A stretch of 64,000 nt of DNA, from contig CAXBQP010000003.1 in assembly GCA_963978095.1 (NCBI GenBank), positions 32,001-96,000 of the forward strand. Reading direction: 5' to 3'. The notes below the pieces were generated by a model that saw only the letters and a program-made list of their open reading frames with translations, was not told where the DNA came from and made no database searches. Both the position numbers and the translations under genes were made by a program. Positions within the stretch are counted from its first letter, which is position 1. Every line of letters begins with the position of its first letter. The stretch is from an uncultured bacterium. GTDB taxonomy: Bacteria > Gemmatimonadota > Gemmatimonadetes > Gemmatimonadales > Gemmatimonadaceae. Below, piece after piece: positions 1 through 64,000 of this stretch.

Positions 1-627
1 CAGTGTGATCCACACCGGTGTGCCCTCCGGTGTGAGCACCCGCCACGCCTCGCGAATCACAACAGGAAGGCCCCGGAAGGGGGCAGATGTGGAATCCTCG
101 GGGATTGTCCCCGCCAGTCGACGAAGTCGGACGATCATCGCGCCCGAGTCGCGGGGCGCCAGATCGTCCAAGCCGTCGATTGCGGTGGGTTTGGCGATCC
201 CAGAGTCGAGAGCAGTCGACCATACAGGGACACCCGGCCGCGACGGTGTCGTGATGGTCGCCCCGTGTTCGCGAGCGCAGGCACGTGATGCAGGGCCGGG
301 GACGAGGATCCCGGGCTGCAGCTGCGCGTCGTGCGAGAAGAGCTCGACCGTGTGCGGTGTCGTGGGGAGTGGGTCGCGCGAGAAGACCACCGGTGTTCCG
401 CGCTCGGTGGACATGACGGCAATCAGGTTGCCCAAGGAGTCGTCCCACGTCGTGATGGCGGGAGCCGACTGCGCGGTCGTCCCCCCGCTGACCATGCTGG
501 AGGACACACCCGGACGTGTGGATTTCACTGGTGAGGCGGGTTTCGTCCCGCACGCAGCGGCAAGCATCGCCAACAGACCCACGGCAAAGCCCTGGGAGAT
601 GCGCGACGTCAGCCGAGAGGCCATCAT
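1..627 (-). CDS. Hypothetical lipoprotein, 3' end runs off the window
   Basis: Not in ORF track because it has no stop in the window. ATG at 627 overlaps the upstream stop (ATGA). Open to position 1: MMASRLTSRISQGFAVGLLAMLAAACGTKP..., lipobox AAAC. Confidence 0.75.
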   Translation of the reverse strand, partial: MMASRLTSRISQGFAVGLLAMLAAACGTKPASPVKSTRPGVSSSMVSGGTTAQSAPAITTWDDSLGNLIAVMSTERGTPVVFSRDPLPTTPHTVELFSHDAQLQPGILVPGPASRACAREHGATITTPSRPGVPVWSTALDSGIAKPTAIDGLDDLAPRDSGAMIVRLRRLAGTIPEDSTSAPFRGLPVVIREAWRVLTPEGTPVWITL

Positions 628-938
628 GGTCGTGGCGGCAGCCATGGCCCGACGAGGTCCCAGTGCCACGCGTCGCGACGAATGCCATCGCGTGGATCAC
701 GCAGCGGTTTGAACTGCAGGCGATGTGGATTCAATCCCACGCCGATTCCCCACCGCACCAAGGTCACCCGATCCGTCGATACGAGGTGGGCCATCGGGCG
801 TCCTTTCCAAATGTGTCGGTGCAACCAGAGGCCGCCCGACATCGCGTGCATCATCCCGTCGCGACGTCGCTCGAACTCCATCCACGGTCCTTCGATGCGC
901 CACTCGACCGCAGCATCCAGGAACTCCGAATCAGTCAT
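624..938 (-). CDS. Small hypothetical protein, weakly DUF4031-like
   Basis: 104 aa ORF directly after polA. MAHLVSTD...LQ...WHWDL resembles the HLVSD...FQ..HYDL pattern of DUF4031. Start uncertain. Confidence 0.6.
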   Translation of the reverse strand: MTDSEFLDAAVEWRIEGPWMEFERRRDGMMHAMSGGLWLHRHIWKGRPMAHLVSTDRVTLVRWGIGVGLNPHRLQFKPLRDPRDGIRRDAWHWDLVGPWLPPRP

Positions 939-953
939 TCCGTCTTCGGCGCG

Positions 954-3899
954 TCAGCGTTTGGTCTCGAGCCAGTTGGGCCCAGTCCCGATATCCACAA
1001 CCAGTGGAACATCGAGTTGCACGGCCGTGGTCATCTCGTGATTCACCAAGTCCCGCAGCGTCTCGAGTTCGTCGGGTGGACACTCGAACACGAGTTCATC
1101 GTGTACTTGCAGCAGCATGCGACTCGCGAGGGCGCGTTCCCGCAACGCATGGTGCAGCCGGATCATGGCCACCTTGATCAGGTCAGCGGCCGACCCCTGA
1201 ATCGGTGAGTTCTGTGCGGTCCGCTCACCGAAGGCGCGGATGTTGAAGTTGCGATCCTTGATCTCCGGGATGTACCGACGCCGCTTGAAGATCGTCTCCA
1301 CGTAGCCATTGACCCGCGCTTGTTCGACGGTGGAGTCCAGGAATCTCCGTACGCCGGCGAAGCGCTCGAAGTACGTCTCGATGAACGCCTTGGCCTCGGC
1401 CACTTCGATCTTCAACTGCCGCGACAAGGCGAACGCTCCCTGGCCATAGATCGTCGCGAAGTTGATGGTCTTGGCGCGCGCCCGCATCTCGCTGGTGACC
1501 GCGCCGAGGTCGACCCCGAAGATGATGGCCGCCGTCTGGCGGTGGATGTCGCCGCCGGCCTTGAAGGCATCGACGAAAGCCGGGTCATGCGAGAGGTGCG
1601 CGAGGAGGCGCAGTTCGATCTGCGAGTAGTCGGCCGCGAGCATCGTCCATCCAGGCTCGGGGATGAATCCCTTGCGGATCTCCTTGCCGAGGTCGCGACG
1701 GATCGGAATGTTCTGGAGGTTCGGGTCACTGGAGGCCAGTCGTCCCGTGCTGGCGACATGCTGGTTGAACGAGGTATGGAGCCGCCCGTCACGGGGATTC
1801 ACGAGGACGGGCAGTGTGTCGAGATACGTACTCTCGAGCTTGGCGAGCTCCCGATACTCCATCAACAATGACGGCAACACATGGCCTTCGTCCGCGAGTT
1901 CCGTCAGGACCGACGCGTCCGTACTCGGCCCCGTGGATGTCTTCTTCTTGACGGGGAGCCCGAGTTTCCCGAAGAGGATGGCGCCGAGCTGCTTGTTGGA
2001 GTTGATGTTGAACTCCTCGCCTGCCGCGTCGTAGATCTGCCGTTCGACGCCGCCGCGCTCCCGCGCAAAACGCGTCTTCAGTGAATGGAACCACGGCACG
2101 TCGATCGCGATCCCGTTCCACTCCATCCCCGCCAGGACTTCGACGAGCGGCATCTCGACATCGTGCAACAGCGCATCGGCGCCCGATTCCTTGAGCTTCG
2201 GCTCGAACAATTTCCGGAGACGGAGTGCGATGTCGGCGTCGGCGCAGGAATACGCACAGGCCGCCGCGATCGGCACCTGGTCAAAAGGGATCTGCGCTTT
2301 TCCCTTGCCCGTGAGCTCGTCGTAGCCGGTCATCGCGAGTTGCAGGAACTCGATGGCCAGCGCATCGATGGCATGCGATCGGCGCCCGGGATCGAGCACA
2401 TAGCTCGCGAGCATGGAATCGAAGTCGAGCCCGCGGACATCGACACCGGTCCGCCGCAGCACCAAGAGATCGTACTTCGCGTTGTGCGCGGTCTTCTTGA
2501 CCGATGGATCACCGAGGAGATCCCGCAGCGGTGCCAACTCGGGCGAGAGGATCGACGGAAGATTCGTGACCGTCGCCCCACCCCCCTCCGCGATGGCTCG
2601 CGCGGCGATGCTTCCACCACTCGCGGCAGACCTGGATGATGTCGGGGTCGCAAGCAGGAGGTCGCCCTGGTCGCTCGCCCACGCCGTGTGTGCGAACGGC
2701 AGATAGAACGCTTCTCCTTCCTCGAAGGCGATGGAGAGACTGACGAGGTTCGCGCGCAGCGGGGTGATGATCGGGGGTGCGCCGTCGTCGAGTACTGTTT
2801 CGGTATCGAACGAGACAAAAGGGGCCGTGCGCGCACGCGCGCACAAGGCCACGACCCCCTCGACGGTGTCGACCACGGTGTAGCGCGTCGGGATCGCATC
2901 CGGTACCGCAACAGTGGCGGGCGACGTCCGCTCCGCGGTCGCCGCATCAGCGGTCGCCGATGGCGTGGCACCGGACAGCCCGGCGGTAGTGCCGAGTGCC
3001 TGTGCGGCGGCTTCCTGCGCATTGTTCCGGAACTCGAGCTCGACAAAGAGGTCACGCAACCGATTCCAATCCGGCGTGCTGACCTTGAGCGCGTCGAGGT
3101 CAAGCGTCATCGGCAAATCGTCGCGAATAGTTACTAATTCCTTGGACAGAACCCCGTTGTCCCGGAATTCCTTGAGCGCGTTGCGGGCACGGGTCGGTTC
3201 CACCTCGTCGACGTGGGCGAGGATGTTCTCGAGCGGTCCCCACTTCTCGATCAGGGCCAGGGCGGACTTGTCCCCGATCCCCTTGACCCCGGGAACATTG
3301 TCGCTCGTGTCGCCCAGGAGGGCGAGATAGTCGGTGACGCGCTCAGGGATGACCCCCAGGCGTTCGACCGCGTTGTTGCGATCGTACCATTTCTCGGAGG
3401 TGAAGCCCGGCCGACCATGCCATGGGTTCAGGATCCAGACGCCGTCATCGATCAGCTGAACGAAATCCTTGTCACCCGAGACGATCACGCCGTGGACGCC
3501 CCGGTGGGGCGCTTGGCGGACGAGCGTCCCGATCACGTCGTCGGCCTCATAGTGTTCGAGGCTGAGAATCGGGATCTGCATCGCCGCCAGGATCTGCGAG
3601 ATGCGCTCGACACCGGTGTCGAAATCGGCCTGCATCGCCGGTTCGAGTCGTTCGCGGGTGGCCTTGTACGCCGGATACCGTTCGTGGCGGAAGGACAGGC
3701 CGGCGTCGTGCACCCAGCCGAGGTACTCCGGCTTGTGCTTGTCCATGAGGCGCCGGAGAAAGTCGTAGGCGCCGCGGGCGATCGATGTATTCTCGCCCTT
3801 GGAGTTGATCAGCGGTTGCGCACCGTACGCGAAGAATGCGCGATAGATCATCGCGTAACCGTCGATCAGAAAGAGGCGCGGCGAGGGGGCTGGAGGCAT
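954..3899 (-). CDS. polA: DNA polymerase I
   Basis: 5'-3' exonuclease (LFLIDG, YKATR, EADD), 3'-5' exonuclease motifs (FDTET, HNAKYD, YSCAD), polymerase motifs (DYSQIELR, AKTINFATIYG, QVHDE). ATG 3899 preferred over 3932. Confidence 0.98.
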   Translation of the reverse strand: MPPAPSPRLFLIDGYAMIYRAFFAYGAQPLINSKGENTSIARGAYDFLRRLMDKHKPEYLGWVHDAGLSFRHERYPAYKATRERLEPAMQADFDTGVERISQILAAMQIPILSLEHYEADDVIGTLVRQAPHRGVHGVIVSGDKDFVQLIDDGVWILNPWHGRPGFTSEKWYDRNNAVERLGVIPERVTDYLALLGDTSDNVPGVKGIGDKSALALIEKWGPLENILAHVDEVEPTRARNALKEFRDNGVLSKELVTIRDDLPMTLDLDALKVSTPDWNRLRDLFVELEFRNNAQEAAAQALGTTAGLSGATPSATADAATAERTSPATVAVPDAIPTRYTVVDTVEGVVALCARARTAPFVSFDTETVLDDGAPPIITPLRANLVSLSIAFEEGEAFYLPFAHTAWASDQGDLLLATPTSSRSAASGGSIAARAIAEGGGATVTNLPSILSPELAPLRDLLGDPSVKKTAHNAKYDLLVLRRTGVDVRGLDFDSMLASYVLDPGRRSHAIDALAIEFLQLAMTGYDELTGKGKAQIPFDQVPIAAACAYSCADADIALRLRKLFEPKLKESGADALLHDVEMPLVEVLAGMEWNGIAIDVPWFHSLKTRFARERGGVERQIYDAAGEEFNINSNKQLGAILFGKLGLPVKKKTSTGPSTDASVLTELADEGHVLPSLLMEYRELAKLESTYLDTLPVLVNPRDGRLHTSFNQHVASTGRLASSDPNLQNIPIRRDLGKEIRKGFIPEPGWTMLAADYSQIELRLLAHLSHDPAFVDAFKAGGDIHRQTAAIIFGVDLGAVTSEMRARAKTINFATIYGQGAFALSRQLKIEVAEAKAFIETYFERFAGVRRFLDSTVEQARVNGYVETIFKRRRYIPEIKDRNFNIRAFGERTAQNSPIQGSAADLIKVAMIRLHHALRERALASRMLLQVHDELVFECPPDELETLRDLVNHEMTTAVQLDVPLVVDIGTGPNWLETKR

Positions 3900-3975
3900 A
3901 GGGGAAGTTTCGCCCACGGGCCGCCTTGGCACCAGCGACGGGTCGTCCTGACCCCCTGGGCCGTCGGGGGAACCC

Positions 3976-4593
3976 TCAGGACAACCAGAGCGACAGCAAT
4001 CCGGTGGCGGCCGTCACCCGCACATTGTCGTCGAGCGGGCGGGTCGGGCGTTCGACGACCGCGGCAAGCGCGCCGACCGCGAGGGCCGCCATCGGCGTGG
4101 CCGAGGTCAACCACCACACGCCGATGGCGCTGCACACGGCGCACGCGATGGAGCCGGCCCATGTCTTGCGCCCACCCGTTGGGGACAGGGCGCGCCCGAC
4201 GATCGCCGCGGCGGGATCTCCGATCGTCGCGCACCACAACGCGGCAATGGCTGCCGGCGCTGGGAGCAGCACCACAGCAGCAAGACTGGAGAGGCACAAC
4301 CAGGTGGCGCCCGTCAGGTGGTGCGCCTCGCGCGGCCGAAGCAACGGACCGAACCACCGGGTGAACGGCGTGCCGACGGTGGTGGTGTTCCAGCGAAGCC
4401 ATTCGACGCCGAGGGCCAGGATCGAAGCCACGGCGAAGGCGCTACTGATCCACCGTACCGGGACGCCAAAGTGGTACCCGATCGGCACGAGTGCCGTGGC
4501 GAGATGCAGCAGCTTGCGGGAGATCTCGCGTTTCAATGAAAACGCGGCCCCCTCCGGTCGCTGGGCACCGGAGGGAACGTCTGCAGCGATCAC
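3976..4593 (-). CDS. CTP-dependent polyprenol/phytol/diacylglycerol kinase family membrane protein (SEC59/VTE5-like)
   Basis: RKLLH, GDPAAAIVG, KTWAGS and DDN motifs; several hydrophobic segments. GTG 4593 overlaps the upstream stop (GTGA). Confidence 0.8.
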   Translation of the reverse strand: MIAADVPSGAQRPEGAAFSLKREISRKLLHLATALVPIGYHFGVPVRWISSAFAVASILALGVEWLRWNTTTVGTPFTRWFGPLLRPREAHHLTGATWLCLSSLAAVVLLPAPAAIAALWCATIGDPAAAIVGRALSPTGGRKTWAGSIACAVCSAIGVWWLTSATPMAALAVGALAAVVERPTRPLDDNVRVTAATGLLSLWLS

Positions 4594-6005
4594 GGGGTGA
4601 TCTTGCGGCGCCAAGCGGCCTGAAAGGCGATTTCACTGCTGTTCACCAGTTTCCACCGACCGAATCCGGTCTGATCGTAGAAGGTGAGCTGCAGGTTCTG
4701 GTTGCGATAATCCCAGATCTGGGATCGCCCGCGCTGCCCGAAATCGTTGGAGTTCCGCTGATCGAACACCTGATCCGGTTCGCCAAGTCCGAGGAGCACT
4801 TTGCCGCGATCCGTCATCCACCCCGGGATTCCCTCTTCGCGGAATCGGGTGTTGGCGCCCAGCAGCCGGCGGAAATAATCCCGGAGCGGTTCATTGCTTC
4901 CGCCCAGTGTGGCGTGACGCTTCACGAAGGCCGACCACGCTCCGGCCCGGGACTCGGGCGCCGTGTCCCGCAGCGTGTTGAGCTCGTACGCCGGCGCGAA
5001 CCACCGGAGATAGGTGATCATCTCCTCGTACGTCGTGACCGGAAGATCCTCCCCGAAGCCGATGAAGATCGGTGCCTTGACGCTGTCGGGACGTCCCGGT
5101 TGCACGAAGGCGACCTGTGCGGCACCGATGGTCAGACGCGCGACCGGTATCAGGACGACGCCCGAGTACAAATTGCCACGCCGGGGAATCGACGTGGAAT
5201 CGGCGAAGATCGTTTGTCCCTTCTCGCTCAGGACCGCGTAGCGGATCGGGAGTCGTGCCCCCGACGTCCTGCTGTATCCCTCGAGGTACAGAGGCACCAT
5301 CGAGTCGCTGCCGAACGTGATGGTCGAGGTCGGACTCGACACGATCTGCGGCAGCGAGTCGGTATTGCTGCGCGTGACCGCGCGCGCGAAGGTGATGGGT
5401 GAGGACAACATGCCCTCCTTCACCGCGGGGACGAGCAATGTCACATCCTCGGTGCTGGAGCGCGAGCTTCCGTCATCCCGAACCGTCAGGACGAGGTTGT
5501 AACTGCCGGGCGGAAGGGTGAGCAGTTCTTGAAAGATGACGCTTTCGTCGATGCGGGAGGTCTCGCGGAAACTGCTCAACACAACCGATTCCCGCGCATC
5601 GGTCTGCTTGACCGTCGCTCCGTTCTGCTTGATGGAGATCTCCACCGAGTAGCCGGCACGGAAGCGATCCCCTTCACGTGAGAACGTGAGCGAGGCATTC
5701 GCGATCCCGAGGCCGAGCAGAACATGCGTGGAGTCCGGCGTGCCCGTGGCCAGAAAGGACGCGTTGCCGACGAACGGCATCGGGGCGCCGCGTGCGAGCA
5801 GTCCGAGTTGCTGGTAGAGCCGGACCTGATCGAACTGGGGTCCCGTGGACGGCGTGGTCCCGTTGGCGGCTGCACCGCTCCCCTTGGGCGAGGCGGCAGG
5901 CACCGGTGCTCCCGCTGGTCCACCCGCCGGGCGAGCGCCGCCGCAGGCGGCCAACACCACGACGGTCACCCCCCACACTCCACCACGCCACATCCTCGTG
6001 ATCAT
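4590..6005 (-). CDS. GWxTD domain-containing lipoprotein
   Basis: GWMTDRG motif followed by GEPD; N-terminal lipobox LAAC. Confidence 0.88.
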   Translation of the reverse strand: MITRMWRGGVWGVTVVVLAACGGARPAGGPAGAPVPAASPKGSGAAANGTTPSTGPQFDQVRLYQQLGLLARGAPMPFVGNASFLATGTPDSTHVLLGLGIANASLTFSREGDRFRAGYSVEISIKQNGATVKQTDARESVVLSSFRETSRIDESVIFQELLTLPPGSYNLVLTVRDDGSSRSSTEDVTLLVPAVKEGMLSSPITFARAVTRSNTDSLPQIVSSPTSTITFGSDSMVPLYLEGYSRTSGARLPIRYAVLSEKGQTIFADSTSIPRRGNLYSGVVLIPVARLTIGAAQVAFVQPGRPDSVKAPIFIGFGEDLPVTTYEEMITYLRWFAPAYELNTLRDTAPESRAGAWSAFVKRHATLGGSNEPLRDYFRRLLGANTRFREEGIPGWMTDRGKVLLGLGEPDQVFDQRNSNDFGQRGRSQIWDYRNQNLQLTFYDQTGFGRWKLVNSSEIAFQAAWRRKITP

Positions 6006-6112
6006 GCAAACCCCGGGCATTCGAGAAAGATTCGTCGACATCTACACCAGTACCCTCGGTCCGTCACATCGTTTCGCTTGCACGCTTGGGTCCTGAGGGT
6101 TAGCTTCGCCGC

Positions 6113-7030
6113 GTGGCTCGAGACCCTCTCGTTGGAACAGAACTCGCCGGCTATTCCCTTCTCGACCGTGTCGGGGAAGGCGGGACTGCCGTAGTATATC
6201 GCGCCGAACACCCGGAACATGGGCCCGTCGCGGTGAAAGTCCTCAAGGACAAGCTCCGCCAGGACAAAACCGCCGTCACCCGATTCCTGCGCGAGGCGCA
6301 ATTCGGAGGGCGTGTCGTCCACCCAAAGGTCGTGCGGACCATAGAGGCGGGGCAATCCCCTGAAGGGCTCCACTATCTGGCCATCGAGTGGGCACCCGGG
6401 GAGATCCTCGAAGGGTACGCCAAGCGTAACGCCCCACTCAAACCCGATGAGGTCTCGGCGATCATCCTGCAGATCGCCGATGCCGTGCACGCCGCGCATG
6501 CTACGGGCGTCGTCCACCGCGACCTGAAGCCGGAGAACCTGATGTATGATCCGGCCTCCCGAAACGTCAAGTTGCTCGACTTCGGCATTGCGATGGCCAC
6601 CGATTCGGCGCCGAATGAACGGCTCACCCGCGCGGGGTTCTTCGTCGGCACCCTGATGTATGTGGCTCCGGAGGCACTCTCGGGTGAGGTGGTCACCGCG
6701 GCGGCGGATCAGTACAGTCTCGGTATCATCGCCTACTTGCTGCTCTCCGGCGTGTTGCCCTACACCGCCAAGACGCCGCGGGAGATGTTCACGCAGTTGC
6801 TCTCCGACCCGCCGATCGCGCTGAACAAAGCCGTACAGGGCGTGCACTATCCGGCGAGCGTCGAGAACGCCGTCATGAGAGCCCTCGCGAAGGCACCGGC
6901 AGACCGTTTCCCCGATGTGCTCGCCTTCGCCAAGGCACTGGAGCTCGGTCTTCAGGATGTGGGCAAGGCGGGAAGTGAAGACGGCGGACTCTTTTCCAAG
7001 ATGCGGGGGCTCTTCGGACGGAAACCGTGA
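6113..7030 (+). CDS. Hanks-type Ser/Thr protein kinase, catalytic domain only
   Basis: GEGG loop, VAVK, HRDLKPEN, DFG, YVAPE motifs. Confidence 0.95.
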   Translation: MARDPLVGTELAGYSLLDRVGEGGTAVVYRAEHPEHGPVAVKVLKDKLRQDKTAVTRFLREAQFGGRVVHPKVVRTIEAGQSPEGLHYLAIEWAPGEILEGYAKRNAPLKPDEVSAIILQIADAVHAAHATGVVHRDLKPENLMYDPASRNVKLLDFGIAMATDSAPNERLTRAGFFVGTLMYVAPEALSGEVVTAAADQYSLGIIAYLLLSGVLPYTAKTPREMFTQLLSDPPIALNKAVQGVHYPASVENAVMRALAKAPADRFPDVLAFAKALELGLQDVGKAGSEDGGLFSKMRGLFGRKP

Positions 7031-7102
7031 TCAGGTCGTGCGAACCCCGTGACCGTACCACACCAACGACCGCTCGGCATCTGCCGGGCGGTCGTCCCGC
7101 AT

Positions 7103-8167
7103 TCAGCGCAAGTCGGCCACAGGAGGCGTTGGGCTGTCGGCAGGCAGCCACACGGTGAACGACGACCCGACCCCAAGGGTGCTCTCAACGGTGATGTCAC
7201 CGTCGAGCAGTCGCGCCAGACGCCGTGAGATCGCGAGCCCCAACCCCGTGCCGCGACGCGCCGAATCGCCACGCGGCCCGGCATTCACCTGCTCGAATTC
7301 CTCGAAGACACGCACGAGGTCCTTCTCCGCGATCCCGATCCCCGTATCGGCGACCTGCAGCGCGACCCAGGATCCGCCGCTCGCCAGCAACGGGTGTCGA
7401 TTGGCCGCCGCCGCCACGCGCGCCACATCACCATCCGGGACCAAGATGGCACGCAACGTCACACTCCCGGACGGCGTGAACTTGATGGCGTTGCCCAGGA
7501 GATTCACAAGGATCTGCCGAAGATGCGTCGGGTCGGTCGCGATGCGTGGGAGTGTGGCGGGAATGGCAATCGAGAAGGAAAGCCCTCGTTCGGTGATGAG
7601 CGGCTCCACTTCACTCGCGACATCGATCACGAAGGGACGCAACTTGACGAGTTCCGTATGCACGTCGAGACGCCCCGCCGCCATCTTGGCGAGATCCAAC
7701 ACCTGCTCGACGAGCGCCTGCAGGTGATTGGCCGACGACTCAATCCGCTCGACGGGTCCGACCTGACGTGGCGAGAGCTCCCCGTAGGCACCGTCGCGCA
7801 AGAGATCCACGAATCCGACGATCGCCGCCAGCGGCGTCCGCAACTCGTGCGACACGTTGGCCAGGAACTCCCCCTTCGCGCGATTCGCCCGGTACAGCTC
7901 CGCGGACAACTGCTCCAGTTCCGCTGATCGGTCAGCGATGTCAGCGGCCTGTTTCCGCTGTTGCACAAGTCCGAGGAACAGCGCGAGCACCGCAAGTCCA
8001 ACCGCTCCCCACAGCGCGAGACGTACTCCGGGCGAACCATGGAGCCGTACATAGTGGTCCCCGATGGCGAGCGCGACGAACAACCCCACGAACACCGCGC
8101 CGAGCGCGAAGGTCGACGGGCGCAACCGGGTACGCGTCTCCGCGAAGAGCTCAGGACGCTCCGCCAT
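7103..8167 (-). CDS. Membrane sensor histidine kinase
   Basis: Two TM helices, SHELRTPL H-box, NLLGNAIKFT, DTGIGI, GTGLGL. Confidence 0.95.
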   Translation of the reverse strand: MAERPELFAETRTRLRPSTFALGAVFVGLFVALAIGDHYVRLHGSPGVRLALWGAVGLAVLALFLGLVQQRKQAADIADRSAELEQLSAELYRANRAKGEFLANVSHELRTPLAAIVGFVDLLRDGAYGELSPRQVGPVERIESSANHLQALVEQVLDLAKMAAGRLDVHTELVKLRPFVIDVASEVEPLITERGLSFSIAIPATLPRIATDPTHLRQILVNLLGNAIKFTPSGSVTLRAILVPDGDVARVAAAANRHPLLASGGSWVALQVADTGIGIAEKDLVRVFEEFEQVNAGPRGDSARRGTGLGLAISRRLARLLDGDITVESTLGVGSSFTVWLPADSPTPPVADLR

Positions 8168-8235
8168 CAGCTCCGCCTGCCTTTCATCCGTCGCTGCATT
8201 GACGCATCCTTCACGCTCGCCTAACCTCCGCCGTC

Positions 8236-8790
8236 ATGACACCTACCGAACGCCTGCTCTCGATGCTCGCCGAACGCTCGGCGAAGCGTGGCAACTTCAC
8301 CCTCGCCTCCGGTCGACAGTCGACACTGTACATCGACTGCCGACTCACGACCATGAGCCCGGATGGACTCGCGACCATCGGACCCTTGGGGCTCGCGGCA
8401 GTCCGTGACGCGGGATGGTCCCCTGATGCCGTGGGTGGGCTCACCCTGGGCGCCGACCCCGTGTCGTACGCGATTGCCCACGCCAGTGCACTCGCCGGAA
8501 CCCCGGTGCGCGCCTTCACTGTGCGGAAGGAAGCGAAAACACACGGGACTGGCAAGCTCATCGAGGGACCCTACCGCAGTGGCGATCGCGTGGTGGTGAT
8601 CGAGGACGTCATCACCACCGGCGGCTCGGCGCTCAAGGCCGTGGAGGCCGTGCGTGCCGCGGGCGGCACCGTGCTGGGGGTGCTCGCCGTGGTCGACCGA
8701 GAAGAGGGAGGGGTGGAAGCCATCCGCGCCGCGGGCGTGGAGTCCATTGCACTCGCACGGGCGTCGGAGATCGTCGCGCGGATGGCGTGA
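8236..8790 (+). CDS. pyrE: Orotate phosphoribosyltransferase
   Basis: FTLASG, RKEAKTHG, VIEDVITTGGS PRPP-binding motif. Confidence 0.96.
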   Translation: MTPTERLLSMLAERSAKRGNFTLASGRQSTLYIDCRLTTMSPDGLATIGPLGLAAVRDAGWSPDAVGGLTLGADPVSYAIAHASALAGTPVRAFTVRKEAKTHGTGKLIEGPYRSGDRVVVIEDVITTGGSALKAVEAVRAAGGTVLGVLAVVDREEGGVEAIRAAGVESIALARASEIVARMA

Positions 8791-8857
8791 CCACCGCATC
8801 TCCGGCCGCTTCAGGCGGTGCCGGAGAGGTGGTGGTGTCCTGATGAACACGCCGCGG

Positions 8858-9841
8858 TCACTGCAAGAGGCGTGGAATCTTCGGCGCAAAGAGCAGGGAC
8901 GCGGCCGAGGGGGGCGTCGGGGGAGTGGTCGCAAACGGATGCACCCCTGGAGCGACCACCACGATCGGTGCTCCCGCGATGTCGGTGGCGGACCCCGGCA
9001 CCTGTCTCGCAAGGGGCCGCAGCTCGCGGAGGACGGGAAGATACGGAAGGATCAAGGTTTCCCTGAAGTGGCGCAGCATCGTCTGCCCGTCGTACCGGCG
9101 CCGGAAATCGGTCGCGTTGATCGCCAGCACGGATTTCACGTGGCGGCCGAAGCTCTGCGGCGACGAATAGTCGAGATGGTTGGCGACATCGGCGACTGAG
9201 AGCCCGGGATTCTCGAAGAGCCGCGCGGCGCGGACGAGTCGCGCGAAGGCGAGGTAGCGTTTCGGGGCGGGAAGCCGGGCGCGGAAGAATCGACTCATGA
9301 GCGTGCTCGGCAAGACGCCCAGCCGGCGCGCCAGCACCCGGATGGTCGGCGCACTGTACGATCGGGTGAAGAGGGATTCGAAGAACTTCCAGCAATCCGG
9401 GCTCGCGTCGCGCAGATCTTGCTGGAGGACGCCGAGCGCGATCCGATCCATGTCGTTGGTGACTTCGGCACCGAGCACGTCGCGAAGACGTCCCCACCCC
9501 GCGGCGTATCGCACGTCGACGAGTGTTCGAACCCCACAGTTTCCCAGTGCGAGCACCGACGCCGGGTCCGTGTCGGAGGCCGCCGACACGAGCGCCACCG
9601 TCGGAACTCTCGGAAAGTCGCGCACCACCGCCTGCATGTGTGCCGGCTCCTCACGCACGCAGCGCGCGACGGACACGATCACCGCACTGATGCGCCGCTC
9701 TTTGAGATCTCGCCGCACCTCGTCCAGTGATTCACGGTGGAGTGTGCGGTACAGTCCCGCGCCCGCCGCATCGACACTGCGTCGTTCGGATGGATCCAGC
9801 ACCGTCGCAACAGGGGGAAGTCGATCGGTCGATGTCGTCAC
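8858..9841 (-). CDS. AraC-family transcriptional regulator with a receiver-like N-terminal domain
   Basis: C-terminal LSVADVANHLDYSSPQSFGRH AraC HTH; SD GAGGAGG before the GTG. Confidence 0.85.
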   Translation of the reverse strand: MTTSTDRLPPVATVLDPSERRSVDAAGAGLYRTLHRESLDEVRRDLKERRISAVIVSVARCVREEPAHMQAVVRDFPRVPTVALVSAASDTDPASVLALGNCGVRTLVDVRYAAGWGRLRDVLGAEVTNDMDRIALGVLQQDLRDASPDCWKFFESLFTRSYSAPTIRVLARRLGVLPSTLMSRFFRARLPAPKRYLAFARLVRAARLFENPGLSVADVANHLDYSSPQSFGRHVKSVLAINATDFRRRYDGQTMLRHFRETLILPYLPVLRELRPLARQVPGSATDIAGAPIVVVAPGVHPFATTPPTPPSAASLLFAPKIPRLLQ

Positions 9842-9967
9842 GTGGCCCCTCCTCGGGTTTGGTGTTCAATCGGACAGGAGAAGGGTAGGACCGCGCTGTC
9901 ATTGGCTCGTCACCGTATCGCTGGTCGCATGGTCGACAGGGACTGGCTACTATTAACCAGGGAGGTT

Positions 9968-10338
9968 TCCCTCGGCCGGACGGTCGCGACGTGGTGGCAG
10001 GAATGCCGCATCGAGGAAAGTCCGGGCTCCATGGACACGTTGCCAGGTAACGCCTGGGCGCCTCGCAAGAGGTGACGGATAGTGCCACAGAGAATCAGAC
10101 CGCCTTCGGAAACGGAGGTAAGGGTGAAAAGGTGGGGTAAGAGCCCACCGCGTTCGTGGTAACACGGACGGCACGGTAAACCCCAGCTGGAGCAAGGCCG
10201 AATAGGCGGTGAGCAGCAGTCCTCTGCGATCAAGACACCGCGGGTAGGCCGCTAGAGGGTACGGGTGACCGTACTCCGAGAGAAATGACCGTCCGGAGTC
10301 GCAAGGCTCTGACAGAACCCGGCTTATAGGCCGAGGGA
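9968..10338 (+). ncRNA. rnpB: RNase P RNA, bacterial type A
   Basis: Hallmark GAGGAAAGTCCGGGCTCC, AGTGCCACAGA, GGTAAACCCC..GGAGCAAG and ACAGAACCCGGCTTATAG. P1 ends TCCCTCGGCC / GGCCGAGGGA pair. TACTAT -10 just upstream. Confidence 0.97.
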
Positions 10339-10366
10339 TTCCCCCTTCCCACTTTTCTTCGTGTGC

Positions 10367-11251
10367 ATGGTGCGTGACGCTGGTGCGGTTCGAGTGCTCC
10401 TGGTGGTGGCAGTTATGGTCGCGGCATGCCGGCCACCGATTCCACAGCAGGTGATCGTTCCTGAAGCACCACCTCCAGCTCCCGTTGTCGTTGCCTCTGT
10501 CACCGCCGGGCCCTGGAGTTGGACGCCGGTCCGAGAACGGCGATCCTATCTGGTCACGCAGAGCGCGCTCATCACGACGCGGCAAGACACCCTCACCCAG
10601 ATCGACAGCGTCAGCAGCGAGTTGAGCGCTGCATTCACCTCGTTCGTCACGGCGAATCGCATCAGTGGCGCCGTCACGGCGTTCCGTGTCGCGACCGGTG
10701 CACGGAACCCGTCGACGCCCGCCGGCCTCTCATTCCCGATTGCGATCGCCGCGACCGGGACACCGTCGGGATTCGGGAGTGATCTGCAGTGGAGCATGAC
10801 GACCCCGGTCGAAGGAGCGCCCTGCAGCACGACCGCGTGGACCGTGGTACAGGGGGTGCGCGATCTCTGGTTCCGCGCTCCGGAAACATTGCGCCTCGGG
10901 ACCACCTGGCGAGACAGCACCAGTTACACGAGCTGTCGTGATGGCATCCCGTTGAAACTGCACATGGAACGCACCTTCCGCGTCAGTGGCGTGATCGAAC
11001 GTGAGGGGCGGGCCGTACTCACCGTGTTGCGAGAGACCCTGACGACACTGTCGGGCGAGGGGACGCAGTTCGGTGAACGCGTGCAGTTCACCGGGACTGG
11101 CATGGGATCGCTCCAATTCGAACTCGAGCCGGCAAGCGGTGAACTGCTGACCGGCAGCGGAACGAGCGCGTTGGCGCTGACCATGCAAAGCCGCCTGCGC
11201 ACACAGCGTGTGCAGCAGGCGGCGGTGACAACGATTGCGCGGGAACGTTGA
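10367..11251 (+). CDS. Hypothetical lipoprotein
   Basis: Long ORF, hydrophobic N-terminus with lipobox VAAC, Thr/beta-rich body. Confidence 0.75.
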   Translation: MVRDAGAVRVLLVVAVMVAACRPPIPQQVIVPEAPPPAPVVVASVTAGPWSWTPVRERRSYLVTQSALITTRQDTLTQIDSVSSELSAAFTSFVTANRISGAVTAFRVATGARNPSTPAGLSFPIAIAATGTPSGFGSDLQWSMTTPVEGAPCSTTAWTVVQGVRDLWFRAPETLRLGTTWRDSTSYTSCRDGIPLKLHMERTFRVSGVIEREGRAVLTVLRETLTTLSGEGTQFGERVQFTGTGMGSLQFELEPASGELLTGSGTSALALTMQSRLRTQRVQQAAVTTIARER

Positions 11252-11271
11252 ATCCGGCGCGGCGCAGCCCG

Positions 11272-12390
11272 TCAGTCGACCAAACGCAGCGGCATGAGCA
11301 GGCAGAGATACTTCGCGGGATCCGTCCAGCCTTCGGGTTCGATGGTCGCTGCGCGATCCGGAGCCTTGAAGGTCAGGCGGATCTCGTCGGTGGGCATGTA
11401 GCGCAGGATATCGAGCAGGTACGTCCCGTTGAATCCGATGTCGAGCGGATCGCCGTTGTAGCGCACCGGCAGTTCGTCCTGCGCATCGCCCAGATCCGGC
11501 GTGCTCACCGAGAATTTGAGCATGCCCGAGTTGAAGGACAGGCGAATCCGGTGCGTCTGGTCGGAGGCGACGATCAACATGCGCTTGAGCGCGCTGGCGA
11601 ACGCGGCCTTGTCGATGGTGGCGACCTTGTCGTTGTCCTTCGGAATCACCTGATCGTACGGCGGATACGGTCCTTCGATCAGGCGCGTGAAGACCGAGGT
11701 GAACGGGGAACGGAAGCCCAGATGGTTGTCCCCCTGCGCAACCTCCAGCTCCTCTTCTGCGGGGAAGAGGCGATGAATCTGGTCCAAGGCCTTCGGGGGG
11801 ATGATCAGGTCGCCCTGCGCGGCTTTGGCGGCCTTGGCTCCCACCGGAACGTCCATCTTGGCGAGCCGATGGCCATTAGTGGCAACCATCCGCATATGCT
11901 CGGCGCGAACTTCCCAAAGGACACCGTTGAGAATCGGACGGCTCTCCTCGGTGCTGACGGCGAACGAGGTATGCGAGATCAGGCGCTGCAGATCCCCCGA
12001 AGGAATGCGGAGCGCCTTCTCAAAGGCAACAGCGGGGAAGCTCGGAAACTCGCTCTTGGGCAATCCCAGAAGTTTGAACTTGGAACGTCCACAGTCGAGC
12101 GTGATGCGCTGATCGCCCGTTGCGGAGATCTTCACCGATGCTGGCGGAAGCTCGCGGGCGATTTCCGCCAACTTGCGTGCCGGGATTGTGATGGCGCCCG
12201 GGGATTCGACGTCCGCGGTGACTTCCGTGCTGACCGCGATATCCAAATCGGTGCCCGAGATACGGATGCCCTTCTCGGTGGTCTGCACGAGGAGATTTGC
12301 GAGGACCGGCAACGTCGTCTTGGACGGAACTGCCGGCGTGACCGCAGCGAGCCCTTCCTGCAACTTCTCACGCGAGATGGTAAATCGCAT
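11272..12390 (-). CDS. dnaN: DNA polymerase III beta sliding clamp
   Basis: GTDLD, SRPILNGV, ATNGHRL, LIEGPYP, LLMPLR; lies downstream of dnaA. Confidence 0.98.
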   Translation of the reverse strand: MRFTISREKLQEGLAAVTPAVPSKTTLPVLANLLVQTTEKGIRISGTDLDIAVSTEVTADVESPGAITIPARKLAEIARELPPASVKISATGDQRITLDCGRSKFKLLGLPKSEFPSFPAVAFEKALRIPSGDLQRLISHTSFAVSTEESRPILNGVLWEVRAEHMRMVATNGHRLAKMDVPVGAKAAKAAQGDLIIPPKALDQIHRLFPAEEELEVAQGDNHLGFRSPFTSVFTRLIEGPYPPYDQVIPKDNDKVATIDKAAFASALKRMLIVASDQTHRIRLSFNSGMLKFSVSTPDLGDAQDELPVRYNGDPLDIGFNGTYLLDILRYMPTDEIRLTFKAPDRAATIEPEGWTDPAKYLCLLMPLRLVD

Positions 12391-12435
12391 ACCCGACCTC
12401 TCTCCTGGATGAGGAGAATGTGGACCCCGCGCCCG

Positions 12436-12600
12436 GACTAGTAGCTACATGAATTAGATATCTAATTCGCAGTAGTAGTAGTAAGGCGTGGATAGTTGAA
12501 AAGCAAGAGAAGTCCTTATATCACTTGGACTTCTGGGATGTCACCTGATGTGGAAACGCTGTGCAGAACGTGGGGGAGCCTGTGGGTTGTTCCCGATCCC
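12436..12600. other. oriC: Replication origin oriC, unwinding region in the dnaA-dnaN intergenic space
   Basis: DnaA-box-like CGTGGATAG (12487-12495), then GG, then DnaA-trio run CAG-TAG-TAG-TAG-TAA (12470-12484), then an AT-rich 18-bp palindrome. More boxes at TGTGGAAAC 12549 and TGTGCAGAA 12560. Confidence 0.88.
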
Positions 12601-12627
12601 CAACGCTGAATGGGGGCTGGATGTTGA

Positions 12628-14016
12628 TCATTGTTCATGACGCAGAGTTTCCCTCACTTTCTCCACACGACCCCGGAACTCTGCATCGTCCTTCATCATC
12701 TCCGCTACACGCTCCAAGCTATGGATGACTGTGGAGTGGTCGCGTCCGCCGAAGGCCTGTCCGATCTCGACCAGCTGCAGTCCGAGAATCTCTCGGGCCA
12801 GATACATGGCCACCTGGCGCGGGGTGGTGAGGACCTTGGTGCGAGTCTTGGATTGCAGTCCATCAACCGTGACCCCCCATTCTGCCGCCACCCGCTGCTG
12901 CACCGCGCGCATACGATCATGGCGGGAGGAGCGCGGCGGAGCAGCATCATTTGATTTCAGCTTGTCCCGAAGTGCTTCACGGGCCAGATCGACCGTGACC
13001 ACGCGATGCTTGAGCGAGGCGTAGGCGAGCAGCTTGATGATGGAGCCTTCGAGCTCGCGCACGTTCGCGAGGACGTGATCGGCGATGAAGTGGAGGACGT
13101 CGTCGGGGATCGTGTGTTCAAGATGATCCGCCTGGGCTTTCTGGCGGAGGATCGCGATGCGGTGCTCGAGATCGGGCGGCGCGATGTCGGCGACCATTCC
13201 CCATTCGAATCGGCTGACGAGTCGCGCTTCGAGTTTTGGAATTTCAGATGGCGGGCGATCACTGGTGAGGACGATCTGCCGCCCGGCTTCATAGATGGCG
13301 TTGAACGTATGGAAGAACTCCTCCTGGGTCGCTTCCTTGCCACCGAGGAAGTGGACGTCGTCGACCAAGAGGAGATCCGTCTCGCGATAGCGGCGGCGGA
13401 AATCATGCATGGTGCGCTTCGTGATCGAGGTGACCACGTCGTTCGTGAACTGCTCGGTGGAGATGTACATCACTCGGCAGTTCGGATCGCGGGCGAGGAT
13501 ATCGTGCGCGATCGCCTGCATGAGGTGCGTTTTGCCGAGTCCTGTGGCGCCGTAGATGAAGAGCGGATTGTAGGTTTTGCCCGGAGCGGCCGCGACGGCA
13601 GAGGCGGCCGCTGCTGCGAGTTCATTGGATCGTCCGATGACGTACGAATCGAAGAGATAGCGCTCGTTCAAAGTGCTGAGAACAACGCTATTATCGCGCT
13701 GTTGTGGCGCTATGATGGCGCTTTTTTGAGGCACAAAGAGGTCCATTTGCGACCTTTTGAGCCGTTCTGCTTGGACCTTGAAAATCACCTTGATCGGGTG
13801 CCCGATGCAGGTCGGGGCGAACCCTTCGAGGAGTGCCAGGTGTTTGCTCTCGTTCCACTCGACTGACCACTGGTCCGGGGCGGTCAGGGTCAGCGCGGTG
13901 CCGTCGAAGGTATCGGGGGCCAGCGGGGTGAGCCACGTCTCGATGACATGCTCCGGGAGCTCGATCTTTGCGCGATCGAGGAGCCGAGTCCAGGCGTCGG
14001 TGGCGGAGAGTGTCAC
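12628..14016 (-). CDS. dnaA: Chromosomal replication initiator DnaA
   Basis: YNPLFIYGATGLGKTHL, LLLVDD, TQEEFFHTFN, NVRELEG, GGRDHSTV. Confidence 0.99.
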   Translation of the reverse strand: MTLSATDAWTRLLDRAKIELPEHVIETWLTPLAPDTFDGTALTLTAPDQWSVEWNESKHLALLEGFAPTCIGHPIKVIFKVQAERLKRSQMDLFVPQKSAIIAPQQRDNSVVLSTLNERYLFDSYVIGRSNELAAAAASAVAAAPGKTYNPLFIYGATGLGKTHLMQAIAHDILARDPNCRVMYISTEQFTNDVVTSITKRTMHDFRRRYRETDLLLVDDVHFLGGKEATQEEFFHTFNAIYEAGRQIVLTSDRPPSEIPKLEARLVSRFEWGMVADIAPPDLEHRIAILRQKAQADHLEHTIPDDVLHFIADHVLANVRELEGSIIKLLAYASLKHRVVTVDLAREALRDKLKSNDAAPPRSSRHDRMRAVQQRVAAEWGVTVDGLQSKTRTKVLTTPRQVAMYLAREILGLQLVEIGQAFGGRDHSTVIHSLERVAEMMKDDAEFRGRVEKVRETLRHEQ

Positions 14017-14081
14017 GGGGTGTGTTGCCGGTGGCGAAGTGCGACGTGCTTGATGCAGAGGGGCAAAGAGTAGGGTTCGTA

Positions 14082-14090
14082 TGTGGATAA
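14082..14090. promoter_or_regulatory. Perfect DnaA box in the dnaA-rpmH intergenic region
   Basis: TGTGGATAA is an exact consensus match; likely dnaA autoregulation or a second part of a bipartite origin. Confidence 0.85.
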
Positions 14091-14237
14091 GTCAACATCG
14101 TGCTTGCAAACAAGTGAGAGGAGTTTGGGGGGTGGACTTGATGTATGTGTTTCCCACGACTAGGTTTAGCGGTCTTGGGTTCATACGACTTGAACCACAT
14201 TGTGATTCGCAGTTGAACAGCGCTTTTTGGAGCAGCT

Positions 14238-14402
14238 ATGGGGAAGCCAACTTACCGTCCGCGCAACAAGCGTCGCATCAAGACGCACGGATTCCGTACG
14301 CGGATGGCAGATAAGTGGGGACGTGAGGTGCTGAGCCGCCGTCGCAAGAAGGGGCGCAAGCGGCTGACCGTCAAACTGCCGTCGAAGTACGCCGGCGCCT
14401 GA
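14238..14402 (+). CDS. rpmH: 50S ribosomal protein L34
   Basis: Translated by hand: [60 protein letters not shown] upstream. Confidence 0.97.
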
Positions 14403-14403
14403 T

Positions 14404-14781
14404 CGTTTCCGTTTCCCGCCGGCGTCGCGACTGACGCGGGAGGGGGAGCTCGAAGCCGTTCGTCAGAAAGGGAAGCGAGTCCGAGCCACGCACCTCGAGG
14501 TTCGGCACATCGCTTCCCTTCTGCGTCGGGTCCGGGTGGGTGTGATCGTGCCAAAGTACGGTCACAACTCGGTGGAACGGAATCTCGTGAAGCGGCGTCT
14601 TCGTACCGTGGTCCGATGCGAGCTGTTGCCGAAGCTTGAGGTCGGCGGGGCTGGGGGCGATGTCGTGGTGCGGGCACTGCCGTCCGCATACGGCGCGTCG
14701 TTCGCGGCGCTCCAACTGGAGATCGGCACGCTGGTGGCCAGACTCACTGCGGCGTCGTCCGCCACGCGTCCCACGCCGTGA
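14404..14781 (+). CDS. rnpA: RNase P protein component (start codon unresolved)
   Basis: Frame reads [10 protein letters not shown]...GKR...[24 protein letters not shown] (RNR motif). No ATG/GTG/TTG in frame between the stop at 14365 and GTG 14536. Confidence 0.88.
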
Positions 14782-14990
14782 TGCAGCGGTTCTTCATTCG
14801 GTGCGTTCGGGGGTACCAGCTGGTGATCTCGCCGCATCTCGCGGCATCGTGCCGTTATTATCCAACGTGTTCCCACTACGCGATCGAGGCACTGCAGAAG
14901 TACGGTGCCTGGCGTGGCGGGTGGATGGCCGCGGGGCGCATCGCCCGCTGTCACCCCTTCCGTCCCGGGGGTTATGACCCGGTTCCCTAA
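14778..14990 (+). CDS. yidD: Membrane protein insertion efficiency factor
   Basis: [32 protein letters not shown]. Confidence 0.96.
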
Positions 14991-15008
14991 CCTGCGCAGA
15001 CTTCGCTG

Positions 15009-16700
15009 ATGGAACGGCGTTTCTTTCTGGCTCTCGTGCTGACTGGCGTGGTGGTTGTGCTCACGCCGCGGCTTTTTCCTGCCCCGCCCAGGGCCGTCAC
15101 GGTGTCGGCGGATTCCGTGGGGGGCGCCTTGGCGCCGGCGATTCCGTCTGCTGCGAGCGCGGCGGTGGTCACGCCTGCCCCAGCGGGGGCCACCACGATG
15201 GGTGCGGCCGTCGGAACGGTACCGGCGGTCAGTGCCGCGTCCCAAGCGGTGCCCGCCGAAACCCTGACGGTCGAGACGCCGTTGGCGCGTACGGCCTATG
15301 GATCGCTCGGTGCGGCGCCGCTCTACGTGCAGGTCGACAGTTATCCCGCACTGAACGCGGCCACGGGTGGCGTGCGGATCAAACATGGCACGCAAGGACT
15401 GATCCGGTATCGGGTGATTTCGGCGACCGATACCATCCGGCTCGATGCGCTGAACTTCAGCGCGCAGCGCGGTACGGCGGCCAATGGCGACCCCACGGCG
15501 ACCTTCACCGGGACCGCGCCAAGCTCACGCGGGCCGGTGACCGCGACCATCACGTACACGATGTCGCGCGACAGTTATGTGAGCACGACGGCGGTCCGTC
15601 TGACGGGAGTGCCGGAATCGGCGTACCTGCTGGTGGACCTCCCGCGTGGTTTCGACAGCCAGGAAGCGGATTCGACCGGCGACCTGCGTGCCCTCGCCTA
15701 TGCGGTGAAGCCGATCAACAAGAGTGCCAAAGGGACCTTGTTCGCCAAGCTGGACGAAGGCGAGACGAAACTTGAGCCGGGGCCCCTGACGTGGGCCGTG
15801 GCGAAGAACAAGTATTTCCTCGTCGGCCTGCTCACCCCCGAGAAGGGGGGCGTGCCGTTCGCCGAGGTGAACATGGTCGGCGGGGCGCGCGTGAGGAAGG
15901 AGGCGCGACTCGCGCAGGCCACCGTCGTGATGCCGCTCAAGGGCGGTGCGGCGACCTTCGAACTGTTCGCCGGTCCGCAGTCGTGGGAACGGCTCCGCAA
16001 GATGGGACGCGAGTTCGAGACGGCCAATCCGTACGGCGGCTTCATGCAGCCGGTGGTGCAGCCGTTCTCGACGATCGTGATGCGGATCCTGCTCTGGATG
16101 AAGAAGGTGATCGGACTGAACTACGGCTGGGTGCTCGTCATCTTCGGCGTTTCGATCCGCATCATCCTCTGGCCGCTCAACGCCAGCGCCATGCGGGCCA
16201 GCTTGCGCATGCAGCGGTTGCAGCCGGAGCTCACGGCGGTGCAGGCCAAGTACAAGAGCGATCCGCAGAAGCAGCAGGCGGAGATCATGCGGATCTACAA
16301 GGATCATGGCATGAGCCCGCTCTCTCCGCTCTCGGGGTGCTTGCCGGCGCTGATCCCGATGCCGGTGCTCATGGCGCTCTTCTTCGTGTTCCAGAACACG
16401 ATCGAGTTCCGCGGCGTGCCGTTCCTGTGGTTGCATGACATCTCGCTGCACGATCCGCTGTACATCCTTCCGCTCATGATGGGGATCTCGATGTACGTGT
16501 TGAGCTGGATCGGATTGCGCAACATGCCGGACAACCCGCAGGCGAAGATGATGAGCTGGATGATGCCGCTCATGTTCACCTTCTTCCTCCTGCAGTCCGC
16601 GGCGGGACTCTCCCTGTATTACACCGTCCAGCAGATCGCGGCGCTCCCGCAGCAGTGGTTGATCGCGAACGAGCGGGCCAAGGCCAAGGCCACGGGCTGA
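15009..16700 (+). CDS. yidC: Membrane protein insertase
   Basis: N-terminal TM, periplasmic domain, IRIILWPL, GCLP, FLWLHDIS..DP, AGLSLY. Confidence 0.97.
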   Translation: MERRFFLALVLTGVVVVLTPRLFPAPPRAVTVSADSVGGALAPAIPSAASAAVVTPAPAGATTMGAAVGTVPAVSAASQAVPAETLTVETPLARTAYGSLGAAPLYVQVDSYPALNAATGGVRIKHGTQGLIRYRVISATDTIRLDALNFSAQRGTAANGDPTATFTGTAPSSRGPVTATITYTMSRDSYVSTTAVRLTGVPESAYLLVDLPRGFDSQEADSTGDLRALAYAVKPINKSAKGTLFAKLDEGETKLEPGPLTWAVAKNKYFLVGLLTPEKGGVPFAEVNMVGGARVRKEARLAQATVVMPLKGGAATFELFAGPQSWERLRKMGREFETANPYGGFMQPVVQPFSTIVMRILLWMKKVIGLNYGWVLVIFGVSIRIILWPLNASAMRASLRMQRLQPELTAVQAKYKSDPQKQQAEIMRIYKDHGMSPLSPLSGCLPALIPMPVLMALFFVFQNTIEFRGVPFLWLHDISLHDPLYILPLMMGISMYVLSWIGLRNMPDNPQAKMMSWMMPLMFTFFLLQSAAGLSLYYTVQQIAALPQQWLIANERAKAKATG

Positions 16701-18094
16701 CGCACACCACGCTGCGGGGCGACACGATCGTGGCCATTGCCACGGCCCCCGGCCGTTCGGCAGTGGCCATTGTCCGTTTGAGTGGGCCGCAGGCGGAGGC
16801 GATGGCCGCGCGGGTTGGTGTGTCCCTGCGCCGCTGCGCGCCTCGTGTGGCCACCCGAACGACACTGCATGCCTGTGATGATCCGGCGACGCCACTCGAC
16901 GACGCACTGGTGACACGGTTCCCCGCGCCTCACTCGTACACCGGTGAGACCGTCATCGAATTCGCGACGCACGGCGGGAGCATGGTCCCGGCCGCGGTGT
17001 GCGGCGCGTTGTTGCATGCCGGGGCACGCTTGGCATTGCCCGGGGAGTTCACGGAGCGGGCGGTCCTTGCCGGGAAACTCGATCTGTTGCGCGCCGAAGC
17101 CGTCGCGGACCTGATCGATGCGCGTTCGACCGCCTCACATCGCACGGCCCTGACGCAGCTGGACGGCGCCCTGTCCCGCGCGCTCGACGCCTTGCGTGCG
17201 GCCGTCATCGAACTGGACGCCCTGCTGGCCTACGACATCGATTTTCCCGAGGAGGATGGCGGGCCCGTGCCACGCGCCCGAATCTCCGTCGCGTGCGACG
17301 CCATTGTGGAACGCCTGGAGGCCCTGTTGGCCACGGTACCGGCCGCCGTGCTGGGCCGCGATGGCGTGACGGTGGTGCTCGCCGGCGCGCCGAACGTCGG
17401 CAAGTCGTCCTTGCTCAATGCGCTGGTCGGGGAGCTTCGGGTGATCGTGAGTGAGATCCCCGGCACCACCCGCGACGCCGTGGAGGTGTTGCTCGATCAT
17501 GAGCCGTGGCCGCTCCGATTGGTGGATACGGCCGGACTCCGGGAGACCCAAGACCCCGTGGAGCGGCTCGGCATCGAGGTGAGTGCGCGGTATGTGGCGG
17601 CGGCGCACGTGGTGGTGGTGTGCGGAGAGACGCCGGAGGCGCTGCGCGCGGCGGCGGCGGCGCTGCGCGCCCACACGGCGGCCCCCTTCATCGGTGCGCT
17701 CACGAAGACTGATTTAGTATCAATAAGTTACGATATAACGCCCCTGGCGCCGGATTTCGCGCGCGTCGTGGCGGTGAGCGCGCGCACCGGCGATGGACGG
17801 AGCGCGCTGCTCGCCGCGATCACCGCGGTGATGCACGCGCAGTTGGACGGACGGACGGACGGAGATGGGACGCAGACGCCGCTGCTCACGCGGGCTCGGC
17901 ATCAGTCCGCGATCACGACCGCGCGCGACGAGCTGCGCGCGTTCCGCGCGGCGTGGAGTGCGGGTGCGCTTCCGGCGCCGGTCGCGGCGTCGCACGTACG
18001 CGCGGCGGCTCACGCACTCGAGGAGCTGGTGGGGGCTGTTGATATCGAGGATGTGCTGACGAAGGTCTTCGCCAGTTTCTGCGTCGGGAAGTAG
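16697..18094 (+). CDS. mnmE: tRNA modification GTPase
   Basis: DTIVAIAT, PHSYTGE, GAPNVGKSS, GTTRD, DTAG, C-terminal FCVGK. Start is either CTG 16697 overlapping the yidC stop or GTG 16655. Confidence 0.96.
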   Translation: MTHTTLRGDTIVAIATAPGRSAVAIVRLSGPQAEAMAARVGVSLRRCAPRVATRTTLHACDDPATPLDDALVTRFPAPHSYTGETVIEFATHGGSMVPAAVCGALLHAGARLALPGEFTERAVLAGKLDLLRAEAVADLIDARSTASHRTALTQLDGALSRALDALRAAVIELDALLAYDIDFPEEDGGPVPRARISVACDAIVERLEALLATVPAAVLGRDGVTVVLAGAPNVGKSSLLNALVGELRVIVSEIPGTTRDAVEVLLDHEPWPLRLVDTAGLRETQDPVERLGIEVSARYVAAAHVVVVCGETPEALRAAAAALRAHTAAPFIGALTKTDLVSISYDITPLAPDFARVVAVSARTGDGRSALLAAITAVMHAQLDGRTDGDGTQTPLLTRARHQSAITTARDELRAFRAAWSAGALPAPVAASHVRAAAHALEELVGAVDIEDVLTKVFASFCVGK

Positions 18095-18116
18095 CGGCTC
18101 GCCCCGCTGCGACCGA

Positions 18117-19055
18117 CTACGCCGTGCGCGCGGTCCCCTCGGCGAACGCCAACAACTCCGTCGCACTGGCCCGAAGCGCCCACGGGAGTCCTTTCTCGAG
18201 GATGGCGTTCTCGACCATGCGCGCGCCCAGGAAGTACCCGGCACGCTCGGGAATGACCAGTCGCTGCACCGTGCGGGCGTCGTCGCTCATGCCGCCGGAG
18301 AGCCAGCGGAGTCGCAGGCCGAGCCCGGCGCGCTCGAGATCGTCGGCAACGGCACGGGTCAGGACGGATTCCAGCTCGCGGATGCGCGCGTATTGTTTGC
18401 GGTGGAACCCGAAATACTCCCAAGGCGCGTGCCCCGGGCTGAACTGGCGGGCCGCCTGCACGGCCAGCCCTTCATTCACGAGATGCTCGCGGAGCGACAC
18501 CTGACGCCCGGTGTCCCAGTACGAGTATTCGCCACCCGCTTCCGCAATCGGTCGGCGCATCTCGCTGCGACTCTGGGAGGAGGTGTACCGTACCCCGTGG
18601 GCGATCTCGTGGGCAAGCCACATGGGGATGAGCTCCGGATCCAGGCCGAGTGCGTGGGTCGTCGGGTTGGCCACGGAGGTGAAGTGCTCGAGGCAGACGA
18701 AGGCGACGGCGCGTCCGTTGACCACCAGTTCGCCGGCATTCGCACCGCCGACGCCCACCATGATGAGCACGTCGATCGTGCTATCGACCTCCATCAACTC
18801 CGCGCACTGGGCTTCCGTGTCGCGCGCGATCGCATCGATGTCGGTACGCTCGAGCATCGCCAGCAGATCGCTACGGTCGGCGTTCACGGTGTCGCGCACC
18901 ACTTCGGCGAAGTGCGGTCCGCGGGGATCGACGACGTAGTTCTGCCAATAGGCTTCGAGCAGGGGACGATGATGCTCGAAGTACCGCTCGTACGCTGCTG
19001 CCCTATCCGTGCTCTGGAGGATCGCCAGAAATTCGGGCAGCAGGTTGATGATCAT
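18117..19055 (-). CDS. Putative Zn-dependent protease (DUF2268-like)
   Basis: LAHEIAHG (HExxH), downstream EGLA and GYFLG. Confidence 0.75.
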   Translation of the reverse strand: MIINLLPEFLAILQSTDRAAAYERYFEHHRPLLEAYWQNYVVDPRGPHFAEVVRDTVNADRSDLLAMLERTDIDAIARDTEAQCAELMEVDSTIDVLIMVGVGGANAGELVVNGRAVAFVCLEHFTSVANPTTHALGLDPELIPMWLAHEIAHGVRYTSSQSRSEMRRPIAEAGGEYSYWDTGRQVSLREHLVNEGLAVQAARQFSPGHAPWEYFGFHRKQYARIRELESVLTRAVADDLERAGLGLRLRWLSGGMSDDARTVQRLVIPERAGYFLGARMVENAILEKGLPWALRASATELLAFAEGTARTA

Positions 19056-19191
19056 CAGGCGTCGTCAGGGTACGAAGCGGTGGTCGGGTGCGCACACGCG
19101 CATACACAGGGGCATGCACATGGGCGCGCAAACCAAATGTACGACAACGGAATGACGCGTGTCAGCCTCTTGTGGCGCGCGCCGATTCGTG

Positions 19192-19848
19192 CTAGCGCGT
19201 GCCGAACAACCGGTCGCCGGCGTCGCCCAAGCCGGGGAGAATATAGCCGGACTCGTTCAACTCGCGATCGAGCGCTGCGCAGATGATCGGCACGTCGGGA
19301 TGCACCTCGTGTACACGGGCGACACCGGCAGGTGCTGCCACCAGGCAGAGGAACCGAATGCGTTGCGCCCCGGCGCGCTTGAGCGACGTGATCGCCGCCA
19401 CCGCGCTCCCCCCGGTGGCCAGCATCGGGTCGAGCACCAAAAAGTCGCGCTCCGCCGCGTCGGCCGGAATCTTGAAGTAGTAGTCCACCGGCTCCAGGGT
19501 CTCGTGATCGCGATACAAGCCGATATGCCCGACGCGGGCGGATGGCACCAGGCGCAGGATGCCATCAATCATGCCGAGTCCGGCGCGAAGGATCGGCACC
19601 AACGTCAACTTCTTCCCGGCGATCCGCTCTCCACGGGTCGCCTCGAGCGGCGTCTCGACCGGGGCCGGCTCGAGCGCCAGGTCGGCGGTGGCTTCGTACG
19701 CCATGAGCATGGCGATCTCGTCGACCAACTCCTTGAAAATCTTCGTCGGAGTGTTCTTGTCGCGGAGCAACGTCACCTTGTGGCGCACCAAGGGGTGTTG
19801 CACCACGGTGAGGAGGGGGGACCCGGGGCGAACAGGCGTTGTTGTCAT
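19192..19848 (-). CDS. upp: Uracil phosphoribosyltransferase
   Basis: [38 protein letters not shown]; true start ATG 19848. Confidence 0.97.
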
Positions 19849-19875
19849 GCTGCGGATACTACTATTCTTCCCTTC

Positions 19876-20052
19876 ATGAAAGAATACCAGGCCGTGATCC
19901 TGCGCCTCACCGGGCATACGCGCGAGGATGAGGACGCCCTGACCGATCTGCTCAACGAGCGGAGCCGCGGAGGGTGGGACCCGATGATGATGACGCCCGA
20001 CAACCAACGCTTGACCATCATATTCGCCCGGGCATCGAAGCCCGAGCGCTGA
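19876..20052 (+). CDS. Small hypothetical protein, DUF4177-like (58 aa)
   Basis: MKEYQAV...LNERSRGGW...IIFAR fits the EY..LN..G..GW..F.R pattern; ends 13 nt before the next gene. Confidence 0.7.
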
Positions 20053-20065
20053 CCCCGGAGTTCCA

Positions 20066-21460
20066 GTGCAACTCGAGTTCCATGGCGCGGCCCGCGAAGT
20101 CACCGGGTCGTGTCATATCCTGCGCGTCAACGGGCACACGATCCTGCTCGACTGCGGGTTGTTCCAGGGGAAGCGCGCGGATGTCCAGCAGAAGAACGCC
20201 CGGGTTCCCGTCGATCCGCATACGGTGTCGGCGGTGGTGCTCTCCCACGCGCACATCGACCACGCCGGACGTCTCCCCTTCCTCGTGCGTGAAGGCTACC
20301 GCGGCCCGATCCACGCGACGACGGCCACCCGCGACTTGTGCGAGGTGATGCTCGCCGACGCGGCGCATATCCAGGAGAAGGATGCGGAGTTCCTGGCGCG
20401 GCGGAAGAAACAGCACGCCGATCCGCTGTACGGGCAGAAGGATGTGGTGCGCACGCTGGAGTTGATGCAGGGCACGCGCTACGGGCGCGTTGTGGATATC
20501 GTCCCCGGCGTCACTGCGACGTTCCTGGACGCCGGTCATATCCTCGGCTCCGCTTCGATCCTGCTGGAGTGCACGGAGGGAGGACGCACGGTGCGACTGG
20601 CCTTCAGCGGTGACATCGGGCGCGTCGGACTGCCGATCATTCGCGATCCCGTGGTTCCGGAGCGTGCCGACGTGGTGATCATGGAGAGCACCTATGGGAA
20701 CCGGGATCACCCATCGTCCGCTGGTGCGATGGATGCGTTGGCCACGGTGGTGCGTGACACCGCGGCGCGAGGGGGCAAGGTCCTGATTCCGGCGTTCGCC
20801 GTGGGGCGAACGCAGGAACTCGTGTACGACCTGCACCAACTGGCGGATCAGGGAAAGATCCCGCGCGTTCCCATCGTGATCGACAGTCCATTGGCGACGA
20901 AGGCCACCGGGGTGTTCGCGAAAAACACGGCAATCTTCGATGACGCGGAGCCATTTGTCCAATCGCATCGGGACGATCCGTCCAGTCTCTTCAAATTCCC
21001 GTTATTGCGCTTCACGGAATCGGTGGAGGAGTCGATGGCGCTGGATTCGACACCGGGGCCTGCCGTGATCATTGCCGCCTCCGGGATGGCCGAGTCCGGG
21101 CGGATCCTCCATCACGTGCTGCATGGAGCATCGGAACCCAGGAACACGATCCTCGTGGTGGGATTCATGGCTGAACACACGCTGGGGCGCCGCATCGTGG
21201 ACCGGCAGCCGGTGCTCAAAGTGTACGGTGACGAGGTGCCACTGCGGGCGCAGGTTGAGGTCATCAGCGGCTACAGTGCGCACGCCGACCGGACCGAACT
21301 GCAGGCATGGATCACGACCGCGCGGGCCCGATCCTCGACGTTGCGTGATGTCTGGCTGGTGCATGGCGAGCCGGAGGCGCAGGATGTCTTTGCGGCGAGG
21401 CTCGTGCAGGATGGGTTGACGCCCCATTGTCCGACGCCCGGCACGCGGGTCACCCTGTAG
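20066..21460 (+). CDS. MBL-fold beta-CASP ribonuclease
   Basis: [44 protein letters not shown]. Confidence 0.93.
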
Positions 21461-22044
21461 TGGTTCGTCGTCGGTGGGTGCGCGGGATCTTCGGGGTGTT
21501 GTTGCTCGGCTGGGTGACATCGCTTGGCGCCGTACTGGTCTGGGCGCTGGAAGATGATGCCGACCATGCCGATGTGATCATCGTGATGGGGGCCGCGCAA
21601 TATCAAGGGAAACCGTCGCCCGTCTTGCGGTCGCGGCTCGATCATGCGGTGGCCCTCTGGCAGCGCGGGCTGGCGACGCGTCTGGTGCTGACGGGCGGCT
21701 TCGGGACTGGGGACACACTGTCCGAGGCCGGCGTGTCGCGCCGCTATGTGATGTCGCGCGGCGTTCCCGACAGCGCGATCCTGCTGGAAAGTGCCGGACG
21801 GACTTCCTCGCAGAGCATGCGGTCGGCCATCGACCTGATGCGGGGGCAACGCTTGCGCACCGCCATCGTCGTCAGCGACCCGTTCCATATGCTTCGCCTG
21901 GAGATCATCGGTCGGCGCTACGGGATCGAGCCACTCACCTCTCCGGCGCTTCCCTCGCGTGCGGGGAGTCGCATCTGGAATCACTGGGGGTTTCTGTTGG
22001 CAGAGTCCATCAAGGCGCCAGTGGCGCTTGTCCTCGACTGGTAA
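21460..22044 (+). CDS. YdcF/DUF218 (SanA/ElyC-like) protein
   Basis: IIVMGAA, RLDHA, TGG, SEA, VSDPFHMLR; GTG overlaps the upstream TAG. Confidence 0.88.
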   Translation: MVRRRWVRGIFGVLLLGWVTSLGAVLVWALEDDADHADVIIVMGAAQYQGKPSPVLRSRLDHAVALWQRGLATRLVLTGGFGTGDTLSEAGVSRRYVMSRGVPDSAILLESAGRTSSQSMRSAIDLMRGQRLRTAIVVSDPFHMLRLEIIGRRYGIEPLTSPALPSRAGSRIWNHWGFLLAESIKAPVALVLDW

Positions 22045-22055
22045 TCCGACACACC

Positions 22056-23363
22056 ATGCGCATTCCCGTAGACTCGTACCGCTTGCCGAACGGTCTGCTG
22101 GTGACCCTCTCCGAGGATCACTCGGCGCCGATCGTCGCGGTCAACTTGTGGTACCACGTAGGGTCGGCGAACGAACGGGAGGGGCGCACGGGATTCGCCC
22201 ACTTGTTCGAACACATGCTGTTCCAGGGTTCCGCGCATGTGGGGGCCAACGAGCACTTCGAGTTGGTGCAACGCGCCGGGGGAACCCTCAATGGATCCAC
22301 ATGGCTGGATCGCACCAATTATTTCGAGACCGTGCCGTCGAATCATCTGGCAACCGCGCTCTGGCTCGAGGCGGATCGCATGGGCGCCCTCCTGCCCGCC
22401 ATGACGCAGGAGAAACTCGACACGCAGCGTGATGTGGTGAAGAACGAACGCCGTTGGTCGGTGGACAATCAGCCCTATGGGACGTGGTGGGAGCGACTGC
22501 CGGCCCTGTGTTTTCCACCGGAGCATCCCTTCCATCATTCACTGATCGGCTCGATGGAGCACTTGAGCGAGGCGAGTCTCGAGGACATCGCCGAGTTCTT
22601 CCGCACCTGGTACACGCCGGACAACGCCGTGCTGACGATCGCCGGGGATTTCGATCCCGCGGAGGCGCGCGCGCTCGTGACGCAGTACTTCGGCCCCATT
22701 CCGCGTGGCACGGCACGTCCGGCATTGCCGTCGTTCGAGGTGGCGCCGTCGTTCGGCGGGGCGCGTCGCGCGGTGTTCGAGGATGCGGTGGTGTTGCCGC
22801 GCCTCTTCCTGGCGTTTCGCTCACCGGTGTTCGGCTCAGACGGGTACTACGCCGCGAGCGTCTGCGGGGCGATCCTCGGCATGCGGCGCGGGAGCCGACT
22901 CTACCGCGCACTCGTGAGGGAGCAGGAGATCGCGCAGGAGGTGTCGGCGTTCACCTATGATTTGAGCAAGGGGAGCGATCTGCTGGTGATCGATGCGATG
23001 GCGCGCCCGGGTGTCACGCTCGAGCGGCTCGAAGCGGCCGTGGGGGCGGAAGTCGACCGGTTGCATCGTGAGGGCGTGACGGCCGACGAACACACGCGCG
23101 CGCTGGCGCTGATCGAGACCGACCTGATCAGCGCGTTGCAGTCGGCCGGGGAGCGCGCCGACAAATTGTCGCAATTTGCTACTTATTTTGGCGATGCCGC
23201 GTTGCTCAACGACCAGATCGACCACTACCGCGCCGTGACCGTGGAGCAGGTGACGGCGTTCGCGCGCGCACACCTGGGCGCGGCCAATCGGGCCTCGCTC
23301 GTGTATGTCCCGCGTGCGGCCCGAGCGGATGCGGCGGCCGGCCCCGCGGAGGTGCGCGCATGA
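22056..23363 (+). CDS. M16 (pitrilysin-family) peptidase, catalytic subunit, no signal peptide
   Basis: YHVGS, GFAHLFEH (HxxEH), NGST, WLEADRM, YTPDNA. Confidence 0.93.
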   Translation: MRIPVDSYRLPNGLLVTLSEDHSAPIVAVNLWYHVGSANEREGRTGFAHLFEHMLFQGSAHVGANEHFELVQRAGGTLNGSTWLDRTNYFETVPSNHLATALWLEADRMGALLPAMTQEKLDTQRDVVKNERRWSVDNQPYGTWWERLPALCFPPEHPFHHSLIGSMEHLSEASLEDIAEFFRTWYTPDNAVLTIAGDFDPAEARALVTQYFGPIPRGTARPALPSFEVAPSFGGARRAVFEDAVVLPRLFLAFRSPVFGSDGYYAASVCGAILGMRRGSRLYRALVREQEIAQEVSAFTYDLSKGSDLLVIDAMARPGVTLERLEAAVGAEVDRLHREGVTADEHTRALALIETDLISALQSAGERADKLSQFATYFGDAALLNDQIDHYRAVTVEQVTAFARAHLGAANRASLVYVPRAARADAAAGPAEVRA

Positions 23364-24745
23364 GCATGGACACGCGTCCGACGGCGGGCCCGGGCCGCCC
23401 GTGGGAGTTCCCGGCCGTGCATCACGCGACGCTGGCGAACGGACTGCGCGTCTCCGTCGCGCCGATGCATCGTCTCCCCATGGTGACGGTGTTGGCGTTG
23501 GTGGATGCCGGTGCCACACGGGACGAGCCGGGACACGAGGGGGTGGCCCTCCTCACCGCTTCAGCGCTCACCGAGGGCACCGCCCGGCTCGATGGTGCGT
23601 CGCTGACCGACCAGTGCGAACGTCTGGGAGCGAGCATCGACACCGGCGCGGATTGGGACAGCTGCATCACTCATGTTGCGGTCACGCCGGATCGCCTCGA
23701 ACCGGCCATGGCGTTGCTGGGCGAGGTGCTCGTCTCCCCCGGCTTCCGCGGGCGCGATGTGGAACGGCTCAAGGAGGAGCGTCTCGCGGATCTCCTGCAA
23801 CAGCGGGTGGAGCCCCGCGGTCTCGCGGCGGAACAGTTCCGAGAGTTCCTGTATGTGGACGGCTCGCGGTATCGCGTGTCGGCAGGGGGATCGCCAACCA
23901 CGGTGCGGGGGCTCACGCCCGACCTGGTGCACGCGTTCCATGCCGCGCATGTGGTGCCGAGTCGCATGAGGATCGTGCTTGCCGGTGATGTGACCCCTGA
24001 GCGCGCGGTGGCGTTGGTGGAGCGCACGCTGGGCTCGTGGCGTGGCAGTGATGCGGCGTCCGGCGCCCCACCGGCGACAGTTGATGACCGGACCGTGGCC
24101 GGTGGCCGGCGCGTGCGCGTGGTGCACAAGGCTGATGCGCCGCAGTCAGAGCTCCGGATCGGGCATCGCGGACTTCCGCGTCGGCATCCGGACTTCTTCG
24201 ATGTCGTCGTGATGAATGCCCTCTTGGGGGGGCTGTTCTCGTCGCGCATCAACTTGAATCTCCGCGAGGCGCACGCGTACACCTACGGAGCCAACTCCAT
24301 GTTCGATTGGCGCTGCGGCGCGGGACCGTTCGTGGTGTCGACCGCGGTGAAGACGGAAGTGACCGACGCGGCGGTACGTGAGATTCTGCTGGAGATCGAC
24401 CGCATGCGCCATGAGACGGTCGGCGTCGATGAGCTCTCGCTCGCCACCGCGTACCTGGATGGTGTCTTCCCGATTCGATACGAGACCACGACCGCCGTGG
24501 CGCAGGCGATCGCGACCGCGGCCACGTACGGGTTGCCGGACGACTACTACACGACGTATCGCGAGCATGTCCGTGGCGTGACGGCGGCGTCGGTGCGTCG
24601 CGCGGCCGAACAGCATTTGCATCCCGAGGAGTTGCTGGTGCTCGCGGTCGGTGACCGCGAGGCGATCCGTGCGCCGCTGGAGGCCTTGGGAATCGGCCCG
24701 TTGGATGTCGTCGTGCCCGACGACGAGTCGACGGAGGGGGGCTGA
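23360..24745 (+). CDS. M16 peptidase, non-catalytic partner subunit
   Basis: LANGL, no HxxEH, LGGLFSSRINLNLRE..AYTYG; ATGA-coupled to the upstream gene. Confidence 0.9.
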   Translation: MSMDTRPTAGPGRPWEFPAVHHATLANGLRVSVAPMHRLPMVTVLALVDAGATRDEPGHEGVALLTASALTEGTARLDGASLTDQCERLGASIDTGADWDSCITHVAVTPDRLEPAMALLGEVLVSPGFRGRDVERLKEERLADLLQQRVEPRGLAAEQFREFLYVDGSRYRVSAGGSPTTVRGLTPDLVHAFHAAHVVPSRMRIVLAGDVTPERAVALVERTLGSWRGSDAASGAPPATVDDRTVAGGRRVRVVHKADAPQSELRIGHRGLPRRHPDFFDVVVMNALLGGLFSSRINLNLREAHAYTYGANSMFDWRCGAGPFVVSTAVKTEVTDAAVREILLEIDRMRHETVGVDELSLATAYLDGVFPIRYETTTAVAQAIATAATYGLPDDYYTTYREHVRGVTAASVRRAAEQHLHPEELLVLAVGDREAIRAPLEALGIGPLDVVVPDDESTEGG

Positions 24746-25344
24746 TGGGTGGGGAGAAATCACGTCTCGTGAGCGGTCCGACGGAGGGCGTTGCCGCGGA
24801 GCCCGGGAAGGTGTCGAGTCGGCATGTGCACACGGGGCGGGTCATCTCGCTGGACGTCGACCAGGTGCGACTCCCGGATGGCAGTGTGCGGGAGATGGAC
24901 ATGATCCATCACTCCGGTGCCGCCGCCGTGGTGCCGTTTCTCAGCGATCCCGATGGGGACGACCCGCAGATCCTGCTGATCCGGCAGTATCGCTATGCGG
25001 CCGGCGGGTATCTATGGGAAATCCCCGCAGGCCGGCTCGACGCCGGCGAGGCACCGATCGCCTGCGCACACCGGGAGCTGCGCGAGGAAACCGGTTGTAC
25101 CGCCACGACCATGATCCCGCTGACCGGCTTTCTGACCACCCCAGGATTCACGGACGAGAAGATTCACCTCTTCATGGCCACGGGGTTGAGCGTGGGAGAA
25201 TCGGCGCGCGAGGTGGACGAGTTCATCGAGGTGGCGGCAAAGCCCCTGTCCGAGGTCCTGCAGATGATCGAGCGAGGGGAGATTATTGATGCGAAAACGT
25301 TGGTAGCGGTTCTCTTTGCTGCGGGGTTCCGGCTCGGGCGGTAG
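24745..25344 (+). CDS. NUDIX hydrolase, ADP-ribose pyrophosphatase-like
   Basis: RQYRY, WEIPAG...AHRELREETG Nudix box, TPGFTDE, DAKT. Confidence 0.92.
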   Translation: MGGEKSRLVSGPTEGVAAEPGKVSSRHVHTGRVISLDVDQVRLPDGSVREMDMIHHSGAAAVVPFLSDPDGDDPQILLIRQYRYAAGGYLWEIPAGRLDAGEAPIACAHRELREETGCTATTMIPLTGFLTTPGFTDEKIHLFMATGLSVGESAREVDEFIEVAAKPLSEVLQMIERGEIIDAKTLVAVLFAAGFRLGR

Positions 25345-25376
25345 GGCGTCGATCTGCGCGCCGGGAGGAGGGTGAC

Positions 25377-25402
25377 GGGGTGTCCTAAAATTAGGACACC
25401 CC
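25377..25402. promoter_or_regulatory. Perfect inverted repeat, probable activator-binding site (UAS)
   Basis: GGGGTGTCCTAA-AA-TTAGGACACCCC, 12-bp arms and a 2-nt spacer, about 100 bp upstream of a sigma54 core. Confidence 0.55.
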
Positions 25403-25441
25403 ATTCTTGTTTCTTGGACGATTCCCTCAAATCTCCTAAAA

Positions 25442-25470
25442 TGTAAATCATTGTAAATCAATATCTTACA
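25442..25470. promoter_or_regulatory. IHF-binding site
   Basis: TGTAAATCATTGTAAATCAATATCTTACA contains AATCAA-TATC-TTA, matching WATCAANNNNTTR. Confidence 0.6.
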
Positions 25471-25483
25471 ACATTTTTTCCTG

Positions 25484-25499
25484 TGGCACGGCAAATGCT
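25484..25499 (+). promoter_or_regulatory. sigma54 (-24/-12) promoter
   Basis: TGGCAC-GGCAA-ATGCT; GG-N10-GC spacing is exact. Confidence 0.75.
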
Positions 25500-25544
25500 T
25501 TCAGAATGACAGAAATCTTGTCCCACTCTGAGGAGTCAGTCACC

Positions 25545-26189
25545 ATGGCCCGCGCTGCCGCGCTACCGTCTGCGACTCGTTTCCAGCCCGCCTTCCGGCC
25601 GATGGTCCAACTGCAGGCGCTCTCGGATCACGATCTGGTGCAGGGCTATCTGGCCGGGGACACCCGCGCTTTCGATGCGATCGTCGAACGCTACCAGGGG
25701 CGGCTGCTGAACTTCGTCTACCGCATTGTCACGGATCGGGAACGCGCCGAGGATCTGGTGCAAGAGGTGTTCATCCGTGTGCATCGCCATTTGGCGCGTT
25801 TTGACCGGTCCAAGAAGTTCTCGACCTGGATCTACACGATCGCGTCGAATCTGGCCAAGAATGAACTGCGCAACCGCTCACGGAATCCGCTGGTGCTGTT
25901 CACCTCGATCACACAGGGGTGGGAGGACGAGGAGCGGCCGTTGGAGTTCGAAGATCCAACGGCCCGCCCGGACGACCAGTTCCGCAAGCGGCATGTACGT
26001 CAGATGGTCGAGGCCTCGGTGGCGGCCCTGCCGGAGCACCACCGGGAAGTGTTCGTGCTTCGTGAGCTCGAGGGGCGTTCGTACGAAGAGATCAGCGAGA
26101 TCACGCATTGCAACCTGGGCACGGTGAAGTCACGGTTGAACCGGGCGCGGAACTCCTTTGCGGAGATCATCGAACCATCGCTTCGTTGA
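25545..26189 (+). CDS. ECF RNA polymerase sigma factor
   Basis: AEDLVQEVF, FSTWIYTIA, SYEEISE...GTVKSRLNRAR; SD GAGGAG 9 nt before ATG 25545. Confidence 0.95.
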   Translation: MARAAALPSATRFQPAFRPMVQLQALSDHDLVQGYLAGDTRAFDAIVERYQGRLLNFVYRIVTDRERAEDLVQEVFIRVHRHLARFDRSKKFSTWIYTIASNLAKNELRNRSRNPLVLFTSITQGWEDEERPLEFEDPTARPDDQFRKRHVRQMVEASVAALPEHHREVFVLRELEGRSYEEISEITHCNLGTVKSRLNRARNSFAEIIEPSLR

Positions 26190-26226
26190 GTGCAGGTGCA
26201 GGTGCAGGTGCAGGTGAAGGTGAAGG
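26190..26226. repeat. Hexamer tandem repeat (GTGCAG)4(GTGAAG)2
   Basis: Read directly after the sigma stop codon. Confidence 0.85.
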
Positions 26227-26389
26227 GGGAGTAGGACACTGCCGGGGTTGGGGGACTGCTGGCAGTACGGATGGGAAACCGCGTGACGCGCGGTCGGCAT
26301 GAAGAGTGGGGGCCATCTGGCAGGGGGGTCGTGGGGGGCGGGAACCTGAATGCAGCACTTGGGGTACCGTAGCGACCAACCCCTGCCAG

Positions 26390-26791
26390 ATGGACTGCCG
26401 AACGTTTCGCGAGCAGCACCGCGCATATATGGATCATGAGCTGACGGCGCCTGACTTGGCGGCCGTCATGTCGCACATCAGGAGCTGTGGGACCTGCGCC
26501 GCCCGAGACGGAGCCTTGCGTCGCGGGCTTTTGCTCGCGCGGAATCTTCCGCGGATCCACCCCTCGACGGCCTTCCGAGCACGTCTCCAGGCGCGGCTCG
26601 CTGCGGAGCGGCGGATGGTATATTCCGAGCATGGCTCCTTCCCCTCTGAGTGCCCTCAAATCAGCCCTGAAAAGCGGGGCGTTCGAGCCGGCGTATCATT
26701 TCCATGGGGACGAGGATTTCCTGAAGGACAGCTGGATCCGCGACGTGATCGCCCGCGCCACGGACGCAGCCACCCGCGACTTCAATCTTGA
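26390..26791 (+). CDS. Zinc anti-sigma (zf-HC2) domain protein, apparently truncated; 3' end overlaps holA
   Basis: MDC..F...Y.D.EL...HIRSCGTC (HxxxCxxC) then PSTAFRARL; no TM segment follows. Confidence 0.7.
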   Translation: MDCRTFREQHRAYMDHELTAPDLAAVMSHIRSCGTCAARDGALRRGLLLARNLPRIHPSTAFRARLQARLAAERRMVYSEHGSFPSECPQISPEKRGVRAGVSFPWGRGFPEGQLDPRRDRPRHGRSHPRLQS

Positions 26792-27686
26792 AACGCGCCG
26801 CGGCGGCGAGGTAGACGCACGAACGCTGGCCACGGCACTCGACGCGATGCCGATGATGGCCGAACGGCGCGTTCTGGTGGTGCGTGACGTGCCGTCGCTC
26901 AAGAAAGAGGCACGGGGCGTCCTGCTGAAGTACCTCGAGCGACCGTCGCCTGATACCCTGCTGTTGCTGGTGTCACCAGCGGGTGCCAAGGCGGACGCCG
27001 AGCTCAATGCCAAGCTGGTGTCGGTTCCGTTCGATTCCCTCACGGAAGACGCCCTCGTGAAATGGGTGGCGCATCGCGCCGCGCAGATCGATGTGACGAT
27101 CACGCCCTCGGCGGCAGAGTTGCTCTGCAGTGCGGCCGGCAACGATCTCGCCCTGATGGCGGGAGAGCTCGAAAAACTGCGCAACTTCACGAATGGCGCC
27201 GAGATCGACGATGCCGCCATCGCCGCCATCGTGGGCGTCACCGCGGGCGAGACGCTCGGTGATCTTCTGGATGCCGTCGCGCAGCGTGACGGCATGCGCG
27301 GCATCCGGCTCATTGAACCGATCCTGCTCCAACCGAAGACGACCGGCGTGTCGATCGTGATGGCGCTGACGACACAGATGCTGGCTATCGGCTGGGCATT
27401 GGCGGCAAAGGATCGCGGGGTGGCGCAGGGCCGGCTGGAGAGCGAACTGTTCGGGCTGTTGAAGGCGAATCCCTCCTCGATCACCGGTCGGCCGTGGGGG
27501 GAAGCGGTGAAAGTGTGGGTGCGCGCGATGCCCAAGTGGCATGCGGCCGACATCGACCATGCCCTGCATCTGTTGCTGGCGGCAGACCGGGCCCTGAAGG
27601 ATTCCAAGGTGTCGAGCGAGGAGCAGGTGTTGGTGTCGCTCGTTCTGGCACTCGCGGCGGGTGGAAAGCGCCGAGTGGCCGCATGA
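26631..27686 (+). CDS. holA: DNA polymerase III delta subunit
   Basis: YHFHGDEDFL, FNLE, PMMAERRVLVV, YLERPSPDT, ELEKL, ADRALK. Confidence 0.9.
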   Translation: MAPSPLSALKSALKSGAFEPAYHFHGDEDFLKDSWIRDVIARATDAATRDFNLETRRGGEVDARTLATALDAMPMMAERRVLVVRDVPSLKKEARGVLLKYLERPSPDTLLLLVSPAGAKADAELNAKLVSVPFDSLTEDALVKWVAHRAAQIDVTITPSAAELLCSAAGNDLALMAGELEKLRNFTNGAEIDDAAIAAIVGVTAGETLGDLLDAVAQRDGMRGIRLIEPILLQPKTTGVSIVMALTTQMLAIGWALAAKDRGVAQGRLESELFGLLKANPSSITGRPWGEAVKVWVRAMPKWHAADIDHALHLLLAADRALKDSKVSSEEQVLVSLVLALAAGGKRRVAA

Positions 27687-27711
27687 GCCCACGCGAACGG
27701 ACAGGACCATC

Positions 27712-28761
27712 ATGAGACTCTGGCAACGGCGACCGATGCGGCACTTGGGTGCCGTCGTGGCGATGACGTGTGTGACGTCGGTGCTGACGGCGCAGACGGG
27801 ATCGCGTCCGACCCCGAGCGATTCGGCGGTATTCCGTCGTGCGGCGCAGATGGTGAATGTGGGGCAGGCGCCGGCGGCCCGCGCGCTGATCGATTCGGTG
27901 ATCACGGCGGCGAAGGACGGTTCGCCGATGCTGGTGGATGGTCTCTACTGGCGTGCGGTGTACTCGGATGCGCCGGATCAGGCGCGACGGGACTACCTCC
28001 GCATCACGGTGGAGTTCGCGCAGTCGCCACGTGCGGAGTGGGCATTGCTGCGACTGGCGCAGCTGGAGTTCTCGCGGGGAGGACGGGCGGCAGCCAAGCG
28101 ACACGTCGATCGACTGCTGCTCGATCACCCGGATGGTGCCACACGGACGCAGGCACAGTACCTGCTCGGCCGTCTCCTGATTGAGGACGGGGCGATGGTG
28201 CGTGGCTGTGCGTCGCTCGCCGAGGCGAAGCAGCGCGCGGCTCCGGGCGAGATCGAGCTCCAGAACCAGATCGCGTACGCACAACGTGCGTGCGGAAGCG
28301 CTGCGATCGCCGCGGACTCCGTCCGGCTGGATTCGTTGCGTGCGGACTCGGTGCGAGCAGAGATGCAGCGTACCGCGGCCGCCGTCGCCACAGCGCCGAA
28401 GAAGGCGAAGGCGGCCGCGGCGCCTACGCCCAAGCCGGAACCGAAACCGGAACCCAAGCCAGAACCAAAACCAGAACCCAAACCGACCATACCACCGGGG
28501 CCACAACCGCCCGCTGTGTCACCGGCCGTATCGGCCAGTGGCAATTGGACGGTACAGCTTGCGGCGTATCAAGTGCTCGGCGACGCCGAGCGGTTGAGCA
28601 CCAAGATGAAGGCCCGCGGCTACGATGTGCGTGTCACGGCCGAGCGTCCGTACCGCGTCCGGATCGGGCGCTTCGAGACGCGCGCCGAGGCCGTCGCGTT
28701 GGTCGCCAAGTTGCAGGCGTTGCAGATCACGGCGATCGTGGCGGAGGCTGAAAAGCCGTGA
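27712..28761 (+). CDS. SPOR domain protein with TPR-like N-terminus and PKPE linker
   Basis: Signal peptide, helical repeats, (PKPE)n, C-terminal WTVQLAAY...YRVRIGRF. Confidence 0.85.
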   Translation: MRLWQRRPMRHLGAVVAMTCVTSVLTAQTGSRPTPSDSAVFRRAAQMVNVGQAPAARALIDSVITAAKDGSPMLVDGLYWRAVYSDAPDQARRDYLRITVEFAQSPRAEWALLRLAQLEFSRGGRAAAKRHVDRLLLDHPDGATRTQAQYLLGRLLIEDGAMVRGCASLAEAKQRAAPGEIELQNQIAYAQRACGSAAIAADSVRLDSLRADSVRAEMQRTAAAVATAPKKAKAAAAPTPKPEPKPEPKPEPKPEPKPTIPPGPQPPAVSPAVSASGNWTVQLAAYQVLGDAERLSTKMKARGYDVRVTAERPYRVRIGRFETRAEAVALVAKLQALQITAIVAEAEKP

Positions 28762-31448
28762 GCAGGGAGGCCACGCCCTTGATGCAACAGTACCGTGAGA
28801 TCAAGGCGCGGCATCAGCACGCCATCCTGTTCTTCCGGATGGGTGATTTCTACGAGATGTTCTACGAGGACGCGGACGTCGCGTCGCGTGTGCTCGGGCT
28901 GACCCTGACCTCGCGCAACAACGGTGGTGCGACGTCGGTCCCGTTGGCCGGCGTGCCGGTGAAGGCCGCCACCGAGTATCTGCGCCGATTGGTGCAGCAG
29001 GGATTCCGCGTCGCGATCTGCGAACAGGTGGAGGATCCCAAGCTGGCGAAGGGCATCGTCCGGCGTGAGGTCGTCGAGACGATCACGCCTGGTGCTGCGT
29101 TCAGCGATGACCTGCTGGATGGTGCGCGCAACAATTTTCTCTGTGCCGTCCAGGTCGCGGGCGAGTTGACCGGTCTTGCGGCGGTCGATGTGTCGACCGG
29201 CGAATTCCGCCTGGTGACCGCGCGCTCCGGCGATGCGGCGGCGGCGTTGGCCCGGTTGTCGCCGCGTGAGGTGATCACGCCGGCAGGGAATGCGGATGCC
29301 GCGGTCTTGGCGCGCGGGCTGGATGTGTTGACGACCGAGCGCGACGGATGGGAGTTCGAGTCCGCGCTCGCCGAGCAGGCGATGGCCGAGCATTTCGCCG
29401 TGCGCTCACTCGAGGGATTCGGGATCGGTGCCGTGGACGCGGCGGCGGTCGGTGCCGCGGGGGCGTTGTTGCGCTATCTCCGCGAACTGCAGCCGTCGGG
29501 GATCCCGCATCTCGCGCGTCCCATCATCGAGCGGCCCGGCGGCGTCATGCCGCTGGACGACATGACGCGTCGCAACCTCGAGTTGGTGGAGTCCTTGCGT
29601 GGCGGAGACCAGTCCGGGACGCTCTTGGGTGTCCTGGATCGCACGCAGACACCCATGGGCGCCCGGTTGTTGCGACACTGGATCTTGGCGCCACTGACGG
29701 ATGTTGCCGCCATCACCGCACGTCTCGATGCGGTGGATGGGTTGGTGTCCGATGCCCTTGCCCGCGCGGCGTTGCGCAGCGCCCTCGATGGTGTTCGGGA
29801 TGTGGAGCGTCTGGCGGGGAAGGCGGCGGCGGGGCGTGCGAATCCGCGCGATCTGCGAGCGCTCGGCGACTCCCTGGCGCGGCTCCCGGAGGTGGAGCGC
29901 GCCTTGCGCCGTACGCCGCCAGCCGGCGCGCTGGCGGAGATCGTCACCGTGTGGGACTCATGCCCCGATCTCGCGACCGAGATTCAGCGGGTGCTGGTGG
30001 AGCGCCCCGGTACGAGTGTCGGGGAAGGTGAGACGATCGCCTCCGGCGTGGACGGCACGCTCGACGAGTTGCGGGCGATCGCCATCGGCGGCAAGGATGC
30101 GATTGCGGCGATGCAGACCGCCGAGCGTGAGCGCACCGGGATCGCCTCGCTGAAGGTCGGGTACAACCGCGTGTTCGGCTATTTCATCGAAGTCACGAAC
30201 ACGAACGCGCATCTGGTGCCTCCGGATTACCAGCGTCGTCAGACGTTGACCGGCGCGGAGCGGTACATCACGCCGGCGCTGAAGGAGTTCGAGGAGAAGG
30301 TGCTGCATGCGACGGAGCGGATCGAGACGCTCGAGCGGCAGTTGTTCGAGGCGCTGCGGGGTAGGGCCGGGGCACAGATCGGGCGATTGCAGGGGGTGGC
30401 GTCGACGCTCGCGCGTCTGGATGTACTCGGCACGCTCGCGGAAGTGGCGGCGCGTGAGGGGTATGTGCGTCCCGAGGTGCGCGATGGGATGTCGCTCGAG
30501 ATCACCGGTGGGCGCCACCCCGTGGTGGAGCGGATGATGCCGCGCGAGCAGTTCATCCCCAACGACGTGACGCTGACGCCGGATGCGCGGATGATCATCC
30601 TCACCGGTCCGAACATGGCCGGAAAAAGTACCATATTGCGACAAATCGGCCTGCTCGTGCTCATGGCACAGATGGGGAGTTTCGTGCCGGCCACCCGGGC
30701 GGTGGTGGGGATCGCCGATCGCGTCTTCACGCGGGTGGGGGCGAGTGACAATCTGGTGCGCGGGCAATCCACGTTCATGGTGGAGATGTCGGAGACGAGC
30801 GCGATCCTGCACACGGCGACCGCGCGGAGTCTGGTGCTGCTCGACGAGATCGGCCGCGGGACGAGCACATGGGACGGGGTGAGCATCGCGTGGGCGGTGA
30901 GCGAGCATCTGCACGAACAGGTCGGCTGCAAGACCGTGTTCGCGACGCACTATCACGAACTCACGCAGCTCGCCGACGAATTAGTAGCAGTACGAAACTA
31001 TAACGTGGACGTGAAGGAGGTCGGCGAGAAGATCCTCTTCCTCCATCGCTTGAAGCCCGGCGGGGCTGACCGATCGTACGGGATCGAGGTCGGACGGCTC
31101 GCGGGACTGCCGGCTCCGGTGATCGCTCGCGCCCGTTCCCTGCTCGCGTTGCTCGAGAGTGAACAGTTGGCGGAGGCGCTCTCCGGAGCGGGCGCTGCGT
31201 CCGCCCCGCGCGTGCCCCGCGCGGGCGGAAGTGCCGGACCAGGTGCCGTGCGCCACCCCCCGCTCCCGCGGGCCGACCAGCTCGGACTGTTCGCGCCCGC
31301 GGCCGCGCCACATCCCGTGCTCGCACGGCTCCGCGCGTTGCATCCGGACACCATGACGCCGCTCGACGCGCTGACCGTGTTGGCACAGCTCAGTCAAGAG
31401 GCCAAGCGGGACGCGTCCCCGGAAGCGCCCCGGGACGTGGCCGGGTAG
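28758..31448 (+). CDS. mutS: DNA mismatch repair protein MutS
   Basis: TPLMQQY, FRMGDFYE, TGPNMAGKST, DEIGRGTS, FATHYHEL, C-terminal QLGLF clamp motif. Confidence 0.99.
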   Translation: MSREATPLMQQYREIKARHQHAILFFRMGDFYEMFYEDADVASRVLGLTLTSRNNGGATSVPLAGVPVKAATEYLRRLVQQGFRVAICEQVEDPKLAKGIVRREVVETITPGAAFSDDLLDGARNNFLCAVQVAGELTGLAAVDVSTGEFRLVTARSGDAAAALARLSPREVITPAGNADAAVLARGLDVLTTERDGWEFESALAEQAMAEHFAVRSLEGFGIGAVDAAAVGAAGALLRYLRELQPSGIPHLARPIIERPGGVMPLDDMTRRNLELVESLRGGDQSGTLLGVLDRTQTPMGARLLRHWILAPLTDVAAITARLDAVDGLVSDALARAALRSALDGVRDVERLAGKAAAGRANPRDLRALGDSLARLPEVERALRRTPPAGALAEIVTVWDSCPDLATEIQRVLVERPGTSVGEGETIASGVDGTLDELRAIAIGGKDAIAAMQTAERERTGIASLKVGYNRVFGYFIEVTNTNAHLVPPDYQRRQTLTGAERYITPALKEFEEKVLHATERIETLERQLFEALRGRAGAQIGRLQGVASTLARLDVLGTLAEVAAREGYVRPEVRDGMSLEITGGRHPVVERMMPREQFIPNDVTLTPDARMIILTGPNMAGKSTILRQIGLLVLMAQMGSFVPATRAVVGIADRVFTRVGASDNLVRGQSTFMVEMSETSAILHTATARSLVLLDEIGRGTSTWDGVSIAWAVSEHLHEQVGCKTVFATHYHELTQLADELVAVRNYNVDVKEVGEKILFLHRLKPGGADRSYGIEVGRLAGLPAPVIARARSLLALLESEQLAEALSGAGAASAPRVPRAGGSAGPGAVRHPPLPRADQLGLFAPAAAPHPVLARLRALHPDTMTPLDALTVLAQLSQEAKRDASPEAPRDVAG

Positions 31449-31482
31449 ATTTCCGCATTCTCCTTCGACCGACCGGACACCG

Positions 31483-32883
31483 ATGCCAGCACCCGCCAAC
31501 GACCTCAAAGTCTACGACTCGATCCTCGATACGATCGGGTGGACGCCGCTGATTCGTCTGCATCAGGTCACCAAGGGGATCACGACCCCGGTGTGGGTGA
31601 AGGCCGAGTTGTTCAACCCCGGCGGTTCCGTGAAGGACCGGATCGGGATGGCGATCATCGAGGCCGCGGAGCGGTCTGGCACGCTCAAGCCCGGTGGGGT
31701 GATCGTCGAAGGCACGAGCGGCAACACCGGTGTCGCGCTGGCGTTGGCGGCCACCAAGAAGGGGTACCGGTGCATCTTCACGATGCCCGACAAGATGTCG
31801 CAGGAAAAAGTGCGACTGCTGAAGGCGTTCGGTGCCGATGTCATCATCACGCCGACCGCGGTGCCGCCGGACCATCCGGACAGCTATGTCATGACCGCCA
31901 AGCGGATCGCGAAGGAGACCCCGAACGCGGTGTTGGCGAATCAGTTCTACAACCAGGCCAATCCGGACGCGCATTTCGCGACGACGGGCCCGGAGATCTG
32001 GGAGCAGACCGCAGGGAAGGTCACGCACATCATCGGTGGCGCGGGGACCGGCGGCACGATCACCGGTACGGGGCGCTACCTGAAGTCGATGAATCCGAAG
32101 GTCCAGGTGATTTGCGCCGACCCGATCGGATCGATCCTGGCCGAGTTGTGGCGGAGCAATGGAACGCGCACGCCGGTCGGCGCGCCGTACAAGGTTGAAG
32201 GGATCGGGCAGGACAAGCTGCCCGAGACGCTCGACATGAGCATCATCGACGAGTTCCAGAACGTGAGTGATCGCGATGCGTTCACCATGGCGCGCCGCAT
32301 GACCCGTGAAGAGGGGATGTTCATCGGCGGATCGGCCGGGTTGCTGGTGCATGCCGCTCTCTCGGTGGCGCGTCGCGTGAACGACCCGAACGCCTGTGTG
32401 GTCACCTTCCTGTGTGACACCGGTGAGCGCTATCTCTCGAAGTTGTACAACGACGAGTGGATGCGGGAGAACCAGATGCTCGACGTCGAGAAGGCGACGT
32501 TGCTGCAGCTGATCGAGGGGAAGTCCTCGAGCGGAGCGGGCGCGGTGGTCAGCCTCGCGCCGACGAACACGGTGCGCCAGGCGATCACCTTGATGAGTCT
32601 GCACGACGTGTCGCAGTTGCCGGTGATGGATGGCGGGACGTGCGTCGGATCGGTGAGCGATGGCGCGTTGGCGACGAAGGGGCTCGAGGATGTGAAGCTG
32701 TTGGAGCGGCCGGTGAGCAGTGTGATGGATTCTGCCTTCCCCGTGGTCGACGCCGGCACGCCGGTGGACGCGATCGTGAAGGTGCTGACCAAGGCGAACC
32801 CGGCGGTGCTCGTGCGGGTGGATGGCGAGATTCGCGGCATCGTGACGCGTGGCGACATGCTGCAGTTCCTGATGGCGCGGTAG
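31483..32883 (+). CDS. Cystathionine beta-synthase (PLP domain plus CBS pair)
   Basis: NPGGSVKDR, TSGNTG, GTGGTITG, YKVEGIG, C-terminal CBS domains. Confidence 0.92.
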   Translation: MPAPANDLKVYDSILDTIGWTPLIRLHQVTKGITTPVWVKAELFNPGGSVKDRIGMAIIEAAERSGTLKPGGVIVEGTSGNTGVALALAATKKGYRCIFTMPDKMSQEKVRLLKAFGADVIITPTAVPPDHPDSYVMTAKRIAKETPNAVLANQFYNQANPDAHFATTGPEIWEQTAGKVTHIIGGAGTGGTITGTGRYLKSMNPKVQVICADPIGSILAELWRSNGTRTPVGAPYKVEGIGQDKLPETLDMSIIDEFQNVSDRDAFTMARRMTREEGMFIGGSAGLLVHAALSVARRVNDPNACVVTFLCDTGERYLSKLYNDEWMRENQMLDVEKATLLQLIEGKSSSGAGAVVSLAPTNTVRQAITLMSLHDVSQLPVMDGGTCVGSVSDGALATKGLEDVKLLERPVSSVMDSAFPVVDAGTPVDAIVKVLTKANPAVLVRVDGEIRGIVTRGDMLQFLMAR

Positions 32884-32892
32884 GGCAGGCGC

Positions 32893-33954
32893 GTGCGCAT
32901 CACCGTGCTCCTGGGGGGGACGTCCTCCGAGCGTGACGTGTCGTTGGCGAGCGGATTGCGCGTGGCGCAGGCGCTGCGGTCGCTCGGGCACACCGTGACC
33001 GCGGTCGACACCGTGCACGGCGCGCTCACCGCCAGCGACGAAGCGGCGATGCTCGCCTCGGGCGTGATGCGGACGCTGCCGCCCGAGCAGGAGGCGCTCG
33101 TCCGGATGTCGGCGACCGCGCTCCCCGCGACGGTGCGTGCCATGCCGCGCCCCGACGAGACCGACGTCGTCTTCCTCGGCTTGCATGGCGGGCAGGGCGA
33201 GGACGGCACGATTCAGGCGCTCCTCGATCTGACCGGTGTGCCGTACACCGGGAGCGGGCCGCTCGCGAGTGCGCTCGCGATGGACAAGGACCTCTCGAAG
33301 CGGCTCCTGAAGGATGCCGGCGTGCCAACGCCCAGCTGGTGGATGGCGCGCGTCGAAGATGACGAGGCGTGGCGCACCGCGGCGTATGCCGACGCCGCGG
33401 TGGCGGCGATCGGGATGCCGTTGATCGTGAAGCCGAGCAAGCAGGGATCGACCGTCGGGCTCTCGCTCGTGAAGTCGGCCGACGCGCTGGGGCCGGCGAT
33501 CGCCGAGGCGTTCCGGTATGATGATGAAGTGATGATCGAGCAGTTCATCGCCGGGCGCGAGCTGACGGTTGGGGTCCTGGGAGACCAGGTGTTGCCCGTG
33601 GGGGAGATCATTCCCAAGCACGAGATCTACGACTACGAGTGCAAGTACACGGCCGGGATGGCGACCGAGGTGTTCCCGGCGGCGCTGACCGATGCCGAGC
33701 GGATCGAGGTGCAGCGATTGGCGTTGGTGGCGTTCCGGGCGCTGAAGTTGCGCGGGTATGCCCGGATCGACTTCCGGATGGCGACGGATGGCACCTTCCA
33801 GTGTTTGGAAGCGAACACGCTACCCGGGATGACGGAGTTGAGTCTCATTCCGCAAGCGGCGGCGGCGGCGGGGATTCCGTTTCCGGCGTTGTGTGAGCGG
33901 ATCGTGCAGTTGGCGTTGCGGGGACGGACCTTGGCGCCGACCGAGGGGCGGTAG
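32893..33954 (+). CDS. ddl: D-alanine--D-alanine ligase
   Basis: GGTSSERDVS, LHGGQGEDG, GSTVG, YDYECKY, EANTLPGMT. Confidence 0.95.
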   Translation: MRITVLLGGTSSERDVSLASGLRVAQALRSLGHTVTAVDTVHGALTASDEAAMLASGVMRTLPPEQEALVRMSATALPATVRAMPRPDETDVVFLGLHGGQGEDGTIQALLDLTGVPYTGSGPLASALAMDKDLSKRLLKDAGVPTPSWWMARVEDDEAWRTAAYADAAVAAIGMPLIVKPSKQGSTVGLSLVKSADALGPAIAEAFRYDDEVMIEQFIAGRELTVGVLGDQVLPVGEIIPKHEIYDYECKYTAGMATEVFPAALTDAERIEVQRLALVAFRALKLRGYARIDFRMATDGTFQCLEANTLPGMTELSLIPQAAAAAGIPFPALCERIVQLALRGRTLAPTEGR

Positions 33955-34068
33955 GGTTCGTGTGCGCGCCGCCAGGATCTCATTATCGGGACTCACGAGT
34001 TTGTCTTCTGAAGCACGCGCGATGCTGGACGCGGTCTCGCGTCGGTTGCGCGAACCCTAGCCCATTTT

Positions 34069-34476
34069 ATGCCACAGCCTGAACTGTTGGAGACGTTCGC
34101 GAACCCTTATGCGCGTCGCGACTACGAGATTTTCATGACGTGTCCCGAGTTCACCTCGCTCTGCCCATTGGGCGGAGTGGAGAGTGATGCGGCCGAACTC
34201 GCGTTGCTGAAGGGCGGAGCTCCGGACTTTGCGACGATCAACATCACGTACGTGCCGGACAAGGTGTGTCTGGAGCTGAAGTCGTTGAAACTGTATTTGT
34301 GGAGTTTCCGGAACGACGGGATTTTCTATGAGCGGGTGGTGAACCGGATTTTGGACGATTTGGTGAAGGCGGCGAAGCCCCGGTCGATGACAGTGGTGGG
34401 GGATTTCAATGTCCGGGGGGGGATCAAGTCGGTGATTACGGTGGGGTACAAGAAGGGCGGCGCGAAGCGGCGATGA
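34069..34476 (+). CDS. queF: preQ0 reductase, type I QueF, with a loop insertion
   Basis: [14 protein letters not shown]...[20 protein letters not shown]. Confidence 0.92.
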
Positions 34477-34526
34477 CCGCCGTTCCGCACCGCCCTTGAT
34501 GTGCCAGCGAAAATCTTCGCGGCGCT

Positions 34527-36011
34527 CTACCGCACGATCCGCTCCACCCCGATCACCCTACTCGGCCCAAGCGTCAGCGCCTCCACCCCTGCCCGGATCT
34601 TGGCCAGGTCGCCCACGATCAGCACGGTCACCTTGTCGGCCGGCACGTACTGCTTGGCGACGCGCTGCACGTCGGCCGCCGTCACGGCGTTGATCTGACC
34701 GGGGAGGGCGCTCACGGAGGAGAGCGGGAGCCCGAACGTCCCGAGCGACACGAACTGCCCCGCGATCTGTCCGTTGGTCTCGAAGCGTCCGGGGATCGCG
34801 AGCGCCTCGTAGTGCTTGGCGCGCAGGAGCTCGTCCGCGGCAACCGGAACGTCGCGCAGCGCCTTAAGCTCCTTGAAGATCTCGACCAACGAGCTGTCGG
34901 TGACGTTCGTGCGCACCGAGCTCGAGATGGCGAACGGCCCGGGCACCGGCGCCCAGCGGAAGCTGCTGCTGATGCCGTAGGTGTAACCCTTGGCCTCGCG
35001 CAGGTTCTGGTTGAGACGAGACGAGAACGACCCGCCCAGGATGGTGTTCATCACCATCAGCGCGGGATAGTCCTTGCTGAGGCGGTCCGCGCCGGGCGCG
35101 CCAACATAAATCACGCTCTGCGCCGCACCGGGCTTGTCCACGAGGTACACCTGCACCTGGTCATTGCGCACGGCGGTGCTCGTGACGGCGGGGATCGGCA
35201 GCGCCGATCCCCTCTTCCATGCACCGAATCGCGCGTCGAGCAGCGGCCTCACTTCGGCGAGCGACACATCCCCGACCACGACGAACTTCGCCCGCCCTGG
35301 CACGAAGGCCCCGGTGTAGAACGCGCGCACCTTGGCGGAGTCGAGCGTGGCCACGGTAGCGCTGTCGCCGGCGACGGGGTTGTGGTACGGGTGTCCCTCG
35401 GGGAACAGCAACTGGTTGAAGGCGATCGCCGCCAGCTGCGTGGGCTGATCCTTGCGCTGCAGGATGCTGGCGAGCAGAAGGTCGCGCTGCTTCCGGACCT
35501 CCGCCGCGGCGTACGTCGGACGGAGTGCCACATCGGCCATGAGGTCGAGCGCAGGGCCAAGCGACCGCTTGGGGACGTTGAGTGAGACGCTGAAGTAGTC
35601 GCTCGACGCGCTCGCGAAAAGCGACGCGCCAAGGAACCCGAGTTCGCTCTGGAGAGCGTTGGCATCACGCGAACCCGCGCCTTCGGTGAGGAGTCGCGCG
35701 GCGAAGGCCGCCAACCCGGGCTGCTTGGCATCGAGGCGCGAACCGCCGTCGATCACCAAGGTGATCTGTACGAGTGGCACCTCATGCTGTCCCACGAGCT
35801 GAATGCCGACGCCATTGGCAAGCGCGGCCTTCTCGACGGTGGGGAGCTTGAGCGACGGCGTCTTGCCGAGCGCCGGGACCTTGGTGCGGTCGAAGGCGTT
35901 GGCGCCGGTCGCGCCGTTGGTACCCTGGGCGCCAAGGAGCATCGGCGCGGCGATGCAGGCGGCCGCGAGCACGCACGGCATGACGCTGCGGTTCATGAAC
36001 GGGCGCTTCAC
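34527..36011 (-). CDS. Secreted M16 peptidase, non-catalytic subunit
   Basis: Signal peptide, LANG, LGGSFSSRLNQNLREAKGYTYG, no HxxEH. Confidence 0.9.
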   Translation of the reverse strand: MKRPFMNRSVMPCVLAAACIAAPMLLGAQGTNGATGANAFDRTKVPALGKTPSLKLPTVEKAALANGVGIQLVGQHEVPLVQITLVIDGGSRLDAKQPGLAAFAARLLTEGAGSRDANALQSELGFLGASLFASASSDYFSVSLNVPKRSLGPALDLMADVALRPTYAAAEVRKQRDLLLASILQRKDQPTQLAAIAFNQLLFPEGHPYHNPVAGDSATVATLDSAKVRAFYTGAFVPGRAKFVVVGDVSLAEVRPLLDARFGAWKRGSALPIPAVTSTAVRNDQVQVYLVDKPGAAQSVIYVGAPGADRLSKDYPALMVMNTILGGSFSSRLNQNLREAKGYTYGISSSFRWAPVPGPFAISSSVRTNVTDSSLVEIFKELKALRDVPVAADELLRAKHYEALAIPGRFETNGQIAGQFVSLGTFGLPLSSVSALPGQINAVTAADVQRVAKQYVPADKVTVLIVGDLAKIRAGVEALTLGPSRVIGVERIVR

Positions 36012-37405
36012 TGGGCCACCCCCTTCTTGGCGGCCAGCTCGAGCTTGCCCTGCGGCACGACGGAGATCATCACACGATTGGTGAGGAGGTACTGTTTGAC
36101 GACGCGTTGCACGTCGGCAGCCGTGACTCGGCGGAATCGGTCGATGTCGGACTGGAAGGAATCGGGCTTCCCTGTCTGGTAGAAGTAGGCGTTGAGCTGA
36201 TCAGCCTTCCCCATGACCGATTCGATGCGGCGGAGGAAGCTTGCCTCGATGGTGTTCTTGGCCTGCTCGAGCTCGCGGGCGTTGGGGCCCTCGGCGGCGA
36301 GTTTGCGGATCTCGGCGTCGATGATGGCGCGGAGCGTGTCGAGTCCTTTTCCGGGACGAGCGGTGGCGACGATGCTGAAGTCGCCATCGAGTCGTTTGCC
36401 GTCCTGGTTCGCGAAGACGTTGGTGGCAAGCTCGTTGTTGTGCACGAGCGCCTGCGGGAGCCGGGCGGTGCGCGGACCGGCCAGCACGGCGGCCGCGATG
36501 TCGAGCGCGGCGTCATCGCCGTGCCACCCCCTCACCGTGTGCCATTCGAGATACAGGCGCGGGAGCTGTACGCGATCCTCGAGGGTGACGGCGGTGTCAC
36601 GCACCACGAAGGGGGCAGGGGCGGGGCGCTCGATCTTCGGGCCGCGCGGCACAGCGGAGAAGTACTTCCGGACCAGCGCCTTCACCTCGGCGGCCTTCAC
36701 ATCGCCGGCGACCACGATGGTGGCATTGTTCGGCGCGTAGTACTGCCGGAAGAAGTTCTTGACGTCGTCCACCGAGGCGGCGGAGAGGTCCGCCATGGAG
36801 CCGATCACCGGCCAGGAATACGGGTGGCCGGCCGGATACATGAGCTTGGGTTCATAATCGGCGACCAAGCCGTACGGCTGGTTCTCGTACGACTGGCGTC
36901 GCTCGTTCTTCACCACGTCCCGCTGGAGGTCCACCTTGGGCTTGTCCATGGTGGGGAGGAGCCATCCCATGCGGTCGGCCTCGAGCCAGAGCATGAGCGG
37001 GAGCGCGGAGCTTGGGCCCGACTCGTAGTAGTTGGTGCGGTCCTCGGTGGTGGAGCCGTTGTTGTTGGCGCCGGCGGCCTCGAGGAGGCGGTCGAACTGC
37101 GGGTTCTCGGCGTGCTCCGAGCCCATGAACATCAGGTGCTCGAACAGGTGGGCGAATCCCGTGCGTCCCGGCTTCTCATCGCCCGAGCCGACATGGAACC
37201 AGACGTCGGTGGTGACGATCGGGGTGGAATGATCCTCATGCACGATGAGGGTCAGCCCGTTCGGGAGGGAGTCGAGGACGTAGGGGACGCTGAGCGCGCG
37301 GGCGGCGGCTTTGGGGGCCTGGGCGAGCACCGGAGAGGTGAGAGCCGATGCCAGGACGGCGACACTCGCGAGAGCGCCCGTCCGAACGTGGCGGAACACG
37401 GTCAT
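36008..37405 (-). CDS. Secreted M16 peptidase, catalytic subunit
   Basis: Signal peptide from ATG 37405, GFAHLFEH, WLEADRM, YYAPNNA. Confidence 0.93.
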   Translation of the reverse strand: MTVFRHVRTGALASVAVLASALTSPVLAQAPKAAARALSVPYVLDSLPNGLTLIVHEDHSTPIVTTDVWFHVGSGDEKPGRTGFAHLFEHLMFMGSEHAENPQFDRLLEAAGANNNGSTTEDRTNYYESGPSSALPLMLWLEADRMGWLLPTMDKPKVDLQRDVVKNERRQSYENQPYGLVADYEPKLMYPAGHPYSWPVIGSMADLSAASVDDVKNFFRQYYAPNNATIVVAGDVKAAEVKALVRKYFSAVPRGPKIERPAPAPFVVRDTAVTLEDRVQLPRLYLEWHTVRGWHGDDAALDIAAAVLAGPRTARLPQALVHNNELATNVFANQDGKRLDGDFSIVATARPGKGLDTLRAIIDAEIRKLAAEGPNARELEQAKNTIEASFLRRIESVMGKADQLNAYFYQTGKPDSFQSDIDRFRRVTAADVQRVVKQYLLTNRVMISVVPQGKLELAAKKGVAQ

Positions 37406-37533
37406 GGAATCCTGGAGAATGGGGTGCGGCACAGCGGCGACGGTACACCGCCCTCGCATAGTAAGGGAAATCGACGATGTGGTCGAGGGACGACTTGGCG
37501 GGGCGCCGCTTCCTGAATATCTTTCATAGCTAC

Positions 37534-37606
<73 letters not shown>

Positions 37607-37656
37607 CTCACGACACACCCTCAGCAGCGCTTCACGACCCGAACGCACCACCGTCA

Positions 37657-37728
37657 GGATGGACGGCCCACGTCTGCGGCGTCGAAGGGGAGACGGGTAC
37701 TCCGTCTCCCCTTTGTCATATCTTAGAT
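37657..37728. repeat. 72-bp direct repeat, copy 1, containing a terminator-like hairpin
   Basis: 62/72 identical to 40393-40464 by manual alignment; hairpin AAGGGGAGACGG...CCGTCTCCCCTT. Confidence 0.9.
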
Positions 37729-37783
37729 CAGTGGAAAAGAACATCAATTACCGTGACCGTGATCGCTCCGGCACGCTGATGCC

Positions 37784-38485
37784 GTGATGCGGATGCCCGG
37801 ACTCGACGGACTCGCGCTGTTGGCGTGGCTACTGGTGTTGGCGCCGATGGCCGCGTGGCGGAGTCGGCGGGCGGTGGTCGCGGCGGCGAGCGGGCAGGGG
37901 GCACCGCTCCCAGCGCGGACGGTGGTGCTGTGGCGGACGATCGTCCTGCTCGCCGTGCTGCTCTGGGTATCAGTGGTGATCGCCGGGCGCATCGGGTTCG
38001 GGGTCTTCACCTACGGACCGATGCCGGTGGCCGGGTGGGCCCTTGGCGCGGCGGTGCTGGTCGCCTGCCTCGGCGTGCGTGCGTTCATGCGAGCGCTGAC
38101 CTCCGATGCCGAACGTGCGATGGCGGCGCGTCGGGCGTGGGCACCGCAGACTGCGCGGGAGCGATGGCTCTTTGTCGGGGCGGCGGTGCTGGCGGGAATC
38201 GCCGAGGAGGCGGCCTACCGTGGCGTTGGGTGGCAGGTGCTCTCGTGGACGCTCGGCGACCGATCGATCGTGGCCATGTGGATCCTGTCCGTGGCCTTCG
38301 CGCTGGCGCATCGAGTGCAGGGGTGGGCGGCGATGGTCGGAATCGGGGTGATGGCCGTGCTGATGCACCTGCTGGTCTGGCGGACGGAGACGTTGCTCGT
38401 GGCGATAGCGGTCCACGTCGCGTACGACGTGCTCGTGGGGCTTGCCACGCCATGGCGATCAGCCGCGTCCCACTCGGCGGCGTGA
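37784..38485 (+). CDS. CPBP (Abi/CAAX) intramembrane glutamic endopeptidase
   Basis: AEEAAYRG, FALAH, AVHVAYD motifs; multiple TM segments. Confidence 0.88.
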   Translation: MMRMPGLDGLALLAWLLVLAPMAAWRSRRAVVAAASGQGAPLPARTVVLWRTIVLLAVLLWVSVVIAGRIGFGVFTYGPMPVAGWALGAAVLVACLGVRAFMRALTSDAERAMAARRAWAPQTARERWLFVGAAVLAGIAEEAAYRGVGWQVLSWTLGDRSIVAMWILSVAFALAHRVQGWAAMVGIGVMAVLMHLLVWRTETLLVAIAVHVAYDVLVGLATPWRSAASHSAA

Positions 38486-38524
38486 TTGCCGTATCATTCA
38501 CCGAACTCCGTCCCCGCCTCGCAC

Positions 38525-38932
38525 ATGCAGATCACCGTCCGCACCTCCGTTCACGCGCCGCTCGCCGCCGTCTGGCGCGCGTATACCACCCCGGCCGACA
38601 TCATCCAGTGGAACGCCGCGTCGGCGGATTGGCATACGACGGCCGCGACCGTCGACCTGCGGGTGGGGGGCACGTTCTCGTCGCGGATGGAGGCGAAGGA
38701 CGGGAGTTTCGGATTCGACTTCGCCGGCACGTACACGGCGGTCGAGCCAATGCGGCTGCTCGCCTACGCGTTCGGGGATCGGACCGCGCGGATCGAGTTC
38801 GTCGAGGCGGGCGGCGCGGTGACGGTCACGGTGAGCTTTGACGCCGAGACCGAGCATTCGGCGGAGCAGCAGGAGGCGGGGTGGCAGGCGATCCTGGACA
38901 ACTTCCGGCGCCATGTGGAGGCGCTGGGGTAG
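38525..38932 (+). CDS. SRPBCC/AHSA1-like protein
   Basis: VWRAYT.P, DLRVGG, GFDFAGTY, GWQAILDNF. Confidence 0.9.
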   Translation: MQITVRTSVHAPLAAVWRAYTTPADIIQWNAASADWHTTAATVDLRVGGTFSSRMEAKDGSFGFDFAGTYTAVEPMRLLAYAFGDRTARIEFVEAGGAVTVTVSFDAETEHSAEQQEAGWQAILDNFRRHVEALG

Positions 38933-39020
38933 CGTTCAGGGATCAAGGTCGGCTCTTGCGACCCGTGTCGAAGCGTCCAATCCAAGCGAGTGGAATCCTT
39001 CAGGCATTGCGCAAGAACAG

Positions 39021-39058
39021 AAAGGGGGGGGACGATCAGGAATCGTCCCCCCTTTTTT
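39021..39058. terminator. Bidirectional intrinsic terminator
   Basis: AAAGGGGGGGGACGAT-CAGGA-ATCGTCCCCCCTTTTTT between convergent genes. Confidence 0.85.
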
Positions 39059-39095
39059 GGCGGAAGCTGATTGTGTGGTACCTGCTCGGAATGCT

Positions 39096-39737
39096 TTAGC
39101 GCTGTTGCATCACCTTGAGATTTGCGCCGTCCAAGCCGATGAGACTCCCTGAACCTGAAGATTTTGACATCAGGTTGAGTCCTCCCGCCGCAATCAATGC
39201 AGAGCTTTCCTTATCTGTGAGCTGAATGCGGCTGCCTGGATTCGCGCTGCGAATTTTTGCGGAGAGTGCATCTCGGACCGACCGATCTTGAATTTTATTC
39301 AAGTAATCATTGGCGCTCACGGTTTTCGCACCACTCCATTGTTGATTGATTGCGCCACTGCATTTCCAGGCAAGTACGCGCACCCCCGGTCCTGAGCGAT
39401 TGCCTTCCACGTCGGCGCACCAGCCCAGTTCGTTATTGAGACGACCGTTACTCAATGCCCATATCTGTGCCTTGTCGCCGGACTTGCAGCTATCCCAACG
39501 CAACTGCTGCTGGCCATCTCGGCCTGTCAGGCAGCTGCCGTTTGTCTTGACCTGACCATATCCTGTGAAACCTTGAATCGGCGCTTGCCCCTTCCAGTCT
39601 GCGGTGACCGCCCCTCCACCACTCGCGTTTAGCATGTACCCAGACGATGACGAGATGTACGGAATCTCCTGCGCCTGTACCATTCCAGCAGTCATCGCAA
39701 CTACGACGAACACCATTGCTCGAGTTATCGTGCGCAT
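39096..39737 (-). CDS. Secreted ricin-type beta-trefoil lectin domain protein
   Basis: Signal peptide (VQA), CL/CADV and QxW repeats (AQIW, NQQW); SD AGGAG; lower GC. Confidence 0.85.
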   Translation of the reverse strand: MRTITRAMVFVVVAMTAGMVQAQEIPYISSSSGYMLNASGGGAVTADWKGQAPIQGFTGYGQVKTNGSCLTGRDGQQQLRWDSCKSGDKAQIWALSNGRLNNELGWCADVEGNRSGPGVRVLAWKCSGAINQQWSGAKTVSANDYLNKIQDRSVRDALSAKIRSANPGSRIQLTDKESSALIAAGGLNLMSKSSGSGSLIGLDGANLKVMQQR

Positions 39738-40392
39738 CACTCTCTCCTAGGAAGAAGAACAGTCGACTACGCTGGACACCATCCAAATGTTCTATGCTCG
39801 AAAACGAGGTTTGTCAACATCAATGCAACCTTCTCGCGGGAAGGTTCAAAGATCAGGACACGCCTGCAATCATTGTTCACGTGTCTTGCTTCTGAGCAAA
39901 TGCTGGCCCGAAAAAATGTGAATGTCCTGACGTTTTCCATACTCAATGAGAGATGCGATACTCAGTCAATCGTCTCGGCGAATGCACCACTGCTACGCGT
40001 AAGATCTTATGAACGGAGGACGTACGCGGGCAATACACGTCATGTAGGCATGCAAGAGCATCGAGGTGCAGGACTACATCTCAGACTTCGGTCAATCCGA
40101 CCCAGATTCCCCAGTTCAGGATCTGAGAGGGAATGAACGGGTCGCGAGTTGACGTCGTCCGCTGAGTAAAAGGCGAGACTAGAACTATTCATCCCTGAGC
40201 GTGCCGGCAAAAAAATCCGTAAGTGTATACCCGACAGGGCTTTGGTATTCTCTTCAAGCCGCCGAGATGACATAGCAGTGGACATAAAGCCACTCCAGGA
40301 CCTTGGCGAATTCTCTGTAAACCATTGATAAACAACAGGTTACACGCCCTCTGTATTTTGGGCGTCGTATTCTGATAATCCGCCGGCCGAGT

Positions 40393-40464
40393 GGATAGAC
40401 GACCCATTTCTGCGGCATCGAAGGGGAGACCGGTGATCCGTCTCCCCTTTGTCATATCGCAGAT
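40393..40464. repeat. 72-bp direct repeat, copy 2
   Basis: 62/72 identical to 37657-37728. Confidence 0.9.
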
Positions 40465-40554
40465 TCCTTCGCCAAGAAAATCAAGTACATTGACCTTCTT
40501 GCAATGGCTGCTGGGGATTCCACCCACCCGCCGGCGCTCTTCCCCAGACCTCCG

Positions 40555-42012
40555 ATGACCAAGTTCCAGAACAAGATCCTCTTCGTCGGCTACGGCGCCG
40601 TGGCCGAATGCGCCCTGCCGATCCTCTTCAAGCACCTGCGCGTCGCGCCCGGCAACGTGACGGTCATGGACTTCGAGGATCGCTCGGCGAAGCTCAAGCC
40701 CTTCATCGCGAAGGGGGTGCGCTGGGTGCGCGACCGCATCACCCAGAAGAACATGGGCACGCTGCTCAAGCAGCACGTGAGCGCCGGTGACGTCGTCATC
40801 GATCTCGCCTGGAACATCGACGCCTGCGAGATCCTCGACTGGTGCCACAGGCACGGCGTGCTCTACATCAACACGTCCACCGAGCTCTGGGACCCGTATG
40901 CCGGCGGCCCCAAGCAGCATCCGACGGAGAAGACGCTCTACTGGCGTCACATGAACGTCCGGCGCATGATGGCCAAGTGGAAGACCAAGGGCCCCACGGC
41001 GGTGCTCGAGCACGGCGCCAACCCGGGGCTCATCTCCCACTTCACCAAGCAGGGGCTGCTCGACATCGCCGCCGCCTCGCTCGCCGACAAGAAGTTCAAG
41101 GGGAAGAAAGCCGAACTCGTCGCCGAGCTCGCGCAGACGCAGGCGTGGAACCACCTCGCGCACCAACTGGGCGTGAAGGTCATCCATTGCTCGGAGCGCG
41201 ATACGCAAATCTCGAACAAGCCGAAGCAGGTCGACGAGTTCGTCAACACCTGGAGCATCGAGGGCTTCCGCGAAGAAGGGCAGACGACCGCCGAGATGGG
41301 ATGGGGGACGCACGAGAAGGAGCTCCCCGCCTATGCCTTCACGCACAAGGAAGGCCCCAAGAACCAGATCTGTCTCGCCCGCATGGGCATGGATGTCTGG
41401 GTCCGCACCTGGGTGCCGAACTACACCGTGCGCGGCATGGTGGTGCGTCACGGTGAGGCCTTCACCATCTCCGACCACCTCACGGTGTGGGAGAAGGGGA
41501 AGCCGGTGTACCGCCCGACGGTGCACTACGCCTACTGCCCGAGCGACGCGGCGATCGCCTCGCTCAACGAGATGCGCGGCTACGACTACAAGCTGAATGA
41601 AAATCAGCGCATCATGAACGATGAAATCATCAGCGGCTCGGACATCCTCGGCGCGCTGATCATGGGGCACCCGTACCAGAGCTGGTGGACCGGCAGCGAT
41701 CTGAGCATCGAACAGTCGCGCAAGCTGGTGCCGCACCAGAACGCGACCACCATGCAGGTGGCGATCTCCGTCGTGGCCGCGACGATGTGGATGATCGAGA
41801 ACCCCGAGATGGGCGTGGTCGTGCCCGATGACCTTCCGCACGAATACATCCTCGGCATCTCCAAGCCGTACCTCGGGACGTTCATCTCGACGCCGTCGGA
41901 CTGGACGCCCCTCAAGCACTACACGAGTCCCTTCCCGGGCTACACCAAACCCGATTTCGATCGCAAGGATCCCTGGCAGTTCAAGAACTTCCTGATGAAG
42001 GACGGCGAATGA
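40555..42012 (+). CDS. hss: Homospermidine synthase
   Basis: Rossmann GYGAV, LYINTS.E.W, HGANPGLISHF, ERDTQ, FVNTWSIEG, YRPTVHYAY, QNATTMQV. Confidence 0.92.
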   Translation: MTKFQNKILFVGYGAVAECALPILFKHLRVAPGNVTVMDFEDRSAKLKPFIAKGVRWVRDRITQKNMGTLLKQHVSAGDVVIDLAWNIDACEILDWCHRHGVLYINTSTELWDPYAGGPKQHPTEKTLYWRHMNVRRMMAKWKTKGPTAVLEHGANPGLISHFTKQGLLDIAAASLADKKFKGKKAELVAELAQTQAWNHLAHQLGVKVIHCSERDTQISNKPKQVDEFVNTWSIEGFREEGQTTAEMGWGTHEKELPAYAFTHKEGPKNQICLARMGMDVWVRTWVPNYTVRGMVVRHGEAFTISDHLTVWEKGKPVYRPTVHYAYCPSDAAIASLNEMRGYDYKLNENQRIMNDEIISGSDILGALIMGHPYQSWWTGSDLSIEQSRKLVPHQNATTMQVAISVVAATMWMIENPEMGVVVPDDLPHEYILGISKPYLGTFISTPSDWTPLKHYTSPFPGYTKPDFDRKDPWQFKNFLMKDGE

Positions 42013-43148
42013 TCTCGAAGGCCCGCTTGCAGCGACTGGCCGAAGAGCACGGCACGCCGCTGCTCGTGATCGACCACGACGAACTCCGGAAGAACTACCG
42101 GATGTTTCGGCGCTACCTGCCGCGCGTGCAGCCGTATTTCGCCGTCAAAGCGGGGGCGGATTCCGCCATCGTGCGGACGCTTTTCGAAGAAGGGGCCAGC
42201 TTCGACGTCGCGTCGATGCCCGAGTTCGACCTCGTGTATGAGCACATCAAGAAGATGCCGGCCCGCGAGCGGCAGGATTGGATCTGGAACAAGATCATCT
42301 ACGCCAATCCGATCAAGCCGGTGGAGACGCTCGCCGAGCTCGACAAGTACAAACCGCTGGTGACGTTCGACAACGAGACCGAGATCGAGAAGATCGCGCG
42401 CCACGCCCCTCGCGCGGGGCTCGTCCTGCGGCTCAAGGTGTCGAATACCGGTGCGATGGTGGAGCTCTCCTCGAAGTTCGGGGCGTCACCGGGCGAAGCG
42501 GTCGACTTGATTCTTGAAGCCGATCGTCGCGGCTTGGTCGTGGAAGGGGTCAGCTTCCACGTGGGAAGCCAGACGACCAACTACCAGAACTACGTCGAGG
42601 CGTTGAACTTGACCGCGGATATCTTCGCGGAAGCCAAGTCGCGCGGCTACAGCAAGATGAATCTCGTCGACATCGGGGGAGGGTTCCCGGCACCGTACGA
42701 CGAGACCGTGCGTCCGTTCCGTGAACTCGCGCGGGTCATCAACTCGGAGATCACGCGGCTCTTTCCGAAGGAGATCGAGATCCTTGCGGAACCCGGCCGT
42801 TTCTTCGTCGCCACGGCGGGGACCAGCGTCGCCAAGGTGATCGGCAAAGCGGTGCGCGACGGGAAGCCGTCGTACTACATCAACGACGGGGTGTATCACA
42901 CGTACTCCGGGCAGATCTTCGATCACTGCCGATACCCGGTGAAGGCCTTCCGGCGCGGCAAGACGAAACTGTCGGCCGTCTTCGGTCCGACCTGCGATGC
43001 GCTCGACGTGATCTCGATGGCGGACAACTTGCCGGAGCTCGCGTGCGACGATCTCGTCTACAGCGAGATGATGGGCGCCTACACCCATGCCTCGGCGACG
43101 ACCTTCAACGGGTTCTCGCCGGCGACGGTGGTGCACGTCAACCAGTAG
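42009..43148 (+). CDS. Fold-type III (alanine-racemase fold) ornithine/lysine decarboxylase
   Basis: YFAVKA, FDVAS, KFGA, FHVGSQ, DIGGGF, EPGR, GPTCDALD, GAY; ATGA-coupled to hss. Confidence 0.93.
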   Translation: MISKARLQRLAEEHGTPLLVIDHDELRKNYRMFRRYLPRVQPYFAVKAGADSAIVRTLFEEGASFDVASMPEFDLVYEHIKKMPARERQDWIWNKIIYANPIKPVETLAELDKYKPLVTFDNETEIEKIARHAPRAGLVLRLKVSNTGAMVELSSKFGASPGEAVDLILEADRRGLVVEGVSFHVGSQTTNYQNYVEALNLTADIFAEAKSRGYSKMNLVDIGGGFPAPYDETVRPFRELARVINSEITRLFPKEIEILAEPGRFFVATAGTSVAKVIGKAVRDGKPSYYINDGVYHTYSGQIFDHCRYPVKAFRRGKTKLSAVFGPTCDALDVISMADNLPELACDDLVYSEMMGAYTHASATTFNGFSPATVVHVNQ

Positions 43149-43212
43149 TCGTGGTCCGGATATCCGGGACGCGGTGGCCGCGAGTCTCGGCGCCTGCTGT
43201 GCGAGCGGACGA

Positions 43213-43692
43213 CTACCGGCACCACTCCCAGAGGAAATAGTCCTGGTGGTACCAGTGGTCGGTGAGGGTGGTGATGCAACGGAATCCCGCGCGATCCAAG
43301 GTCGCGCGGGATTCGACGTTCTCGGTGCGGGAGTCGCACCAGATCTTGTGGGCGTCGCGCGCGGGAAGCGTGTCCTTGAGCGCGGAGATGAGCGCGCCGC
43401 CGAGTCCGCGCCCGCGCGCCCGTTCGGCAACGCCGAACCAATCGAGCCAGATGGTGCCGTCGTCGAACCGGCTCACGCAGAAGCCGGTGAGCCCGGCGTC
43501 GTCGCGCGAGACCAGCACGGCGAGAGCGTCATCCGCGGTGCGCGCGCCGAGCGACTGAGCCGTGTACTTCCGCAGCTCGGCGGCAATAGCGGGCGCGTTG
43601 TAGTAGCGGAGCGGTTCGATCGTCGCGCGCATGAGCGCGGCCACGTCGGAGAGTTCGTGGGGGGCGGCGGGGGTGATGGCGGCAGCTATCAT
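43213..43692 (-). CDS. GNAT family N-acetyltransferase
   Basis: V..RARGRGLG acetyl-CoA motif, N..S...L.RAGF. Confidence 0.85.
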   Translation of the reverse strand: MIAAAITPAAPHELSDVAALMRATIEPLRYYNAPAIAAELRKYTAQSLGARTADDALAVLVSRDDAGLTGFCVSRFDDGTIWLDWFGVAERARGRGLGGALISALKDTLPARDAHKIWCDSRTENVESRATLDRAGFRCITTLTDHWYHQDYFLWEWCR

Positions 43693-43796
43693 TCATTCTC
43701 CCGGTGTGGCACCAGCGCACGTCGCAACGTGCGGAATTTCCCTGCATCGCCGCAAGACCCATGCGAACATCCCTCACCTGTGTATCGACCGCAATC

Positions 43797-44318
43797 ATGC
43801 GTCCTTCCCGTGTCATCCAGATGGCGGCGTTGACCTGGCTGCTCTCGGTTGCGGCTCTTGCTGTTGCGCCCGGTCCGGCGACGGCCCAGCGGGCCTCAAG
43901 CCGTTCGACGGATTCGGTGAGTGCGATCGCAGCGGCAACCTCGCTCTTGGAGGCGATCTCCACCCGCGATGCCGCCCGTGCACGGCCGCTGATGCTCCCC
44001 GGGGCACAGCTCGTCTCCGTGAGCGATCCTGCGATGGCGACGGCGGCGCCGCGCGTCCAGACCGACAGCGCCTTCCTTGCCTCCCTCGCTGCGCCCGGAC
44101 CCCGATACCTCGAGCGCATGTGGGAGCCGGTGCTCTTTCTCCAAGGGCCCATGGCCACAATCCATGCGCCGTACGATTTTCACGTCGACGGAGCGTTCTC
44201 CCACTGCGGCGTGGACACCTTCACGCTCGTGAAATCGCAGGGTGTATGGCGGGTGTCGCATATCGCCTACACCGTCCAGCGCACGGGGTGTGCGCCGAGC
44301 CCACTCGGCGCCCCCTGA
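43797..44318 (+). CDS. Secreted NTF2-like (SnoaL/lumazine-binding-like) protein
   Basis: Signal peptide, ERMW, APYDFHVDG.FSHCGVD.F.L.K...WR. Start uncertain. Confidence 0.8.
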   Translation: MRPSRVIQMAALTWLLSVAALAVAPGPATAQRASSRSTDSVSAIAAATSLLEAISTRDAARARPLMLPGAQLVSVSDPAMATAAPRVQTDSAFLASLAAPGPRYLERMWEPVLFLQGPMATIHAPYDFHVDGAFSHCGVDTFTLVKSQGVWRVSHIAYTVQRTGCAPSPLGAP

Positions 44319-44334
44319 GAGCTGCAGGGCGCGA

Positions 44335-44757
44335 CTACTTGGCGCTCTTCACGACGAAGTCGAACGCTCCCTTGACCGGGTGCCCGTCGTCCCCGGCGAC
44401 GCTCCAGCTGACCGTGTACTTGCCGGCGGGGAGCGTGGTCGAAATCGCCGCGACGACCGGCGCGTCCTTGAGCTTCTCGTCGCGCGCCACGGGAGCAGTC
44501 TTCACAGCGCCGGCAGCGCCGGTGAGCTTGACGGTGGTCACCTTGAGATCGACCTTCTCATTGAACCAGAGCGAAACGGAAGTCGGCGCCGTCGCCAGGG
44601 TGTCGTTCGCGGCCGGCGCGGACTTCACGAGCTTCGTGTGGAAGGGCAACGTCGCCGTCGGCGCACTGGGCGCGATCGGTGCTGCGGCCGCCGAGAGGGT
44701 GCTGATCGAGGCGACTGCCAGAGCAGCGAAACGGAGTCCACGGAAGGTGCGAAGCAT
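44335..44757 (-). CDS. copC: Copper resistance protein CopC family
   Basis: Signal peptide, H.KLVKSAPA, FNE, YTVSW, DDGH. Confidence 0.88.
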   Translation of the reverse strand: MLRTFRGLRFAALAVASISTLSAAAAPIAPSAPTATLPFHTKLVKSAPAANDTLATAPTSVSLWFNEKVDLKVTTVKLTGAAGAVKTAPVARDEKLKDAPVVAAISTTLPAGKYTVSWSVAGDDGHPVKGAFDFVVKSAK

Positions 44758-44912
44758 TGGCGTCAGCGTCAGAAAGGGGGAGGGATGGTCGGGAGCTCGC
44801 GAGTGTAGTATAACCCATAGCCCCGGTCATTCGGCCATCAGGATTCCTCCCCCCCTCGGCGTGATCCCCGGCTGGAACCTCCGATCCCGCGGTCCCGTAG
44901 AGAGGAAGTGCG

Positions 44913-45608
44913 ATGTGTTCCCGTCTCCCCCGTGCCATGACGCCGCTCCGCTTCTCACAGCTCCCGACGTTGGCGATGCTCGTCGTCGCTGTCCATACGG
45001 CGACCGTGCGTCCCGCCGCGGCGCAGGCCGCTTCGTCGCCGCCACCGCTCACCGGATTGGCGGGGGCGATCGCCAAGGCTCGAGCGGACAGCGCACGCTT
45101 GCCGTACGTGAAGGCCGATATCGAGTTCATGTCCACGATGATCCACCATCACGCGCAGGCGATCGTCATGGCCAAGTGGGCGCCGACCCACGGCGCGAAT
45201 CCGGAAGTGCAGCGATTGTGCGAGCGGATCGTCAATGCGCAAACGGATGAGATCGCCCTGATGTCACGCTGGCTCGAAGCACGCAGTCAGAGGGTCCCCG
45301 TACCGAATCCGGCGGGGATGACGATGCAGATGGGAGGGATGGAGCATACGATGCTCATGCCCGGCATGCTCACCGAGGATCAGATGCGCGAGCTCGATGC
45401 CGCCCGCGGTGCGGCGTTCGATCGGCTCTTGCTGACGGGCATGATCCAGCACCATCGCGGTGCCGTGTCGATGGTGAAGGAGTTGTTCACGGCCTATGGT
45501 GCAGCGCAGGATGAGACCGTGTTCAAGTTCGCCAATGATGTGGAGGTCGATCAGACCACCGAGATCACGCGGATGTTTCAGATGCTGTTGACGATAGGCG
45601 CGCCGTAG
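44913..45608 (+). CDS. DUF305 ferritin-like secreted protein
   Basis: FMSTMIHHHAQA, Q..EI..M, MPGM, MIQHHRGAV. Confidence 0.9.
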   Translation: MCSRLPRAMTPLRFSQLPTLAMLVVAVHTATVRPAAAQAASSPPPLTGLAGAIAKARADSARLPYVKADIEFMSTMIHHHAQAIVMAKWAPTHGANPEVQRLCERIVNAQTDEIALMSRWLEARSQRVPVPNPAGMTMQMGGMEHTMLMPGMLTEDQMRELDAARGAAFDRLLLTGMIQHHRGAVSMVKELFTAYGAAQDETVFKFANDVEVDQTTEITRMFQMLLTIGAP

Positions 45609-45668
45609 CGGGTCCGCGGGCGCCGTCATGGTGTGGTTCCGCACAACTTTCCCCCTGAGGAGGATGTA

Positions 45669-47642
45669 ATGCAGCGTTCGTTCCGTTCCCTGGCCGCGAT
45701 GTGCACGATGACGGTCATCGCCGCGTGCTCGCCCCCAGCCAAGGTCGCGCAGACTCCGGCGCCGATGGGCAAGCCGGATCCGCGCGTCGGGCTGAAGGCC
45801 GGCCTGATGGATGCTGGTGAAGCGGTCTCGAACCTTCGCATCAATGCGAAGGTCGCCTCGCCGCCGGGATTCCTGGGCCAGACCAACTCCGACCTGGCTT
45901 TCACGGGACATTATGCGATCCAGGGCAACTACAACGGTCTGCAGGTGTGGGACATCGCGAACCCGAACAAGCCGACGCTGGTGACGGCTTTCCCATGTCC
46001 GGCGTCGCAGAATGACGTGTCCGTGTACAAGAACCTGCTTTTCATGTCCGCCGAGGCGACCAATGGCCGGGTGGACTGCATGGGGGGTGGCGTGCCGGAG
46101 CCGGTGTCCAAGGATCGGATCCGCGGGATCCGCATCTTCGACATCACCGACATCGCGCATCCGAAGTTGATCAAGAATGTGCAGACGTGCCGTGGGTCGC
46201 ATACGCACACGGTACTCGAGAGTCCGGCCGACAAGGAGAACATCTACATCTACATCTCCGGGTCGTCGGCCATTCGTTCGGCGAACGAACTGCCGGGCTG
46301 CGTGAGCGCGGCGCCGGACAAGGATCCCAGCTCGTCGCTGTGGCGCATTGAAGTGATCAAGGTGCCGGTCGCCCATCCGGAGGACGCGGCGGTCGTGAAT
46401 CGGTCGAACATCTTCGAGGGACTCAAGGTAACGCCGACTCACGGCGAGTCGGAGATCGATCGCGAGAAGGGAGCGAAGGCCGCCGCCGAGGCGCGGGCGA
46501 AGGGCGGTTTCACGGCGAACGTCCCCGGAATGGGCGAGGTGGTGCTCCCACCGAACTTCACGGGACCGATGCTCGACAACGTCGTGAAGGCGCGTGGCGG
46601 TTCCGGTGCACCGACGGCGGCGGACAGTGCGTCACTCCGCGCGAGCCTCCCCAAGATCATCGAAGGGATGATGGGACCGCAGCAGAAAGCGGGGGACCCT
46701 GTCGCTGCCGGGCGGCAGTGCCACGACATCACGGTGTATCCGTCGAAGGGACTCGCCGGGGGGGCCTGCGAAGGCCATGGGATCCTGCTGGATATTCGTG
46801 ATCCGGCGAACCCGAAGCGCTTGGACGCCGTCGCGGATTCGAACTTCGCCTACTGGCATTCGGCGACCTTCAACAACGACGGCACGAAGATCCTCTTCTC
46901 CGACGAATGGGGCGGGGGCGGCGCGCCGAAGTGCCGGGCCACGGACAAGAAGGAATGGGGATCCGACGCGATCTTCACGATCGAAAACAACAAGATGAAG
47001 TTCCAGGGGTACTACAAGCTCCCGGCCGCGCAGACGGAGCTCGAGAACTGCGTGGCGCACAATGGATCGCTGATTCCGATCCCGGGGCGCGATGTGATGG
47101 TGCAGGCATGGTACCAAGGCGGGATCTCGGTGTTCGATTGGACCGATGCCAAGAACCCCAAGGAGATCGCGTTCTTCGATCGCGGACCGGTGGACGGCAC
47201 CCATTTCACGATGGGGGGATCCTGGTCCGTGTATTGGTACAACGGCTCGATCGTGAGCTCGGAGATCGCCCGTGGGCTCGACGTGGCGGAGCTGACGCCG
47301 AGTGAGTTCATCTCGCAGAACGAGATTGATGCGGCGAAGACCGTGCGGTGGAGCTACCTGAACGCGCAGGGGCAGCCGCAGATCTCGTGGCCGCCGAGTT
47401 TTGCGTTGGCGCGCTCGTATGTGGATCAGCTCGAGCGCAACAAGTGTTTGGCGGACGGCCGGATCTCGGCGATCCGTGGTTCACTGAGCAGCGCCGAGAA
47501 GGCGTCGGGGCCGGCGCGGTCGCAGGCGCTCGCCGCGATTACCGCGCAGCTCGATGCGGATGCCAAGGGGTCGTGTGACGCGCCGCGTGTGAACATGCTC
47601 AAGAATGCCGTGTCGCAGCTGGGGAACGCGATCGTGCCGTAA
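45669..47642 (+). CDS. LVIVD-repeat beta-propeller lipoprotein
   Basis: Lipobox IAAC, NSDLAF, GSHTHT, CHDITV, WHSA, CVAHNG; SD GAGGAGG. Confidence 0.85.
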   Translation: MQRSFRSLAAMCTMTVIAACSPPAKVAQTPAPMGKPDPRVGLKAGLMDAGEAVSNLRINAKVASPPGFLGQTNSDLAFTGHYAIQGNYNGLQVWDIANPNKPTLVTAFPCPASQNDVSVYKNLLFMSAEATNGRVDCMGGGVPEPVSKDRIRGIRIFDITDIAHPKLIKNVQTCRGSHTHTVLESPADKENIYIYISGSSAIRSANELPGCVSAAPDKDPSSSLWRIEVIKVPVAHPEDAAVVNRSNIFEGLKVTPTHGESEIDREKGAKAAAEARAKGGFTANVPGMGEVVLPPNFTGPMLDNVVKARGGSGAPTAADSASLRASLPKIIEGMMGPQQKAGDPVAAGRQCHDITVYPSKGLAGGACEGHGILLDIRDPANPKRLDAVADSNFAYWHSATFNNDGTKILFSDEWGGGGAPKCRATDKKEWGSDAIFTIENNKMKFQGYYKLPAAQTELENCVAHNGSLIPIPGRDVMVQAWYQGGISVFDWTDAKNPKEIAFFDRGPVDGTHFTMGGSWSVYWYNGSIVSSEIARGLDVAELTPSEFISQNEIDAAKTVRWSYLNAQGQPQISWPPSFALARSYVDQLERNKCLADGRISAIRGSLSSAEKASGPARSQALAAITAQLDADAKGSCDAPRVNMLKNAVSQLGNAIVP

Positions 47643-47659
47643 GTGATCAGGGGGAAAAC

Positions 47660-47700
47660 CGCGAGGGGCGGGCACCGCGATCCGGTGTCCGCCCCTCGCG
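47660..47700. terminator. Long GC hairpin between convergent genes
   Basis: CGCGAGGGGCGGGCACCG-CGATC-CGGTGTCCGCCCCTCGCG. Confidence 0.75.
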
Positions 47701-47723
47701 CCGTCTTGGGGTGTGTGGATCCG

Positions 47724-48551
47724 CTATGCGATCATCTCCGGCTCGTGGACCTTTTCGGCCACGGCGCCATTGACGACACTCACGTAGTAGACTTTGGCGC
47801 CGGCGCGCGTGGAGACTACGCGCTTGACGGTCTGGTCCTCGAAGTAGATGCCGGCGTCGTTGTCACAGGCGTAGCCAGGCTTCATGGTGCCTTCCCCGAT
47901 GAGCTTGTGATACAGCGGCCGGCGGCCGGCTTCGGCGTCGTAGTGTGGCGAGTGGCTGCCGGTGAGGAAGCCCATGCATTTCACGATGGAGAGTGCCTTG
48001 GGGCGCGAATCAGTGGTCCCTTCTTCGAACCAGCAGAGTGAGCCGGCGGATGCGCCACCCAAGACGATCCCTTTGTCCCACGCGTGGCGGAGCACGGTGT
48101 CGATTCCCTGCGCCTTCCAGATGGCTTGTTGGTTCAGGGTGTTGCCCCCCGAGACGACGATGCCGTCCATCGAGAGGAAGACCTCGTCCCAGCCTTGGTG
48201 CTGCGAGAGGCTTTCGATGAAGCTCTTCTGCACATGCGCCTCGACATCGAGTGGCGCACAGTGCTCATAGAACTTGATGATCCCCTCCTCGGCGTCCGCT
48301 GATGCGGTGGGGAGGTAGCAGATGCGCGGCCGCTTCTTGCCGGAGAGGGCCGCCATGTAGCGGATGTAGGCGGTATTGAATCCGCCGCCCGCGATGAGGA
48401 TCTTGCGCGTACCGGCGGTGCTGGCGGCGCCCGCCTGGGTGTCGGGGGAACGGGTATCCACGAGGAGATCTCCTGGCGTGATCACGGAGTGACCGAGCGT
48501 CAGCGAGCCGATGGCCGAAGCGGTGAGGAATTCGCGGCGATCCATACTCAT
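47724..48551 (-). CDS. Peptidase E (S51) family with a Tat signal
   Basis: DRREFL twin-arginine motif, PTAS, GGNT, GASAG, PHYD. Confidence 0.88.
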   Translation of the reverse strand: MSMDRREFLTASAIGSLTLGHSVITPGDLLVDTRSPDTQAGAASTAGTRKILIAGGGFNTAYIRYMAALSGKKRPRICYLPTASADAEEGIIKFYEHCAPLDVEAHVQKSFIESLSQHQGWDEVFLSMDGIVVSGGNTLNQQAIWKAQGIDTVLRHAWDKGIVLGGASAGSLCWFEEGTTDSRPKALSIVKCMGFLTGSHSPHYDAEAGRRPLYHKLIGEGTMKPGYACDNDAGIYFEDQTVKRVVSTRAGAKVYYVSVVNGAVAEKVHEPEMIA

Positions 48552-48696
48552 GACGTTACGGGTTCGGGTCAGTGCAACGAACCGTACGAAGGTGCGCAGA
48601 GAACGGGGCCGAGTCAACGCGGGGCCGCGGTTGGCGTACGGGGGTCCGATCCCCACAATTCAGGACGGGTAGAATCTTCATCTCTCTTGGAGTCCC

Positions 48697-49134
48697 ATGA
48701 CGCGACGCATGATCAGCTCAGGTTCGACCTTCGAAGCCGAGGTGGGCTATTCGCGCGCGGTGGTCGACGGGAAGTGGGTGTTCGTGTCGGGCACCACGGG
48801 CTTTGACTATGCGACGATGACCATTTCGGAGGATGTCGCCGAGCAGGCGGAGCAGACCTTTCGGAATATTGCGGAGGCGCTCGGGAAGGCCCGTGCAGGG
48901 TGGGAGGATGTGGTGCGCGTGCAGTACATCTTTCCGGACGCTGCGGACTTCAAACCCTGCTGGCCCGTTTTCCGGAAGTATCTGGGCGAGGTGCGGCCTG
49001 CGGCGACCATGTTGGTGGCCGGGTTATCGGACCCCCGGATGAAGATCGAGGTGGAAGTCACGGCGCGTCGTGCGCGGCGCGCGACGCGGGGCGGGGGTAC
49101 GGATTCCAGTGACGGGGAACTCCCGAACCGCTAA
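48697..49134 (+). CDS. RidA/YjgF family protein
   Basis: GYSRAV, VSGT, RPAAT, KIEVE. Confidence 0.92.
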   Translation: MTRRMISSGSTFEAEVGYSRAVVDGKWVFVSGTTGFDYATMTISEDVAEQAEQTFRNIAEALGKARAGWEDVVRVQYIFPDAADFKPCWPVFRKYLGEVRPAATMLVAGLSDPRMKIEVEVTARRARRATRGGGTDSSDGELPNR

Positions 49135-49208
49135 GTTGCTATTTGAACGCAGAGGACGCTGTCCCTGTGCGCCCTGATTCCCCCAGCCACCACCGAACGC
49201 CCCGCCAG

Positions 49209-50561
49209 ATGCTCCGATTCGCACGCTCCCTGCTGCTCAGTATCGCCGCTGTATCGGGCGCCGGCGCGCCGCGTGCCGCGCAGGCGCATGTCGCAGACGC
49301 CGGCCGTGCCGCTGCCGACACCGTTCGCGGCATCGTTTTTGACAGCCTCCTCAAGGCACCGCTCGCCGGACTCACCGTGATGGCGGACATCGAAGGGGCG
49401 ACGAGCACAACGGATGAGTTCGGCGCGTTCATGTTGGTGACGAAAGGGACGATCCGGCGCATCTCGGCGTTCGGGGAGTTCCTCGACCGCACCGGGATCG
49501 GCAGTCTGAGCGCGACACTGACCGCGCAGTCGAACCGCGGGGCGATGATTCTGGCGACACCATCGATCGAGACGGTGCGGGCGCGATTGTGTCCCGGTGT
49601 GAAGTTCGAAGCCGGTCGCGAGGCGATCATCTTCGGGAGTGCGCGTTCTGCGGCCAAGAATGCGGTCTTGCTCTCAGGGGTACGCATTCACGCGTCGTGG
49701 GACCCCGGCGCCCCCGGAGATGACCCCGACCGTGCCCGCGTGGTGGATGTGAAGACCGATTCAACGGGCAACTACTATGTGTGCAGTGTGCCGCCGATCG
49801 CCCCCGTGTACGTGATCGCCTACAGCAAGCAATACAACTCCGGGACGATTGCCGTGCCGGGCGACAGTGTCCCGCTCCGCAAGCAAGACTTGGTGCTGGG
49901 TGCCGAAGGGAAGACGGGGACCGTCCGTGGCATCGTGCGCGACACCCGGCGACAGGGGATCACCACCGCCATCGTCGATATTGACGGCGTGGAGATCGGC
50001 ACCGGTACCGATGCACAGGGACGCTTTGTGATTCCGAACGTCCCCGCCGGCTCGCGCTCGTTGATGGCGCGTGCGATCGGATATTCGCCGGTGATCACCC
50101 AGGTGGATGTGACCGAGGACAACGCCCCGAATGTGACGATCGAGCTCACGAAATCGGTGTTTCTCCCCGGAGTGAAGGTGACGGAGCGGACGGCCGTCCC
50201 GATGATGAAGGCCGACTACGAAGAGCGCAAAAAGCTGGGGTTCGGCACTTTCATCGATACGGCGCAGATCAATCCGCTGCATAACACCCGGTCCATCTTT
50301 CAGGGGCGTGCCGGATTGATGATCGAGGGGAACCCGCCGCAGATGACCCTCTATATGTCTGCCACCACCGGTTACTGCCAACCCACCGTGAAGATTGACG
50401 GGTTCACGAGTGATACACAGGTGCTGGCGGAATACCCCAAGGGGAACATCGCCGCTGTGGAGATTTACACCAAGGCTTCGTTGGCTCCGGCCAAATACGC
50501 GCCGATCATGAGTACCTGCGGGTTGATTCTGGTGTGGTCGAAGGGGTCGTTCGCGCGGTAG
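49209..50561 (+). CDS. Secreted protein with carboxypeptidase-regulatory-like domains and a plug-like C-terminus
   Basis: Signal peptide, repeated G.V.D...TD..G.F units, IAAVEIY...CGLILVWSK. Confidence 0.8.
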   Translation: MLRFARSLLLSIAAVSGAGAPRAAQAHVADAGRAAADTVRGIVFDSLLKAPLAGLTVMADIEGATSTTDEFGAFMLVTKGTIRRISAFGEFLDRTGIGSLSATLTAQSNRGAMILATPSIETVRARLCPGVKFEAGREAIIFGSARSAAKNAVLLSGVRIHASWDPGAPGDDPDRARVVDVKTDSTGNYYVCSVPPIAPVYVIAYSKQYNSGTIAVPGDSVPLRKQDLVLGAEGKTGTVRGIVRDTRRQGITTAIVDIDGVEIGTGTDAQGRFVIPNVPAGSRSLMARAIGYSPVITQVDVTEDNAPNVTIELTKSVFLPGVKVTERTAVPMMKADYEERKKLGFGTFIDTAQINPLHNTRSIFQGRAGLMIEGNPPQMTLYMSATTGYCQPTVKIDGFTSDTQVLAEYPKGNIAAVEIYTKASLAPAKYAPIMSTCGLILVWSKGSFAR

Positions 50562-50647
50562 GGGAGGCGATGCAGTCGCGCCGGATGTAACTTGGTGCGG
50601 GGCGCGATGCGAGCGCCCCGCACTCTTTTTCCCGGGAACGAACGGTC

Positions 50648-51574
50648 ATGGCCAAGATCGCAGAATCGGAATGGATCTGGCGCGACGGCGAGTGGTTGCC
50701 GTGGCACAGCGCGAACATCCACATCCTCGCCCACTCGGTGCAGTTCGGATCGGCGGTGTTCGAAGGGATCCGCTGTTACCCCACGGCGGATGGCCCCGCG
50801 ATCTTCCGGTTGAGGGAGCATCTCAAGCGGATGTTCGATTCGTGCCGGATCTACCGCATGCCCATGACGTTCACGCCCGAGCAGATCCTGCAGGCGACGC
50901 GCGAGCTCGTGAACAAGAACCACCTGGATACCTGCTACATCCGTCCGATGGTGCTGCGCGGCTATGGTGCGGCGGGGATGGTGCCCTTCGAGAGTCCGGT
51001 GGAGGTGTATCTCCCCTGCTGGCCGTGGACGGACTATCTCGGCGCGGGCGCGCTCGAGAAGGGCGTGGATGCGTGCGTCGCGAGTTGGAACCGCGTGGCG
51101 CCGAACACCATTCCCGCGGTGGCGAAGATCGCCGGGAATTATCTGGGCGGCCAGCTCATCAAGATGGAAGCGCTACTCGACGGCTACGACGAAGCGATCG
51201 CGCTCGGTCCCGACGGGCTGATCAGCGAGGGCTCGGGGCAGAATGTGTTCGCCGTGAGCCAAGGCGTGTTGTACACGCCGCCCGTGGATGGCACGTTGCT
51301 CCCCGGGATCACGCGCGACACGGTGGTGACGATCGCGAAGGACCTGGGGATCGAGGTGCGGGTGCAGCCGCTGGCGCGCGAGACGCTCTACACCTCGGAT
51401 GAGATCTTCCTGAGCGGCACGGCGACGGAAGTCGCACCGGTGCGGAGCGTGGACAAGATCCCCGTGGGTGATGGGAAGCCCGGGCCGGTGGCCGTGGCGA
51501 TCGCGAAGCGGTATCTGGATGTGGTGCATGGGCGTGTGGCGGATACGCATGGGTGGTTGACGCATACGAAGTGA
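50648..51574 (+). CDS. ilvE: Branched-chain amino acid aminotransferase
   Basis: FEGIRCY, YIRP, AKIAGNY, EGSGQN, LPGITR, GTATE. Confidence 0.95.
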   Translation: MAKIAESEWIWRDGEWLPWHSANIHILAHSVQFGSAVFEGIRCYPTADGPAIFRLREHLKRMFDSCRIYRMPMTFTPEQILQATRELVNKNHLDTCYIRPMVLRGYGAAGMVPFESPVEVYLPCWPWTDYLGAGALEKGVDACVASWNRVAPNTIPAVAKIAGNYLGGQLIKMEALLDGYDEAIALGPDGLISEGSGQNVFAVSQGVLYTPPVDGTLLPGITRDTVVTIAKDLGIEVRVQPLARETLYTSDEIFLSGTATEVAPVRSVDKIPVGDGKPGPVAVAIAKRYLDVVHGRVADTHGWLTHTK

Positions 51575-51672
51575 TCGACGTGAACGGGCGTCGCACCAGT
51601 GGATACTGGTGCGGGCGCCCGTTCTGACTTTCTTCGCGGTAAGCTGTCGCAGTGCGCGCGTCGCGCGTGCCG

Positions 51673-52677
51673 CTAGCGCCGCAGCCCGAGATTCAAGATC
51701 CGCTGCAACAACTCCGGATACTCGATCCCCGCCGCGCGCGCACTCGACGCGAACTCCTCCCGACTCGCGATCTCGGGATTCGGATTCGCCTCGAGGAAAT
51801 AGAAGTGCCCGTCCGCCCCGAGCCGGAAATCCACGCGGCCGTACCCGGACAGTTCCAGGATCTTGTAGATCCGCTTGCTCACCTTCGCCAGCGTCTCCTG
51901 CTGCGCCTCCGTGATCTCGGCGCGCGTGAACTTCACTCCCCACCGCGCCTGATAGTCGAGGTCGTGCTTCACCCGCGCGGTGGCGATCAGCGGCTCCCCC
52001 TCGGGCATGTGCTCGGCCACCAGCTCCCACGCCGGGAAGCTCTGCACCCGCGCGTTGCCGACGAGCGACACGTAGAACTCGCGCCCGTCGATGAACTGTT
52101 CGACGATTGCCGCCGTCCGAACCCGCTCATGGATGAACCGCACGCGCTCCGCCAATTTCTCATCGCTGTCGACGATCGACGTCTTGGCGATCCCCACTGA
52201 CGAGTCCACCGTCAGCGACTTCACGATGAGCGGGAAGTGCAGTCGCGCCGGGCGCTTCACCTTGGCGCCGATCTCGAACACCGCGAAATCAGGGACCTTG
52301 ATGCGGTGGTACGCGAGCAACTTCTTGGAAAGCGCCTTGCCGCGCGCGATGATCATCCCGCGCGGATTGCATCCGGTGTAGGGGATCTGCAGCAGCTCGA
52401 GATAGCTCACGACGTTCTGGTCGAACAGCACCTCGCCGTGGAACTCCTCGAGCATGTTGAAGACGATGTCGGGGTGGAAGCTCTCCACCGCCTCGCGGAT
52501 GGGGCGCAGCTCGTACTGCACGCCGAGGATGAGCACCTCGTGCCCCATCGCTTTGAGGGTAGTGACGACGTCGTACTCCGTCTTCACCACCATGAACTCC
52601 TGCGGGGTGAGATCCTCCTTGTGCTCCGGCGGGATCAGCTGCGGGTGCGTGAGCACGAGCACTTTGAGTTTCTTCAT
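51673..52677 (-). CDS. Ddl-like ATP-grasp ligase
   Basis: VFNMLE, IPYTG, PLIVK, SSVGI, EQFIDGRE, RVDFR, LEANPNP; start ATG 52677. Confidence 0.88.
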   Translation of the reverse strand: MKKLKVLVLTHPQLIPPEHKEDLTPQEFMVVKTEYDVVTTLKAMGHEVLILGVQYELRPIREAVESFHPDIVFNMLEEFHGEVLFDQNVVSYLELLQIPYTGCNPRGMIIARGKALSKKLLAYHRIKVPDFAVFEIGAKVKRPARLHFPLIVKSLTVDSSVGIAKTSIVDSDEKLAERVRFIHERVRTAAIVEQFIDGREFYVSLVGNARVQSFPAWELVAEHMPEGEPLIATARVKHDLDYQARWGVKFTRAEITEAQQETLAKVSKRIYKILELSGYGRVDFRLGADGHFYFLEANPNPEIASREEFASSARAAGIEYPELLQRILNLGLRR

Positions 52678-52702
52678 GCCGGGCGCCTCAGCCTGCGGCC
52701 CT

Positions 52703-53731
52703 TCATACCGCGATCCAGCGGTGGCGACCGTGGTTCGCCATGAAATCCATCGTGCGGGCGGTGAGCAGAACCATGAAGTCGGTGAGGAGTTGTCGTTCGC
52801 GGCCCACCGCACGCAGCTTGAGCTGTCGGCAGCGGCCAATCATGTCGCCGAGTACCACATCCAAGGTGAAAGGATACTCGCCGGTCCACTTGGAGACCAC
52901 TCGGCGGATATCACTGCGGTGCCGCCGCAGAAAACTGGAGGCGGATTCACGATCGTGATAGCGCGGAGCGTTCGTGAAGAGACGGGTCAAGTCGTCGTCG
53001 TAAGTGTCGGGATATTCTTCCGAGTAGAGGGCGCGACGATAGGTGTAATGCTCGAACAGCGTGCGCGAGAGTGTGCGCAGTGCGTCCACATGTTCGCGCG
53101 CGCGCACCACCGGGACCGTGCCGGCGATGTCGGCCATGAGCGCGTCCACGTACTCGAGCTTCTTGAGCGCAGGCCATCCCGCATAACGTTTGCGCCAGTC
53201 CGAGCGCGGGCGCAGCCAGACGGCGAACGTTTCGGCGAAATCCTCATCCGGATGACTCTGCGCGTACCATCGCCGGAGATGCTGCACGTACTTCTTGCTC
53301 GCGGGGTTGGGGCGATACGACTCCGGGTACTTGGTGGAGGAGCGGCCGAAGAGTCGCTGATACTCGCGGCGTCGGTGGAGTTGGAAGGCATGTTGCACCG
53401 CGTGTCCGCACTCGTGCCGCATGATCTGCATGCATTCGGCGTGCGTTCCGCCTTCGGCTTCGAGCAGTTGCTGGCGCTCGAGCTTCATGAGGCGCGGATG
53501 GCACAGGTAGAAAGGGACGGCGAACCCCGGGACGTGCGCCGGCGAGAACCATTCGTCGGAGATCCAGATGTGCGGGTGCAGACGGATCTCGCGCGCGTCG
53601 AGTTCAGCGTAGAGTTCGTGCACGCACTGTTCGACCCAGGTGCCTTCAATGGTGACGCCGAGGTCGCGCAGCCGGAGCTGCATCAACCGTTCGGTAGACC
53701 AGGTGGACCAGGGGAATCGGCGGCCGGGCAC
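52703..53731 (-). CDS. Putative zinc-binding metallopeptidase
   Basis: RHECGHA (HExxH) and YAQSHPDEDFAETFAVW; GTG 53731 with SD GAGG is the likely start. Confidence 0.85.
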   Translation of the reverse strand: MPGRRFPWSTWSTERLMQLRLRDLGVTIEGTWVEQCVHELYAELDAREIRLHPHIWISDEWFSPAHVPGFAVPFYLCHPRLMKLERQQLLEAEGGTHAECMQIMRHECGHAVQHAFQLHRRREYQRLFGRSSTKYPESYRPNPASKKYVQHLRRWYAQSHPDEDFAETFAVWLRPRSDWRKRYAGWPALKKLEYVDALMADIAGTVPVVRAREHVDALRTLSRTLFEHYTYRRALYSEEYPDTYDDDLTRLFTNAPRYHDRESASSFLRRHRSDIRRVVSKWTGEYPFTLDVVLGDMIGRCRQLKLRAVGRERQLLTDFMVLLTARTMDFMANHGRHRWIAV

Positions 53732-53838
53732 GGGGACCTCGCACGAACTTCGCGGGAACGGCGACAAGAGGGCGATGCGAGAGCATGGTGCCAATCGGGC
53801 TGAGTGGCAAGGGGTAAGTCCTGTCGCTAGGATACGAG

Positions 53839-55149
53839 ATGCCCGACGACGCCATGAGATCCGCCCCGAATCCGTACGCGGCGCTCGGAATCCCGAACTT
53901 CCGTCGGTATATCGTGGGGTTGCTCGCCTTCACGATGGCGATCCAGATCCAAGGGACGGTGGTGGGCTGGCAGATCTATGAGCTGACGCACGACAAACTG
54001 GCGTTGGGGCTGATCGGATTGGCCGAGGCGATTCCTTTCATCGGGATGTCGCTCTATGCGGGGCATGTGGCGGACAAGCACGACCGACGTCGGATCGCCC
54101 TCACGGCCCTTGTAGTGCTGACGGCCTGTTCCGCTGCGCTGCTCCTGTTGCCGCTCTTCCTGTCACACGCCCCGCAGACGGTGACGCGCGCGATTTACGC
54201 GGTCATTGTCACGAGCGGATTCGCGCGCGCCTTCTTGCAGCCGGCGCGGCAGGCCCTGGGGGCGGAGATCGTGCCGCGTGCCCTGTACGCGAACGCCGTG
54301 ACCTGGCGCAGCGGATCCTGGCAGCTGGCCTCGGTGCTTGGCCCGGCATTGGGTGGCGTCCTGTATGCGACCGGCGGCACGTCGCTGGCGTATTCCGTGG
54401 ATGTTGCGCTGACGGTGGTCGGGTTCGCGTTCATTTGGCTCGTCCGGCACCGGTCGGTGCTGGAGGCGCATCATACGGAAGAGGTCGCGGAGAGTCTCAA
54501 GGCGGGGGTGCGCTTCGTGTTCAAGGAGCGGATCCTGCTCGGCGCGTTGACGCTCGATCTGTTTTCGGTGCTGTTCGGCGGGGCGGTGGCACTGCTGCCG
54601 GTGTTCGCGGCGGAGATCCTGCATGTCGGGCCGCGCGGACTCGGCCTGTTGCGGGCCGCGCCGAGCATCGGGGCGGTGGCGATGAGTTTCGCGCTGGCGC
54701 ATCGGAAGCCGATGGAGCGGGCGGGGCGGACCCTGTTCGGCGTGGTGGCGCTCTTTGGGGTGTGCATGATTCTGTTCGGGGCGAGTACGAGCTTCCCGCT
54801 GAGTGTGGCAGTGTTGGTGGTCAGTGGCGCCGCCGATATGGTGAGCGTGTTCATCCGGTCGACGCTGATCCAGACGGTGACCCCCGTGCATATGATGGGG
54901 AGGGTGAGTGCGGTGAACTCGGTGTTCATCGGGTCCTCCAATGAGATTGGCATGTTCGAGTCCGGGGTGACGGCGCAGTGGTGGGGAACTGTGCCGAGCG
55001 TGGTGTTGGGGGGTGTGGCGACGCTTGGTGTGGTGGCGTTCACCGCCTGGCGACTTCCGTCATTGCGCCAACTGGGACGCATGGACGCGCTACGTCCCTC
55101 GAGCCTTGGGACGACAGGGTCGGCACCCCAGCGTACGACTGGGGTATAG
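53839..55149 (+). CDS. MFS transporter (DHA3/EntS-like)
   Basis: About 12 TM segments, GHVADKHDRR motif A, TLDLFSVLFGGA, GRV. Confidence 0.92.
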   Translation: MPDDAMRSAPNPYAALGIPNFRRYIVGLLAFTMAIQIQGTVVGWQIYELTHDKLALGLIGLAEAIPFIGMSLYAGHVADKHDRRRIALTALVVLTACSAALLLLPLFLSHAPQTVTRAIYAVIVTSGFARAFLQPARQALGAEIVPRALYANAVTWRSGSWQLASVLGPALGGVLYATGGTSLAYSVDVALTVVGFAFIWLVRHRSVLEAHHTEEVAESLKAGVRFVFKERILLGALTLDLFSVLFGGAVALLPVFAAEILHVGPRGLGLLRAAPSIGAVAMSFALAHRKPMERAGRTLFGVVALFGVCMILFGASTSFPLSVAVLVVSGAADMVSVFIRSTLIQTVTPVHMMGRVSAVNSVFIGSSNEIGMFESGVTAQWWGTVPSVVLGGVATLGVVAFTAWRLPSLRQLGRMDALRPSSLGTTGSAPQRTTGV

Positions 55150-55195
55150 CCCGGCGGGAGCGCACCGCGGCTCAGACCGTGCGATATTTCAGACT

Positions 55196-56008
55196 ATGAT
55201 GACACCACAGTTTCTGACCGTGCGGCGCCGAATCGTCGCCGTCCTCCTGTTGCTCTCGACGGTGCCGGGGATGGCGATCGCCCAGCGCAAGGCGAACGCG
55301 CCGCGCGGGGCGGATGCGCCAAGCACGCCGATGCGCGGGGTGATTGACGGCTTTGTCTCGGACACGAATCTCGTCCCATTGGCGGGGGCGGAGATCTCGG
55401 TGTTGCGGACACCGACCAAGATCCTGACGAACGCCGGTGGCCGTTTCCGGTTCATCGACGTGGCACCGGGTCCGTACTTGTTGATTGTGAAGCGGTTAGG
55501 GTATCGCCCGACCTCGGCGGTGATCGATGTGCCGTCTGGGGACACGGTGCGGCTGAGCTACACGCTCGAGCGCGCGGCGCAGGGGTTGGCGGCGGTGCAG
55601 ATCACGGAGAAGAAGCAGTCACTGCGGATGCTCGAATTCGAGCAGCGCAAGAAGCTCGCGCAGGGGGAGTTCTTCACCGCTGAGGACTTCGAGAAGCGCG
55701 TCGCGCTGACGTTGCCGGATGTGCTGCGGTTCTCGAAGACGATGTCGCTGACGCCAGACAATACCAACAACGGGAACCTGGTGGCGCTGTCGAACCGCGA
55801 AGGGGGAGGGATCGGCGGATATTGCCCGATGCAGTTCCTGCTCGACGGGATCCCGCTGCCGGCGGGGTTCCCGATGAGCATCCTCCCGGCGCCGCGTGAT
55901 GTGGCGGGGGTGGAGATCTACAGCGGGCCTTCGAGCGTGCCGTTGCAGTTCGGGGGAGCGGACCGGCGGTGCGGGATGGTGTTGGTGTGGACGAAGGACG
56001 GGTATTGA
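55196..56008 (+). CDS. Secreted carboxypeptidase-regulatory-like plus plug-like domain protein
   Basis: Signal peptide, G.V.D...PL.GA, RLGY, VAGVEIY...CGMVLVWTK; paralogous to 49209-50561. Confidence 0.8.
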   Translation: MMTPQFLTVRRRIVAVLLLLSTVPGMAIAQRKANAPRGADAPSTPMRGVIDGFVSDTNLVPLAGAEISVLRTPTKILTNAGGRFRFIDVAPGPYLLIVKRLGYRPTSAVIDVPSGDTVRLSYTLERAAQGLAAVQITEKKQSLRMLEFEQRKKLAQGEFFTAEDFEKRVALTLPDVLRFSKTMSLTPDNTNNGNLVALSNREGGGIGGYCPMQFLLDGIPLPAGFPMSILPAPRDVAGVEIYSGPSSVPLQFGGADRRCGMVLVWTKDGY

Positions 56009-56037
56009 GGTCAGCGTCTTGTCCTCCACGGAACAGC

Positions 56038-56068
56038 AAGGGCCGATCGCTTCTGCGATCGGCCCTTT
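56038..56068. terminator. Intrinsic terminator, possibly bidirectional
   Basis: AAGGGCCGATCGC-TTCT-GCGATCGGCCCTTT. Confidence 0.85.
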
Positions 56069-56145
56069 CGACTTGCGGGAGATCCCGCGCTTCGCACTGC
56101 GAATCGGGACCTGTGTCCTGCTCCTTGCCAAGGAGCCGTAGACGA

Positions 56146-56547
56146 CTACTGCAATCGAAACAGCGTGATGACGTACCCCAGGTTGCTGTCACCCTTGAAC
56201 GTCAACTGTGCATTCAAGCGCTGGCCCTTTGGTAACGCATTGTACTGGGCTTCAGCGATGAAGAAACACTTCGTGAAATTCATATCAGCGGGAAATGCCA
56301 CCTTCACGCTCTTGAACCCACGGGGTGGAAGACACCGGATATCTGACGCACTGGTACTGATCGCACCAGGAGCCCCTGGCGAACCAGGAACGGGCGCACC
56401 GCTACCAGAGGAACTGACCGCACCAGACGGAAGGGCGGTGGACGCCGCCGTGAGATCGATCTTCACACCCGAGAGGTGAACATGCCAATGTCTGGCGAAA
56501 ACGTACGAACGTGAACTGGGCGCCGCGATGCGCTGATTCACCGTCAC
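56146..56547 (-). CDS. Orphan hypothetical protein or gene fragment
   Basis: 133 aa ORF in a lower-GC patch; no SD and no family recognised. Confidence 0.45.
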   Translation of the reverse strand: MTVNQRIAAPSSRSYVFARHWHVHLSGVKIDLTAASTALPSGAVSSSGSGAPVPGSPGAPGAISTSASDIRCLPPRGFKSVKVAFPADMNFTKCFFIAEAQYNALPKGQRLNAQLTFKGDSNLGYVITLFRLQ

Positions 56548-56565
56548 CCATTCACCGATGCGTTG

Positions 56566-58578
56566 CTACCCCGCAATCACCCGCTTCACCGTCTCAACCA
56601 ACCGCTCCGCCGTGATCCCGTACTCCTGATACAACTTCTGGTACGGCGCCGAAGCCCCGAACGTCTCGATTCCGAGCACCGCACCGGAATCCCCGACCCA
56701 CCGATACCACGGCATCGGGTGCGCGGCCTCGATCGCCACCCGCTTCACCCCCTCCGGCAGCACGCCCGCCTGGTATTCGGCGCTCTGCATCGCGAACAGC
56801 TCGAGCGACGGCACACTCACCACGCGTACCCCCACCCGCTCCGCGGCGAGCAGATCGCGCGCCTTGAGGGCGAGCTCCACTTCCGAGCCCGTCGCGAGGA
56901 TCACCGCACGCGGCGGACCGCTCGGCGAATCGGCCAACACATACGCGCCGTTCGAGGCACCACGTGCGGCGCCGAACTTCGTGCGGTCGATCAGTGGGAG
57001 TTTCTGACGCGTGAGTACGATGGCCGTGGGGCCGGTGCGATGCGCGAGCGCGGTGCGCCACGCTTCGCTCGTTTCGTTGGCGTCCGCGGGGCGGAGCACC
57101 AGGAGATTCGGGATGCATCGCAAGCTCGCGAGATGCTCGACCGGCTGATGCGTTGGGCCATCCTCGCCGAGTCCGATGGAGTCGTGCGTGAACACATAGA
57201 TCACCTGTTGTTTCATGAGCGCCGCCAAGCGGATGGCGGGGCGCATGTAGTCGGCGAACACCAGAAAGGTGCCGCCGAAGGGGATGACGCCGCCGTGCAG
57301 CGCCATGCCGTTCATCACGGCGCCCATGCCGTGCTCGCGGATGCCGTAGTTGATGTTGCGGCCACCCGGCGTCGCGACCTGCACGGCGCTCGAACCCTTG
57401 ATCGTCGTCACGTTCGAGCCCGCGAGGTCGGCGGAGCCACCGATCATCTCGGGGATCTTCGGCGCGAGGGCGTTGATCACGGCGCCGCTCGCGGCGCGCG
57501 ACGCGATGTTGCCGTTGCTCGCGTCGAACACAGGCAGCGCGCTCTCCCAACCGGACGGGAGATCGCCATGCATGCGGCGCCCGAACTCCTTGGCGTCATC
57601 CGGATTTGCCTTGCTGTACGCGATCAGTTGCTTGCGCCACGCGTCCTGCGCGGCGGCACCCTTGGGGCCGATCTCGCGCCAGTGCGCGAGCGCTTCGGCC
57701 GGCACGGCGAACGGTTCAGTGGGGCTCCACCCGAGCACGGCCTTCGTGAGTGCGATCTCGTCCGTGCCAAGCGGTTCGCCATGCGCCTTGGAGAGCCCCG
57801 CACGGTTCGGGCTGCCGTAGCCGATCACCGTCTTGGTGATGATGAGCGTCGGGCGCTCGGAGTCGGCCTTGGCGGAAGCGACTGCAGCATCGATCTGCGC
57901 CAGATCGTTCACATCGGCGATGTGCAATACCTGCCAGCCGTACGACTCGAAGCGCTTGGCGGTGTCATCCGAGCAGGAGATGTTCGCCGGGCCGTCGATG
58001 GTGATACTGTTGTCGTCGAAGAAGCCGATCAGTTTGCCGAGCTTTTGCTGACCGGCGAACGACGCGGCCTCGTGCGAGATCCCTTCCATCAGGCAGCCGT
58101 CCCCCGCGATGAACCAAGTGTAGTGGTCCACGATCGCGTGCGATTCCTTGTTGAAGGTCGTAGCGAGATGGCGTTCGGCGAGGGCGAGACCGACCGCATT
58201 CGCGACCCCTTGGCCGAGCGGGCCGGTGGTCGTTTCCACACCGGCGGTGTGACCGACTTCAGGATGCCCCGGCGTCTTGCTCCCCCACTGCCGGAAGTTC
58301 TTGATGTCGTCGAGCGAGAGGTCGTAGCCGCTCAGGTAGAGCGTCGAGTAGAGGAACATCGACGCATGGCCGACGCTGAGCACGAAGCGATCACGATCGG
58401 GCCAGTGCGGATCGGCCGGATTGTGCTTGAGATGCTTGTGGTAGAGCGCATACGCCAGGGGCGCGAGTGCCATCGGCGTGCCGGGGTGTCCGGAGTCGGC
58501 CGCTTGGACGGCATCCATCGACAGCGTGCGAACGGTGTTGATGGCGAGTGTCTGGAGTTCGGCGTCGGACAGGGGCAC
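56566..58578 (-). CDS. tkt: Transketolase
   Basis: SGHPG, DRDRFVLS.GH, TTGPLGQG, GDGCLMEG, GIREH, THDSIGLGEDGPTHQP; GTG 58578 with SD GAGG. Confidence 0.98.
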   Translation of the reverse strand: MPLSDAELQTLAINTVRTLSMDAVQAADSGHPGTPMALAPLAYALYHKHLKHNPADPHWPDRDRFVLSVGHASMFLYSTLYLSGYDLSLDDIKNFRQWGSKTPGHPEVGHTAGVETTTGPLGQGVANAVGLALAERHLATTFNKESHAIVDHYTWFIAGDGCLMEGISHEAASFAGQQKLGKLIGFFDDNSITIDGPANISCSDDTAKRFESYGWQVLHIADVNDLAQIDAAVASAKADSERPTLIITKTVIGYGSPNRAGLSKAHGEPLGTDEIALTKAVLGWSPTEPFAVPAEALAHWREIGPKGAAAQDAWRKQLIAYSKANPDDAKEFGRRMHGDLPSGWESALPVFDASNGNIASRAASGAVINALAPKIPEMIGGSADLAGSNVTTIKGSSAVQVATPGGRNINYGIREHGMGAVMNGMALHGGVIPFGGTFLVFADYMRPAIRLAALMKQQVIYVFTHDSIGLGEDGPTHQPVEHLASLRCIPNLLVLRPADANETSEAWRTALAHRTGPTAIVLTRQKLPLIDRTKFGAARGASNGAYVLADSPSGPPRAVILATGSEVELALKARDLLAAERVGVRVVSVPSLELFAMQSAEYQAGVLPEGVKRVAIEAAHPMPWYRWVGDSGAVLGIETFGASAPYQKLYQEYGITAERLVETVKRVIAG

Positions 58579-58681
58579 GGCACGATCCTCGGGCAAGGGG
58601 CGAGAGGGCGCAGCAGTGTGCGCTCGCTCGAAAGTTAGCCCAAGAGCAAGGCCGACGAAATCCGCGACGGGAGGTCGTGAC

Positions 58682-59101
58682 TCAGCCCGGGAGATCCGGG
58701 AAATAGGTGGGAACGCGCTGTGCACAGGCCACGAGTGCCTTGGCGGCGGCCGCGTTCCCCAACAATCGGGGGAGCGATCCCGTGAACGACACGCGGCGCT
58801 GCATGACGGCGCTCAGTGCGTCGAGTTTGCCCTCGGCAAGTGCTTTCCAGGTCGGGTAGTCTGCGCGGAATACGAAGGGCGCGGTTATCTCCGAGGCGGC
58901 AATGATGCGCGCTTGGGTGCAGCGGCCGGCATCGAGCGTGAGCTGCACCGCCACTTCCTGTGTGAAGCCGAGCGCAGGCGTTGGAGTGAGCGCGAACGCG
59001 GCCGGCCACTTCCACGCGGAGCCGGTACTGTTGAATGTCGCGTCACTGTCAATTGCATGACGGAGCGCATCGGCCCATTCGGCGGTGAAGAGATGATACA
59101 T
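58682..59101 (-). CDS. SCP2 sterol/lipid-binding domain protein
   Basis: F..EW...L...I, ADYPTWK.L..GKLD...A.M.....G.L; TGATG-coupled to the upstream gene. Confidence 0.82.
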   Translation of the reverse strand: MYHLFTAEWADALRHAIDSDATFNSTGSAWKWPAAFALTPTPALGFTQEVAVQLTLDAGRCTQARIIAASEITAPFVFRADYPTWKALAEGKLDALSAVMQRRVSFTGSLPRLLGNAAAAKALVACAQRVPTYFPDLPG

Positions 59102-60126
59102 CACGTGCGTTTGTTCCCCGCCTGTGCATGGAGTCGTCCGTGCTGTTGGTTGCGAAGCACCTTGAGCACACTGCCGCCAGCGGCGAGCGCGCCGAGCACG
59201 ATGTACAGATAGAAAGTGTAGAAGCGCCACCAGACGAGCGCACCACCGACCTGGGACGGCGTCATGACGCCGGAGAACGCCCAACTGAACGAGGCTTCCA
59301 CGGCGCCCCCGCCCCCGGGGGCCGGTGCGACCGCGCCTCCGTAGAGGAAGACCAGAGGCCAGAGCACCAACTGGGCGAGCGGCAGGTGGGGATCCATCGC
59401 GAGTGCGACGATCGGCAGTACCGCGAGCCGGAGCGAGACATGCACCATCGAGGAAAGCGCGGCGGCGAAGAGCATGCCGAATCTCGCGTGCTTGAGGGCG
59501 TCGATGCCGGCGCGGAGGGAGCGCAGCGACTTCTGAATGGTGCGCCAGCGGCCTGCGTGCAGGCCGATGGCGGCGGCCCACGCGGGTGGCGGTCCGTGGG
59601 CGTTCCGCTTGGCGAGAAAGAGTCCGATGGCGCCGACCGAGAGGACTACCGCCGCGTAGCCACCGACCATGACAGTCATCAACTGTATCACGCGTCCGCT
59701 GCCGTGGAATGCAACAGCGAGAATCACGCAGAGCACCGCGAGTGACGACATCTCGAGGAACAGCTCCGTGAAGAGCAGGAGCACATTATTGGCGGCGCTT
59801 ACCCCTGCTTCCGCCAGCACAAGAAATCGTGCGGGCTCGGCGCCGGAGCGTGCCGGCGTCACCGACGCCGCGAAATCTCCGCCGAGGCACACACGCATCG
59901 ATGTCCAGAACCTGAGCGGGATGCGGAGGGCACCGGCGCTCCACTGCAGCTTGATGGTGCGCGTCACGACCTCCGCGAGTACGGCGGCGAACGCGATGGC
60001 ATGCACCGTCAGTGGAATCGCGGGCGGGGCTCCGCCCTGGGCCCATCCCTTCCACACGATGTACACCGACGCGCCGATGGTGGCGGCGAACGATGCGATC
60101 AGGATGAGCCAACGACGGAGACTCAA
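59101..60126 (-). CDS. Lysylphosphatidylglycerol synthase TM (UPF0104) flippase-like protein
   Basis: TPARSGAEP, PAPGGGGAVE, WWRFYTFY; multiple TM segments. Confidence 0.88.
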   Translation of the reverse strand: MSLRRWLILIASFAATIGASVYIVWKGWAQGGAPPAIPLTVHAIAFAAVLAEVVTRTIKLQWSAGALRIPLRFWTSMRVCLGGDFAASVTPARSGAEPARFLVLAEAGVSAANNVLLLFTELFLEMSSLAVLCVILAVAFHGSGRVIQLMTVMVGGYAAVVLSVGAIGLFLAKRNAHGPPPAWAAAIGLHAGRWRTIQKSLRSLRAGIDALKHARFGMLFAAALSSMVHVSLRLAVLPIVALAMDPHLPLAQLVLWPLVFLYGGAVAPAPGGGGAVEASFSWAFSGVMTPSQVGGALVWWRFYTFYLYIVLGALAAGGSVLKVLRNQQHGRLHAQAGNKRT

Positions 60127-62636
60127 CGCGCGCGCGCGTACTCGAGCGTGGACATGCGACGTGTCCCCGGGTACGGGACGTTCGGCCCCTTGATGGTGCG
60201 CCAGAGGATCTGGTTGAAGAGCTGCTCGTCGGCGGTGTCCTCGAAGATGAGGTCCAGGGTCGCCGATTCGCGGGCCTCGCGGGTGCCGGCCTTGTTGACC
60301 TCGTCCAGGCGCTGCGCAGGGGTGAGCGCGGCATACGGGCGAAGATCCGCTGAGGGGCCGAAGATCTCGGTGACCGGACGTCCGAAGAAATCGAACTGCG
60401 AGAGCGCGCCGAGCTTGAGGACGCGCTCCATGGTCGCGATGAAATCGGTCGTATTGATGAAGCGGTGGTACACGCCGGGCTTGTTGTACGCCGAGATGAT
60501 CAGCGCCGGAGCGCGGTGCGAGTCGACGTGGTCGGAGCCATTCTGGGCATCATCCTCGACCACGAAGATGACGGTGTTCTTCCAGAACGGCGATCGGGAG
60601 ACCGCTTCGACGATTCGCCCGAGCGCGAGATCGTTGTCGGCGACCTGTGCTTTGGGGCTCGGCGCGTCGGCGCGCGCGCCGGACGTATGATCGTTGGGGA
60701 GGCGGAGGATCTGCAGCTGCGGCATCACGCCCGTGGCGACGAATCCCTTGAAGTCCGCGATCCAGATGTCGGCACGCCTCTGATCGGTGATGTTCAGATC
60801 GAAGGCGGGATACTCCGGGTTCGTGTGGGAGCGCAGGAAGGGCTTCACCCCGGTATAGCCGCGTGGCACGGTGGCTCCGCCGCGTCCGCCGCCTTCAGGG
60901 ACGACGAACTCGCCGTAGTTGCGGAAGGAGACATTGGCGCGCTGTGCGAGATTCCAGAGATAGCCGTTCGCCGGTTCGGCGACGTCTTCGTCGTCGGCAG
61001 GCGTCACATTCCGGTTCTGGCCTTCCCAGTCGTAGCTCCGGCCACGGCTCGGGCGCGAATAATTCTGCGGGACCGTCTTCTGGGTGTAGTCGGTGGTGTA
61101 CGCGGCCATGGACCAGTTGTGACCGTCAGGGCTGACCTCGGCGTTCACGAAGAAGCGATCCATGATGCCGAACCGTTCGGCAAGGGCGTGGTGATTGGGT
61201 GAGACCGCGCGCGGAAAGAAGACGAGCGAGGTGTCGCCATCGGCCTGCGGGAGATCGCCGAAGATTTGATCGTAGGTGCGATTCTCCTTCACGATGTAGA
61301 TCACATGTTCGAAGGGCGGCAACACCGCGTCGACGCGCGGTTCCCCCCAGTGATTCGCGCGGGCGACGCGGGCGCTGAGGGCGTCAAGCTCCGCACCTGA
61401 TGCGCGGGCCGCGGTGGAGGTGAGCACCGTGCCGCTGGTCTGGCCCAAGGTGTAGGCATTGCTGTTGTAGCCTGCCTCGCCGCGATCCAGGCCCGGGCGC
61501 GGACCATCGGGATTCGCTTTGGTGCCGCGTCCCTTTCCCGTCAGCACGATCAGCGAGTCATTGCGCGCGACGACGGCGGTCGGGTACCAGTGGGTCGGTA
61601 CGCGACCAACGACGTTGTCGGCTCCTTTGGCCGCGGCCACGCCGGCCGTGGAGCTGGTGAGGTCGATGAGGGCGATGGCGTTGTTGTCGGATTCGGCCAC
61701 ATACAGCCTGGTACCGTCCGCAGAGAGTGCCAGGGCTGTCGGCGTGCTCCCTTCGCCAGGGCCACCACGGGGTGTGTCGACGAGTTCGGTCTGGACACGG
61801 CGCGCTTTCGTGTCCACGACCGTGATGCGATCCGTGGACGCCGAGGCGACGAACAGGCGCGAGCCCTCGCCGTTGAGGAGAAGCGCCGAGGGGTGGCGTC
61901 CGACGCGGATGCGATGCTGGGCGTCGAGAGCGCCGGAGGCCGTGCGGGTGAAGACGGCGACCGTGTTGCCGCCCCAACTCGACACGAAGACACTGTTATC
62001 GGGGGTGACGGCGACGCCGTACGGGTAGCGCTCGGTGGCCAGGCGCTGCACGACTTTTCCGGTGGCGAGATCGATTACCGCGAGCGAGTCCGCCAGGTTC
62101 TCGGCGACGTAGAGGTACTTGCCGTCCGGCGAGGGCGCGAGCCCCGCCGGATAGCGGTTGCCGTTCGGGCGGGTTTTGACCGCGAGGACGAGGCTGTCCG
62201 TGAGCGACGCTCTGTTTCCACTCCAGGCGTAGCGGTAGACCACGTCCTGGTTGCCGCCCGAGGCGTAGAGGGTCTTGCCGTCAGGGGAGAAGGCCAGACC
62301 GAGGAAGGCGGCGGTCTGGGTCGCCGTTTGTTCGATCTTGCCCGTGGCGCGATCCAGGACCTGCACCCCTTGCTCGCGGTAGCCGTTCAGGAGGATCACG
62401 ATCTTGGAACCGTCCGGCGAGAGTGACATCGCGAGGGGCATGGAGCCAACGTCCCATGCGACCCCGGCCGGGTCCAGCGTGCGACCGGTCGGGAGCTGTC
62501 CTTGGGCGTCCAGGGATACGGTATTCGGGGCCGGATCGGAGCCTCCACGGCAGGCGGACGCCAGCAGGACGATCGGTGCCAGGAGGCGCGGGACCCATCG
62601 AGCGGGGGCAGCACGGAATCGGAGGATGTGGAGCAC
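60123..62636 (-). CDS. YncE beta-propeller plus phosphoesterase/alkaline-phosphatase-fold lipoprotein
   Basis: Lipobox ASAC, SPDG repeats, YIVKENRTYD, SPDGHNW, LPNDHT, EDDAQNGSDHVDSHR; GTG 62636. Confidence 0.9.
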   Translation of the reverse strand: MLHILRFRAAPARWVPRLLAPIVLLASACRGGSDPAPNTVSLDAQGQLPTGRTLDPAGVAWDVGSMPLAMSLSPDGSKIVILLNGYREQGVQVLDRATGKIEQTATQTAAFLGLAFSPDGKTLYASGGNQDVVYRYAWSGNRASLTDSLVLAVKTRPNGNRYPAGLAPSPDGKYLYVAENLADSLAVIDLATGKVVQRLATERYPYGVAVTPDNSVFVSSWGGNTVAVFTRTASGALDAQHRIRVGRHPSALLLNGEGSRLFVASASTDRITVVDTKARRVQTELVDTPRGGPGEGSTPTALALSADGTRLYVAESDNNAIALIDLTSSTAGVAAAKGADNVVGRVPTHWYPTAVVARNDSLIVLTGKGRGTKANPDGPRPGLDRGEAGYNSNAYTLGQTSGTVLTSTAARASGAELDALSARVARANHWGEPRVDAVLPPFEHVIYIVKENRTYDQIFGDLPQADGDTSLVFFPRAVSPNHHALAERFGIMDRFFVNAEVSPDGHNWSMAAYTTDYTQKTVPQNYSRPSRGRSYDWEGQNRNVTPADDEDVAEPANGYLWNLAQRANVSFRNYGEFVVPEGGGRGGATVPRGYTGVKPFLRSHTNPEYPAFDLNITDQRRADIWIADFKGFVATGVMPQLQILRLPNDHTSGARADAPSPKAQVADNDLALGRIVEAVSRSPFWKNTVIFVVEDDAQNGSDHVDSHRAPALIISAYNKPGVYHRFINTTDFIATMERVLKLGALSQFDFFGRPVTEIFGPSADLRPYAALTPAQRLDEVNKAGTREARESATLDLIFEDTADEQLFNQILWRTIKGPNVPYPGTRRMSTLEYARAR

Positions 62637-62808
62637 GAAAGCCTCGAGATGAGGGCCCGCTCGTGGCGGGGGAGGGGCAGGGGGGTGGGGGCCTGCTATA
62701 TCTTGAATAAATGTACCGGGCGGTCGTGCGCTGTCACGACCTCCGGGACCTGCTCGCGGGCGTCGGTTGCGTCCGACCCCGAACAACCAGCGTTTCATGG
62801 AGACTCGT

Positions 62809-64000
62809 GTGAACACCCGCGTCCGACGTTCCTCGCTGTACGCTCTCGTTCTGTCGCTGCTGCTGCCGTGGTCGGTGGTGGCGCAGAGTTTCGACTCGTT
62901 GGCCTTTGTCGGCATGCGCTGGCGCGAGATCGGTCCGTTCCGCGGTGGTCGGTCGGTGGCGGTGGCCGGCTCGGACAAGCGGACCAACGAGTACTACATG
63001 GGCACTGTGGGGGGCGGCGTCTTCAAGACCACCGACGGCGGCACCACTTGGCAGCCGACGACCGACAAGTATTTCGGCGGAACGATCGGCGCCATCGCGG
63101 TCTCGGCGTCGAATCCGGACATCGTCTGGGTAGGTGGTGGCGAAAGTGATATTCGTGGCAACGCGGCCCCCGGCGATGGTGTCTGGATGACCAAGGACGC
63201 CGGCAAGACGTGGACGCGGAACACGTTCTTCGATGTGAAGAACCATGTGAATCGCGTGCGGATCCACCCGACGAATCCGGACATCATCTGGATCGGCGTG
63301 TTGGGTCACGCGTTCGGCCCGAACGAGCAACGCGGGGTGTTCAAGACCACGGACGGCGGCAAGACGTGGAAGAAGGTCTTGTACCGCAACGAGAATGTGG
63401 GGATTTCCGATCTGATCCTGGATCCGAACGATCCGAACGTGCTGTATGCGGCGTTCTGGAACGCGTATCGCACTCCCTGGTCGCTGAACTCCGGCGGACC
63501 TGGCGGCGGGATGTTCAAGTCGGTCGATGGTGGCGAGAGCTGGAAGGAGATCACCGCCAACCCGGGCATGCCGAGGGGGTTGTGGGGCAAGGTCGGCATC
63601 GCGGTGTCGCCGGCCAAGTCGTCACGCGTGTGGGCGTTGATCGAGGCCGAAGAGGGGGGCGTGTACCGGTCCGACGACGGCGGCAACACGTGGGCCAAGA
63701 TCAATGAAGACCGTAAGCTGCGTCAGCGTGCCTGGTACTACTCGCGCATCTACGCGGACCCGAAGGACTCGGCGGTCGTGTACGCGGTGAACACGGGCTT
63801 CTATCGCTCGCGCGATGGCGGCAAGACGTTCCCGCAGTCCCTGAATGTGCCGCACGGCGACAACCATGACGTGTGGATCGCGCCGAGTGATCCGAACCGC
63901 ATGATCAATTCCAACGACGGTGGCGCCAATGTGTCGACGAATGGCGGCCGCACGTGGACCGAGCAGAATTTCGCCACGGCCCAGATGTACCACGTGACGA
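62809..64000 (+). CDS. VPS10/sortilin-like BNR-repeat glycosyl hydrolase, runs off the window
   Basis: Signal peptide, WREIGPFRGGRS, repeated K(T/S).DGG.TW Asp-boxes, RQRAWYY, HGDNH; no stop before 64000. Confidence 0.9.
   Translation, partial: MNTRVRRSSLYALVLSLLLPWSVVAQSFDSLAFVGMRWREIGPFRGGRSVAVAGSDKRTNEYYMGTVGGGVFKTTDGGTTWQPTTDKYFGGTIGAIAVSASNPDIVWVGGGESDIRGNAAPGDGVWMTKDAGKTWTRNTFFDVKNHVNRVRIHPTNPDIIWIGVLGHAFGPNEQRGVFKTTDGGKTWKKVLYRNENVGISDLILDPNDPNVLYAAFWNAYRTPWSLNSGGPGGGMFKSVDGGESWKEITANPGMPRGLWGKVGIAVSPAKSSRVWALIEAEEGGVYRSDDGGNTWAKINEDRKLRQRAWYYSRIYADPKDSAVVYAVNTGFYRSRDGGKTFPQSLNVPHGDNHDVWIAPSDPNRMINSNDGGANVSTNGGRTWTEQNFATAQMYHVT

Follow-up and report, generated by a model that had tools for sequence, protein, structure and literature searches.

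Origin-clustered 25-bp palindromes, mostly within genes, in Gemmatimonadaceae: candidate operators of an NrtR-family regulator

In an uncultured bacterium of the Gemmatimonadaceae, four GC-rich genes near the replication origin carry five short, abruptly AT-rich patches. All five lie in the stretch of 64,000 nucleotides analysed here (the window), and a preliminary description aligned them without gaps, ascribed them to selection on DNA rather than protein, and proposed that they bind a ParB of altered specificity or another origin-region protein. The locus raises the question of whether the patches are a genuine DNA element and, if so, which protein reads it. Our analysis indicates that they are real, conserved DNA landing sites, most likely of a Nudix-related winged-helix regulator and not of ParB. 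Below, G000 denotes the genome under study, C3 and C29 its contigs, and other G-numbers the comparison genomes.

The palindrome and its chance controls

Checked on the sequence, all five 25-mers were found at the coordinates and on the strands first given for them (Table 1), and their translations returned the peptides reported earlier. The patches are members of a 25-bp odd palindrome, approximately ATTTAGTAKCA-N3-TGMTACTAAAT, with a core spacing of GT-N11-AC; this sequence symmetry supports the earlier reading of the patches as dyads, with predicted protein binding. G000 bears seven strong copies, namely the five in the window and a tandem pair at C3:22617 and C3:22648, and all seven fall within C3:22617-63003 around dnaA, dnaN and parAB, i.e., in 40.4 kb of the 2.98-Mb assembly, just as expected from the claim that the sites concentrate near the origin. 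Scanning with a position weight matrix (PWM) found the part of the window from 32 to 64 kb free of sites, as had been noticed before. The two 'partial matches' suggested in dnaN (11874) and at the oriC edge (12436) did not hold up, scoring only -9.2 and 0.4 bits. About two thirds of the sites are located within genes. Such an intragenic majority is unusual for repressor sites.

Table 1. Sites, host genes and origin markers in the window (positions counted from its first nucleotide)
Feature	Position	Strand	Description	Score (bits)
polA site	3115..3139	-	codons ELVTIRDDL, end of 5'-3' exonuclease domain	30.0
mnmE site	17712..17736	+	inside gene	36.0
M16 peptidase site	23163..23187	-	first M16 gene; palindromic, strand nominal	33.4
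mutS Walker A site	30623..30647	+	on codons GKSTILRQI	27.2
Second mutS site	30979..31003	+	codons ELVAVRNYN	32.2
polA (host gene)	954..3932	-	Pfam DNA_pol_A, E 1.6e-158	
dnaN + dnaA (origin markers)	11272..14016	-	Pfam	
mnmE (host gene)	16655..18094	+	Pfam	
M16 peptidase gene (host gene)	22056..23363	+	Pfam	
mutS (host of two sites)	28758..31448	+	Pfam	

The genome contains 709 windows of 25 bp with at least 16 A/T, and the earlier reader was free to pick strand and offset, so that the five patches might be a chance alignment of AT-rich, rare-codon stretches. The controls contradict this. The strict core AGTA.C.....G..AC has 32 matches on both strands of the 2.98-Mb assembly, among which an A/T fraction of at least 0.61 is seen only in the five window sites, the rest reaching at most 0.54. 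A whole-genome PWM scan placed the strong matches in the origin region and nowhere else. When each site was held out in turn, only 3-13 positions in about 6 million scored better, and these were the four training sites, C3:22617, C3:22648 and the reverse strands of these, the exceptions being C16:12982, C68:1335 and C43:14024 in two of the tests. With the seven-site PWM, the seven sites scored 31.9-38.0 bits against 21.3 for the best unrelated match and maxima of 22.9-24.5 in three 50-bp local shuffles. Furthermore, 2000 synonymous recodings per gene gave maxima of 19.3 (polA), 27.6 (mnmE), 21.4 (M16a) and 18.8 bits (mutS), and never reached the corresponding real scores of 30.0, 36.0, 33.4 and 32.2; codon shuffling thus failed to reproduce the sites. 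Taken together with orthologous sites in up to 12 other species and another genus, these controls refute the chance alignment, whose probability is negligible.

parS, ParB and the candidate regulator

Along contig C3, the GC skew switches sign somewhere from about 20 kb to 45 kb, and C3:46082 is the position of a perfect DnaA box. The preliminary description saw no canonical parS; this is true within the window but not for the contig, where a copy, TGTTCCACGTGAAACA, is located just upstream of parA at C3:23476, 8.5 kb before the window start. Canonical parS is present as a single copy in 22 of the 24 genus genomes, motif-free ones included, and is retained by nine of the ten genus genomes that lack the motif or show a single pattern match (G041 and G042 are outside the 24-genome count, and loci L114-L116 were also used for motif-free genomes). 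These ten genomes keep parS and parAB, except where the assembly is incomplete.

It is well known that parS is palindromic, multi-copy, origin-proximal and tolerated in genes, and that it adjoins parAB. The 25-bp sites share palindromy, copy number, oriC clustering, frequent intragenic placement and the parAB vicinity, the tandem pair being located 830 bp from the parS-parAB locus, and their dyad-symmetric GT..C...G..AC geometry could suggest non-canonical parS sites, one spacer base pair longer, for the chromosomal ParB. Nevertheless, we reject this reading, which has very little probability left, because a canonical parS is present, the lone ParB is conserved, and the motif co-varies with a different DNA-binding gene. 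G000 encodes one ParB_N protein, and the HTH with its recognition helix is alike in three motif-bearing and three motif-lacking genomes, contrary to the supposed change of specificity. Moreover, the 25-bp sites do not contain the 16-bp parS palindrome TGTTNCACGTGNAACA and are missing from relatives that retain ParB. They differ from parS in sequence and, most likely, in the protein family involved, and they coexist with a canonical single-parS ParABS system. A general caution follows: not every palindrome near an origin is parS. The second proposal, another origin-region protein, was right in spirit, its best candidate being an NrtR-family regulator.

The gene for this candidate binder is located on a different contig (C29:17946-18647, 234 aa). 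It is present in 20 of the 30 genus genomes, all 20 of which have pattern matches; eight of the ten genomes without the regulator have none, and two have one match each. In the MutS tree, a single branch (100/96) separates regulator-bearing from regulator-lacking genomes, so that the co-occurrence within the genus amounts to one event, and every other gene whose gain or loss falls on this branch would show an equal distribution. Since one subclade of ten genomes lost both the regulator gene and the sites, the system is dispensable.

The link to the regulator is seen at its own promoter. In all 20 genus loci, the top-scoring PWM match beside the regulator gene is the palindrome (12.2-37.1 bits), and in 19 of them it lies 5-75 bp upstream. 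Across the family, 74 of 80 Gemmatimonadaceae regulator loci, encoding proteins 54-81% identical, have the palindrome within 120 bp upstream at more than 18 bits. The G000 copy spans the hexamers TTGACA-17-ATAATT and is weak (12.2 bits, with the G missing). In G012, G014, G021 and G023 the regulator gene is 49-77 kb from parS. In other genera, a GH3 hydrolase gene adjoins the regulator gene.

A covariance model built from sequence only (R1) found the element in 15 of 24 genus genomes and in none of 16 genomes from two other families of the order, which suggested a genus-limited element; this was ruled out by sites in other Gemmatimonadaceae genera, the impression having arisen because the rest of the family was not yet sampled. 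In G045, seven of eight credible pattern matches fall within 41 kb. The family-wide strict scan is noisy, with 0-11 matches per genome in the reversed control, and against this background 3/3 strict matches lie within 39 kb in G099, 4/4 within 99 kb in G089, and 6/9 share one contig in G100; PWM scanning of that contig gives 11 sites in 68 kb, in or beside other genes (ddl, the yidC 3' end, several intergenic regions). In four other genera the exact positions change and the origin-proximal cluster stays. A site upstream of (SIMPL-)parS-parA recurs in G002, G006, G008, G016, G019, G021, G024, G012 and G045, as well as in four other genera, and relatives have a palindrome about 20 bp past the dnaN stop codon. 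In G000, the tandem sites hold the sole sigma-70-like hexamer pair in their 1.2-kb region. A likeness to replication terminators (Tus/RTP Ter) was set aside, as the orientation of the sites about the origin is non-polar (left +,+,-; right +,-,+,+).

By its sequence, the regulator belongs to the NrtR family: a catalytically dead, Nudix-like N-terminal domain, the probable sensor, precedes a C-terminal winged helix. Residues 152-212 match Pfam NrtR_WHD (E 6.8e-22, 77.8 bits, cut-off 27), and the regulator profile matches BtAraR 5BS6 over its full length (positions 15-219, E 7e-35), SoNrtR 3GZ5 (E 8e-23) and the Nudix domain of the latter, 3GZ8 (E 5e-9). Pfam NUDIX is reached only at E 0.098 by the G000 protein and at 28 bits (cut-off 21.1) by a G053 homologue, and the REUXEE box reads RVAAAA in G000. 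An NrtR-type winged helix, an impaired Nudix box and an own-promoter palindrome are thus all found together. The recognition helix and wing, Lys and Arg included, do not vary among all 32 family members aligned. In a weak comparison of the ligand pocket, BtAraR Arg86 is retained, most members share its His131 whereas G000 has Gln there, and the position of SoNrtR Arg98, which contacts the ADP-ribose diphosphate, is Gly, as in BtAraR.

The structure of BtAraR (BT0354) of Bacteroides thetaiotaomicron, a repressor of the NrtR family, is known in complex with its operator (PDB 5BS6/5DD4): the dimer spans 25 bp and is two-fold symmetric around the central base pair, and A6, G7 and T8 of the operator, at -8/-7/-6 from the centre, are the triplet contacted by Arg205 and Lys179 (PMC4666351). 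The invariant A5 G6 T7 of the G000 palindrome has equal offsets, and its GT-N11-AC corresponds to the outer GT/AC of the BtAraR GTGT-N7-ACAC. Both proteins combine a Nudix-like domain, a degenerate Nudix box and a winged helix, both have tandem operators on a promoter, and the two contacting residues are kept, Lys for the G and the wing Arg for the A (HKASFRR here vs. DKRNFRK, wing GR). As to differences, our motif has A-N, and then C-A, where the BtAraR operator has the inner GT of GTGT; in the candidate regulator, Ala stands in place of the intercalating Arg180 and Ser in place of Asn181; and the sites are mostly intragenic and origin-clustered instead of lying on sugar-catabolic genes. For NrtR proteins of most lineages, Rodionov et al. 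(2008) give a 21-bp palindrome with a GT-N7-AC core, along with lineage variability, and Shewanella oneidensis SO1979 (PDB 3GZ5/3GZ6/3GZ8) acts at NAD-gene promoters, from which ADP-ribose releases it (PMC2330246). Our candidate resembles the NrtR proteins portrayed there in family sequence, palindromic operator, own-promoter site and the probable use of an inactive Nudix domain as a sensor, but its 25-bp GT-N11-AC lacks the GT-N7-AC core, and the targets seen here do not form an NAD-metabolism regulon. In a non-exhaustive search, no NAD or sugar gene was found at or next to the sites; the genes there are those for the regulator, SIMPL-parAB, polA, mnmE, M16 and mutS, together with the region downstream of dnaN, an SDF symporter, a TPP enzyme, PadR and ddl. 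A literature search found nothing that ties the NrtR-type family to origins or parAB.

Codon use at the intragenic sites

With reading frames set by a frame-local GC3 test, the rare codons noticed earlier were confirmed: the fraction of A/T-ending codons is 0.77 and 0.57 at the mutS sites vs. 0.19 in the rest of the fragment. Selection on DNA rather than protein is supported by these codons, by the recodings described above and by comparisons of identical peptides. At the polA site, the codons are the same in G012, G022, G014 and the other-genus G089, and the site is found in G045 too; in G100 the peptide is identical and the codons are GC-richer. Sites inside mnmE are also present in G012, G045, G043 and the other-genus G089, and the M16 site recurs in G022, G020 and G045. 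The mutS Walker A site is found in 12 of 18 regulator-bearing vs. 0 of 7 regulator-lacking genomes, the encoded peptide being identical, and none of 25 mutS loci from more distant Gemmatimonadota has it. At the second mutS site, the motif accompanies the residue changes P to V and F to Y relative to regulator-lacking genomes.

Suppressed synonymous substitution, as predicted for such codons, is a signal affected by ascertainment here. With all 18 regulator-bearing genomes included regardless of site presence, the mutS Walker A window is not conserved above the average, its score being 0.435 where the mean is 0.442 and 138 of 313 windows score lower. The second mutS site scores 0.278, and 6 of 313 windows are below it. 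The best explanation of the intragenic sites is that they were put in place by synonymous and a few non-synonymous changes.

Possible roles of the sites near the origin

We consider it probable that the sites are operators of a dimeric NrtR-family regulator and that the intragenic ones serve the region rather than each gene. Each dimer would cover one 25-bp odd palindrome, such that the A-G-T triplet located 8 to 6 bp off centre in each half is read by the recognition-helix Lys and the wing Arg. At the regulator promoter and upstream of SIMPL-parS-parA-parB, the putative operators overlap -35/-10 hexamers, and at both promoter-like locations the regulator would act as a repressor released by a ligand. 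At the intragenic sites, the regulator could be concentrated or bridged over the origin/parAB domain; alternatively, the sites could titrate it as the origin replicates. A regional purpose is suggested because positions change and yet the origin-proximal cluster lasts across genera.

If the same regulator binds, each intragenic site could instead govern its host gene as a roadblock or an internal promoter, the clustering being a by-product. That polA and mutS are DNA-metabolism genes, that the polA and mnmE sites hold the same place across genera, and that a regulator gene 49-77 kb from parS would be expected to have local targets all fit such control. However, the host genes are functionally unrelated (tRNA modification, a peptidase, and in relatives a symporter and a TPP enzyme), their domain maps reveal no shared position of the sites, and in G100 the sites fall at different genes while the same region is crowded. 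We therefore regard control of individual host genes as unlikely, and as a less likely purpose than the regional one. Four metatranscriptome runs of one study contained 6-10% of the sampled words; they are contigs and so carry neither transcript ends nor levels.

The single gain or loss event behind the genus pattern would also suit a different protein gained or lost on the same branch, or an RNA or DNA hairpin in place of an operator. Against another protein stand the operator on the regulator promoter in distant genera, kept in 74 of 80 loci at 54-81% protein identity, and the size, symmetry and contacted bases, which fit the solved BtAraR-DNA complex. As to a hairpin, the mutS Walker A site pairs at only 5 of 11 arm positions, positions 9/17 show no covariation (for instance, G/G in G024 and G/A in G008 and G006), the M16 site is antisense to its gene, and two G000 sites are intergenic. 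Such alternatives are improbable, and the NrtR-family regulator remains our preferred binder.

A bolder version of the regional reading, which we put forward tentatively, is that an NrtR-type regulator was recruited in Gemmatimonadaceae to provide a second mark of the origin domain, one gated by a metabolite. Under such recruitment, 7-12 high-affinity sites would be selected within tens of kb of oriC, in any gene, the strongest and most conserved of them adjoining the single parS; the regulator would organise, insulate or titrate the origin/ParB domain, and might thereby couple segregation or early replication to a small-molecule signal. RacA-ram of Bacillus subtilis, comparable to RicO-ricS of Staphylococcus aureus, likewise pairs a non-ParB protein with an origin-proximal motif. 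RicO, a non-ParB protein with a different DNA-binding domain and a membrane-binding amphipathic helix, has about nine origin-proximal motif copies spread over ~700 kb, and its binding and function were established by ChIP-seq, EMSA and mutants (bioRxiv 10.64898/2026.03.06.710092). The likeness to our sites concerns a specific motif confined near the origin; it would be one of the possible way of working and not of family.

Known NrtR-type regulators act at a small number of promoters, which belong to NAD or sugar genes; here, a known regulator family appears to be used unusually, with an origin-region set of mostly intragenic sites next to parS. The apparent price of the sites is rare codons inside essential genes and even residue changes in MutS. 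If the binding is true, this would be a clear natural case of a DNA-binding code overwriting protein-coding sequence, and clades that have the whole system could be set against sister clades that lack it, as a comparison provided by nature. In that case, a metabolite-sensing player would join origin biology in a phylum that has been little studied and has a ParABS system with a single parS.

Motif and site map around the replication origin

All five AT-rich 25-mers of the preliminary description were verified in coordinates and strands in the window, which is C3:32001-96000. Pfam confirmed their hosts as polA, mnmE, an M16 peptidase gene and mutS; dnaN and dnaA lie between these. In the whole assembly (GCA_963978095.1, hereafter G000; 2.98 Mb, 101 contigs, 66.6% GC), the strict core AGTA.C.....G..AC has 32 matches on both strands, and the only AT-rich ones are the five window copies. 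When each site was held out, only 3–13 of ~6 million positions outscored it, and nearly all of these belonged to the remaining sites, read on either strand, or to two tandem sites newly found just beyond the window. A matrix of the resulting seven sites scored them at 31.9–38.0 bits, the next unrelated match having 21.3 bits and three local shuffles giving maxima of 22.9–24.5 bits. A palindromic matrix, trained partly on the same seven sites, gave 27.2–38.9 bits with a next match of 20.2, and maxima of 34.1, 18.9, 18.4, 21.7 and 16.2 bits in five shuffles. Among 2000 synonymous recodings per gene, none attained the real site score. The top-scoring matches of the whole-genome scan are the seven sites, all situated around dnaA/dnaN and the parAB region, so that the proposed clustering near oriC was borne out; the GC skew changes sign between ~20 and 45 kb of this contig. 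The suggested partial matches in dnaN and at the oriC edge, at -9.2 and 0.4 bits, are not sites.

In an ungapped alignment of the seven sites, A5 G6 T7 A8 C10 A19 A22 are invariant. The motif is an odd palindrome centred at position 13; GC-rich composition resumes directly outside the 25 bp. In relatives, copies lying between genes come close to the perfect palindrome ATTTAGTAKCA-N3-TGMTACTAAAT, and in intragenic copies one half is degenerate. The tandem pair holds TTGAGA-18-TACCAT, the only sigma-70-like hexamer pair of that 1.2-kb region. Three sub-threshold matches listed in the table may represent weak or decaying sites.

Coordinates of the sites and associated features (C, contig; C3, CAXBQP010000003.1; L, extracted locus; other G numbers, related Gemmatimonadaceae genomes)
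Feature	Location	Remarks
Tandem sites	C3:22617, C3:22648	between membrane-protein gene and SIMPL-parS-parA-parB
Canonical parS	C3:23476-23491 (L001:11476)	~50 bp upstream of parA-parB
polA site	C3:35115	
dnaA and dnaN	C3:43272-46016	
mnmE site	C3:49712	
M16 site	C3:55163	
mutS sites	C3:62623, C3:62979	
Sub-threshold match	C3:9341-9365 (L002)	in PD40/amidohydrolase gene; rare-codon cluster; partial match, 17.6 bits
Sub-threshold match	C16:12982	20.2 bits
Sub-threshold match	C43:14024	16.9 bits
Long AT-rich intergenic stretch	window 25421-25519	5′ of ECF sigma factor gene (25506-26186); no motif match
Region of lower GC	window 37700-42000	GC 0.60-0.61 vs ~0.65; several AT-rich patches, AT skew reversal
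Regulator gene	C29:17946-18647	
Putative own operator	C29:17915-17939 (L148:1425-1449)	
Element directly downstream of regulator	L148:2237-2261	half-degenerate, motif-like; same place in most genus loci; 7.6-13.3 bits in genus
Same element in G053	G053:C51:101266	20.3 bits
Palindrome ~20 bp past dnaN stop	G012:C1:111015, G014:C31:9665, G021:C129:26472, G100:C14:71388	near-perfect
GH3 glycoside hydrolase gene	L279:3555-5390 (G053), L270:4174-6096 (G099)	other genera

A candidate binder of the NrtR family

In several relatives, which include metagenome-assembled genomes, the palindrome lies 5–45 bp 5′ of a 224-aa gene with NrtR_WHD and AraR_C winged-helix domains. This putative regulator is present in 20 of 30 genus genomes. 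Pattern matches were found in all 20 bearers, and of ten non-bearers eight had none and two had one each; one of the two, G017, is 61% complete and its match is motif-like. In the MutS tree a single branch (support 100/96) separates 18 bearers from seven non-bearers, so the co-occurrence within the genus is one evolutionary event and therefore weak evidence by itself. The putative operator at the gene's own promoter is the stronger argument for the regulator as the binder. The best matrix match of the locus adjoins the regulator gene in 20/20 genus loci, just upstream in 19, and 74 of 80 Gemmatimonadaceae loci, with regulator proteins 54–81% identical to that of G000, have a match >18 bits in the 120 bp preceding the gene; the family-wide operator consensus is aaTTAGTnaCnantnGtnACTAAtt. 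The bearer G006, an unpublished genome, is counted in the co-occurrence, own-locus, mutS-codon and MutS-tree tallies, and no conclusion rests on it alone; G052 and G071, likewise unpublished, enter only the genome-wide strict-pattern tally.

In G000 the putative operator covers the hexamer pair TTGACA-17-ATAATT and is 6 bp 5′ of the start codon. In G000, G022, G045 and G020 the TTAGTA of other genomes is replaced by ATTATT, so that the contacted G is missing, and the operator reaches only 12–16 bits. This degeneracy might loosen self-repression in the subclade richest in intragenic sites.

A 32-member family profile matched BtAraR (5BS6) over its whole length at 7e-35, SoNrtR (3GZ5) at 8e-23 and the SoNrtR Nudix domain (3GZ8) at 5e-9, which assigns the candidate binder, by sequence, to the NrtR family; its Nudix box is dead, REUXEE being replaced by RVAAAA. 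In the BtAraR–DNA structure (PMC4666351), a two-fold symmetric dimer occupies 25 bp. Relative to the central position, the operator bases A6 G7 T8 are at -8, -7 and -6; G7 is read by Lys179, A6 by Arg205 of the wing, and the inner GT by Arg180 with Asn181. Compared with these contacts, the invariant A5 G6 T7 of our motif falls at the offsets of A6 G7 T8, and the corresponding Lys and Arg are kept in the regulator and invariant across the family alignment. Arg180 and Asn181 are replaced by Ala and Ser, in keeping with the motif's inner bases, which differ from those of BtAraR. The usual NrtR operator (PMC2330246) is a 21-bp palindrome with GT-N7-AC; with its different inner bases the motif departs from this form but retains the outer GT-N11-AC geometry.

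Conservation of the sites and their relation to parS

The close relative G045 has the same seven sites within 41 kb. G012 bears the tandem pair, the polA and mnmE sites and a perfect palindrome ~20 bp after dnaN, its mutS sites being on a neighbouring contig end. This post-dnaN palindrome, found in several species and another genus ahead of small uncharacterized genes and an AraC-like gene, was not found at that place in G000 or G045. G100, G089, G099 and G053 represent four other genera. G100 carries 11 sites >18 bits in 68 kb, spanning the regulator gene, ddl, the mutS side, upp, mnmE-yidC, downstream of dnaN and the SIMPL-mnmG spacer. In G089, sites at the regulator gene, upstream of parA, in polA (with the same codons as in G000), downstream of dnaN and in mnmE lie within 99 kb, and in G099 and G053 the parA-upstream and own-promoter sites are 37–39 kb apart. 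Of the genome-wide strict-pattern matches, in agreement, 3/3 in G099, 4/4 in G089 and 6/9 in G100 are on these contigs, in a scan whose reversed-pattern control was noisy (0–11 matches per genome). The site upstream of (SIMPL-)parS-parA is shared more widely than any other target except the regulator's own promoter. Since sites are shared with four other genera, the cluster is an old feature of the family, while exact positions turn over.

At the first mutS site the Walker A peptide GKSTILRQI is identical in bearers and non-bearers. The codons GGA AAA AGT ACC ATA TTG CGA CAA ATY, or strings 1–2 changes away, are used by 12/18 bearers and 0/7 non-bearers, which have GC-ending codons instead; GC-rich usage was also found in 25 more distant Gemmatimonadota. 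At the second mutS site the motif is accompanied by P-to-V and F-to-Y replacements. The expected suppression of synonymous substitution was partly seen: in genomes chosen by site presence, the difference rate was 0.07 at site codons vs. a mean of 0.44, with 0/287 and 0/282 windows as low, but in all 18 bearers, unselected, the first mutS site had no excess synonymous conservation (0.435 vs. 0.442) and the second gave 0.278, with 6/313 windows lower. The pattern is one of two states, kept or decayed, and not uniform conservation.

The preliminary description preferred to regard the sites as non-canonical parS bound by a ParB with altered specificity, no canonical parS having been seen. This absence holds within the window, but the only G000 copy (TGTTCCACGTGAAACA) lies 8.5 kb upstream of its start. 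Exactly one copy was found in 22/24 genus genomes (the other two being 82% and 90% complete), so ParABS in this clade works from a single parS. Only one ParB_N protein is encoded in G000, and the HTH of ParB, recognition helix included, is conserved in three motif-bearing and three motif-lacking genomes alike; together these findings rule out the sites as parS and speak against an altered ParB. A hairpin reading also fails, since only 5/11 arm positions of the mutS Walker A site are complementary and positions 9/17 are without covariation.

Proposed working and significance

The analysis demonstrates the motif with its conservation and its clustering near the origin, as well as its association with the regulator gene and the family to which that gene belongs. 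By analogy with the NrtR family, each 25-mer would be bound by one regulator dimer, whose affinity would be lowered by a ligand in the Nudix-like pocket; through operators over -35/-10 the dimer would repress its own gene and the SIMPL-parAB promoter. The SoNrtR Arg that holds ADP-ribose diphosphate has Gly at the aligned position both here and in the sugar-binding BtAraR, and in two other genera a GH3 gene is found beside the regulator, which are weak hints of a sugar-like effector. In G053 and G099 this gene separates the regulator from an Fe(2+)-trafficking gene, which in G000 is the gene immediately before the regulator.

The intragenic sites probably act for the region more than for the genes that carry them, because clustering persists regionally while positions turn over; gene-specific roadblocks are a serious rival. 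Under the regional role, the sites may raise the local regulator concentration, bridge with one another, bound the ParB domain spreading from the lone parS, or titrate the regulator as they double early in replication. In the literature searched, we found no NrtR-family site set concentrated at an origin or placed inside housekeeping genes, and no link of this family to parS-parAB. Nearest in possible working are ParB-parS and the recently described RicO-ricS, with nine motif sites flanking oriC (bioRxiv 10.64898/2026.03.06.710092); the 25-bp site system is a member of neither.

Ten genomes (G001, G004, G005, G009, G010, G011, G015, G017, G041 and G042) have no NrtR-like gene and keep parS and parAB; apart from the single match in G017, they are also without 25-bp sites. 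This subclade is best read as a loss, and it offers a natural comparison of clades with and without the system.
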